This document shows, piece after piece, positions 1 to 51,625 of a stretch of DNA of 51,625 bases. Position 1 is the first letter of the stretch. Every line of letters starts with the position of its first letter. The position numbers and the translations under genes were made by a program. This DNA is from Trichosphaerium sp. ATCC 40318 (lineage: Eukaryota; Protista; Tubulinea). The stretch spans positions 1 through 51,625 of the forward strand of contig JALMLS010000029.1 of NCBI GenBank assembly GCA_038496445.1, written 5' to 3'. The notes beneath the pieces are model-generated. The model did not search any database. It was not told where the DNA came from and saw nothing but the letters and a program-made list of their open reading frames with translations.

Positions 1-21
1 ACAGAAATAACGTAAAGTCAT
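1..21 (-). CDS. 5' end (start of exon 1) of surface-protein family copy 0; the gene continues off the left edge
   Basis: ATG at 21 reads MTLRYFC. Bases 1-190 align with the 5' regions of copy 1 (3721-3925) and copy 8 (47523 onward). Confidence 0.75.
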
Positions 22-267
22 TTACTACAGCAGGAATAAGCATTATTTGGCGTAATAAAGCTGTTTTGAAAAAGGTAATCTTTTTTTTATAACGCACGTG
101 ATGCTTTCCAAAACTAAACCAAAATAAAAAAGGTGTGATACGTTCTCAGAAGTTTTGTTGGACCTCTCATTGTTTTTAACTGCCCAAAGAACCTCGATCA
201 CGATACTATCACGCTTTGTGTACAAAAAAGTGGAAACAAGAGCGTGGCAGGCTGAGGACATTAGACT

Positions 268-370
268 TCAAGCTAGAATTATGTTTATGGCAGAGATGAC
301 TCCTTGAGGTACTTTTGAGACCTCACCTCCGGAAGTTCAAACGGAGTTTCCACGAGATCGCTCTATCCAC
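268..370 (-). mobile_element. Degenerate non-LTR retrotransposon (LINE) RT fragment
   Basis: Aligns with 6507-6601 and 44710-44770; the minus strand reads ...SKVPQG..., resembling the RT GxPQG motif. Confidence 0.55.
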
Positions 371-1358
371 TTGATAAATACGCTTACGCCTAGAGCGTCT
401 TGTACTTGCCAAATAAAAGTAAATTTACAATTTACGAAAATCGTTAAGAAAGTTCTTCGCTTAAAAATTAACACAGCCTTGCGTAAGCAGTATGAACAAC
501 AGTTTATTGGTTTGTAAGTAGACACCATGTTAAAACACATTTAGGTGGCTTATTATTCGTTGCTTTTGGTAAAATACGTCATTAAAGTGCGTGTCAAGGA
601 GTTTAAGAATTGTTTAAAGCTTCGTCGTCCTTTTTGCCACATTACATTATATCGCTTGAATCTGTCAGCATGCGCGTACTAATACGCGTACAGCGTAGCA
701 TACATACTCTGGATAGAAGTTGCAACAAGTACAACTAAAATACTACATGTGATGTTCAATTATTGTCATCACCCGCAATGTACTACTCACGTGGCATCGA
801 CAGTGTTTAGTAAATGTCATTGTACTAAAAAGTAAAGTGTCCAACAGATGCCATGTAGACTATATTTGATTGCTGGTATGGCTAGGTACCATTAGCGTTG
901 TATCTAAAGTGGACAAAACACGTGGTCAAGTTTCTTTTTGTGGTTCGCTGGTGATTGGGATTTAACTCTACAAGGTATGCTCATGCTAATGTTAGCCTGA
1001 ACTTCATTTTCCGTGTTAACTTTTTCATTACATTAGAGTGCACGCGTCCATTCTACTTTAAAACTGACCCCACTTGTGTCACTCTTCCATGCTATGTGAT
1101 AAGTTTTGTTGTGGCAAAATTGACAAAAAAATTTGATACAGTTACACGCTTCTTTCATGGGTAGTGGACAAAATCTAATTTTCTGTTGTACAAAAGATAA
1201 AAAATGGGGTATCTGACCACAGAGCGAAAGAATACACCAAGTTTTGACATAGCTTTGACATTTGACAAAATTTTTTGACATTTTACATTGCGGAAAAAAG
1301 TCACTTTAATTTGAATGACAGAAGATCGATTGGGTCGATAAGTATTTTACTGTTAGGT

Positions 1359-3741
1359 TCAAACAGAAGATATTTCTACTTCCTTGGTTGTTAAAGTATA
1401 AGGGAAAATGGCTTGTCTCAACTTAGGTACAAAGAAAGCAATAATCAGACCTACAGCAATCTACCATACAAATTTAGTTTGCAAAATAATAAATGACAAC
1501 AAGAAAAAGAATGATGTGCACATACGAACACAAAAATCGGCTATGACACCTAATACCAAACCAACATTTACTGATGCTCCGCTATCACAACTATCAGCTC
1601 TTGATGTGATAACAATTATGCTAACAAAAGTTAGAGATCAGTGCAAAACTAAAAGCATACGATGAAAGAGTCCGCTCAATTCTCGCCAATACACATTCTG
1701 GTGAAAGAACTGTAAAAGTACCATTGATACAGTTACTGTTACTTCGTATTACTTCTCTTCTTGTCTCGCCAACACTTGTTGTGTCATTATCACTTGTGAA
1801 GTCAATGATGAACGTTGTATTCGATGGTATCACAATACATCCTAAACATCAGATTAACCAATAAACGTGTGCTAAATAACTTGTGATACAAGACATACCT
1901 TCAACTTGAAGAAAGCCTCCTGGAGCGATTGTTGCTATCTCTGAGTTTACAAAGTCACCATTTATTATCAAAGGACTAGACAACACTATTTCAGGTGGTA
2001 GACTACCAACTGTTGGTGCAGCTGTAGGTGATACAGTTGTCGGTTCAACTGTTGGTGCTGTTGTAGGCGATATTGTAGTGGTAATGAAAGTTTTGCCTTC
2101 GCAAGTAACTATTCAACATTGTAAGCGAGCAAATATAAATAATTTATACCATTAGCTTGACAATCTACAAAATATGTGGTGATATCAGAGTAGCCACATG
2201 TAAGATTTGTTGGTGTTGAAGGACAATCAAAAACGCTTCCAGTATCTATTTGATAAATTAGTACAATACAATTGCTTGTGCATTACTATTGTTGAGGCTG
2301 TTTTCGAATGTTGTTGTATTTCTAAATACGAAATTAAGTATGCTTGACGTGTAACAATAGAGTACCTTATCATAAAGTTCATATCAGAGCCTATCAATGC
2401 TGGGGATCTTGTAGTTATTGGATTATTTTGTACTTGTTTTCTACGTTGGATCAGTCATCAGTTATTGGCTATTAAATTAAGGAGAACGTTACACGCATAT
2501 AATATTCTCAAATACACAAGAATCTATCACTGCTGATCCACCGTTTGATAGACCACTCAAACCAATGAGCCAACTAATAGGCAATTAACATGATACTTGG
2601 CTAGGCGTGCGTACCAGTACATCTGTCATTGATTGGTTTTTCTTCTTCCACAGTATTATCAATGAAAGTTGAGTTTATTATCTGTACATCAGTTGAATTT
2701 GCGTATAGTACTGAAACATAGTATTCAAATTGTGCTATATATAAATGAGAATATATGAGGACTAAGATTCACATACCACCTCTTGCAAGTACATAATTGT
2801 CCTTGAACAAACAAGAATTGACTGTAACCTAAGTAATAAATGCGTGTGAATAAGTTTAGCTGCTATGCAAAGTCACAAAGTACTCTATCAACAGTTCTGA
2901 ATGTAGCAACAATGCCTATGCTTAAATAGTTACGATCAAACAAAATAACGGGAATCAAATATTACCTCTTCCTGTCATTCTGTGCAGAAGACTTCCTCCT
3001 TTATAATTATGTTGAAAATGACAATTATTCACAGAAACTGTTTCGACTGTTTCTATCCATAGTCCCAAAGCTTCGGCAAATCTTCCTCTGTCATCGTACA
3101 GTTCTTGGAAAAGTGAATTGCGAACAGCAGCATTTCGACTATTTTTCTCATTAATTGTGACAAAATCGAAATAAATCACGTGTACCTGTCAAATATTTGA
3201 ATAGAACTCTCTGTGCCGGTAACTACCATATTCCTACGCAATAGTCAATTGATCGATAAAACTAGACTTGTAATGAATGTACTCTACAGTGACATTTGCG
3301 AACTCGCTCAATCTGATTTTACAACCATCAAACGTAAATCCTGATAATGAGATACTTATGTTTTGAAACCCTATCACCGTTTGCCTTTGAAGTGCGCATG
3401 AAACATTTATGCCTTTATTTAACGCTAAATAATATGTTACAGAAACGTCCAAAAGCGTCAACATACCATAAATGTCTATACTTTCGTTGAGTTGTGCTTG
3501 AAACAAGCCGGCAGAAAAATTTAACCCAGTAGAATTGAGAATAAGCGTGGTTGGTCCTTCGTTCAAGTAGCACCCCATGTCAGTGCCACAATCGTGGTCA
3601 CTTGAAGTTACGACTAAGACATTTGGTAAATATTAATAAAACGTCATATTGCGCTGAATAGGTATTCGTACTTGTGTTACCGTGGGCAGGTGCGGCAAGA
3701 GCAAAAAAGAAAAAGAAAGTACAGAAATAACGCAAAATCAT
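1359..3741 (-). CDS. Multi-exon type-I membrane protein, beta-helix-like ectodomain with PT stalk (family copy 1)
   Basis: Signal peptide MILRYFCTFFFFALAAPAHG; exons such as VTSSDHDCGTDMGCYLNEGPTTLILNSTG, CLFKDNY, STFIDNT and CVFEN; PT stalk; TM helix; tail PKLRQAIFPYTLTTKEVEISSV* with stop at 1359-1361; short GT-AG introns. Confidence 0.85.
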
Positions 3742-3813
3742 TTACTATAGCAGGAATAAGCATTATTTGGCGTAATGAAGCGTTTTTTAAAAGGTAATCT
3801 TTTTTTTAAAAAC

Positions 3814-3821
3814 GCACGTGA
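3814..3821 (-). promoter_or_regulatory. E-box (TCACGTGC on the coding strand) upstream of the family gene; representative of nine such sites
   Basis: CACGTG cores at 95, 3815, 9468, 13121, 21607, 24469, 27871, 38328 and 47617, all with the same orientation relative to their gene. Confidence 0.6.
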
Positions 3822-4239
3822 TGCTTTCCAAAACTATTATCAAAATAAAAAGTGTGATATGTTCTCATTAGTTTTGGTTGGGCCTCTCATTGCTTTTAAC
3901 TGCCCAAAGAACTCTTTATCACGATATCTTGAGTTCACAAGTTATATCACGCTATGTAAACAAAGTGAAACAAGAACATGCCGAGGATAAACGAGAGAAG
4001 AAGAAGAAGGAGTTGATATTTACCCGGGAGACCCATGTTGGCTACCTAAAGAGTCATCTATAAGCAGGGTCGGTTCTCCTGCGATAGTGAAGGTTATGTT
4101 ATACCATTATCATTATGGCGTATGTAATCAGAGTGAATTTGGTGATTCCCAACGCACGTATTGAGTTGAGACGTGTAGTCCGTTTTCTTCACAAAGTGAA
4201 GCTAGTTTTTCAAATAGACTTTTGATTTGCTGTTGTCAT

Positions 4240-4600
4240 TTTCCTTTTTTTGACTATTTCCAAGGTTCCTCAAGACCGTATTTTAACACCTACAATCAAA
4301 AACTCAACTGATCATAATCCCACATCTCAAAATGTTCCTTTGAATATGTTTTAATTGTCTGACGCTGAAGTTTATTCTGAATTAGCTCAAAAGAATACTC
4401 CTGATGGTGTACTTATGTATTCTATGCGACGGTACTTGGGAATGTAGACAAATTTTAGAAAGCTACCAAGTTATTACCTGATGATGCATCAAATAAAATC
4501 CATATATTTGGTAAATGCTTTCACTGGGGCAGTCGTAGAGATTTAGCTTCACTTGTATCTATACGTAGTCGTTCCAAGGTCCTAAAAAATATTATGGCTT
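4240..4600 (-). mobile_element. Possible heavily decayed LINE ORF2 remnant
   Basis: Broken minus-strand peptides (SESIYQIYGFYL, VYIPK, ELIQNKLQR) resemble the YKYLG and downstream thumb motifs of non-LTR RTs; many stops and frameshifts. Confidence 0.3.
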
Positions 4601-5344
4601 TTTTGCTTGATCAAAAAGGTACCTCAAGACTCAATGATGTTTAATGACTTACCATGTTAACTTTTGGGAACGCAAACTCAGTAAGGCTTAACTTCAATCA
4701 ATTTATCGAGCAATACTCTGGCGTACATTCCATCCTTGACCAGTTTGCTGACGGCCTAGCATCTTTTTTTTACTTTTTTTTTTTTATCGCTTTTATATTT
4801 AATACTGTCCCTTCTTCCTTCTTTCTTCTAAGAACATGCTTAGTTTGGTAATGTATACAATATTTATAACAAAGATAACCAGTAGGAGAAATCCGAGTTA
4901 AGGAATGCCTCTGAATTGACTGACAACGTCTTGAGAAGCTTAGCACTTGATTTTCGTAACTTTTCAAGCCTTGATCTTGCAAACACAAATACTACTGAAG
5001 GCATGTGAAATAATTTATACTTTAATGAAGTGTAAATAACACAGTACATTACAGGGCGTAAAGTATCTTGCAGAGCCTTTAAAACGAGATTGATGTACAT
5101 TAACCTCAAAGGTTGCAAGAAACTTGGGATTCAATCCTTACTTGCTCTTGCATTCAATTGCCCTATTTTACCATTCCTAGGCTGTTTAGTCGTACGTCAT
5201 AGCAACTTACTCACAGATTGTCGCCTTTTTTAAATAACATATTTTATACAGACGTTACCACTGAGGACTTGGTACTTTGGTGAAGGAATTCGGTGGAGAA
5301 TTGGTTTTCGTTGATTTATATTAGCATGAGTGAGGCAAAACACC

Positions 5345-5670
5345 AGAAAAAGAAGTTATTGTTTAGTTGCACGTTTTGCGAACCAAACATTGTAGATAAG
5401 GTTCCTATGAGTGAAAATAGGTATCAAAAGCGTTTGTGAGCGTTTTAAGATGTGCATTATCTCTTTTTGAGTAATTACAATAGAATTTCAGTGAAGAGGA
5501 ACAATGCAACAACCCAAAAAAGAAGTTCTCGGTTACTAACATGTTTTTTGAACCAAAACTTTGCTGCAATGGTTTCCAAGTGTTCCAATAGCGTGCGCAA
5601 GCCTTTAATAGCGTTTTGAAATGTGCATTATCCATATTTGAGTAATTACAATAGAATTTTCAGTGAAGTG
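5345..5670. repeat. Imperfect tandem duplication with a unit of about 170 bp
   Basis: ATGTGCATTATC...TTTGAGTAATTACAATAGAATTT(T)CAGTGAAG occurs at about 5450-5497 and 5622-5669; a related sequence lies at 43860-43925. Confidence 0.7.
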
Positions 5671-6269
5671 CGCTCTGTATCCCACAATTTATTTCTGAGT
5701 AGTTTTTATGGGTATAAAATGAAACGAAAATAGTTTGAAAATTGTAGTAGTTGCAGTGTGTGCACCACGCGTGGGGCTTCCTAGCCATTTGGTCGAAAAT
5801 ATTTAAGGGAGTCCTCCGTCTAGCTTAGTGGGTGTATGCATTGCGAGGTGGAGTTGTTAAAGTTCCATCTTAATCCGACGTAGTGTGAAAGCTTGAATCG
5901 TTACATTAGCCAGCATGTCCTCGTAAGTAGCACGTAATTAACTTAGGAACTCGGTCTGGGCCAAGAAAATTATAAGGTCCGATACAGAGGTGAGTTCTGC
6001 CGTTAGGGAAAAGCTCTATATAAACTTTGACTAGGTGCTGCAAAGCATCCTACGATCGTTCTTTTGTTGCTAGGTTATATTATCTTTACTGCTTAATCTA
6101 AAACAATTTTTACGATCCATTAAGTGCAACTATTTTGTGATAATAACTGGAAATGTTTGGTAATTTCTTGATTTATTTTGTGCAAGTTCATTTTACAATT
6201 TCTAACTCAATGACACAACTCTTCTTCCTGTACATTTCTTAATTAGTTCGCGGTCTATTCTTGCGTTTA

Positions 6270-6635
6270 ATAAAACACCGAGTACAAAGACTATATCCTA
6301 TTGAACGCGACAGCAATATCGAGAATAAAAACAAAACTTATTTTCCTAAATTCTATGTCAAAACCTTGTTGTTTAGGGCGTAATTAAGAGCCCAGTATTC
6401 GACTCCCTAACAATTGTTCCCAGTTGAAGACAGAGTCATGCCTTAGAGAAATCTATGTAAATTGCAAAGATATCTTTGTTGTTTGCTTCAGCATTTTCAA
6501 TGATACGAAGCTAGAATTATGGCGGAACTGATTCCTTGAGGTAATTTTGAGACCTCACTTCCGGAGGGTCTAACGGAGTTTCCACGACATCGCTCTATCC
6601 ACAGCCGAGCTCTTCGCCACTTACCAAATTTTCGC
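6270..6635 (-). mobile_element. Degenerate LINE reverse-transcriptase fragment
   Basis: Homologous to 44240-44790; the minus strand encodes IFAIYIDFSKA* and KLPQG. Confidence 0.7.
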
Positions 6636-6866
6636 ATAAATTCCATTGTTAGTTTATTTGTTACAAGGGTTTGAAAAAACGGTTGGATGCGCAACAAATT
6701 ACCACGTGACAGTGTAAATGATATTTGCAAGTTCTGTAAGCTTGTCTGTATAGACAACACAAAAACCCATTAATTTACAAACACATTGATCTAGAATTGA
6801 CAAAAACTTGCAAAAAGTCACTTTAAGTTAACTTGAATGATTGATGATAAGTATTTACTGTTAGGT

Positions 6867-9286
6867 TCAAACAGAAGATATTCGTACTTCCTTGGTTGTT
6901 AAAGTATAAGGGAAAATGGCTTGTCTCAACTTAGGTACAAAGAAAGCAATAATCAGACCAACCGCAATCTACCATACAAATTTAGTTTGAGAAAAATAAA
7001 TGAAAACAAGGAAAAAGAAATGTCTTCACATACAAACACAAGAATGCCTAATGTGACACCTAACACCAAACCAACATTTACTGATGCTGATGCTCCATCA
7101 TCACAACTATCAGATCTTGATGTGATAACAATTACACTAACAAAAGTTAGATATCAGTGCAAAGATAAAAAGCATACGATGAAAGAGTCTGCTCAATTCT
7201 CGCCAATACACATTCTGGTGATACTAATGTAAAAGTACCATTGATACAGTTGCTGTTGCTTCGTATTACTTCTCTTCTTGTCTCGCCAACACTTGTGTTA
7301 TTATCACTTGTGAAGTCAATGATGAACGTTGTATTTGATGGTATCACAATACATCCTAAACATTGGATTAACCAATAAACGTGTTCTAAATACCTTGTGA
7401 TACAAGACATACCTTCAACTTGAAGAAAGCCTCCTGGAGCAATTGTTGCTATCTCTGAGTTTACAAAGTCACCATTTATTGTCAAAGGACTAGACAACAC
7501 TATTTCAGGTGGTAGACTACCAACTGTAGGTGATGCAGTTGTTGGTTCAACTGTTGGTGCAGTTGTAGGCGATATTGTGGTTGGTGGTATTGTTGGAGGA
7601 ATGAAAGTTTTGCCTTCGCAAGTAACTATTCAACACTGTAAGTGAGTAAATACATAATACTGTGTACCATTAGTTTGACAATCTACAAAATATGTGGTGA
7701 TATCAGAGTAGCCACATGTAAGATTTGTTGGTGTTGAAGGACAATCAAAAACGCTTCCAGTATCTATTTGATAAATTAGTACAATACAATTGCTTGTGCA
7801 TTACTATTGTTGAGGCTGTTTTCGAATGTTGTTGTATTTCTAAACATGACATTTAGTTTGCTTGCTGTGTTGGAAATAACATATTAGTTAGTGTACCTGA
7901 TTGTAATGTCCATGGAAGACCCGATCAATGCAGGGGATGTTATAGTTATTGAATTATTTTTTCTAGAAGTTGAATCAGGTATTTACTATTATATTTAGGC
8001 AGAACGTTACACGCATGTAATATTCTCAAATACACAAGAATCTATCACTGCTGATCCACCGTTTGATAGACCACGCAAGACCAATGAGCCAACTATAACC
8101 AGCAATTAATATGATACTTGGCTAGAACATGTGTACCAGTACATCTGTCCTCGATTCTTGGTATTTCTTCTTTCACAGTATTATCAATAAAAGTTGAGTT
8201 CAATATCTGTACATCAATTGAATTTGCGTATAGTACTGAAATATAGTAATCAGAGTTTGCTATATACAAATGAGAATATATGAGGACTACGATCTGCATA
8301 CCAGAACGGTTTGCAAGTACGTAATTGTCTTTGAACAAACAAGAGTTGATTGTAACCTAAATAAATGCATGTGTAAATATTTAGCCTGTAGTACAAAGTC
8401 ACAAATTACTCTATCAACAGCTCTGAATGTAGCAACAATTCCTATGTTTAAATAGTTACAATCAAACAAAATAAGGGAATCGAATATTACCTCTCCCTGT
8501 CATTCTATCGACAAAAAGCCCTCCCCTAAAATTATGTTGAAAATGACAATTATTCACAGAAACTGTTTCGACTGTTTCAATCCATAATCCCAAAGGATGG
8601 GCAAATCCTGTCTCATCGAACAGTTCATGGAAAAGTGAATTGCGAACAGCAACATTTTGGCTATATTTCTCATTAATTGTGACAAAATCGAAATAAATCA
8701 CGTGTACCTGTCAAATATTTGAATAGAACTCTCATTGCCTGTAACTACCATATTCCTACGCAATAGTCAATTGATCAATAAACTAGACTTGTAATGAATG
8801 TACTCTACAGTGACATTTGTGAACTCGCTCAATCGGATTTTACAATCATCAAACGTAAATCCTGATAACGAGATGCAAATGTTGTTATTCCCGTTCACCG
8901 CCTGCTCCTGTTCAAGTGTTTGAATTGCGCACGAAACAGTTATGCCTTTACTTAACGCTAAATAATTTGTTACAAAACCTTTCAACAGCGCCAACATACC
9001 ATAAATATCTATACTTTCGGAAAGTTGGGCTTGAAACATGCTGCTAGGAAAATTTAATCCAGTAGAATTGAGAATAAGCGTGGTTGGTCCTTCGTTCAAG
9101 TAGCACTCCATATCAGTGCCACAAACGTGGTCACTTGAAGTTACAACTAAGACATAAAAATTAACAAACCTTGTCGCGTCATATCGCAATCGCACTATCG
9201 CGATGAATAATATTCGTACTTGTGTTACCGTGGGTACGTGCGGCAAGAGTTAAAAACAAAAAGGCAGCACAGAAATACAAACTCAT
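6867..9286 (-). CDS. Surface-protein family copy 2
   Basis: Starts MSLYFCAAFLFLTLAARTHGNT; colinear with copy 1 exon by exon; ends KEVRISSV* with stop at 6867-6869. Confidence 0.85.
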
Positions 9287-9332
9287 TACCTACAGCAAGC
9301 ATAAGTATTATTGGCGCGTAAGAAGGGTTTTT

Positions 9333-9395
9333 TTAAGGCGTAGGTGCGGCAAGAACAAAAAAGAAAAAGAAAGTACAGAAATAACGTAAAGTCAT
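9333..9395 (-). other. Duplicated, truncated exon 1 forming a 20-codon upstream ORF ahead of copy 2
   Basis: ATG at 9395 reads MTLRYFCTFFFFVLAAPTP-like signal-peptide sequence ending in TAA at 9333-9335; nearly identical to exon 1 of copies 0 and 1. Confidence 0.7.
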
Positions 9396-10640
9396 TTACT
9401 ATACAAGGAATAAGCAGTATTGGGCGTAATGAAGCGTTTTTTAGAAGGTAAATTTCTTTTTGAAACGCACGTGATGCTTTCCAAAACTATTATCAAAATA
9501 AAATTAAAATGTGCAATATGTTTTTGTCACCTCTCATTTGCTTTTAACTGCCCATAGAGGCTTTATCACGACATTTAGCGGATAAATTATAACACTCTTT
9601 TGTGTACCAAAAGTAAATTTGAACGTGAACAATCCGCACGCCAAAAGAACGTCACTGGTTGAAAATTACAGATCACTCACATTAAAATGTGGGCCTTACC
9701 GGAAAGTATTATGGAAACTTGCCATGTTGAACTACTTGAAGAAACCCATTTTGGGTTTTCTAGATTTTCTTTTATTGTTAATGTACTGTTAGTCGTCGAT
9801 ATTATGGCAAAAAAGCTTGAAGAGTACAGATGCTGATATCACGATTGGTCACTGCAACCATAGCAAACTTATTACGTAAATGTTAGTTATTTTAATCTCA
9901 AAATATTCTGTTTTTTGTAACATTTTTTTTTCTAGATTTGTTTATCTTGGCGTCAGAATCACACATACAAAAGCTTGTTGCTGAGTTTGAGAAATACGAT
10001 ATCCTGTATCATATTTGGTATCATAAATATGTACGCTAACTATGTGTATTGTCGGTTTTTATCAGCTTGTGCTCCTTGAGCACTTGCTCATGATGCCTCA
10101 GTCTCGCCAACCGTATAACAAGCTCCGTTTATATGGGAACAGAAGTTACATACACTGTACAACAGTTTTAGGCTGAAAATGTAAATTGCTATCTAAAATC
10201 AAGCAACAATACTCTAGACGCCGCTGCTTACGCGTAGAGAGTGTGTAGGTATCTACAAACCGCTGTTTAAAACAAAACGGCAATAAAAAGGTAAAACTCC
10301 CTAAACTCCCTCAATTATATTCTACCACGCATATTTAAACCCTATTCTTTATGTTACAGCTATTTGGACCGCCCTAGCCTTTAATGGTTACAAGATAAAA
10401 TTCCACATATAGAAAACTCATGAACTGTAACAAAAAGTAGTCATGCACATAAACAAGCATGCTTGTACTTAAATAAACAAAACGATCATTGGGTTTTTTA
10501 ATCACGTGGGTTACGCTTTCGTAATTATGTTGCTGAAATTTTGAGGCTTGACCTCAGCCTTCTCTTGACAAGGCTAAACAAATAAATTGCACTGTGAGTA
10601 ACAAACTTATTCTCAGATATGACAGTATGTTGTTACAGTA

Positions 10641-13036
10641 TTAGCTTGGAGTAGAAGAGACTTCTAGTTCCTTGGTTCGTAAAGTATAAGGGAAAATAGC
10701 ATGCCTCGACTTAGGTACAAAGAAAGCAATAATCAGAGCTGCAGCAATCTACCATAGAAATTAAGTTGTGCGAAAAATACTGCGATAAAGCAATAAGGAG
10801 ACATACCAGAAAAAGAATACCAAATATAACCCCTAAAACAATACCAATATAGGCTGTTCCGGATGCAGCATCACAACTATCAGACATTGATGTAATTACA
10901 AATATGCTAGATGCAAAAGTAAGGAGTTTGGTATGTAAAGGTTAATGAAGCATACGATGAGAGAGTCTGCTCAATTCTCGCCAATACACATTCTGGTGAT
11001 ACTAATGTAAAAGTACCATTGATACAGTTGCTATTGCTTCGTATTACTTCTCTTCTTGTCTCACCAATACCTGTTGTGTTATCACGTGTGAGGTCAATGA
11101 TGAACGTTGTATTTGATGGTATCACAATACATCCTAAACATTGGATTTAAGCAATAAGCGTGTGCTAAATAACTTGTGATACAAGACATACCTTCAACTT
11201 GAAGAAAGCCTCCTGGAGTAATTGTTGCTATCTCTGAGTTAACAAAGTCACCATTTATTGTCAAAGGACTAGACAACACTATTTCAGGTGGTAGACTACC
11301 CACTGTTGGTGCAGCTGTAGGTGATACAGTTGTTGGTTCGAATGTTGGTGTGGTTGTCGGTTCAACAGTTGGTGTTAATGTAGGAGCAGTTGGTGGCATT
11401 GTTGTAGGAATAAAAGTTTTGCCTTCGCAAGTAACTATTCAACACTGTAAGAGCAAATACAAAATACTGTGTACCATTAGTTTGGCAATCTACAAAATAC
11501 GTGGTGATATCAGAGTAGCCACATGTGAAATTGGTTGGTGTTGAAGGACAATCAAACACGCTTCCAGTATCTATTTCATAAATTAGTACAATACAATTCC
11601 GTGTACAATTACTATACCATCGTTGGTTTTTTCGAACGTTGTTGTATTTCTAAACACGAAATTTAGTATGCTTGATGCGTAGGTAACAATAGAAGTAGTT
11701 TACCGAATTGTAATGTTCATAGAAGACCCAATCAATGCAGGAGAGTTTATAGTTCTTGTATCATTTTGTATTTTGCTAAGCAGGAATCAGATGTCTGCTA
11801 GTAAAATTAAGGAGAACGTTACACGCATGTAATATTCTCAAATACACAAGAATCTATCACTGCAGATCCACCGACAAAAACCAAAGCTCCAGCTATACAT
11901 GAGATTAATATGACGCTTGGCTAGTGCACGTGTACCGAAACATCGGTCCTCTGTTGCGTTGCTTTCTTGCACGCTGTTCCCAATAAATGATGTGCTGAAT
12001 AGCTGTACATCAGTTGAATTTATGTATACTACTGATGTGGGTTGTATATTTGTTGCTGCAAACAAATTAGTTCGGAATAAGTTTCATTAATGATGAGTAC
12101 AATCTGTCGCAACAACTGAATTGCTTGCAAAGAAGCAAGAAGCAATTACAACCTTAAAATCAGATCAGATTGTAGAAACCTAAGTTCACATGCGCACCTT
12201 ATCAACACTGATGAACGTAGCAACCATTCCTATGTTCAACAATTATGTGATCACAAATTGCAATGTTTGCCGAGTATTACCTTTCCCTTGCAACGATGAC
12301 AGACGAGATCCTCTTCTGTTATTAAGTGCAAAGCCACAGCCATTGACAGATACTGTATCGGCTGTTTCAATCCATAATCCCAAAGGCTCTCCAAATCTTG
12401 AAAAGTCTTCCATCTCTTGAAAAAATGAATTGTGTACAGCAACATTGCGACTATTTTCATGTTTAGAAGGCATATAGAAATACAACACGTTACCTTTCAA
12501 TTACGTTCATAGACACTCTATTGCCTGTAACTGTTATGCTTCTAAGAAATCGTAAATTGAAAGTACAAACACGTGTAATGTACGCACTCAATAGTAACAT
12601 TTGCAAAGTCCATCAAGATGAATCTACAGCCACGGTTTGTGAATCCTGATAGCGAGATACTTATGTTTTGATAACCTTTCACCTGTGTACTAATAGATGC
12701 GCATGATACTTCTGTATTGATAGACAATCCTAAACAAAACAGTTAGCAACATTCTCAAAAGCATTGTCAAACTTACCGTAGATATTTATACTAGTATTAA
12801 GTTGGTTAACGCCATTTGTAGGAAAAGTTAATCCGGTAGAATTGAGAATAAGCGTGGTTGGCCCTTCGTTCAAGTAGCACTCCATGTCAGTGCCACAAAC
12901 GTGTTCACTTGAAGTTACGACTAAGACATAAAAATTAACAAACCTTGTCGCGTCTAATAATACTCATACTAGTGTTAGCCTTGATTGTAACCGCGAATGA
13001 AGCCATTAAAAAAACTGCGAAATAAAGTGACTTCAT
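10641..13036 (-). CDS. Surface-protein family copy 3
   Basis: Starts MKSLYFAVFLMASFAVTIKANT; same exon series; longer PT stalk than copies 1, 2 and 8; ends KELEVSSTPS* with stop at 10641-10643. Confidence 0.85.
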
Positions 13037-13184
13037 CTCCCTAAACAAGTATCAAATTATGTTTATGGTAACGCTTACAACAGGTATTAATTTTCAAAGG
13101 AAATTTAAGTGTATCAAACGCACGTGATTGAAATGAAAGATGTGGGATGTGATCTTTTCTCACATTTATTTTTCACGTAAATAA

Positions 13185-13340
13185 ACAAGTGCCACACGTG
13201 TCCGCTTTAAGTTATGACATGATAGGAATAAAATTAACTCTTCATCCGATCAATTAAGTCCAACAATTTGTACTTGTTTTACCGTGAGTTATGACGGCAC
13301 ATGCTAAAATCAACAACAAAGAGCAGTGCAGCAGAAAAAA
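13185..13340 (-). pseudogene. Remnant of exon 1, intron 1 and the start of exon 2 of a family copy
   Basis: Aligns with 24165-24310 of copy 5; has no start codon and no downstream exons. Confidence 0.65.
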
Positions 13341-13367
13341 AGTGTTCTAGTGAGACAAAGGCAAGCG

Positions 13368-13915
13368 TTAGGTTCAGTCCCTGTAGTTAAATGGTTTTCC
13401 TATTAATTAAATTGATTGAGTCCCTGGTTCAAGTCCTTTCAAGAGAAAATTCTTTCTCATTTTAAAAAGCTATTGGCCAATTCCAAATTCCACCGGATAA
13501 CCCCAAAAGAGTGGGTTGCGGCAGGTATGATGGAATGAAAGCTTATAAATGAGTTGATATTGACTAGTGATGTTGGTTTGATTCTTGGGAACGACCAGGC
13601 ATGCTGTGCCTGGGTGACCACCCACAAAAACAACTAGCAATCTCCAGACTAGAGGCAAGGTAAAATATACGGTTGTCAGCCCCCTCATACATGGATGATT
13701 CAAATACAAATAGAAAAATAGACTGCCATTTGAAAATTAATACATGGTGCTGGAATGGAAAGGTTCAAACCCTTAACACAGAAATGTGCTCCACAAATAT
13801 AATTTCATTGTAGTTGTGTAAAGTTGTAAAACCTGATTGAAAAACATCAATGTTGTATACTGGATGGTGAGACATCCCAATAAAAACCATAGACTTAAAA
13901 AAAAAAAAAAAAAAA
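13368..13915 (+). mobile_element. tRNA-derived SINE of about 550 bp
   Basis: A box TAGTTAAATGG (13384-13394); B box GGTTCAAGTCC (13426-13436); 3' hairpin GGATG-GTGAGA-CATCC; AATAAA (13879-13884); A20 tail; TSD AGACAAAGGCAAGCG at 13353-13367 and 13916-13930. Confidence 0.88.
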
Positions 13916-14177
13916 AGACAAAGGCAAGCGAGTAAATGGCTGTTCGCTTTCAGTCAGGCCGTTCACTGTGCTTAGGACAAGAACCCGAAATTAGCTCGCA
14001 TACTGTCAGCCGTTGGTACAGTGCCAAAACAAAATTCTTCCACATTTCGGAAGATTTGTACCATCTGTACGCGATGTTACGTTAATAATACAGTTAAGAG
14101 CCAGTGCAGCTTGTGTACAATACATACGATTGCAGCAAAATAATGAGTCTACATTTACATAGAACAATTGACGAACG

Positions 14178-17100
14178 CTACAAGACACGTGACTCAACAG
14201 GAGTAACTTTTGTAGTGGTTCTTCGTAATGAGTATGGTACAATTACATGCCTCAGCTTTGGAACAAAGTAAATCACAATGAGACCAACAATCATCTATCA
14301 TTGAGTCAGTTTTGTGACAACTTAGAAAGAAACCTTACCAATACAAGAATACCAAAAACAATACCCAACACCATACCAATATTCACTGTTCCGCTTTCGT
14401 TATCACAACTTTCAGAGATTGATGTAATTACAAATATTCTAGGAACGTTAGATAATCTGTGGTATATTGGTGGACTGTACGATGAAAGAGTCTGCTCAAG
14501 TCTTGCCAATACACATTCTGGTGATACCAGTGTAACAGTACCGTTGATGCAGTTGCTGTTGCTTCGTATTATCTCTCTTCTCATCTCAACATGTGTAGTA
14601 GAGGTGATGACAAGTACTGTATTTGGTAATATCTCAATACATCCTAAATCAACGATTTGTACAAATGATTTCCGAGTAGAAAATACATGCAAGAAAACTG
14701 CCAAATGTACCTTGAACTACAATTGACCCACTTCCTGTTATTGTAAGTGTTTGTTGAATTACAAGAGCACCAGGAATAAAAATATCGGTGTCTACAACCT
14801 CAACTAGAGTTGTTGCAGAAGGAACAATTGTTGGAGGCTCAGATGTTGGAGTTGTAGGAGGGGGAGGAATTAAACATATGGCGTGCATGAATGGTAACAT
14901 AGTAACAGATGCTCCACAGCAATCTCCATTATCTTTGCAGTCATTACAAATTATAGGCACACCTACAAAGTTAGTAACAATAGTAAAACTATTTGTTTGA
15001 TTTACTTGTATTTGCTTGAAAACATCCATTCAATCCGGAATTTCTCCAACCGCAAATTATTGCATTGTTTGATATCACTGAAGTAGCTTGACACTCAATA
15101 TCTGCTTCAGGTTGCCCTTATGTATGTATATCAGAAAACTGTAAAAAAAATTGTAATAATACCTTCTGATTCAATAACAGTATCCCTTGTAGAGTGTTTA
15201 GTTACTGCGTAAAGTATAATGTTGTTTATAATATGAATTCAAAGTATCAAAATAATCACATGATATGGAAAGACAAAGAAACAACAAACATACATTAATG
15301 TTAAATCATCTGTTGTGTAAATTGCAACACCATTTTTCCTTTGCCCATTTGTTAGTGTTGCGATGTTAGAACCTATCCTTTACCTCATACTACTACTCAT
15401 TTTCACAATTCATCAAAACAGACAATATTGGGAGGAAGACATCAACGTTTAGTGGCTCTAGCGTAGCCCTTGATGTTGTCATTTACTAGCCAACAACATA
15501 CAAGTATACATGCATTACATAATAAAAGGAAAATTTGTCCAATCAAGTTTTGGTTTTCTTAATAAATTCAGTTTTTTGGACATTAAGGGTGGGAAAGGGG
15601 GATTTGATTTTGTTTACTACTTGCCATCTTGATTAATCGAGCTGTTACTCTCATTGTTGTATTTGGGTTAAGAATAGAATAGAGCCATTCCGGTCCACTC
15701 AGTTCAAACGCCTGAAATAATTCTATATTCATTCATTAGAACCTATCCTTTACCTCATACTACTACTCATTTTCACGATTCATCAAAACAGACAATATTG
15801 GGAGGAAGACATCAACGTCTAGTGGCTCTAGCGTAGCCCTTGATGTTGTCATTTACTAGCCATGTCAGTTGTCGTCCATCCACGGCAAGTGACCTCTCAT
15901 CCCAATATTATCTTCGTCTTCTGAGTTTCTGGTGAATAACTTCTGTAACATCACAGTACTAAAAAAAATTGAGAAAAATCAAGAGATTCACCCCCTAAAA
16001 TCTCTGAGATTTTGGACCACCAATCTCTGTGAATTTCTTCCTAAAATAACCTGAGAATTCTCTAGAAAATCACCAGAGAATTCTCTAGAGATTCTCTCCT
16101 TTTTTCTCAACTTTCAAAAAGGTAGGGTTAGGGGTTAGGAGTTTTAGTAAACGTATTGAGATTTTAAAGCGCAAGTGTAGTTATTTATTATTATTACAAT
16201 ACATGAAGTTACAATTACAAAAAAACCACCAATTAATCTCCTATCAAAGTTGTTGGTATCGTAAGGCCAAGCAAAATAAAAAAAAGGAACAGTCTACCAA
16301 AAAATCACTTTAAATGCTAGTACATGTTAATAAAATTAGATGTAAACGATAGTACTTTTTTTTGTAAGCGGAGCGCATGAGAGGTCATTTTTTGTTAAAT
16401 ACTACGGAATGACTTTTAAACGTTAAGTTACGTTAGATACGTTTGGGGACTCAAAACGTAAAGTAGAGATTTTCTCCAAAATTCTCAAAATCAAAAGAGA
16501 GTTTTCCACAAATTCTCACCAAATGAGATTTTTGAGAGAATCTCTCAAAAATCTCTGGAGGAAAATGAGATTTTTGGTGGAAATCACTACAAAATCACCA
16601 ATTTTAGAGATTTTGTGGTGATTCTCTACAAAAATCCCGTTTTCATTTTAGTACTGAGCTGAACAGCGTTAGTGGTTGCACCAGTTCTGGGTGATACACC
16701 GGCAACCAGGTGCCAAAACGTTGTACACCAGGTAAAAGAGGAGCTTCTTTAAAACGTTTCTTTTGCTCCTTTCTCTCCGCATGACTTACCGCAGCTAACT
16801 GAGTTGCGTTCGGAGTTGGTATCATCGAATACGTGTTGGCGCCACCTAACAACTTCAGGTTCGAGCGCGAAGCAGTACTCGACTGCGTGGTTGTACCTTG
16901 AACTGACCCAAGCGTGGGTGTGGTAACGACGGGTGTTGGACTAGGCCTGGCAGCACTAGTACTCGTTGGTGCGGCGACCATCGGAGTTGACGGGAGAGCA
17001 GGAGCAGTGCCCACAGCCGTGGTAGAATAGCCTCCTATGCGAGGAGCGAACGGGTTGATCCAATCGGTTGGAGGAGAAGCAACTTTCAGTTGCGTAGCTG

Positions 17101-20100
17101 GTTTGGGAAGTACTGGAGGCTTCTGTACGACACGTTGTTGCACCGTCACGGTGTTCGGTGGACCTCTAGCAGGAGTCGGCGCTGCTGGTTCCATTCCTTC
17201 AAAGTCGTTAGCGAGGTCAAGTAAACTACTTGTTTCGATATCGGCTAAATTTATAACTCGGCTATTCTTTTTCGCCAGTGGGTATAAAGACGTACTCTGC
17301 CGCGACGCAGCACTTTGAGATGTATTCTGTTGAGTCAGCATCGACTCGAACGTTTTCATGCGCGATTCCAACATAGCCATGTCGGTACGCGTCTTAAGCA
17401 GGTCCTTTTGGAGCTGGGCGTTCAGGTCTAAAATTCTCGAGCTGTTTTTATGGTAGATACCATGAATTTGTGGTATAATTATACCATTGATTACAATTTT
17501 ATACCACAAATTCCAGTATAATATACCATAAATCAAAGGATTTGTACCATAAAACAGCCAAATTATACCATAAATATGCAGTAGAAAGTGCGAATTTATA
17601 CCATATTTTTTCACCTGAAAAAATGCAATATATGGTATAATTCTACCATAAAACATGGTATAAAACACAGTATAATACCACAAAGTCTGGTATATTATAC
17701 CTTAAAACTTGGTAGATTATACCACAAAACCAAGTGTAAAAACTGTTCTAATAATAAAACCACATTTATTAATACATTTTTTTGTTTACATCTGTGACCT
17801 TTGGTTTTGTCCATATCCTCTTTTGTGGTAGTTGACACATCAAATAACCTTCAAAAAAAATATTGTACTTGCTGTAAGTGCATCGAATGGACATAGCATG
17901 AAAACTAAAAGAAGAATTAGTGAAGGCTTGATGCACAAAATAAATAGTCGTACAAAAATTGCTGTTTTGTTGTGGTGGCAGCACTGGGAGTAACAAATGA
18001 CCTGTGTGGTGGAGCCAAACCAAGACTAAAACAAAGAAATGAAAATAACTGCCAACTTCATCGGAAACAAGTTCTAGCGGAATCGTACCTGTTAGCTAAC
18101 ACATCTTGGTTTTTTTTTTATCATCTATTTAGCTTGGTTAAAACCTATGGCAAGCGGCTTCAAAACAACTACTTTTAGCGTACCTTGTGTTGTGCGGGCG
18201 ATAAACTGGACAAGACTTAGTTTTGTGCTCTGACTTAGCCAATTAGTTTACAATATCACTCGTAAGGTCAACGCATGGGTGTGAAGCCTAAATGCTATCT
18301 GTTCTGGCAAATGCGGGCGTTTAGTAGGGAAAAATTCAAAAAAATCCAAAAAAATCCAAAAAAAACCAAAAAACTCAAAAAATGGGTAGGCTCTGAAACA
18401 ACTTGGCCTTATAGCACTATTCACGCATTTTAACATGCATTGGAGCGTATATCAAAAATGTCAAAAAAAAATAAATAATTTTGCTCCTGATTTGGTAAAT
18501 GAGGCTGTATGGTGTTGATTGAGTGTAAAAATGCCTATGGAGGGGAGAAAAAAATGAGAGCCGGGGAAAAAAACCTCCAACTGGAGGTTTTTTGCGAATG
18601 GGCATTTTTCAAGCGCTAAACGCGTTTTTGGTGTGTCTACCACTGTAGCGTTCTAACATGGGGTACATGGAGTGGTTTCTTCCTCAAATACTGTCAATCG
18701 GAGAAAATTGGCCAATTTATCCCTAAAACGCCCGCAATTGGGGCGTGTTACCAGATTTCTCTCTTAAAACTGTTTTTCACACATTTATATGCCAATTATG
18801 TTCAATAACGGCTACTGTCAAAGCATTGTGTGGTATGGCGTTTGCGTAGGGCCAAAGGCTATTAAATCAAGTATAGACCAAGTGAGCTTTGACTAACTTA
18901 TACTTATACGGTATAATACCACGGTATAATACCACATTTTATGGTATAATTATATGGTATAATGCACAGTATACAATACTGTAAAATACAGTATAATACC
19001 ATGGTATAATACCGTGTTTTATGGTATAATTATATGGTATAATGCATGGTATAATATACTTTAAAATGCAGTATAATACCATGGTATAGTACCATGTTTT
19101 ATGGTATAATTATATGGTATAATGCATGGTATAATGTACTGTAAAATGTGGTATAATACCATGGTATAGTACCATGTTTTATGGTATAATTATATTCTAT
19201 AAATTGAAATATGGTATAAACATGGTATAATGGCTGTTATACCATTTGTCCAAAAAACATGGTATTATACCATATTTTATGGTATAATTATATGGTATAA
19301 TTATGGATTATACTGAGCTTGTACCATAAAAGGTGATTATACCATAAAATACGGTATAATACCATGATAATTTTCAGACCTGGTTGTGAGCCACAAGCTC
19401 ATCGTGTGTCGGTTCCGTTCTGCCGTTTGTTGCCGAAGTTCCATTCGGGTTGCCTACTCGCGGTGAGTTTGGAGGTTTAGAAGCTTCTGAAGGTAAAGTG
19501 GTAGTTTTACGTCTGTTTTTAGACGGAGAAAGGGTTTGTTTCACGTAGGTACCGATCTGCATAAGCAGAGATCTTTTCTGAGCCACCAGTTCCGGGTTCT
19601 CGTAGAGTACCGCCGAGATCGACTTCTGTTTGTTTTCTGCTAAATTGAAAAAGACCTTACCAAGCGGAGCCCATTCTGGGTACTTGCCACAAAAGACATA
19701 CTCGCGTACGCGTAGATGAATTTTGGCCAACTGCTTCAACGATCTGCTTTCCAACGCAGACCACAAGCCATGCCCTCGTAGTCGGTTGTCAGGGTCCAAG
19801 GCTGTTTTGTAGAGATCGAGATAACTTTGCTTCTTCACCAAGTTTGCCGGTACTCGGTCAAAGGTCTTGAAGCTTGCTAGTGCGTGATCACCCACCTTCT
19901 GCCAGTAGACGTGCATCTCGAGGAGTTCTGGACCCTCCTTTCCGTCAGCCACCGCCGTTCCTTGGTCGCCAAGGTCGATATCACCCAACATTTGATTTTG
20001 TTTACTACTTGCCATCTTGATTAATCGAGCTGTTACTCTCGTTGTTGTATTTGGGTTAAGAATAGAATAGAGCCGTTCCGGTCCACTCAGTTCAAACGCC

Positions 20101-21438
20101 TGAAATAATTCTATATTCATTCATAAAAGGATCAAGTACCCCTGTGTATCTTCGCATGTACTGCTGAAAATAAATGTATTTTCCATAGTGAGGGGTGATG
20201 CAGAATAAATACTGCAACCCTGAGCAGTAACATTGGGAGTTCCTGCGAAAATTTCATTCTTTTGAAAAACAGATCTTGCAATAGTAGCGTTTGATACATT
20301 TGATCCAATGTATAAAGCACCTCCACTTCCAGTGATTGAATCTTAATAAACATAAGAGCTAGAGCGCGATAATATGAAAAAACAAGATGAGTACTAGAAC
20401 CAGAGACATAGTTTAATCTATTGTTACCAAATTTTGTGTCATAGATTGCAAGCTGCTTAGTTGTTAATAATACTCAGTGTTGATAGGCAATGTACATGAA
20501 GTGTATTATCAACGTATAGCGCGCCACCTAAATACACTCTTTAGCTTTGAAATAAACTTCTTTTTTTAAGAGCATACCATTTATTGTACCATTGTAGTTG
20601 TACTCCCTGTTTACTACATTATTTTCTGAAAAGAAACAGTTGCGAATAATGAATGATAGCACACTGTCTACCGATAGTGCACCCCCGTATGTAGTATAAC
20701 CTTGTTCATTTTGTGGATTGTTATTATGGAATAAACAGTTTTCAATGTTCACATTGTCGCTACAAACAAATTCCAGCTTAATTTTTCATCAAACAAATAA
20801 CTAGCGCACCTGTTCTTGACATGGACAGCACCGAAACCACCAGGTTTTCTGGCATTTCCGCTGTAGTCCTCAACACCACAAGATCTTAACATTGTTAACT
20901 TACTTACTACTGAAGTACCGAACAAAGTTGTTTACCTGATAGAGATGTTGGCGATATCTTCCAGTTGAATTTGACAATTCCCAAAATGTAATCTTTCAAA
21001 AACCAGATTGTGGCCGTTTGTTGTTATTCTGTAGAGGTCTTTGCCATCACACTTAATCAAAGCTTTGTCATTAGTACCTAAAACAGAGAAAACTTAGTCA
21101 AGGTACTTAGAGCCAAGCGCTAATATCGCACGTGATCTGATAGTGATACCACCAGCAGTACTGAAACCAGTAGTCAAAGTATGATCGAAGCTATCTAATA
21201 CTATTTCTGACACTCCTGGTGTTGCTGCGTAGCAGTCTAATCTATTTTCACAAGGCGATGTGGCGGAAGTAGTTACTATATAAGCTATTAACGGTAGTCT
21301 TGCCGATATTTCTTTTAAAAAGATCAAATGTATTATTAGTCGAACTGTATGCGTCCAACAATTCGTACTTGTGATGCTGTTAGCCAATGTAGCAAACGCG
21401 AGAATCAACAACAAAGAGTAACAGAAATAATATTCCAT
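14178..21438 (-). CDS. Divergent family copy 4 with a GGAL/FxxN beta-helix ectodomain, carrying a 4.76-kb insertion in an intron
   Basis: 5' exons at 20140-21438 (MEYYFCYSLLLILAFATLANSIT; NIENCLFHNN...YGGALSVDSVLSFIIRNCFFSEN) join in frame to 3' exons at 14178-15338 (STCEDTQG/KNGVAIYTTDDLTL); the C-terminal part closely matches copy 5; stop at 14178-14180. Confidence 0.75.
15366..15862. repeat. B2-spacer-A2-B1 repeat block of the split-direct-repeat element
   Basis: 15366-15492 vs 15736-15862 differ at 2 positions; 15602-15736 vs 19990-20124 differ at 2 positions. Confidence 0.95.
15954..16656. mobile_element. Non-autonomous TIR element (MITE) of about 700 bp nested in the split-repeat element
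   Basis: TIR CAGTACTAAAA...TTTTAGTACTG; arrays of GAGATT/AATCTC-type subterminal repeats at both ends; no matching TSD seen. Confidence 0.75.
16657..20120 (-). pseudogene. Interrupted, roughly 500-codon intronless ORF of the split-repeat element (putative gag-like ORF1)
   Basis: 20120-19383 (...ELVAHN) continues in frame at 17419 (AQLQKDLLKTRTDMAMLESRMK...) once the 1960-bp insert and one GTT are removed. It contains a coiled-coil-like segment and a Pro/Ser/Thr-rich region, is visibly more GC-rich than the host DNA, and is truncated by the MITE at 16656. Confidence 0.75.
17423..19382. mobile_element. Non-autonomous DNA transposon, 1960 bp, with a 3-bp TSD and subterminal repeat arrays
   Basis: TIR CAGGTCTAAAATT...AATTTTCAGACCTG; TSD GTT at 17420-17422 and 19383-19385; dozens of TGGTATAAT/ATTATACCA motifs at about 17450-17725 and 18905-19370. 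Confidence 0.88.
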
Positions 21439-21860
21439 TTCGTATAAAGGCCTACTTCGGTTTTGCTTTCTCTTGCTGACCTAAACGGTTGGAAACGTTT
21501 TACACCAATATGAGGCTATATAAGCGACTTCGACGTACACGTTATTAAGAAGAGTCTGTGAAGCGAAGGGCAAAGGAAGAGGAGATGGTTTTTCGTAACT
21601 CGAAAGCACGTGACTTTGGCGGAGAAATATTTCATCAATGTGTACATTATTAAACCACTGTTGACTTACAGCGCAAGTACGCCATGGTTCGCGGGTAAAC
21701 GCTTACAACGAGAATGCGTTTTTGTGAAGTTCGAAGTAGCAATTTTATTAGCAGGAGGACTTTGTTAGATAACTACAATTCTATCTTTATTTTGCTACCA
21801 AAGCATCTATAGTGTTGATTTGCAAAGTGGCTCAACCATGAGGAAAGTACGGAGTGACCA

Positions 21861-24319
21861 TCTAGCAAAGTCAGAATTACACGGTAAGCGCAAATGACAT
21901 ACCAATCTTCGACTGGAAGAATTTTTGGAGTAGTTCTTCGTAATGAGTATGGTATAATTGCATGTCTCAACTTTGGAACAAAGTAAATCACAAAGAGACC
22001 AACAATCATCTATCATTGAGTCAGTTTTGTGACAACCTAGAAAGAAGCCTTACCAATAGGAGAAAACCAAAAACAATACCCAACACCACACCAATACTCA
22101 CTGTTCCGCTTTCGTTATCACAACTTTCAGATCTTGATGTAATTACAAATATTCTAGGAACGTCAGATAATCTGTAGTATATTGGTGGACTGTACGATGA
22201 AAAAGTCTGCTCAAGTCTTGCCAATACACATTCTGGTGATACAAGCGTAACAGCACCGTTGATGCAGTTACTGTTGCTTCGTATTATCTCTCTTCTCATC
22301 TCAACATGTGTAGTAGAGGTGATGACAAGTACTGTATTTGGTAATATCTCAATACATCCTAAATCAACGATATTATTTTCGAGTTGCGCAAGCCCTAAAT
22401 TTTTGTACCTTGAACTACAACTGACCCGCTTTCTGTTATTGTAACTGTCCCTTCGATTATAAGATCACCAGGAATAAAGATATCAGTGTCCACAAACTCA
22501 ATTAGAACTGTTGACGAAGTTGTTGGTGCTTCAGTTGTTGGTGCTAAAACGTAAGAAGAAAGTAAGAAACTTGGTGTTTGAACAAAGTCTTACAAACAGA
22601 AGTTCCGACCTTGCATGTAACTATAAACAAAAAGGTGAGTTGTAAGGTTTGGTTTGAACTAAATGACTTAATGTACCATTCGTTTGACAATCTCCAAAGA
22701 AACTACTGGCAGTATAGTCGGTTCCGCATGTGAAGTTTGTTGGTATCTCAGGACAGTGAAATACGTTTCTGGTGGTTTCTTAAAAGCTATTAATCATTCT
22801 TCAACATAATTTGTGATTGCTTACCATTGGATTGATTGGTTGCAAATGTCGTATTTCTGCGCAAAGTAAATTTATTCTCATGTTTTATAGATGTACTATA
22901 GTACCTTATTGTGATATCCATAGAGTCACCGATCAATGCTGGAGAACTTAGAACAGTTGAGGTATTTTTACTAAAGGTGTCAGAATATCTAGGTGTAGTC
23001 GTGTTTTCTGTTCACAAAACGGCTAGGTACGCACATGCATATATTGTCCTTAAACACACAAGAGTCTATCAGAGAGTAACCGCTTTGTCCGCTTGCACTT
23101 GAAACGATCACTACCAAAGCTCCAACTATTGACATTAGTTCAACTATCCAACCGAGCATATATGCGTACCAGTACATCTATTTTCTAACGGCACCAGCTC
23201 TTGAACAGTGTTCTCAATAAATGTTGAGTTTAAAACTTGAATATCCTTTGACTCTATGTGTAGCGCTGAAGCAGATGAAAAAGCAGCAGAGGATACGTTG
23301 GTCGCTGAACAAATTTAAGAAGTTAAAAAAAATCTGGAAAACAATCTTACAAATTATTGTGGCAATAGCACGATTGTGCTCAAACGAACAAGACTTGACA
23401 ACAACCTATGAATAATAATGAGACCTAATAGATACAATAAAGTGAATTTAGTTGGTGTACTTTATCTGTAGATTGAAAACGAGCAATAATACCTACATGA
23501 AGTAAATCCTTCAAACACTTGGAAAATACTAACGCGTTAAGTAGTGGCAACTGGGTACCTTGTAAATTAGTTAGACTATTCCCAGTTCTGTTATTATCTA
23601 GGAAATGACAGTTTTCCATATGCACTGTTTTGGTATTTCGAACTGCTATTCCCAAAGAACGGAAAAAGGTTCTCAAGGCATATAAATTTGTAAACAATGA
23701 ATCCTTAATTGTAGCGCTTAGACTAAACTCTTGCAATTAGGAAAAAGAAGGAGTGGTAAGAAGATGTCTACCTACTAACTACTCTAATGTATGCCTCGTT
23801 TCCAGTTACTACAACGTTTCTAAAACAACTAAGATAAGTCTAATACATACTTCTTGAGCCTTACTCAACAGAAATGTTTGCAAACACGTTCAATCGCAAG
23901 CCACAATCTCTCAAAGTAAATCCTGATAATGACATGCTCACATTGCTATTCGCTTGCAAAGTAGTAGTAGTACCAATGATACTACATGTCACAGATACAT
24001 TCCTCACGCCTAAGGTTCATTAAAACTAACTATTATCACGTGATTGCATGGCTCACCGTAAATATCAACACTTTTTGTAACTTCAACTGTTGTTCCGTTA
24101 AAAAATAATCCAGTAGAATTGAGCACTAGCGTTGTTGGCGCTTCGCTCAAATAACAACCAAGGTAAGCGCCACAAGCATGTCCGCTCGAAGTTATGACTA
24201 GATAGGAATAAATTACCTCTTTCATCGGTAGAATGAGTCTAACGGTTCGTACTTGTATTGCCGTGAGTGATACTAGCGAATGATAAAATCAACAATGAGC
24301 TGTAGAAATACAAATACAT
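21861..24319 (-). CDS. Surface-protein family copy 5
   Basis: Starts MYLYFYSSLLILSFASITHGNT; includes HACGAYLGCYLSEAPTTLVLNSTG; tail PKLRHAIIPYSLRRTTPKILPVED. The stop is probably TG/A split by a final intron; otherwise the frame reads through to 21773. Confidence 0.8.
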
Positions 24320-25074
24320 CTCGAGAAGTCCTAGCTCAATGTAAGGAGCCTCACACTAATTATCTCGTCAGAAAACGCTCCATAAAATAGTTCGAAGGTA
24401 AAGAACGCTACACATTCATTCTAAAGGTAGATACGCGTAGAACAAACGTTTCCTAAAAACGAAATACGCACGTGAAGTTAATAGGAAACAATTTATGAGC
24501 AATGATCCCAAATACCCGAATGGTACCCAACAAATTGTTTTTTACTTTCAACCTTGGCGCTCAGGAGGCTGTGTCAGAGGTTACAGGGTAAACTATTCAT
24601 AGAACACCCTGCAGTGTATGAAGTATATAGTACTACATCTACGGAAGATACACTCTGTTGTACATATATCCCAGCCCGACTTCCCATTAAGCATAAGTAA
24701 TTGTTCACGTGAAAAGTTTGTTCCGGACAAAAGATTGCCCATATTGAAAAATACTGACCGTAGTTCAAAATGCCAATTAGTATTAACTCAACTTAACTTG
24801 TAGACCTTGATATCACGTGCTAAAAATGCCGAATACGCATTTCATGTTGCATCATAACACTTTTTAGGAGCGTATTCTCTAGTGTATAGAATCGTATCTA
24901 GCAGCCTCTCGGTACCTTGTTTGTGATTTACTTATACCTAGCATTGTAGAATAGCACAATAGATAATACATGGAATTTGGGAGCTTGAAGAACACTTTCT
25001 ACAGCACGCAGTAGAGATGTATACGCATAACAGTGATAACAAGTTGCCGCAGGTTTTTTGTCGCTTTATTTTAT

Positions 25075-25400
25075 TAACAAAAGTTAAGATCAGTGCAAAG
25101 ATAAAAGCATACGATGAAAGAGTGTGCTCAATTCTCGCCAATACACATTCTGGTGATACTAATGTAAATTACCATTGATACAGTTGCTGTTGCTTCGTAT
25201 TACTTCTCTTCTTGTCTCGCCAAACCCTGTTGTGGAGCTGCACTGATTTCTGGAATTTCTGGACCACTATGATAGTTGCATGTGCCAGTAACATGTTCAT
25301 TCCAACGGCCACACCAACAGTGGGTAGTCTACCACCTGAAATAGTGTTGTCTAGTCCTTTGACAATAAATGGTGACTTTGTAAACTCAGAGATAGCAGTT
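25075..25400. pseudogene. Two family-gene fragments joined in opposite orientations
   Basis: 25075-25222 (minus) matches the RREVIRSNSNCING...ARIEHTLSS exon; 25305-25397 (plus) encodes ATPTVGSLPPEIVLSSPLTINGDFVNSEIA. Confidence 0.75.
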
Positions 25401-25515
25401 TAAAGAGCTCTTGTATCGCGCTTTTTGGGTGAAGAACCAAAAAAAAGTTTTAAACGTCCAGTAACTTGAGTAGCTCAGGAAGTGATAAGGTGTTTTATTG
25501 ACGAGCAAAATTGAA

Positions 25516-27804
25516 TTATTCTTCTGTGGAAGTAACCTCTGTTGGTTTGATTCTTCGCAATGAGTGTGGTACAATTGCATGTCTCAACTTTTGCAAAAAG
25601 AAAATCACAAGGAGACCAATTATCATCTACCATCGTATTAGAGCTGCAAACATGTGTAGCAAAAGACAAAAAATAGTGACGTACTAAAGCAAGAACACCA
25701 AATATAATACCTAACACCAATCCAACATTCACTGATTCTGTTCTGTTGCCACAAGAGTCAGGTTTCGAAGCAATTACAAATATCCTAAAATCAAGGATAG
25801 TTAGATCACATTACACTCAAAAGAGAGACATACGATGAAAAAGTCCGATCAAGCCTTGCTGTTAAACATTTCTTTGGAGGAACAAGTGTAACATTACCGG
25901 TTATTGTGCCATTGTTACTTCTCAACACTTCTATGCGCTTGTCACCTATTGTTGCGTGATTATAAAGAGTGTAATCAATGATGAATGTTGTATTTGGTGG
26001 TATCACAATCGATCCTACACTTAATAAGATACAATGAAGCATAACTACTCTACAGTGGTACCTTCAACCTGAAGAAAGCCTCCTGGTATAATTGTAGTAG
26101 TTCCTAAGTGAATGAAATCTCCATCTATTGTAATAGGAGTAGACAACACTGTTCTATTTGCCAGAGTTCCGCCTGTAGGTGCAACTGTAGGTACAGTAGT
26201 AGGTTCCATTGACGGAATGTTTGTAGGAGCAACAGTTGGCTCAACTGTTGGTATTTCTACAGCTACACATTACCAAAAAAATAAAAAGATTGCTAATATC
26301 GGTAATTTCTGTGCTGTAAAGGTCTTACCACAGTGCTGTTCGTTGTAGCATGTAACTACTCAATATGGTTAGATACTATTTAAAGTAAATAATGTTACCA
26401 GTTGTGTTGCACTCCTCAAAGAATGTACTAACATGGCAGTCTCCACATTTGAAATTGTTTTGCCTGTCAGTACAGGAGAATACACTATTTGCGATTTCTA
26501 GCTGGGGATTAAATCTACTGGATGGTATTGAGCTTGTTGGTACCCTTACTACCATGATGGTTGTGAACTAATATTGTGTTTCTAGGAGGTAAATTATGCA
26601 CAAATGATCTCTGGATTCGTTCACCTAATGGTAATATTGGCATCAGGCCCACTTATCGGAGGAGCACTTATAATTGCTGAAGAATTTTCTCTAAACAACT
26701 ATCATAAACAATGGCAATAACCAACGACAAGAGATACGTACATACAAGTGTTATTCTCAAACATACAAGAGTCTATAAGCAACTGTTTACCAAAAACGTG
26801 AACCAACTCTGTTGCAGAGATTATTATCATTACAGCAAGTAAGATGGTACCCTTGCATCTGCCATCAAATGGTACACTCACTTCGTTTCTCCAAAAAAAA
26901 CAGCGTGATATTTCAGCTTCATCTGCGGATACATTCACAAGTGCAATATTAAACAAGTCATTACCCTCAAACAAACAAGTGTTGATTACAACCTAATAAG
27001 AAAAATGAGATGTAAAACAAAATGCACAATTACTCTTTCAACGAGCGCAATTTCAACCATTTTATCTATATGTGATGTTACTAAAACAGCGGTAATAGTT
27101 GTTCCTTGATGGTACAGTTTGAAGCTGTGTCGTTGTGACTTATCCGTGAAAAAATGCAGCGTTGCACATGTGCTGTTTGTGCCTCAAAAACAGACATCAC
27201 AAACCGCAATGTGGGCGCCAATTCAAGAATAATATCTCTGAAAAAAGCACCAAAAACAACAACGTCCTCACTAGTGTACAGGTTTAGAGCAATCCACTTC
27301 AAAAAAATCATACCAGCTAGAAAAGTCTAAGCCTACACCACGTCCTGTAAATGTCATGCCTCTAAGTGAATGTTAACATTGCATTTTAAGTTCTTGTTGA
27401 CTCCAAGTACACAACGAGAGCATTTCTAAAGCCAATTACTTGCAAAAAGCAGTCGCAAATTGTAAATGAAACTAATGAGATACTGATATTACTAGAAGCT
27501 GCTACAAGAGCTTGCATGCTATCACATGAGATTTTTATGTTTCTACCAGAAATTCTAACACTTTTTGAAATGAACAGTGGTCCATTACCAAAATCCAAGT
27601 TTGTCGAGTTGAGAATAAGCTCTGTAGGTTCTTGTTGCAGATAACAACTGAGATTATTGCCACAAACGTGTTCAGTTGAAGTTACGACTAAATCGTAAAA
27701 ATTACTGGTACTATCATTGAAGAGCTTATACTACTCGTACTTGTGTTACCGCTCGTCGTAGCCAACACGAAAATCAACACAGCGTAGAAATAAAACAAAA
27801 TCAT
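25516..27804 (-). CDS. Surface-protein family copy 6
   Basis: Starts MILFYFYAVLIFVLATTSGNT; contains DSCMFENNTC and IVIPPNTTFIIDYTLYN; ends LRRIKPTEVTSTEE* with stop at 25516-25518. Confidence 0.82.
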
Positions 27805-28809
27805 TTCTAAAATCGATAAGGTACAACTCCACGTAAGTAAAACGTGATTCTCGAATATTTTGTTTGAACGCACGTGATTGTTTGAAGAAAACAGTTTTTA
27901 AAGAAAATGACAGACAAAAAAAAAGCCTAAAGCACATGTGATCTGTTCTCATTTATGATGATCTTGCAAGTATTGCTATTTTTCGTTTGACATTTTTTCG
28001 GTATTGTTCTTGATTTTGCCAAAAGTAAACGATATTGACAGAAGCTTAGCAGTGTGTTACACATCATGCGTGAATGTTAGATCCAAATACCTTCGTGAAT
28101 CTTTTTAACACCGAAGTGAAGTTTTGTAGTATATTGAACAAAATCAACATGGTTTGCTAGAGCCGGCTCAACTACAGGCCTACGGACTGCAAGAAAGACC
28201 ATTGTGAAGAAATAAACAGTCTAGTATTTGTATAACTTACTAGCGCTACGCTAGCGCCTACTCTACGCTAACAGAAGCGCTATGGTAGCATCCAAGCAGG
28301 TGTAACAACGTCAAAACCGCCCCAAAACACCACCAGCGTTGCTGTAGGCTTTGTAAACGCCGCTAGGCGTCAAATATGTAAATAAAAAAGTTTGCTTGGG
28401 TTTGTTAAATCACGTGGGTTTGAAACGGTTGGATTCACTGGACAGGCGTGTGGGTAGATCACATTTAAAAAATGGCTTTTGCAAGATCTGTCAGAAGTGT
28501 CAAATCCGTCAGATCTGACAGATCAGGCAGAAACTGGATTTTTTTCAATATAAGTACATTCCATGTATTGCATCATTGCTTGAATTTTGGCTACGTGCCT
28601 AAGAAGTTGAAGTTAACCAGCTTCCAAAACCTCAACCGTTTACTGGTTTGAACCTGAAAGTAATTCCTATAACTCGTTTTGACTATAAAAATTGTCTTCT
28701 CACTAAATCAAGCACGTCTGTGATGTACATTCGATGGGTACTCGTTCAAGAAGTGATAGTAAACGATCATACATTGTTAATCATAGCACAAGAGAAGAAT
28801 TTGATAACA

Positions 28810-29090
28810 TTAAGGGGGGACGTCCTCGAATGGATTACTTTTATTGACCATTGGCAGCGTATCTCGTAACATGTGCCACCTGAACATGATCAAATTCTGA
28901 ATTCATGTGAATTATACTAAATCACGTGAATAGTATGTATAGGCCCTCGAACCAATTACTTTTGTTGACCATTGGCAGCGAGTGTAATTACACTTACTTT
29001 ATACTAAATCATGTGAATAGCGTGTGTTGTAAATAAGAAATGAACAATAGGCCCTTGAACCAATTACTTTCGTTGACCATTGGCAGCGAG
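28810..29090. repeat. Three imperfect tandem units of about 110-120 bp following a TTAAGGGGGGACG terminus-like sequence
   Basis: ATTACTTT(T/C)(A/G)TTGACCATTGGCAGCG at about 28834, 28955 and 29063, each preceded by a CC(T/C)TCGAA-like motif. Confidence 0.75.
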
Positions 29091-29261
29091 TTTAGTAACA
29101 TTTTTATTGTGATTAATTCTTACTGAGTATTACCTTACCTAGCCTAGTAAATTGTGATCTGGTATCACAGTTTGCGTCTATTGAGGGATCTTTGGTTCTC
29201 CAATAATTCATATGAACTAATAGTTTTAAGTGTTGGGCATTAGGCCCTCGAAGTAGATTAA

Positions 29262-29798
29262 GGGACGCTGAGAATGGAATGACCTTAGCCCCACGGGCAT
29301 CTTCGGGCTTTAAACCCATCTAAAATCGCGTAAAACGCTGAAAAAATAGGATAGCGAACTGTGTAGATTGATTACTTGAGTTCAAAGCCCGAAATGTCAT
29401 TTTTTTTCTCAACTTTTTGACCTTAATTACACGGATTTGAAACAACTTTTAAAGTTATTCGTCCGCTATTGCACCACTTGGAGACGCATTTTAGGTGGTG
29501 TAGAGCAAATTCGTTATTTTTTTTTGCTTTCAAATTGAGACTTTTTATTGAAAGTGTACCCATAGCATGTACTACGTGTGTAGATGCTATGGGTAACGTA
29601 GTTTTGAACAAATGTGCTTTTAAACAGAAAGATTGAAAAAATGCAGGTCGTTTTTTGAAAAAACAACTTTTGCAACAAAAAAACGTCACAAAAAGGCACA
29701 CGCTAAAAGTTGGGTTTTTCAAAAGCCCTCATGTCAAAGATATAGGCACGAAAATTTGAGCCGATTTGAACAATTTCTGCACATCTCAGCGTGCCCCC
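29262..29798. mobile_element. TTAA-flanked MITE with GG...CC termini (Kolobok-like), 537 bp
   Basis: TTAA|GGGACGCTGAGA ... TCTCAGCGTGCCCCC|TTAA, with TTAA at 29258-29261 and 29799-29802; no convincing coding capacity. Confidence 0.7.
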
Positions 29799-30035
29799 TT
29801 AAGCGCCAATGTCATTAAAAGGTACAACGATAGCATTGAGTCTTTACAACCCTTTCTAGAATACAAAGGATCAGTATAAGGAAGTATAGCTACGCCAAAA
29901 GGCGGTCAAGACCTCTTCCATATCAGTATAAATAATAGACTGCAAAAGTTGATTTTCAGTGATTTGTTGGAAGTAGACCGCCGTTGACAAATATCTGTGT
30001 TGTAAAAAAGCACGTGTTACTATCTCAGTGTCTAA

Positions 30036-30926
30036 ATGAAACATTCCAATAAGCTAAGCTTGACTCATGTAAATAGCTATAAAGCACTTGAATACTTACC
30101 ACCAGAGACGTTAACACATATTCTACTATTTTTAAACAGAAAAGAACGTATTATGGCGTGTACAGTTTCTTGTACTTTTAATGACATCATTCGCTGTAAT
30201 ATTGGCTTCCATCGCATCACACTTGACGAATCGTCAGAGTGTAGCATTCTAAAGGGCAGCCCGCTACTAAAAAACACCACAATAAGCTGTTATTCATTGA
30301 CACTCTCACCAAGTGAGTTGTGTTACCTTTCTGGTGTTAAATCAATAGTCCTACAATCAGCAAATATTACAGATATCGGTATATGTGCTTTAGTACAGCA
30401 AGGAGATCAACCTATTCACACCATTAATTTGTCAGATACAGGTATAACAGATGCTTCATTAATTGCACTGAGAGGTGTACACACAATCAATCTTTATGGT
30501 TGTAGGAATATTACTGATGAAGGACTGCAAGCACTCAGTGGTGTACACAGTATCAATCTTGTCAATTGCCCTAAGATTACTGATGAAGGAATAAAGGCTC
30601 TTAAACATGTACATGATATTTACCTCAACAACGTAAAAGACTCGTGGCTCAAACATCTTGGGAATGTACACACGCTTTATATTAGTGGATCAATAACAGA
30701 TGAAGGACTAAAATCATTGATCAATGTAAACAACTTACGATTGTTTGAGTGTCCAAAGATAACAGACTCAGGTTTTAAGCATTTAACCAATCTAGAACAC
30801 TTGGACCTTCATTATTGCTGTTTACTCACAGAAGGTTGTGTGAAACCTTTGACTTCCCTCAAAACACTCAAAACTTCAAGTGCACAAAAGAGGATATGGG
30901 ATTTGCAGTCCATAAAAAACCTATAA
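30036..30926 (+). CDS. F-box / leucine-rich-repeat protein, intronless
   Basis: F-box LEYLPPETLTHILLFL followed by Cys-containing LRRs (GVHTINLYGCRNITDEGLQAL). Confidence 0.92.
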   Translation: MKHSNKLSLTHVNSYKALEYLPPETLTHILLFLNRKERIMACTVSCTFNDIIRCNIGFHRITLDESSECSILKGSPLLKNTTISCYSLTLSPSELCYLSGVKSIVLQSANITDIGICALVQQGDQPIHTINLSDTGITDASLIALRGVHTINLYGCRNITDEGLQALSGVHSINLVNCPKITDEGIKALKHVHDIYLNNVKDSWLKHLGNVHTLYISGSITDEGLKSLINVNNLRLFECPKITDSGFKHLTNLEHLDLHYCCLLTEGCVKPLTSLKTLKTSSAQKRIWDLQSIKNL

Positions 30927-31089
30927 TATCATATCCGCGTACACTGAATAGCATGGAGCAATATCTTGTATGTGTATCACTTGCCTGGCATATTTGAGTT
31001 TTTTTTTACTACTGTCTGTTGGTTAAAAAGTACTAAAAGGCAATATGTGATCACTGTTTAAAATAATTGAGTACAATTCTTGAATCTTG

Positions 31090-31165
31090 TAATGTGGCAC
31101 AATCTCATGTCTCAACTTTGGAACAAAGAAAATTACAAGGAGACCAATAGTCATATACCATCAAG
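31090..31165 (-). pseudogene. Isolated last-exon remnant of the surface-protein family
   Basis: The minus strand reads IGLLVIFFVPKLRHEIVPH, matching the TM/tail exon; no upstream exons. Confidence 0.65.
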
Positions 31166-31468
31166 TCAGTAAGTTAATCGTTTTGTTCTTCCGCTAATGG
31201 AGAAACCCAATGAAAACATGTTACTGTCTGGTTCTTTGAGTTGATAGACAATTAGTTGAGAACTATATTATTATGCAAATAAAAAGGTGAACACGGCTGT
31301 TTTGCTTCTTATTTTATCGACAGTCATACACCAACAAGCATATGGCTAATTCTCTTTTTTTTTATTCACTTTTTACACTTTGTTGGTTTTTTTTTTTTCT
31401 CATATTATTATTCGTTTTGTTAGGTTGTTTAAAAATTTCTTGTACGAAGGCGCTCATAAAATACGCTT

Positions 31469-34400
31469 TTATACACTCCAATTTTTCTTGTCCCTAGAAC
31501 GCCGCGATGAAGAGGGTGCTCTAGGAGCAAAACGAATCAATCCACCAACAACAACAAACAACAGAAGGAACAATCCCAAAATTACAATTTTCTTTTTATG
31601 TAGCTCTTTCTTACTATGAAAAAAGTCAATAAACAAATAAACAAGCTTAAGTCATATTTCAATAAAACATTCTAAACAAGACGAGAAGAACAAAATGATA
31701 ACAATACCAAGAAGGAGTAAAAAAGAGGAAAATAATAAGAAAAAAAAGTGAAAAAAAAAGCAAAGTTTCTTTGAACTCTAAAGAAAACGTACGCTGCAAC
31801 ATAGTTGTCGTAATGCAAGTATCTATTATACTTACTCTCAGGAAGCTCAAAAGGAGATCTTTTTGGAAAATGAGACTTATAAAATTGTTGTAGTGTCTTA
31901 ACAACATCAATACTGTGTGGATCGGTATGATTAATGTTATCGTTCAAACAAACAAATCTCTTTCTGTCATATCGAAGTTGATTCAAGGCGTTTGTGACAT
32001 CAGTATCATTTGTACCTGGTACAAAAATCAGTATCAAAACAAAGCATGAAGGAACGAAGCAAAGAAACAAAAAGAAAAGTCCAAAAAAAAAAAGCGGAAA
32101 ACTGCGCAGTGCCCATGAAATACAAGTTAATTCTACACATCACTCGGTACGTACCAACCATGACAAAACTTACAGCATCACCAGAATCATGTACTTCAAA
32201 CCTTTAAAGAAGAATAAGGCTTTTTTTGACCATAGCAATGCAAAAAATTGTTGGTTCCTTTCTTTGACTTACTTGTTTTTTAGACGCTTCTTGAAATGTC
32301 CATCAAGAACTCTATCCATTGCAGAGCAGTTGTTATTCATCAAATACTTCTCTGACAGCTCACCTATAATACCCCATTAACAACAGAAGTATAAAAAAAA
32401 ACAAAACAAAAGATGAGATGCAGTGCTTCTTTCTCACTGGCAAAGGCACCAAAAGGTTTTAAAAAAAATAGCGGCTATAATATGTAATGTTTGTATAACG
32501 AGAAAGAGGTTGACATTTGAACACCAAAGCGGAAAAAAAAGACGAAATTAAGAAAAAAAAAAGACGTACCAGATTCTGAACAGTTTCTTAGCTTTTCAAC
32601 AAAGGCTTCTTTTTGTTCTCTTGTAAACTTTCCCTGATATGAGAGGGACATAATAGTAATAATCTCATTATCATCTAATATACCAGTACCATCAATATCC
32701 AAATCATCACGCCATATATCGGTGAGGTTATAATCACGACGTTGATGCATCATAAAATACATATAAGAAAAAGCATATTGCATATCATGAGGCGATCTAA
32801 AATAATGTGATGACGTTGCATTCCACTCCTCTGGCCATCTATATATCCCAAGTAAGTCATAAGAGATATAAAATCTAGGAAGTAGGAGTATAGACGTACC
32901 TGGCTTGAAGATCATTCATGATTGAAACATCGATAAAATGCGGCATATGCGCTGGTACTTTTCTTGGTTCACCGCCAAATTCTAGGTAATTTATTAGTGA
33001 TTGAAGATGTAATATAGAGTGTACCTTTGTTATACAGGTTGTTTACGAATTTTAACGATTCACCATAGTTGTCCAATAGCAATCTACGTCCAACAGGTTT
33101 TGGTTTTGCAAGCTGACGCTTAAGTTTTGATATCTCCCATGGAAATAGATCATGACGTCTATAATCCACTCCAGTAGTCTAAAAGAGTTAATCGTATTAA
33201 TCAATGAATATGATTGAGATAAAACATAAAACGACTTTGACAGAGTGACCAAAAAAAGAAAAAAAAATTGAAATAAGAAAAAAATAAGAAAAAATCCGTT
33301 AATGAATTCATCACGTGTTGCGTACTCCTGCACGCTTTAAGCGTTTTATATCTTCAGGTTCTCCCTTGGCATTATACCTACGCTTGCGAATCTTTCTTCT
33401 TGAGCCCACTGAGAGCAAATTTCTTGCAAGAGCAAGATTTGCAGATTGGTCAATAAGGTCGTCACCGTCAGTGTTTACAGGATGATCAGTGGCTATTTCA
33501 GTGTCCGCTTCACTGTGTTGCTGAAATATCTCTATCAAGAAATCAATTATAAAACGAGAAGATATTCAAAGAAAAAAAATAGAATACGATTTCGTCTGTA
33601 CGTTACCTTCACCTACTGTTGAATTGGAGTCAGTGGCACTATCTTCAGCAACATCTGAGGATTCATCCGAGGATTCTTCAGAGTCAGTTGTATTTACAAG
33701 GGCAAGAGTAGACAGCGTGATATTCCACACCTGTAGCAAACAATATTTAACATCATGTCCAAAAATGGATACGAGGGTGACGTACAGTGAGCTCTTTTTC
33801 TCCATCATCTAACTCATGTTCTATGTAAATCATTACATTTTGTTTCGTAATATTACGGTGAAATGTCAAAGTCATGAGCTTATTCTTTTGAGATATTGTA
33901 GCTGTTCTAACAATATCTGAATTATCATGAGATCCATCAGTGATTTTATGAGTTCCAACAATATTTTGAAGACCAAAGTAAGCAGCAGCAGTTCGATCTG
34001 GTAGTTCAAAATATGTACTCTGTAAAAAAAAACATTAAAAAAAATCGAAAGCAGTGTTCAAAACAATACTAACCTCTGCTGTTAGATTATACCCAAATAC
34101 GTTTGAAAATACTTCAACAGGTCCACTAAATGTTTATTTAGCTATTGAAGAATTTTTAAACTCAATACATACCAATCACCTGCATCCATACCACATTCTG
34201 GATTCCTACAAGACCTATCACAGTACTTATCACCTAGTTTGAATTAAGTACGTTTCACTCAGTAAAGCAGTTATAATAGAGTGACAATACCTATCCAAGT
34301 ATCTGGACACCCTCTAGAACAATAAGGAGTATCATCGTTGTGTGCATTATTACGTACTATGAGAGTGTAAGCAAGTTTATGTGCACGAAAGTTTTCTTTA

Positions 34401-35965
34401 TTACGTACTTCCACCATATGAGTTGGTATTGCTATTTCCATGTGTGCGTGAAGTAGCATTTACGCAATCGCCACCATCCCAATCACATGATGAAACGTTA
34501 CAAGCTTGGTCGCAATAACCATCTGTTATCCAATTTGCAGGACATCCCTAAGAAAAAGAGTGAGTTTGAGATAGAGGTACTACAACACGGGTTGAATTAA
34601 CTCTCAATTCTCCAATTACCTCATTACAATTTGGAACAGCCCAAGCCAAGAAAACCTACAAGAAATGAATTAGAACTGAGAGCATTCATTCACAAAAGGA
34701 GGAAAGAAAGGGTGTCACCAAAAAATGTTAGGACAAAAATCCATGGGTTCAACATTTAGTCTTTACAGAGTAGGTTTTGCCGTTAAAGAGGCGTTGTTTT
34801 GAGTTCTACATTATGTCAGTAATTACCTTTTGACCGTTTCCTCTCGTATAAAAGTCATCAGGGTATATATGATCACCAAACATTACATCATCATTTAGAT
34901 AGATAAACTTATTACTTAAACCAGGTATACGGTGTAAATGAGTCTCAATAGAAGGTGATGAGAATGTGGGCAAGTGTGACTATACAAACACAAGAACATT
35001 AGCAACAACAAAAGAAGGCGACAAAGTCAAAAAAAAGCAGAAAAAAAAATTTTGTTTTTTACTTCGTACCTTGTTCTGAAAGATCATCTCGTGTGTCACG
35101 AGTGATAACCTTGGATGGTTTATATTCAACCAATGGGGTATCTGACCGTTCGTTACAACGTATATATGTCTTACCCAAGGAGAAAACTTCATCAAAGAGC
35201 GAAGAGAATAACGAAGTTCTTGATTGTCTATTTTAAATCTCAATTAGTACAAAAGTGGTCTGTTTAGGCTTTTGAAAATCAAAAAACGTATTTTACAGCT
35301 AGAAATGTACTAAAAACGTACCTTGGAATCTACTGGCCGTCGCTACGTCTCTTTTACGACATCTATGCTCTTCTGGCGTTTCTGTGTCGTTACAATATTT
35401 ATCTACATGCTAATAAGCGTATTGCAAGTGGTAACTGCGTTTGGCGATCATTAAACCGTTTTTCTGAAAACAAAAAATCTTGTAACGTGTCAATAGTGTC
35501 AATTGTAGATTAACAGCGTATACGACGCCAAAAGGAGAAATGCCACGTCGTTTCTTACGAAATGTCCAAAAGCTTGCCAAAAATTCTAATTGGCCGTATT
35601 TGTCTAAAACGCACCTGTTATGTTCAAAGAGAGGTACCACTTTTCTTTGGCGACCTTCAATGCTACAAACTGTCAGATTCGGACAATTTTGTATTTGTAC
35701 CTTCTATTTGTCGCGGATCAGAGCCATTTACCCAAGTGTAAACGACGTCAATAGGTTCCGTACATAAAACGTCTTCAGACGAAATTCCTCCAATGTTATC
35801 AGTCCAATCACGCTGGCTACGCATAGGTAGCGCTGTCTTGAAACCAGCTATGTCATTGTACGGGTTTGGATTGACAATATTCGACAAAAAGAGTAGCGCA
35901 GAGTTCAAGGTTATAGCCACGAGTAAGAAGCCAATGTATGAAGGCCAACGTGATAGATAACTCAT
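31469..35965 (-). CDS. GNPTAB: N-acetylglucosamine-1-phosphotransferase alpha/beta-like protein (Stealth family), multi-exon
   Basis: N-terminal TM; Stealth CR1 [12 protein letters not shown]; CR2 ELRYSLRS...[24 protein letters not shown]; two LNR repeats; CR3 [12 protein letters not shown]; EF-hand [12 protein letters not shown]; CR4 FVCLNDN...SPFELP; C-terminal TM and tail ending KKNWSV*. Confidence 0.92.
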
Positions 35966-38384
35966 TGGGAAGAAAAGTTCAACAATATTTCGTTACTTCC
36001 CGTTTTTACCGAACGCGTCAGTGGTTTAACGGCGGTTAGGCCAACAATAATAAGGCTAGAGTATGTAAAATACAGACTAGAAAAACTTTGAAAATCAGCT
36101 TTTCCCGTTTTTTGAAATAAATCAACAAAACTCTGCCCTGATCACATCCACATGTCCCAGCGCTTTGGAAAAGTCCTAGCAGGCTCCTCACGGACCAGTA
36201 GGATGGTAAGGAAACAGCGTGCCACGATGCAAGCAAAGAGCGGAAATAATGCTACAAACGTCTTAAAGACCACTGGTTCAGCGAATACATCTTTACCTGG
36301 CTTTTTCAAGCAATCTAAATCGCAAGGAGCGACCTTTGGAGCAAACTTCCAATCTTTTAGAGCTGGTATTGGAGCCATGCAAATGGCCACAAGGTGCGTG
36401 GCATTGAGCTCACTTCAAATACTCACCTTTCCCATCTTTAGACCAATAGTTTCATCGATTTTACTCCGCACATTGACAGTTAGTATGCTGGTTGGTTTCT
36501 GGCTCGCTGCACTTGGTATCTCATAACAGGCATTAAAGAAATTTAAAGCGGCGCTCTTTTTATGTTTGAATCTACGCGAAGCACGCTAAATCGCAACCGA
36601 AAGGCTTTTTGTTTCATTTCTGTCAAAAACCACTTCTTTTACCCTAAAACTGGCCTTTTAACGCCCAGTTGTCGTAGTGTTCGCAGCAGGTTACTTTAAC
36701 GCTCACGTAGCACCAGAACGCACTGTTTTTAAAAATTTTGGCTTTTTTTTAATCCTAAACGCTTTGCAAGTCCATTTTCTCACTTTCACAGCGCTTGTGT
36801 TGGTCTGCAGCGTCCACAACGAACAAATACTGGCGAAATCTTTTCAACACACTCAAAAAACGTTCTAATTCTTCTGACCTCATTCAACTCCATTTCTTCC
36901 ACTCTACAAAACTATGCCGCCGGTTTTTTTTCTTTCGTTCTCCGTTGTGCGTTACGCTTTGACCAATCGAACGTTTAGAGGTGCACTGACGGGCTCTACA
37001 AAAAGAGTATACCTATACTACTACCTGGACTGTCCAAAGCCGTCCAGTAAAAAAACTTCTGAAAAAAACAAAAAAAAATCAAAAAAAATCAAAAAACATT
37101 AAAAAAAATCACTCAAAAATACCTCTCAAAAAATAAAAGTTAACCTGCTGCGTGGTACACATATCGTACAACTATAATTTTAAATTTTTTATCCAAACAA
37201 ACTTCCTTTGTAACATCACGTAGTCGATGACAATTGATAGATCAAATTCGCTGACACATCGAAGACGAGGGGCTCTCTTTATTCTTATTTGATTGAACAA
37301 TACTGATTCTTTTGGATGATGGATATTTGACAAATAAGAAACACATTGGCGAATCAAAACAAAAAAAAACAGAAAAAAAAAAAAAAAAAAAACCAAAAAA
37401 AAGCAAACTGTGCCACGCACTCAGATGGAAATCAAAATTTATTGGAATATTGTGTACCTACAATGGAAAAAAAAAGGTTTGGTTCTCTCTATATCTCTTT
37501 TTTTTTATTATCCGTCTTTGATGGAAGATAAGAGAAATAAGGCACTGTTGTGTTTATTTTGAATTTGAAAAAATAATTTTGTTTTATTTTTTTTGGCCAC
37601 AGTGGAGTGTGGGAGAACCCCTTTTTCTTCTTTATTGTTTTGTATATTTTTTAAGTATTTAATAAAGACGACACATGTATTGATAAGCATAAGCTGCGTA
37701 TATTTGAATCATTTTCTTACAAAACTGAACATGTTTCTCAGCTAGCTGGCACCAGTACTATGTCAGTTTCAAAACTTCACTTCGTGTGCGAAGTCACGTG
37801 CAAGAGTAAGGCCTGAGACCTAAAATAAACCATTTAGTTTGTCATAAAATTACAGCGTTATAATAACATTGGTATTGTCGAGCAAATGTGGATAGTCTAC
37901 ATTTTGAAACTAGGCCATTGTTCGCGCATACCTAGCACGTGTTAGAGATCACACTTTTGACAAAATCATGTACTCACCTTTCAGCCTTTGCAGTCTATTG
38001 GTTATCTAGAGCTAGAAGAGATGAAGCATTGTTTTCTTAACTACTGCAAAACTTCATTTCGCTTTTAAAAGGATTTACGAAGGTATTTGAGTCTAATATT
38101 CATACCACGTAACGCACTACGCTAATATTGCTCGTTGTAATGTTTGCTATCGATATTGTCTTGCAAAAAAACCCGACAAGTTATGGCACATAGTTATTAT
38201 GTTGTACTCGTGTTGTAAACGCTTAACAGTGTTTTAGTGTACAAGGGAGTGTAGACCCACTCTTTGATTCTCATTTTAAACTATTGACCGCTTATTCATT
38301 TATTTTATAGCTTTTTCCTCCAACAATCACGTGCGTTCAATTAAGACCAGTAATTTGAATGCCTGTAACTGTTTGCTTTAGGAA

Positions 38385-40695
38385 ATGGATTTGTTTTATT
38401 TCTGCTCTGTGTTGTTGATTTTCGTGTTGGCTACGACGAGCGGTAACACAAGTACGAGTAGCTCTTCAATGATAATACGAGTAATTTTTACGATTTAGTC
38501 GTAACTTCAACTGAACACGTTTGTGGCAATAATCTTGATTGTTATCTGCAACAAGGACCTACAGAGCTTATTCTCAACTCGACAGACTTAGTTTTTAACA
38601 ATGCCGTATTTACTAGCGTTGATATTTACGGTAAGGAAATTACTTCTCACATCTTTAAGTGAGTTTTAGGTTTGTATGATGTAAATGTTTCATGTAGCAA
38701 TGGAAATTGGTATCCCACGAACTCTGACAATATCACTATCTCGTTATCAGGGTTCACAGTTAGAGATTGCTATTTCGGCATTAGTAATTTTGCGCATGTT
38801 TCAATTACGTACTTGAAGTTAGAGTCAACATACAAACAATGTTAACACTCGCCTTAGAAATATGACATTCGTTGGATACAATACAGGCCTAATATTTGGT
38901 AGCTGGTAACACTTTAACAGGATGGTAAGGATAGCTAACGACTAGTATAATAGTGCCAATGTGACTCTACAAAATGTGATGTTTAGAGATATTGTTACTT
39001 ATCGATATGATAAAATTCTGGAAATTACAAATTCACAAACAGCAACACATATTGAAAATTGTGTTTTTTCGCACAATACTCACAACGACACATCTGCAAC
39101 TTGTACATCCAAGGAACAACTATTATCTATTTTTTAGTAACATCATATAGTTTTTCAAGTAATTAATATTATTGCAGCTCCAAGGGTACTTGAGCGTTGT
39201 GTTTCAAGTCTCATTTTTTGAGTAGGTTGTAATCACCTCTTGTTTGATGGAGGATAATGATGTATTTAATGGTGGACTTTTGTACTTAAGTACAACTGAA
39301 GCAGAAATAACAAACTCTACTTTTATTAGAAACAAAGTTACCATACCATCTGATAGTGGATGCAAAGGTACTATTTGAATGTCAGGTCATGAGTAATAAT
39401 TACTCTTTCGAATAGATTCTCTCCGTATTTTTGGTAAACAGTTGCTTGTGGACTCTTGTGTGTTTGAGAATAATACTTGCCTGTAAGTATTCTCTATTCT
39501 TGGTTTTTTATTAACAATACTCGGTAGAACAAATACTTCAGCAGTTCTAAGTTATCCCTCATTTTCTAGTCGTAATTCCAATATTACAATAAGGTGATTA
39601 ACACTAAAGAATTTATTTATTTATACAGGGCTTACCTCGTTATAGAAATACAAGATTTTCTGCCGCAGGTGATGATGGTACCATAAGAATAGATACTTGT
39701 AAATAGTTTTAATCCACAACTAGCAATCGCAGGCACTGTGTTTTCTTGTGATGATGTACCAACTAATTTCACGTGTGGACTTGGTAAGTGCTATATTAGT
39801 ACATCCTTCGATGACTGCAACACAAACGGTACCACCAAAAGCTAATTTGGCAGTATTTAATTTTATCAAATAGTTACATGTGAGAACGACAAGTACTGTG
39901 GTACGATATTTGTACAAGGCTTCAATTTTCTTTTGTATTTTCTCCTAATGTACAACCTACAGTTTTACCAACTGTGTCTCCAACTACAAACACACCTACG
40001 ACTATACCTACTACAAGCGTAGCTCTGCCAAATCAAACTGTGTTATCTAGTCCTTTTACAATAGGTGGAGACTTCATTCACTCAGGAACGGCTACAATTG
40101 TACCAGGAGGCTTTCTTCTGGTTGAAGGTAACATTTGATTGTTCATGATCCTTGATTTGTCTTATTAAGTGTAGGATCGATTGTGATACCACCAAATACA
40201 ACATTCATCATTGATTACACTCTTTATAATAAAATAACAATCGGTGACACACGTGAAGAAGTGATGAGAAGTAACAATGGCACAATAACCGGTGATGTTA
40301 CTCTCGTTCCGCCACAGGCAAAACAATGTGTAACAGCAAGGCTTGATCGGACTTTTTCATCGTATGTCTCTCTTTTGAGTGAAATGATCTAACTATCCTT
40401 GATTTTAGGATATTTGTAATTGCTTCGAAACCTGACTCTTGTGGCAACAGAACAGAATCAGTGAATGTTGGATTGGTGTTAGGTATTACTTTTGGTGTTC
40501 TCGCATTGGTATGTCACTATTTTTGAATCGCTGTAGTTCAACTAGTCTATCTCAACTCTGACTTTGAACACTAATTACGATGGTAGATGATTATTGGTCT
40601 CCTTGTGATTTTCTTTGTACGAAAGTTGAGGCATGCAGTTGTACCATACTCATTACGAAGAACAATAGCACGAGATTAATCCTATTGAAGAGTAA
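38385..40695 (+). CDS. Surface-protein family copy 7 (inverted; closest to copy 6)
   Basis: Starts MDLFYFCSVLLIFVLATTSGNT; includes VTSTEHVCGNNLDCYLQQGPTELILNST and IVIPPNTTFIIDYTLYN; ends INPIEE* with stop at 40693-40695. Confidence 0.85.
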
Positions 40696-41196
40696 TTGTA
40701 TTTACTATCATTAAACACCATATCATATTGCCTTTTTCTTCATTGATTTGAAATAGATCTGCCACATTTGACGTTATTAGGACCAATCCATGATATTGGC
40801 ATTTTTTCTATGTGTTGGTAAAACTAGCAATATGCTTATTGGTGAGCGCAGCACGTGCACACATGGGACAACATGGCGTTATTTCTACTGTTGTGTGCTA
40901 TGGAGAGGCGAGCCAGTTAACAGTTTTTGCTTTTGTAGTCTAAAATTAGTAGCTCCTCTGTACATTCTTATACATTCAGAGAATACATTTGTGTATTTCG
41001 TCAAAGTTCAAATTAATATTTCGTGTAAATACTTGGAAAGAATGTGCCCTTTTACACTGCAGTGTGTTATTTATACTGTGAACACCGTTGACTAGCTACT
41101 TTTTCGACATCATAAAGTAACGCGCCTTGAGTAAGCTGTGCTTAATCAAAATAAACCAAACAATCAAACAACACCACATAATAACATAATAAAGCC

Positions 41197-41847
41197 ATGG
41201 AAAACGAATACATACCTAACGAGATCATCGAAGGCGTATTATTCCTTGGAAGCAGGCATTGTACGCTTTATTTAGATCAAAAGCGTAATTAAGCATCTCA
41301 CGGCATTTTAGCACGCGCAGACAAGGCACAGCTTGAATCTTTGAACATTGGGTTTGTTTTAGACATAAGTGCGCTTCCAGGTCTCGCAAAACACCCTCCA
41401 ATAGAATACCTTGAGTTATCTATACTAGACAGGTACTTATACACGATAAAAACAATATGGTGACTAAAAAACACAAAAGAAAAGAAACTCCAATAATAGA
41501 AACTTATACTTCCGTTTTGGATAAAATTGCTAAAGTTAGAGCAGAAAAAAAAGCCACACTAGTTCATTGCAACCATGGCGTATCACGTGCGTTATTATTA
41601 AAGTCTTTTATTTTGTTATAGCTAATCGTTAATAGGATCCTCGGCTTTTGTAATGTTCTACCTTATTGCCATAGAAAGGATGACATTGTATCATGCTTTC
41701 AAGCATGTTAAAGAAAGGCGTAGAGTTGCACTTCCAAATGTTGGCTTTCTAAAACAACTCATTGAAGTTGAGACTAAAGAGTTAGGATCATCAACACTCA
41801 CTATTGGTAAGTATGGTCAAATTTTGTGGAACAAGCCAAAAGAGTAA
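41197..41847 (+). CDS. Atypical dual-specificity protein phosphatase
   Basis: MENEYIPNEIIEGVLFLGS...; catalytic VHCNHGVSRS split by an intron; AFKHVKERRRVALPNVGFLKQL. Confidence 0.92.
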
Positions 41848-42202
41848 AGTCAATACTGTGAGATGGACGTGCGCCTTTTGACAGTTTTTTTTCTACTTGC
41901 TACAGTATTGTACAATAACCGCAACCATCTAATTGTAATGTACTTCGAATATACGATAATATTTTGCCTACCAAGTTTGGAAAATGTCTTTGACGCACTT
42001 TTGTCTTTTGTCTTTGGACAATTAGCAGAAACGCGCTTTTATTTCAATGGAGGCTTTGGCCAGAGCAAGATCATCAATGTAGGCTGTTTCGAAGTGATCC
42101 TTAAAAGTATTGACAGACAATATATATTGCTTGTTTCAAAGGAGTTAAAAATAGGCATTTAGGTCAAACAGCGTCAAACAACACAATTGCTTGACCCACA
42201 CT

Positions 42203-43111
42203 ATGTCTGAAGCAGGCGGACATCTTCTATCAACTCAATGCTTACCGGCAGAGATACTGACCGATATTCTACTTTATTTGAACAGAAAACAGCGTATATC
42301 ATCTTCTATAGTCTCTCGGCGTTTTAACGACATAATACGCGGTAATATCGGCTTTGGATGTATAAAATTGAAGCGAGCGCAAGTAGCATCGGATTGTCGC
42401 GTTCTCAAAGGCAGTCCGTTGCTTAAAAATACTGAAATCAACTGCGCTGGTTATATTGTAACTGATAGCGACTTGGCTTGCCTTTGTGGCGTACATACAA
42501 TAAATCTAGACGCTATGCGAAACACAGATAAAGTGATGGTGTCATTGCTTCAAGACGGTAACCACTCTATTCATAAGATAATGCTTAGTGGCGCAGATAT
42601 ATCAGATGTTACATTAAAGTCACTACGAAGCGTTCATACGATTCGTTTATGTTGTTGTAAGAAAATAACTGATGTCGGCTTGAAAGAGCTAAAAGATGTA
42701 CACACAATAGACATTGAGGGCTGTGATCGCATCACAGTTAGAGGTATAGCAGCACTCAAAGGTGTACATAATATTACCCTGATGAGAGCAAAAGATTCAT
42801 GGCTTAAACACCTTGCAAATGTCCATACAGTTCACATAAGCGGAGATATAACAAATGAAAGAATCTCCGACTTGAAAAATGTCAAGAAGCTTATACTTTG
42901 TAAGTGCGACAAAATTACAGATGAAGGTATGAAGAAACTAGTTAACCTTGAAGAATTACATGTATCACATTATATGCGTATTACGGATGAATGTTTGAAG
43001 CATATGAAGTCACTCAAGGTTGTTGAGATTGGTGAGTATTGTAAGATAACATGTGAAGGCATTGAGTCTTTGGGTATTACATGTATAGAACGTCCAGTTG
43101 AATGGAGGTAG
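42203..43111 (+). CDS. F-box / leucine-rich-repeat protein, intronless paralog of 30036-30926
   Basis: CLPAEILTDILLYLNRK F-box; shares LKGSPLLKNT and KDSWLKHL with the first copy; ATG at 42203. Confidence 0.92.
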   Translation: MSEAGGHLLSTQCLPAEILTDILLYLNRKQRISSSIVSRRFNDIIRGNIGFGCIKLKRAQVASDCRVLKGSPLLKNTEINCAGYIVTDSDLACLCGVHTINLDAMRNTDKVMVSLLQDGNHSIHKIMLSGADISDVTLKSLRSVHTIRLCCCKKITDVGLKELKDVHTIDIEGCDRITVRGIAALKGVHNITLMRAKDSWLKHLANVHTVHISGDITNERISDLKNVKKLILCKCDKITDEGMKKLVNLEELHVSHYMRITDECLKHMKSLKVVEIGEYCKITCEGIESLGITCIERPVEWR

Positions 43112-44239
43112 ACATTATCACGTGACAGAACACAACATAGCTAGTTTGTTTTAGTTGATGTAACGAATAAATATGTTAAAAGTAGTTGAGCCTCGCATGC
43201 TTTAGTTGTAACAAGAATACCAAAAGATTTTACTAAAATGTATTGCCAGGCAATACTGGGGTTGACGTCAAATAATCTTTCTGCCTTACAGCATATAAAA
43301 ATATGAGTCACCTACCTCACAATCACATGACACTTTCAATGTTTTTTCACATATTGGATTGTGCACTACTCTTAGCGAATCGGTGGTGTTTGGAGCCCTT
43401 TTTGTGTACCAGGTTTACCCAAAATGGCTTTTTAACCCATTGTGTTGAATTGTGCTACTATTGCATCAGCAATATACCAAACACCTTTGAGAGAAGGGCA
43501 GACCTGATAGAACAAAGTAAGACATGTTACTAAGTCCTATAAAAATAGATGTAAAGTTGCCGATATTTCAGAAGATCAAGTGAGTAATTAGATTGGACTG
43601 AATGATCCAAACAGTTTTATGAGTACCGCTAGCCATAGCAGTAAATGCGAAAGTCAATATAGAGTTCATTTAGATATCCTCTCATACAGCCTACCTCAGC
43701 TTTAGAAAGCTCAAACCGAGCTAAACATCTGCAAACTGTACATCATAAATGTACAGGACTCTACCTTATAAACAAACGAGGACGCAGGAAACAAAAGGAG
43801 AGAGTTTCGTTTTCCTAATGTACCAACAACTCCACAAGCCAAAACAGAATTAATCGTTTGGTAGCACGTTTTGCAAACCAAAACATTGCTGAAACTGTTC
43901 TCACGCAGAATGTGCATTATCCAAACGAGTGTATTTTTAACATAGGTTTAGAAGATTACAGATTTTTGTTGCTGAGTATCTTAGCCGTCGGTTAACCGGC
44001 TACAGGTTTCGTGGCCTGCGTAGCTGGGACCCTTACCTGACCACCTCTAATTGTGTCACACTCATTACGAAGAACCACAATTAAAAAGATTACTTGTTAA
44101 AAAGAAACTGTAACTTAATGTTGTAAGCCCAGATTCAATACAGGTTCTCATATTCGTAGCGATATCTCTCGCTATAATATTGGCTTAACAAAATGCTTTA
44201 GTATCTCAAACGAGTACACTTCTGAAAAACTTCCACAAC

Positions 44240-44790
44240 AAAACACCGAGTACCAAGACTATATCCTATTGAACGCGACAGCAATATCGAGAATAAAAAC
44301 AATATTAGGATGGCATTAAACTTGAAAAAGCACTTATCGATTTGAGTATTGGAGCAACGAAACTTATGCTTCCTAAATTCTGTGTCAAAACCTTGTTGTT
44401 TTAGGGCGTGATTAAGAACCCAGTATTCGACTGAGTCTTATGTCTTGGAGAAATCTATGTAAATTGCGAAGATATATTTGTTGTTTGCTTCGGCCTTTTC
44501 AATGACATGGCGGTATGTTCTTTGGCCATGGTTATGTTACGTTCTTGGTAGAAACTGTATTGTATGTTGGTCATTATTTTATGTTTTTTAATTATCTCAG
44601 TCAGACGTTTGTTTATCATTTGAGTTTCTATCTTGTACATAGAGTTGAGGAGAGCTGTAGGTCTATAGTAAAAGGTTAAGTTTTTTGCCTTTTTTTGTTG
44701 GAGGAAAATGAGGTACTTTTGAGACCTCATTGGAGGTTCAAACGGAGTTTCCACAAGGTGGCTCTATCCACAGCCGAGCTCTTCGCCACT
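44240..44790 (-). mobile_element. LINE reverse-transcriptase pseudogene fragment
   Basis: YRPTALLNSMYKI...INKRL...QYSF, then after a frameshift IFAIYIDFSKT*DSVEYWVL; these are conserved non-LTR RT motifs. Confidence 0.85.
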
Positions 44791-45123
44791 TACCAAACTT
44801 TCTCGTAAATTCCATTGGTAGTTTATTTGTTACGTGGGTTTGAAAAAACGGTTGTGTTCGCAAAAAATTACCACATGCCAGTGCTTCACATTTAAAATGT
44901 GATATTTTCGAGTTCTGTCAGCAGTGTCAGATCCGTCAAATCCCTCAGATTGTCTAAATAGACAATACAAACACTCACATTACTTTGCAATCTCTACAGT
45001 ATCAATCTAAACACGTTGATCTAGAATTGACAAAAACTCACAAAAACTTGCAAAAAGTTACTTAGCTTAACTTGAATGCATGGACAATAATCGATTGGGA
45101 CGATGAGTATTTTACTGTTAGTT

Positions 45124-47543
45124 TCAAACAGAAGATATTTCTACTTCCTTGGTTGTTAAAGTATAAGGGAAAATGGCTCGTCTCAACTTAGGTACAAAGA
45201 AAGCAATAATCAGACCTACAGCAATCTACCATACAAATTTAGTTTGAGAAAAATAAACGAAAACAAGAAAAAGAAATGTCTTCACATACGAACACAAGAA
45301 TGCCAAATGTGACACCTAATACCAAACCAACATTTACTGATGCTCTGCTATCACAACTATCAGCTCTTGATGTGATCACAATTATGCTAGCAAAAGTTAG
45401 AGATCAGTGCAAAAATAAAAAGCATACGATGAAAGAGTCCGCTCAATTCTTGCCAATACACATTCTGGTGAAAGAACTGTAAAAGTACCATTGATACAGT
45501 TGCTGTTGCTTCGTATTACTTCTCTTCTTGTCTCACCAACACCTGTTGTGTTATTATCATTTGTGAAGTCAATGATGAACGTTGTATTTGATGGTATCAC
45601 AATACATCCTTAACATCGGATTAACCAATAAACGTGTGCTAAATAACTTGTGACACAAGACATACCTTCAACTTGAAGAAAGCCTCCTGGAGTGATTGTT
45701 GCTATCTCTGAGTTTACAAAGTCACCAACTATTATCAAAGGGCTAGACAACACTATTTCAGGTGGCAGACTACCAACTGTTGGTGCGGCTGTAGGTGATA
45801 CAGTTGTCGGTTCGAATGTTGGTGCAGTTGTAGGCGATATTGTGGTTGGTGATATTGTTGGAGGAATGAAAGTTTTGCCTTCGCAAGTAACTATTCAACA
45901 CTGTAAGAGAGCAAATACAAATAATTTATACCATTAGCTTGACAATCTGCAAAATGTGTGGTGATATCAGAGTAGCTGCAGCCACATGTAAGATTTGTTG
46001 GTGTTGAAGGACAATCAAAAACGCTTCCAGTATCTATTTGATAAATTAGTACAATACAATTGCTTGTCCATTACTATTGTTGAGGCTGTTTTCAAACGTT
46101 GTTGTATTTCTAAACACGACATTTAGTATTCTTACTGTGTTGGAAATAACATATTAGTTAGTGTACCTGATTGTAATGTCCATGGAAGACCCGATCAATG
46201 CTGGGGATATTGTAGTTGTTAAAGTATTTTGTACTTGTTTTCTAGAAGTCGGAATCAGTTATTTCAGTTGACTATTAAATTTAGGCAGAACGTTACACGC
46301 ATGTAATATTCTCAAATACACAAGAATCTATCACCGCTGATCCACTGCTTGTTAGACCACTCAATACCAATGATCCAACTATTACAGGTGATTAATATGG
46401 CGCTTGGATAGAACACGTGTACCAGTACATCTGTCATTGATTGGTCTTTCTTCTTCCACAGTATTATCAATAAAAGTTGAGTTCAATATCTGTACATCAA
46501 TTGAATTTGCGTATAGTACTGAGACATAGTAATCAGAGTTTGCTATATACAAATGAGAATATATGAGGACTGATATCTGCATACCAGAACCACTTGCAAG
46601 TACGTAATTGTCCTTGAACACGCAAGAGTTGATTGTAACCTAAATAAATGCATGTGTAAATATTTAGCCTATTATACAAAGTCACAAATTACTCTATCAA
46701 CAGCTCTGAATGTAGCAACAATTCCTATGTTTAAATAGTTATGATCAAACAAAATAAGGGAATCAAATATTACCTCTCCCTGTCATTCTATTGAGAAGAA
46801 CTCCTCCTTTAAAATTATGTTGAAAATGACAATTACTCACAGAAACTGTTTCGACTGTTTCTATCCATAATCCCAAAGGCTCGGCAAATCTTCCTCTCTC
46901 ATCGAACAGTTCATGGAAAAGTGAATTGCGAACAGCAACATTTTGACTATTTCTCATTAATTGTGGCAAAATCGAAATAAATCACGTGTACCTGTCAAAT
47001 ATTTGAATATAACTCTCTGTGCCTGTAACTACCATATTCCTACACAATAGTCAATTGATCAATAAACTAGACTTGTAATGTGAATGTACTCTACAGTGAC
47101 ATTTGCAAAGTCATTCAATCTGATTTTACAACCATCAAACGTAAATCCTGATAATGAGATGCAAATGTTATTATTCCCGTTCACCGTCTTCTGTTGGATT
47201 GAGCACGAAACATTTATGCCTTTATTTAACGCTAAATAATTTGTTACAGAACCTTTCAAAAGCGTCAACATACCATAAATGTCTAAACTTTCGGAAAGTA
47301 TAACTTGAAACGTGCCAGGAAAATTTAATCCAGTAGAATTGAGAATAAGCGTGGTTGGTCCTTCGTTCAAGTAGCACCCCATATCAGTGCCACAAACGTG
47401 GTCACTTGAAGTTACGACTAAGATGTTTGGCAAATTAATAAAACGTCATATCGCGCTGAATAGGTATTCGTACTTGTGTTACCGTGGGTAGGTGTGGCAA
47501 GAGCAAAAAACAAAAAGGCAGTACAGAAATAACGCAAAGTCAT
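45124..47543 (-). CDS. Surface-protein family copy 8
   Basis: Starts MTLRYFCTAFLFFALATPTHGNT; colinear with copies 1 and 2; ends KEVEISSV* with stop at 45124-45126. Confidence 0.85.
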
Positions 47544-48541
47544 TTACTATACCAGGAATAAGCATTATTGGGCGTAATGAAGCGTTTTTTAGAAGGTAAA
47601 TTTCGTTTTTAAAACGCACGTGATGCTTTCCAAAACTATTATCAAAATTACAATGTGTAACATGTTCTCATTAGTTTTTGTCGAACCTCTCATTTGCTTT
47701 TAACTGCCCACAGAGTCTTTATCAATCATTTTGACGCGATATATTTAGCGGATAAATTATACCACGCTTTTGTGTACCAAAAGTAAAGTATTTGAACGTG
47801 AACAATCCGTACGTCAAAAGAACGTCACTGGTTGAAAATTACAGATATCAAACAATAAAATGTGAGCTTATTTGAACTGGGAAACAGTTAGCCAAATTTC
47901 GTAAGCATTCCAAACAAGCTTACCAGCTTTAAAACGTACTGTTAAATGACGACATACAGTGTGAAAGCGTAAAATTATGTTGTAGGCGTGAAATAAATTA
48001 TTTACTGAAAAAGTGTTGCCTTAAAAGGAAAGTATCAGCATATGCTCCTTGAGCACTTGGTCATGATGCCTCAGTCTCGCCAACCGTATAAAAAGCTCCG
48101 TTTATATGGGAACAGAAGTTACATACATTGTACAACAGTTTTAGGCTGAAAAAGTAGATTGCTATCTAAAAATCAAGCAACAATGCTCTAGACGCCGTTG
48201 CTTGCGCGTAAAGAATGTTTATGTAGGTGTCTACAAAACGCTGTTTAAAACAAAACGGCAATAAAAAGGTAAAACTCACTAGGTTCCCTCAATTATATTC
48301 TACCACACATATTTAAACCCTATTCTTTATGTTACAGCTATTCGTTGTTTGGACCGCATTCGTCTTAGCCTTTAATGTGTGTTTTTTCGAAAAAATTCCA
48401 CGTGTAGAAAACTCATGTGCTGTAACAAAAAGAGGTCATGCACATAACCAAGCATGCTTGTACTTAAATAGCCAAAAATGATCATTGGTTTTTTTTTAAA
48501 TCACGTGGGTTACTTTCAAGCTTATTCAATAGTAAACTAAA

Positions 48542-49921
48542 ATGTTACGGACTATACAGCGTCTAAGGCCACACAAAACCACTACTAGATGTTATTGTTC
48601 TATGTACGAAGCCACAGAAGGGTTCAATGTGGATAGTAACAGGTTCCAAGCGAAATTTCTGAACAACTCTAAATCGGTTAAAAAAATATAGATACGAGCG
48701 TGGAAGGCCTTCTTATCGGCAAGATGTAGTTGATAGCGTTATTAAAACGCTTTCACTTGACAATACCAAGACGGTTATTGAAATAGGCGCTGGAACGGGC
48801 ATTTTCACACGTTCGTTGGGTAACTAAGGTATGGAACTCTAAATCGCTATTAACGGGTTTTTAAGTTCCTTCGAACGCTAAAATAATCGCTGTTGAGCCT
48901 GTAGAAGGTACCTTACCAAGGATCCATTAATACTAATTAATAATAGCTATGAGAACTCACCTAAAGAAGTCGATACCAGGTATCAGTTTCTTTTCGTACA
49001 TGTGATTTTTGTTAAACTTCGTGCAGATATTGACGTACACAATGGTAGAGGAGATAGCATACCTGTAGAAGATGGAGTTGCGGATGGTATTGTAATAGCA
49101 CAAGCATTTCACTGGTACTATTTGAGCTGGCTATCGCCTTCCAACAGAATTTAGGATGGCAACGAATGACACACTTAAAGAACTGTCACGAGTTCTAAAG
49201 CCCAAAGGTAAAGTAACAAATAACAATAGCATCACTGACAATAATGTAATAGGCAAGGTGGTATTGGTTTGGAATGCAATGGACCAATTATTTCCATGGG
49301 TTAGCATGGTTTTCCGGTTAATTTATTAATGATAACTTGAAATAGGTTAAAGAATTATGTGATTTATTGCTTCCTTATAGAGGTGATACCCCTCAATACT
49401 GGTACATGTTTTATGAATAGTATTTCATGTTAAAAATCATAAATCACGTGTTTTTCTATCATCCAAGAGTTTTAGTACAAAAAATCCTCAAAAACTTAAG
49501 GGGGACGTCCCTTACGCTACTCTTCCTTTGTGTTGCTCACTTTTTAAGGCTCGGTTGGTGGAAGAAATGTTTTGATTCTCAAGATATGTTTTCAATGCCA
49601 TTGAAACACGAACTTTTTAAAGGTGTAAAACAACAAGCCAGCTCGGTATCAGGTGCATTTAAAATATACTTAACCCAAAAAAAAAAAAGTAATGTTTGGA
49701 GTGTTTAGTGATTGAGGATCGTATACTTAGCATCAGTTATATGTCTAAGCTTGAAAGAGAAGTGCAAGAAGAAGTTAGATCAAAAGTAAGACAAATAACA
49801 AATGAGAGAAACGAGAACAAAGATGGATTGGTTAGCAATTTTAATGTTTTGGTTTTAATTAAGCTCGTTCTAGTACATTCCATACTACACTGACGTGTTT
49901 GCTACTTCAAAATTACAGTAG
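48542..49921 (+). CDS. Class I SAM-dependent methyltransferase (Methyltransf_11-like), multi-exon
   Basis: Exons YERGRPSY, VIEIGAGTGIFTRSL, IAVEP, VIAQAFHW, LKELSRVLKP and LVWN; probable end YIPYYTDVFATSKLQ*; the basic N-terminus resembles a mitochondrial transit peptide. Confidence 0.88.
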
Positions 49922-50232
49922 AAAATACAAAAAGCATAGAACGTTGATGTGACTCAAACAAATAAACTTGTTATGGCTACACTTAAGAACGCCGCTTGCA
50001 GTACCATTTTTACGCAGTTTGACTTTAGGTCCATTTCACCACACTCACAATTTCTCTTTGCCTATCAACCGAATCAGTGCCTTTGTGATAACATATCAGA
50101 TGTTCCTGTCATGGCTTTGTGTCAGTGTTACACGATAAGGTTTTTGTAAATTCAAAAACAAGTAGCTAATTCGGAAATACTTTCATGAACCATTTACATC
50201 TTTTTAACTCCTGAAATGTTGATGTGTTTTTA

Positions 50233-51625
50233 TTAGTTCACAAACTTAACACTTCCCTTGTACGTGTTACAATCGAACTGTACAGTAGCTTTACTCCATT
50301 TTCTAACAAAAATACCACTGTCTTTCTCAGTTTCATGACAAACTTCCATAGGTGTTCCATAATCAAGCTTCAATTCGTCTGGGAATGCATAAGGGTTGCC
50401 CGCCGCGCCAGGTGGCTCTGATCCAGTAGAACATCCTTGCCATCCGTACCCAAGCCAAGCATAAGGACCTCTTACCAACAAAAAGCCGGCCATATCTTCT
50501 TCTAATTGAGGTAGATAAGATACATTCCTGTTCGGCATCAAGGTGAACTAAAACAAGTTACTTTTATGTCAGGTTTGAGTATGGTACTTACTAAGTAGTA
50601 GATTGCGTTTGTGTACACATGAGAATCACTACTACATTCAGCTCTGAAGGTAGCTGCACATTTTTCTTTTGTAGGTGTTGAAAAATGGCTGAATTGTTGC
50701 CAGCTCCAGCCGTTATTTGAAGCAATTGCTTCATAAACTTTAGCAACATTCGATTGCCAATTGGTGTAAATGTCAGTCAGGTCCTTTTGATCTAGTCCCA
50801 TGTCAAGTACGCAATAGTAATCCTCTTCGGTGGCACCGCCTAGCATTCAATGAGAACTTACAAAGAAATGGTAGCCAGAAAGAAAGAACTTTTTGAATAA
50901 ACAACAACGTCGTGCCGTATTTGAAATTGTCACATTGATGACGGGTGTTAATGGAGGGTGAATCAGTCCAGCGATCATCTAGAAAGAGCCCAGATATGTG
51001 CTCATTACCGAGAGCTTTTGAGAAATGTTACATCCAACAGGAAAAAAAAAAAAAAGACTTTTCTTGCCTGTTTTGCCAAGAATCACGTGATTTACCAAAT
51101 AATCCGTTAACGTCGTGTTACGATGATCCCAAAGATATTCACCACATGGAACACCACCACAATCGCATGGATCAATACAGGACCCTTCACCGTGAGGATG
51201 GTGAGGTGATTGTTCTTGATCGTGATAAAATTCTGTACATAGTGGCGGATTGTAATTATTGTCGCACTGAGGCACGTGATAGTTATTTTTACCAGAGAAT
51301 TTAAGAAACCATCCTTCGTAAGCTTTATTTGATATTTTACTATTAACGTTGGTATACCATGGGAGAGCTGGGATGCGTGTAAGTTAAAAGACGTTGAAAG
51401 CAAGTCAGTCGGTACCTTTCACGAGATTTCTGTAAACAAAAACTTTCGTTTGGGTTTATTGCCTTCACACGAGCCGCTTGTTCTACCAATAGCTCTTCAC
51501 ATGTCATAGGCTTTCCGTTAACCCATAGGTTTTTCGCATTACTCCAGTCAAAATCAGCTATACCGAATTGGCTGCGAATTTCGCATCAAAGAAGCCAGAA
51601 GTATTACAAGGCATAAAGATAGTTG
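50233..51625 (-). CDS. Uncharacterised Cys-rich protein, possibly glycoside-hydrolase-like (GHL15-like); 5' end lies outside the window
   Basis: Exons GIADFDWSNAK, KVFVYRNLVK, FYHDQEQSP...CDCGGVPCGEYLWDHRN, GLFLDD and FLLVRGPYAWLGYGWQGC; stop at 50233-50235. The function is inferred. Confidence 0.65.

Follow-up and report, generated by a model that had tools for sequence, protein, structure and literature searches.

A tandem array of genes for predicted beta-helix surface proteins in Trichosphaerium sp. ATCC 40318

Organization of the array and intactness of its copies

The window, that is, the whole stretch of 51,625 nt that we analyzed, is one entire contig, a haplotig. Self-BLAST and protein-guided spliced alignments revealed eight gene-length copies of one gene family, seven on the minus strand (c1–c6 and c8) and one on the plus strand (c7), plus the 5′ end of a ninth copy and three scraps, in agreement with a previous reading of the sequence alone that proposed an array of paralogs sharing one architecture. 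The features are as follows:

1–205, minus strand: start of a ninth copy (promoter region and first codons), truncated by the contig start
1359–3741, minus strand: c1, 16 exons (spliced alignment)
6867–9286, minus strand: c2, 16 exons, 556 aa, intact; the tail ends in ...PKLRQAIFPYTLTTKEVRISSV
10641–13036, minus strand: c3, 16 exons, 557 aa, intact (spliced alignment)
14181–15029, minus strand: C-terminal part of c4, with stalk, juxtamembrane module, transmembrane (TM) helix and the tail PKLRHVIVPY
15366–20123, minus strand: mobile-element-like DNA inserted into c4, splitting the gene
20124–21438, minus strand: N-terminal part of c4, with signal peptide, homologous N-cap and rungs with paired GGAL and FxxN
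about 21773–24319, minus strand: c5, 16 exons, apparently intact, long tail
25043–25236 and 25296–25397, in opposite orientations: two scraps, derived from exons 14 and 13 of subfamily A (tblastn, 82–97% identity to c2)
about 25516–27810, minus strand: c6, 15 exons, reading through to the stop after ...RRIKPTEVTSTEE
31092–31154, minus strand: scrap of the TM/tail exon (tblastn, 81% identity to c6)
about 38391–40700, plus strand: c7, inverted with respect to c6 (72% DNA identity)
45124–47543, minus strand: c8, 16 exons, 560 aa, intact; five introns supported by spliced contigs (run X1)

A motif scan located PK[LIM]RxxIxPY five times in the window, always on the minus strand. The terminal fragment at 1–205 is 89% identical to positions 3721–3926, which comprise the start codon of c1 and its upstream region, and an intact copy runs on in the colinear haplotig C210 where the fragment breaks off. 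The array continues onto contig C81 and totals at least about 18 copies across contigs C210, C273, and C81, with 40 or more family loci in the whole genome.

The genes are intron-rich, with tiny GT-AG introns, and number 16 exons in the subfamily that is best resolved. Spliced alignments gave 16 colinear exons common to c1, c2, c3, and c8, and c5 follows the same series, with its exon 1 (MYLYFYSSLLILSFASITHGNT, 24253–24319) placed by hand. The previously claimed colinearity of all copies except c4 holds for these five; c6 lacks intron 2 and c4 does have a different ectodomain. Copies c2, c3, c6, and c8 read intact, and c5 is probably intact as well, whereas the other three of the eight look broken: c1 and c7 by frameshifts and c4 by the 5-kb mobile-element insertion. 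The model of c1 needs two frameshift patches, near positions 2560 (exon 9) and 1537 (exon 15), and the DNA alignment shows a 1-nt gap; its counterpart L024 on C210 is 99.6% identical and intact, and c1 is a probable pseudogene or assembly error. The models of c7 need two or three patches, whose sites change with the guide, so its status is uncertain. In c4, the model of the N-terminal part contains one in-frame stop at 20934, and the insertion carries a 248-aa ORF with a 97% copy on contig C368, an internal duplicate at 15601–15732, and no Pfam match. The C-terminal part of c4 is 87% identical in DNA to the corresponding part of c5, and relatives of its ectodomain type occur on C54 (three in tandem) and C34; c4 may be an example of shuffling, in which a Pmp-like ectodomain of the C54 type would have been joined to a C-terminal module of the c5 type.

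Transcripts of the family exist and are spliced, the RNA support coming only from c8-like copies and from a neighboring array member on C81. Spliced contigs from run X1 join c8 across 45387–45427, 46034–46074, and 46110–46166, and loose contig ends match its introns 47418–47473 and 45609–45665. Likewise, mRNA contig L001 aligned to the neighboring member (G000:C81:27900-30800) in 16 blocks of 99.5–100% identity, in exact agreement with the 16-exon structure.

Architecture, fold, and relatives of the proteins

From N- to C-terminus, the products start with a cleavable signal peptide, followed by a Cys/CxFxxN-repeat ectodomain (a Cys-stabilized N-cap, a beta-helix, and a Cys-rich C-cap), a Pro/Thr stalk, and a conserved juxtamembrane module about 100 aa long; a single TM helix and a tail of roughly 22 residues with the motif PKLRxxIxPY complete them. 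The hydrophobic N-terminus ending in ...THGNT and the 27-residue hydrophobic stretch ahead of PKLR can be read directly in P0001, a neighboring array member, and in the gene models. By sequence criteria, namely the signal peptide, the C-terminal TM helix, and the N-glycosylation sequons (15 NxS/T in c2), these are type I single-pass membrane glycoproteins, and the stalk is probably O-glycosylated. Cys (11), Gly, Ile, Ser, Phe, and Asn make up the residues invariant across the family, and these are structural rather than catalytic. The motif CxFxxN is present in every copy; however, GGA(I/L), which the sequence-only reading had named together with FxxN as marking the beta-helix of the Chlamydia proteins, is restricted to c4, with three occurrences on the coding strand.

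An AF2 model of residues 20–205 of P0001, built on alignment A4, reached a pLDDT of 83.1 and a pTM of 0.80. The best 50 of 48,161 chains retrieved with VIA-align were all right-handed parallel beta-helices (Z 13.8–8.8), superposing with an rmsd of about 3 Å across 133–177 residues, and an Atlas search gave a TM of 0.73 to NosD/Beta_helix clusters. The model and its structural matches show residues 20–205 of this member as a right-handed parallel beta-helix (pectin-lyase-like fold), the fold anticipated from the motifs. Counting motifs, we found seven or more rungs of the CxFxxN type in P0001, about five of which are in the model. The remaining ectodomain and the juxtamembrane module yielded a pLDDT of 34, of low confidence, in a single-sequence fold run. 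Among exon-5 peptides, 8 of 20 matched the Pfam Beta_helix family PF13229 at E ≤ 1 (best E 8e-4), although the family stays below the curated cut-off (best 18.3 bits vs. 25.9, E 0.0019) and a genome-wide PF13229 scan gave no match on contig C273.

Pfam and PDB sequence searches with the family returned nothing significant, and the juxtamembrane module had a single match among 1.84 billion representative proteins, the species' own transcript. These searches support an undescribed, lineage-restricted family, seen so far in one organism only, as the first reading had supposed when it did not recognize it. We rejected membership of the chlamydial Pmp family, because the scanned exon frames, including two from c4, showed no match to PF02415 (Chlam_PMP) at E ≤ 1 and because CxFxxN has no GGA partner outside c4, whose N-terminal rungs are Pmp-like by motif (paired GGAL and FxxN); genome-wide, PF02415 gave one match, on another contig (C78). 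Of the link to Chlamydia, therefore, the likeness of fold and of one motif stands, but not the membership. Autotransporters (type V secretion) were also discarded, since the C-terminus is a single hydrophobic helix with a short tail and not a beta-barrel; an autotransporter Pfam search of P0001 found no match. A language-model feature search with residues 376–485 pointed to the Pertactin, rOmpB_passenger, and AC_1 clusters at 0.80–0.85, which are leads only toward a possible autochaperone/pertactin-like end piece beside the membrane, and a profile search of the same residues against PDB found nothing. Membership of a CAZy-type polysaccharide lyase or glycoside hydrolase family was likewise rejected, given the absence of a Pfam or PDB sequence match and the structural nature of the invariant residues.

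Variation, homogenization, and turnover

Sequence variation is concentrated in discrete patches that alternate with the framework, and non-synonymous change peaks 10–13 residues past each CxFxxN. The motif scan recovered the peptides put forward as evidence that N-terminal segments differ between close copies (YDDRGRFAEALG, MEDFSRFGEPLG, FDERGRFAEPLG, and NYKGG/NFRGG/NFKGG), each where it had been reported; nevertheless, conservation is good in the first ectodomain exon, with 15 invariant columns in 13 copies. The dN/dS ratio of the N-terminal half of the ectodomain was 0.5–1.0 region-wide (0.73 by tree-based counting), well below 1 in the framework strands and reaching 1–1.6 in the loop patches (windows peak at 1.3–1.6), none significant. 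A site-wise selection test found no site at p < 0.05, even uncorrected. Additionally, the allele pairs compared are nearly identical and none is hypervariable: c1/L024 shows four synonymous and three non-synonymous differences, and c2/L022 five and two. The diversifying selection postulated for the family was therefore not borne out and, with no significant sign of positive selection on them, the loops may owe their differences to neutral drift where constraint is loose. The juxtamembrane module, with a dN/dS of 0.30 by tree-based counting, is under purifying selection.

The 5′ half of c3 is diverged (48–83% identity, introns included), whereas its 3′ half is 75–95% identical to c2 and c8, also including introns. 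The near-invariance of the membrane-proximal part, which the sequence-only reading had stressed, is partly homogenization, because introns there are 91–95% identical and dS is three-fold lower (0.21–0.25 vs. 0.65–0.71). Gene conversion or recombination may keep the 3′ module alike. The other haplotig has two extra copies, a 10-kb presence/absence difference, and this difference in copy number, together with the broken copies, the scraps, and the mobile-element insertion, supports the proposed birth and death of copies; the family would turn over by tandem duplication, deletion, decay, and mobile-element hits. The family also illustrates the part that gene conversion and unequal exchange play in shaping arrays of this kind.

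Possible roles and comparison with known systems

Free-living amoebae must recognize food, surfaces, and one another and, to our knowledge, almost nothing is known about amoeba surface receptors outside Dictyostelium. Taken as a whole, the explanation that we favor, and believe to be probable, is that the window represents, in one haplotype, a section of a long tandem array of a lineage-specific amoeba gene family, and that the array constitutes a set of adhesion or recognition proteins. The stalk would hold a rigid rod off the membrane, and the rod would show a stack of loops on one face, each following a buried CxFxxN strand. As the loops differ between copies, we infer that the cell inherits, in the array, a collection of related binding surfaces, whose putative targets are particles, prey, algal walls, or other cells, while the constant module and tail would couple all versions to common anchoring, sorting, or uptake machinery. 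More tentatively, and with considerable doubt, the family could be a germline-encoded, copy-number-polymorphic repertoire of recognition receptors that uses a beta-helix rod, and not LRR or Ig domains, as scaffold; its diversity would come from the loops after CxFxxN, and exon-scale recombination among paralogs would shuffle ectodomains onto one constant signaling/uptake cassette, with which the amoeba would distinguish prey, algal walls, or other cells. The result as it stands is descriptive, of a fold and of the dynamics of a family, for which we infer a function.

The same rigid rods, on mucin-like PT stalks and with many sequons, would also suit building blocks of a cell coat (glycocalyx or test), a protective layer in which variation has little functional meaning. 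The high copy number and a loop dN/dS near 1 without significance, which fits loose constraint, agree with such a coat; however, we consider it unlikely, because the conserved cytoplasmic motif and the constrained juxtamembrane module speak more for coupling to machinery inside the cell than for a passive coat, and three diverged subfamilies are kept with intact reading frames. Trichosphaerium is described as a seaweed digester, and the top structural matches were alginate lyases (6kfn, Z 13.8; PL6 7dmk, Z 12.3), pectate lyases, and phage tailspike depolymerases, with a PL6 alginate lyase also being the top PDB sequence match of the exon-5 profile (E 0.023). Even so, membrane-anchored beta-helix lyases or hydrolases that act at the cell surface on wall polymers of algae or bacteria seem quite unlikely: matches this strong are generic to the fold, no CAZyme family gave a significant sequence match, the ectodomain has no evident conserved acidic/basic cluster among its invariant residues, and the least conserved parts are the exposed loops, where beta-helix enzymes have their active sites. 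Since the surface proteins are variable and single-pass, and their tandem array differs in copy number between haplotigs, they could also be self/non-self receptors (allorecognition or mating/fusion) with a role analogous to Dictyostelium TgrB1/TgrC1, but this is very improbable, as the alleles found here, unlike those of known allorecognition loci, are nearly identical and show no enrichment of amino-acid changes, and a partner-pair structure was not seen. Finally, a segmental repeat that amplifies selfishly and is largely in decay, its members now serving no function, would explain the broken copies, scraps, and insertion, but it is disfavored and hardly credible given that 16 exons and about 555 codons remain open in at least four copies of the window and in many outside it, that the juxtamembrane module and framework strands are constrained, and that transcripts are spliced.

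The family combines a rod resembling bacterial adhesins with the layout of a eukaryotic single-pass receptor, amplified to dozens of copies and carrying a membrane-proximal module with no detectable relatives. It lends itself well to the question of whether beta-helices in eukaryotes can act as variable recognition scaffolds. The closest parallels are the trichomonad Pmp-like proteins (TVAG_140850, TVAG_212570; PMC6701047), an expanded protist family of proposed adhesins with N-terminal beta-helix-type repeats, a short conserved motif ahead of a single C-terminal TM helix, and a short tail with conserved motifs; expression of these single-pass proteins increases adhesion (PMC6701047). Those proteins, however, are recognized Pmp homologs with canonical paired FxxN and GGA(I/L/V), whereas the amoeba family has no PF02415 match and GGA(I/L) only in c4; their tails carry NPx[YF] instead of PKLRxxIxPY, and the PT stalk and the juxtamembrane module are shown here for the amoeba family alone. 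In chlamydial Pmps, the FxxN/GGA motifs of the rungs are buried and the loops lie on one face (PMC10715098). They are also polymorphic paralogs with buried FxxN-type rungs and stacked variable loops, and function in adhesion (PMC10715098, PMC11166332), but they are autotransporters of bacteria that have paired GGA and end in a C-terminal beta-barrel, in contrast to intron-rich eukaryotic type I proteins with a GGA partner in c4 only. Beta-helix adhesins were also among the VIA-align matches, with about 155–172 residues aligned to PfbA (3zpp, 4mr0; Z 10.9) and to the binding region of the Limosilactobacillus reuteri SRRP (5nxk; Z 9.9). In both, a right-handed parallel beta-helix is a surface binding module, although they are only 13–16% identical to the amoeba protein, belong to Gram-positive bacteria, are anchored to the cell wall, and form no variable array. 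Trypanosoma cruzi DGF-1 (bioRxiv 10.64898/2026.07.27.741050) is a further large multigene family of a protist, whose surface proteins likewise join a repeated extracellular region to a conserved module associated with the membrane; each is a very large protein that has seven "rib" modules and crosses the membrane with several TM helices, and the likeness is one of layout, with no sequence relation expected.

Gene copies and their transcripts

The window, which spans contig C273 from end to end in a eukaryotic assembly of 70 Mb and 642 contigs, has a GC content of about 36% and few long ORFs. Self-BLAST and a four-way DNA alignment revealed recurring units of gene length whose GT-AG introns are tiny, and a motif scan located PK[LIM]RxxIxPY five times, always on the minus strand, and found the peptides quoted in the sequence-only reading where that reading had placed them. 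Gene models for the eight gene-length copies (c1 to c8) were obtained with a purpose-written protein-guided spliced aligner; the count from these models, self-BLAST and a scrap search agrees with the nine copies and at least three scraps claimed before:

c1, minus strand: 16 exons as in c2, c3 and c8; the model requires two frameshift patches
c2, minus strand: intact, 16 exons, 556 aa (19 Cys, 15 NxS/T sequons)
c3, minus strand: intact, 16 exons, 557 aa
c4, minus strand: interrupted by a foreign insert of about 4.8 kb
15366–20123: the insert splitting c4, with two long ORFs and no Pfam match
c5, minus strand: exon series as in c1, c2, c3 and c8; exon 1 placed by hand
c6, minus strand: without intron 2; open to the stop codon
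c7, plus strand: inverted; frameshift patches needed
c8, minus strand: intact, 16 exons, 560 aa
1–205: ninth copy, upstream region and first codons, from self-BLAST
25043–25236, 25296–25397 and 31092–31154: three scraps

Because the positions of the frameshift patches in c7 vary with the guide protein, the intactness of this copy is uncertain.

Transcripts were checked with the single run on hand, X1. Its contigs placed on 42000–47900 skip 45387–45427, 46034–46074 and 46110–46166, stretches bounded by CT..AC (GT..AG on the minus strand), and their loose ends agree with introns 47418–47473 and 45609–45665. Since DNA would not lack those introns, the spliced contigs are RNA-derived, from c8 or close copies. 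Additionally, when the stalk-plus-juxtamembrane frame of c2 was run against 1.84 billion representative proteins, the sole match was P0001 (551 aa), which comes from a JGI transcript contig and a MMETSP (marine transcriptome) transcript; the latter, the family's single public relative, agrees with a protist of marine origin. The mRNA contig of P0001, L001, matches C81:27900–30800 in 16 blocks with 99.5–100% identity, and the gaps are GT..AG and 44–70 nt long at the 13 junctions resolved by script. Window positions 39450–51625 correspond to C81:1–12194 at 99.3%; as the start of C81 equals the right end of the window, P0001 is the product of a member of the same array, about 22 kb past c8, and a legitimate full-length representative. 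The 16-block match of L001 to the C81 member validates the 16-exon model, the RNA evidence as a whole covering this member and c8-like copies.

The array also contains the following genes:

30036–30923, plus strand: intron-less F-box and leucine-rich-repeat gene
42155–43108, plus strand: intron-less paralog of the former (Pfam matches of the pair: F-box, E 2e-5 and 2e-7; LRR_6/LRR_4)
32478–35992, minus strand: multi-exon gene of the Stealth family (matches to each of CR1, CR2 and CR3, E 5e-10 to 8e-22), a GlcNAc-1-phosphotransferase-like enzyme situated between glycoprotein-family copies
41626–41844, plus strand: exon with a dual-specificity phosphatase catalytic domain (PF00782, E 2e-8)

Protein architecture and fold

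The architecture, taken from P0001 and the spliced models, is as follows:

Signal peptide: hydrophobic, ending in ...THGNT
N-cap: conserved TSSxHxCGxxxxCYLxExPTxLxLNSTxL, with 15 invariant columns among 13 copies
Ectodomain strands: recurrent, of the type xVxIxxCxFxxN
C-cap: Cys-rich, VFDCP...C...DCQTNVTC
Stalk: Pro/Thr, of variable length
Juxtamembrane module: conserved GDFV...PGGFLxVEG-CIVIPxNTTFII...RxExIRSNSNCINGTxTLVSPECVLARIExTLSS
Transmembrane (TM) segment: hydrophobic helix of about 27 residues
Tail: PKLRxxIxPY(T/S)L, with an ...ISSV ending in most copies of subfamily A (which includes c1, c2 and c8)

In c1, c2, c8 and the majority of subfamily-A copies the protein terminates in ...(V/L)x(I/V)SS(V/L)-COOH, similar to a class I PDZ-binding ending; the C-termini of c3, c5, c6 and P0001 are different. 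On C14, the juxtamembrane-TM-tail cassette stands behind ectodomains that are not alignable with the family (loci L017 and L018, whose spliced-alignment scores of about 330 cover the last four exons only), and many matches to the cassette, at 30–46% identity, are clustered on C9. The cassette seems to be common to several ectodomain types.

For fold and relatives, the window copies were searched exon by exon and P0001 stood for the full length, joined models being used only for dN/dS and alignments. Matches to Pfam Beta_helix were sub-threshold only, both with exon frames and with P0001, and PDB sequence searches returned nothing significant, the best matches of the exon-5 profile being beta-helix proteins. 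Without an alignment, AF2 gave an unusable model of P0001:20–345 (pLDDT 34). Aligning 119 exon fragments to P0001 was given up, MAFFT having scattered the fragments across repeats; local tests showed that correct placement was possible for few fragment sets, so the alignment-based fold covers residues 20–205 only. With these residues and 26 correctly placed exon-frame rows, AF2 produced a model (pLDDT 83.1, pTM 0.80) whose short strands recur regularly, three to a rung. The best 50 VIA-align matches among 48,161 chains were right-handed parallel beta-helices only; matches included alginate lyase 6kfn (Z 13.8), tailspikes (Z 12–13), pectate lyases and NosD, and, among adhesins, PfbA (Z 10.9) and SRRP (Z 9.9). 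Foldseek showed weak agreement with a beta-helix, and an Atlas search reached a TM of 0.73 to NosD/Beta_helix clusters. The model and the structure matches thus support the beta-helix proposed from sequence for the first 186 ectodomain residues, and from the recurring CxFxxN strands we infer that it would continue to approximately residue 300.

A homologous-protein search with P0001 found only P0001 itself, and a metagenome scan with the exon-2 alignment no relative. Likewise, apart from P0001 the juxtamembrane module had no detectable relatives among the 1.84 billion representative proteins, nor any in a PDB profile search; a feature-based search for look-alikes gave weak leads to pieces of the pertactin/autochaperone type. 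A genome scan with PF13229 returned nothing on C273. Elsewhere in the genome there are 48 exon-level Pfam Beta_helix matches above or near the cut-off, including C188:68132–83503, and several of those on C188 adjoin family copies (L009 and L010); beta-helix proteins are abundant generally in this genome.

Homogenisation, selection and copy number

In a segment-wise comparison, exons 1–8 of c3 are 48–83% identical to those of c2 and c8, and introns 2–7 48–67%, whereas from intron 8 onward exons reach 70–94% and introns 76–95% (91–95% in introns 12 and 13). For the c3 pairs, Nei-Gojobori dS is 0.65–0.71 in the N-half versus 0.21–0.25 in the stalk plus juxtamembrane region, and the two gene halves give differing trees. 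The intron identity, the drop in dS and the conflicting trees indicate that the membrane-proximal part, earlier called nearly invariant, is indeed constant, but partly as a result of homogenisation through gene conversion or recombination, which adds to purifying selection.

Tree-based counting, which is parsimony-based and rough (15 non-redundant subfamily-A copies, with four frameshifted copies included and recombination within each half ignored), gave a dN/dS of 0.30 for the stalk plus juxtamembrane region (pairwise, 0.13–0.38) and of 0.73 for the ectodomain N-half (pairwise, 0.5–1.0); within that half, the modelled strands had 0.61 and the remainder 0.75. In sliding windows, framework stretches (0.2–0.5) take turns with patches of 1.0–1.6, and non-synonymous change peaks 10–13 residues past each CxFxxN, that is, at equivalent positions in successive rungs. 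Per-site and sliding-window tests for excess non-synonymous change yielded p=0.08 for the best patch and no significant site. Allele-like pairs differ little: c1 and its C210 counterpart (L024) by four synonymous and three non-synonymous changes, c2 and its counterpart (L022) by five and two. With no significant site or patch, and with dN/dS not uniformly well below 1, the diversifying selection that had been proposed is neither shown nor excluded.

C210:74246–78860 and C210:89179–95000 are colinear with window positions 1–4643 and 6600–12433 (96–98.7%). The interval separating the two blocks measures 10.3 kb on C210, where it contains two further copies, one intact (L023) and one inverted and frameshifted (L021), versus 2 kb in the window; this two-copy difference between haplotigs bears out the suggested birth-and-death evolution. 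C273 is either a haplotig or an overlapping piece: the left part matches the end of C210 with a 10-kb indel, and the right 12 kb match the start of C81. Copy counts from the assembly therefore include duplicates. Genome-wide exon matches, which are lower bounds and include haplotig duplicates, were 102 for the juxtamembrane frame and 49 for the N-terminal piece.

Apparently chimeric copy, probable role and known analogues

The ectodomain of c4 belongs to another subfamily, and the C-terminal part of c4 shares 87% DNA identity with that of c5; for these two reasons c4 has the appearance of a chimera, with a Pmp-like (polymorphic membrane protein) ectodomain joined to the local C-terminal cassette. 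Ectodomains of the c4 type (GGAL/FxxN) recur as three tandem relatives at C54:122077–130454, one of which precedes a distant juxtamembrane match (34% identity), and a further match lies at C34:230635–230838; the c4-type ectodomains on C54 and C34 form a separate Pmp-like subfamily. For the 248-aa ORF of the insert in c4 there is a 97% copy within a 695-aa open frame on C368, a 62% copy on C259 and a 44-residue duplicate at 15601–15732. The insert fits a putative split-direct-repeat retroelement.

Most likely, the family comprises lineage-specific type I surface glycoproteins with a beta-helix rod on a stalk. Its members might alternatively serve in allorecognition, as coat proteins or as enzymes; as to the last, a binding role (adhesion or recognition) appears likelier than catalysis, because the invariant residues are structural and the exposed loops vary. 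A literature search found neither a description of the family in Trichosphaerium nor reports of seaweed feeding by this amoeba. The window adds a transcript-validated 16-exon model and the fold of the N-terminal half, together with evidence of 3' module homogenisation, a haplotype difference in copy number and the apparently chimeric, element-disrupted c4.

The likeness to the Pmps of Chlamydia noticed from sequence holds in part: an FxxN-type motif occurs in every copy, but its GGA(I/L/V) partner only in c4, three times. PF02415 had no match on the scanned exon frames, nor on C273 in a genome scan whose single match was on another contig. The amoeba family would work like the Chlamydia Pmps, with a buried motif and loops on one face (PMC10715098), but falls outside them. 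Among described analogues, the trichomonad Pmp-like proteins come closest: they have a repeat ectodomain, a single TM and a short tail with conserved motifs, and their expression brings adhesion (PMC6701047).

Follow-up and report, generated by a model that had tools for sequence, protein, structure and literature searches.

Structural definitions have been published for Ngaro and other tyrosine recombinase (YR) retrotransposons (PMC4157794, PMC9210276, PMC8547959). Ngaro elements have split direct repeats (A1 = A2, B1 = B2) with the internal copies downstream of YR, encode RT and RNase H together with a tyrosine recombinase instead of a DDE integrase, and integrate without a target-site duplication (TSD). 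PAT-like elements belong to the DIRS group, whose defining feature is a putative methyltransferase domain (PMC4157794). LTR retrotransposons have two LTRs, a DDE integrase, and a duplication of 4–6 bp.

Within the window, i.e., the whole stretch of 51,625 nucleotides that was analysed, we read positions 15366–20124 as a dead copy of a Ngaro-like retrotransposon (DIRS order, tyrosine recombinase) that was later gutted and nested into. We estimate the probability of this reading at about 0.9. The assignment of the window copy, which lacks RT, RNase H, and catalytic YR, leans on a 98%-identical sister copy on contig C368 and on further relatives, and is to that extent a probable one. The features, with their basis in parentheses, are as follows.

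15366–20124, minus strand: whole element, a probable defective copy of a Ngaro-like YR retrotransposon, 4,759 bp (repeats, junction, sister copy, paralogous empty site).
19990–20124, minus strand: A1, 5' terminal split repeat, 135 nt, starting with ATGAATGAAT and holding the gag start (repeat comparison; same A at 98% on C368).
19383–20120, minus strand: gag, 5' part, 246 codons (98% to the uninterrupted C368 gag, L055 1061–1802; frame checked).
17423–19382, no strand given: nested insertion 1, a non-coding TIR DNA transposon, 1,960 bp (exact boundaries against the C368 copy).
16656–17422, minus strand: gag, middle part, about 255 codons (element 2703–3469 equals L055 1800–2566, 98%).
15955–16655, no strand given: nested insertion 2, a TIR element of about 700 bp with AGTACTAAAA... 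at both ends (copies elsewhere in the genome).
15865–15954, minus strand: remnant of the YR ORF, last 29 or so codons plus TGA stop (tblastn with C26 YR aa 331–357, E = 1.7e-4).
15736–15862, minus strand: B1, internal copy of the 3' terminal repeat, 127 nt, ending in GGTTCTAA (repeat comparison).
15602–15736, minus strand: A2, internal copy of the 5' terminal repeat, its first base being the last base of B1 (repeat comparison).
15493–15601, minus strand: spacer between A2 and B2, 109 bp (spacer plus B at 86–92% on C20, C361, and C33).
15366–15492, minus strand: B2, 3' terminal split repeat, 127 nt (repeat comparison).

The split repeats A1, A2, B1, and B2 had been described in the sequence-only reading, and their positions, the two mismatches per pair (135 nt for A1 and A2, 127 nt for B1 and B2), and the 109-nt spacer were all reproduced. 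All four differences are transitions, three of them CpG to TpG. As the spacer is conserved beside B in related copies, it belongs to the element. The internal junction had been claimed to equal both ends joined, and this holds: on the minus strand, ...GGTTCTA-A-TGAATG... is the end of B2 followed by the start of A1, with a single A common to both. The ATG of gag lies within A1 at 20120, and an in-frame ATG in good context follows at 20015.

The element is flanked by CCTTTT (5') and CATCGC (3'), and there is no duplication. A paralogous locus (L071, contig C54) matches the flanks at 72% (upstream) and 84% (downstream) and is collinear across the insertion point; therefore, all 4,759 bp are an insertion relative to that duplicate, without a TSD. 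Copies with the same ends on C259 and C36, both internally deleted with their ends intact, lie in unrelated flanks. The proposed insertion without TSD is confirmed by these three observations. A search for an empty-site allele found no allelic one and only the 72–84% paralogue, at which a one-base crossover is below resolution. The ORFs of the host flanks gave no match in a Pfam search; hence, the host locus is left unnamed.

A search of the genome for further copies with the same ends, as had been suggested, was successful on C368, C259, C36, and C151, and 36-nt fragments of A were found on C522 and C150. The solo B on C151 was considered as the 3' end of a full copy and rejected, as it adjoins RCC1-like ORFs. 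The C368 copy is 98% identical and runs from A1 through gag, which is uninterrupted here and has a weak CCHC knuckle, into RT, RNase H, and the N-terminus of YR. In Pfam searches it matched RVT_1 (E = 3.5e-16) and RT_RNaseH (E = 1.5e-4; RNase H-like domain), and tblastn with the C26 proteins described below gave 62% for RT, 71% for RH, and 55–70% for YR aa 3–142. This copy ends inside YR at the contig end, and no complete copy of the window's exact subfamily is among the copies found.

The nearest intact relative is on C26. It spans 5,339 bp in the order A1-gag-RT/RH-YR-B1A2-spacer-B2, and all its repeats are 100% identical. The layout was taken from match coordinates (A1, 118377–118266; B1, 113508–113401; A2, 113402–113291; B2, 113146–113039). 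Its ORFs encode an RT/RH protein of 539 aa and a YR of 359 aa, with an RVT_1 match at E = 1.6e-20. In five relatives that encode a YR, the B1/B2 repeats are perfect, start within about 25 nt of the point where the YR ORF ends, and are spaced by 283–362 bp; the internal repeats are thus downstream of YR in these relatives, and likewise downstream of the YR remnant in the window.

In the third ORF (ORF3) of nine relatives, the motifs LRIGN, TKT, GHSxRRGGAT, GDW, and AYxIY are invariant (R...K...HxxR...W...Y). PF00589 (Phage_integrase) matches ORF3 in six of the nine, with a best E value of 1.3e-5 and all scores below the gathering score. Sequence searches of the PDB with one YR and with a nine-member profile were blank or insignificant, and therefore a fold search was needed. 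It returned Cre, Tn1549 Int, XerA/H, IntI, and lambda Int, the top matches all being of Cre type (Cre and its engineered variant Tre; E about 1e-6), with a structure model of mediocre quality (mean pLDDT 61, TM about 0.4). The motifs, the sub-threshold PF00589 matches, and the predicted Cre-like fold identify ORF3 of the relatives as a predicted tyrosine recombinase. A genome-wide search with PF00589 gave one weak match only, outside this family; for recombinases of this type, the Pfam model is not sensitive enough.

In the fuller copy and the relatives, the enzymes encoded are RT, RNase H, and a tyrosine recombinase, and neither a DDE integrase nor a GIY-YIG enzyme. The element had been proposed to be a tyrosine-recombinase retrotransposon with the A1...B1A2...B2 layout of PAT, Ngaro, and VIPER, and this is upheld. 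An LTR retrotransposon or other DDE-integrase element with rearranged LTRs, or repeats made by chance or by the assembly, might be suspected in a genome rich in other RT-bearing elements. We consider this close to impossible: the flanks lack a 4–6-bp duplication, the repeats are split and are not LTRs, the C26 relative shows this layout again with perfect repeats, and the motifs and fold matches of ORF3 point to a tyrosine recombinase.

The Ngaro-like label is assigned from element structure only (split direct repeats, no methyltransferase domain). The family could instead be a PAT-like lineage minus the methyltransferase, or a VIPER-like or unnamed clade. Among YR elements, both the split direct repeats and the loss of the methyltransferase domain are homoplasious (PMC4157794), and the nearest atlas clusters are unnamed RT/RH proteins of about 540 aa from molluscs, euglenozoans, and cnidarians. 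Against this stands the complete Ngaro structure, with split direct repeats, internal repeats downstream of YR, the order gag-RT/RH-YR, and no methyltransferase. In the relatives, neither a match to a methyltransferase domain after RT/RH nor an extra ORF was found, as judged from size and absence of a match, and the RT/RH ORF of 526–539 aa abuts or overlaps the YR ORF. We therefore think a placement outside Ngaro proper unlikely and retain the Ngaro-like reading.

The single long ORF reported between A1 and B1 did not hold up. There are two ORFs instead (19374–20120, 248 aa; 16643–17683, 346 aa), which are the two parts of a single gag into which a transposon has inserted; a Pfam search of both gave nothing significant. 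Once the nested element and one AAC are taken out, the gag parts are in frame, and the frame is open for about 500 codons. The match to the C368 gag stops at 16656, and the window gag is without about 195 codons at its C-terminus, among them the CCHC knuckle.

Nested element 1: The inserted transposon has the TIR CAGGTCTGAAAATT, subterminal GGTATAATACC palindromes, and 80-bp tandem repeats, and it is bordered by a 3-bp duplication, AAC, at 19385–19383 and 17422–17420. At least 40 copies at 89–98% are present in the genome, and the TIRs were also found in 11 other copies. A Pfam search of the nested-element ORFs gave nothing. Both long copies of the Ngaro subfamily contain this element at different sites, namely in gag in the window and in RT on C368. 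Among the 11 other sampled copies, two are inside retroelement pol genes and one adjoins an RT ORF. It is conceivable, if rather doubtful, that the element homes into retrotransposon coding sequence rather than merely accumulating there. If true, a marine amoeba would harbour a DNA transposon that targets other TEs, which would be unusual.

Nested element 2: This element, with copies at 94–98% on C30, C228, C129, and C158, occupies the point of deletion, with gag on one side and the C-terminal end of YR on the other. About 3.2 kb are lost from the window copy, comprising the end of gag, RT, RNase H, and most of YR. The absence of the enzymes is due to this deletion, at which the unrelated nested TIR element now lies. 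The TGA stop of the YR remnant is 2 nt before B1, and the remnant segment is also found upstream of B on C259 at 89%. It had been stated that no RT, RNase H, or recombinase is visible; this is correct for RT, RNase H, and the catalytic part of YR and incorrect for the C-terminal codons of YR, of which about 29 survive.

Native element sequence makes up about 2.1 kb of the 4,759 bp, with some 500 codons of gag and the recombinase remnant directly upstream of B1 retained. Because no enzyme is encoded and gag is broken, the copy is immobile by itself. If it were a non-autonomous derivative with gag only, or a new lineage lacking enzymes, its cis-acting ends (A1, B1A2, B2) would be preserved and autonomous relatives would copy it in trans. 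All four terminal and internal repeats are indeed intact in the window copy, the restored gag frame is long, the internally deleted C259 and C36 copies also have intact ends, and Cafeteria is known to have deletion variants of Ngaro (PMC8547959). Among the genome matches, however, no second copy shares the gag/nested-element/YR-remnant junctions or the nested insertions of the window. Moreover, an unrelated DNA transposon sits in the deletion junction, the 1,960-bp insertion breaks gag, and the repeats are 1.5% diverged, whereas those of the active relatives are 100% identical. We rejected the deleted form as a mobile non-autonomous lineage for want of a second copy with the same junctions, and the broader enzyme-less explanation appears very improbable.

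The earlier suggestion of a new lineage is hence replaced by an ordinary Ngaro-type element, in which the enzymes were deleted, the ORF is the family gag, and a C-terminal YR remnant is present. To call it a young insertion was an overstatement given the repeat divergence, the two nested insertions, and the large deletion; the young ones are the relatives with 100% identical repeats. The Ngaro-like family is still young elsewhere in the genome.

In the history of the locus, the element inserted without a TSD and the 1,960-bp TIR transposon afterwards entered gag; about 3.2 kb were lost at the point now held by the second TIR element of about 700 bp. The replication and integration steps would be those of the circle/junction model for DIRS-order elements (PMC7192593), from which they are adopted by analogy. 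An intact member would be transcribed into an RNA without the extreme ends. Reverse transcription guided by the internal B1A2 junction would rebuild the ends and join them into a circle, and the B/A junction of the circle would be recombined with the target by the element's tyrosine recombinase. In this model at most one base, the A in GGTTCTA-A-TGAATG, would be shared, and therefore no duplication would arise.

The importance of the locus beyond annotation is small: what looked like a split-repeat element without enzymes is a decayed copy from a Ngaro-like family. Its exact termini (5' ATGAATGAAT ... GGTTCTAA 3', with the one-base junction overlap) are now available, and the paralogous empty site documents duplication-free integration. 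With the termini and the intact C26 relative, the family can be masked and annotated, and the circle-junction model can be put to the test in this organism.

Compared with known systems, DIRS-1 of Dictyostelium and the DIRS1-like elements are likewise YR retrotransposons in which the internal junction templates the joined ends and for which circle integration is proposed. They differ in having inverted terminal repeats, an internal complementary region, and a methyltransferase domain, whereas the repeats here are direct and split. The PAT-like elements (Pat1, Toc, Kangaroo) share the split direct repeats A1-B1-A2-B2; the relatives here have neither room nor an ORF for a methyltransferase, as the YR ORF directly overlaps the 539-aa RT/RH ORF. 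VIPER and TATE of kinetoplastids have the same repeat pattern (A1 ... B1 A2 B2) and the same gene set, but they are highly divergent and not known outside kinetoplastids. The Ngaro-like elements (DrNgaro of zebrafish; Ngaro types 1–4 of Cafeteria burkhardae) differ from the window copy, from which RT, RH, and almost the whole of YR are gone and in which two DNA transposons are nested, and from the family in its long gag of about 695 codons and the one in-frame TGA that parts gag from pol in the relatives. They agree with it in the order gag, RT/RNase H, YR, in the absence of a methyltransferase domain, in the size of about 5.3 kb, in integration without a TSD, and in the occurrence of internally deleted variants.

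The assembly comprises 642 contigs with a total of 70.3 Mb, and G+C in the window is ~36%. The element at window 15366-20124 (minus strand, 4,759 bp) is a decayed retrotransposon, ordinary and of a known kind. Its parts, from A1 to B2 in window coordinates, are as follows.

A1: 20124-19990, minus strand, 135 nt, 2 mismatches against A2
Nested element 1: 17423-19382, non-coding terminal-inverted-repeat DNA transposon of 1,960 bp, boundaries by base-level comparison with contig C368
Nested element 2: 15955-16655, unrelated repeat of ~700 bp with AGTACTAAAA-type inverted ends
Tyrosine recombinase (YR) remnant: 15954-15865, minus strand, C-terminal ~29 residues directly after nested element 2, by translation and tblastn
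B1: 15862-15736, minus strand, 127 nt, 2 mismatches against B2
A2: 15736-15602, minus strand, 135 nt, 2 mismatches against A1
Spacer: between A2 and B2, minus strand, 109 nt
B2: 15492-15366, minus strand, 127 nt, 2 mismatches against B1

The repeats were defined by repeat search and direct comparison, and both agree with every repeat coordinate and mismatch count of the sequence-only reading. All four differences within the pairs are transitions, and three of them turn CpG into TpG, a hint that methylation has driven decay of the element (window 15366-15862 and 19990-20124). The internal B1/A2 junction, proposed to equal the two ends joined, does so: on the minus strand it reads GGTTCTA-A-TGAATG, the end of B2 followed by the start of A1, with a single A common to both. 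Insertion without a target-site duplication was likewise upheld. The flanks, CCTTTT and CATCGC, have no bases in common, and contig C54 carries a paralogue of the 5' flank. This locus, L071 (C54:127309-130896), is paralogous to window 14366-15365 and 20125-21124 at 72-84% nucleotide identity and lacks the element. In local alignments, L071 1118-2088 matches the upstream kilobase (72%) and L071 2110-2422 the downstream flank (84%); in a global alignment, the joined flanks run unbroken across the insertion junction. Hence, compared with the duplicated locus, the window carries an additional 4,759 bp. Neither the flanks nor the paralogue reveal a target-site duplication at the junction (at 72-84% identity, a one-base overlap is indistinguishable from none). 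The resemblance stems from a duplication, segmental or of a gene, or else from an older repeat. ORFs in the host flanks gave no Pfam match.

The "long ORF" that had seemed unplaceable is rejected as a single ORF, as it is a gag gene divided by nested element 1. In a genome search with the internal 4.1 kb, query positions 605-2568 proved to be a repeat in their own right, present at least 40 times at 89-98% identity. One other contig, C368, matches both sides of it, and there the two gag parts are contiguous, uninterrupted by that insert. The transposon has 13-14-nt terminal inverted repeats, CAGGTCTGAAAATT, which are present in 11 other copies, and AAC is duplicated. After its excision, the ORFs at 19374-20120 and 16643-17683 form one open frame of ~500 codons. 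The interior carries 80-bp tandem repeats and GGTATAATACC palindromes (window 17423-19382; also loci L032-L042 and L055 3947-6848), and the duplications flanking the copies appear to be 2-3 bp and variable. Copies frequently lie within retroelements: in gag (window), in RT (C368), between protease and RT/RNase H (L033), between RT and RNase H (L041), or adjoining RT (L042). Those at L032 and L037 adjoin F-box/LRR and MORN genes.

The sister copy on C368 (L055), 98% identical to the window copy, carries in order A1, gag, RVT_1 (E 3.5e-16), another copy of the 1,960-bp transposon (L055 3947-6848), and an RNase H-like domain. Its gag frame, interrupted by one premature stop, reaches L055 3152 and includes a CCHC knuckle that is weak (E 0.012). 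The nearest intact relative lies on contig C26, and tblastn with its proteins located the YR N-terminus (aa 3-142) at 55-70% identity, up to the end of C368. The proposed examination of fuller copies for RT, RNase H, and YR thus found all three, and a tyrosine recombinase is encoded. Some 1.07 kb (L055 7650-8720) separate the RNase H ORF from the YR N-terminus, although these ORFs overlap in intact relatives, and are probably a third nested insertion.

The match of the window copy to C368 stops at window 16656, and the YR C-terminus resumes after nested element 2; hence, ~3.2 kb are gone, comprising ~195 gag codons, RT/RNase H, and ~330 YR codons. The YR remnant matches aa 331-357 of the C26 recombinase (tblastn, E 1.7e-4), its TGA stop lies 2 nt before B1, and the same segment adjoins B on contig C259 (89%). 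Nested element 2 now fills the deletion junction, and the loss may have occurred by recombination between two insertions of this element or by deletion beside one. Its other copies are on C30, C228, C129, and C158 (94-98%), and its interior contains GAGAATTCTCT-type repeats. On C129, the ends are 12.4 kb apart (9422-9623, 21861-21988), which may mark a long, possibly autonomous version. Because it has no enzymes and a broken gag, the window copy is inert by itself.

Relatives were collected by a search with the RNase H region. They consist of a gag ORF, an RT/RNase H ORF of 526-539 aa, and a third ORF of 354-359 aa that abuts or overlaps the second. This third ORF bears out the earlier assignment to the tyrosine-recombinase retrotransposons. 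Its invariant motifs LRIGN, TKT, GHSxRRGGAT, GDW, and AYxIY are the counterparts of R, K, HxxR, W, and Y in tyrosine recombinases, and six of nine members match PF00589 (best E 1.3e-5, all under the gathering score). The AlphaFold model of the C26 recombinase is mediocre (mean pLDDT 61); its structure search gave 31 matches at E up to 0.001, the top ones all Cre and its engineered variant Tre (E ~1e-6), followed at lower rank by Tn1549 integrase, XerA, XerH, IntI, and lambda integrase. In five relatives, a perfect direct repeat pair, 283-362 bp apart, starts within ~25 nt of the third-ORF end, which is the B1...B2 pattern. A single in-frame TGA, in several cases within TGA-CAA-T, separates gag from RT/RNase H in seven relatives (L060, L063, L065-L069). 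The C26 element has 100% identical repeats, matched at these coordinates:

A1: 118377-118266
B1: 113508-113401
A2: 113402-113291
B2: 113146-113039

Its 5,339 bp equal the size of the window copy with the nested elements taken out and the deletion restored.

The suggested genome search for the same ends found them on C368, C259, C36, C151, C522, and C150. In the C259 copy (L009, C259:33568-36683, ~1500-2075, minus strand), A is followed by ~330 bp of 5' gag, by the YR C-terminus, and by B; A2, the spacer, and B2 are lacking, and host DNA comes next. This form is either the expected product of B1 x B2 recombination or an independent deletion form. On C36 (L007, C36:383470-386583, ~1501-1642, minus strand), a 140-bp stub joins A positions 2-24 to B positions 14-127 and keeps both termini. 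C151 carries a truncated solo B, and C522 and C150 a 36-nt A fragment each. No copy with both ends has a flanking duplication.

The anatomy is seen directly, and so is the fact that the internal junction is identical to the joined ends. In the DIRS-order model, as outlined in PMC7192593 and with a split-repeat version cited in PMC6681497, the internal junction templates end restoration and joining in cDNA from a shorter transcript. By analogy, the ends would be rebuilt and joined on the B1/A2 junction, and the recombinase would integrate the resulting circle at the B/A junction.

Ngaro-like elements have the order A1-[ORFs]-B1A2B2, with internal repeats downstream of YR and without a methyltransferase domain; PAT-like elements are placed in the DIRS group, defined by a putative methyltransferase domain, and in DIRS1-like elements the repeats are inverted and an internal complementary region is present (PMC4157794, PMC9210276, PMC6681497). 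At family level, our elements have every structural Ngaro-like trait, and we classify them as Ngaro-like in the sense of a structural label. The possible new lineage is abandoned, as the enzymes were lost with the ~3.2 kb and are present in the sister copy and relatives, and the ORF that had no known family is this family's gag. Placement in another YR clade is improbable, and we keep it in consideration because the structural traits used are homoplasious (PMC4157794). Ngaro elements with gag, RT/RNase H, and YR ORFs range from protists to vertebrates (PMC8547959).
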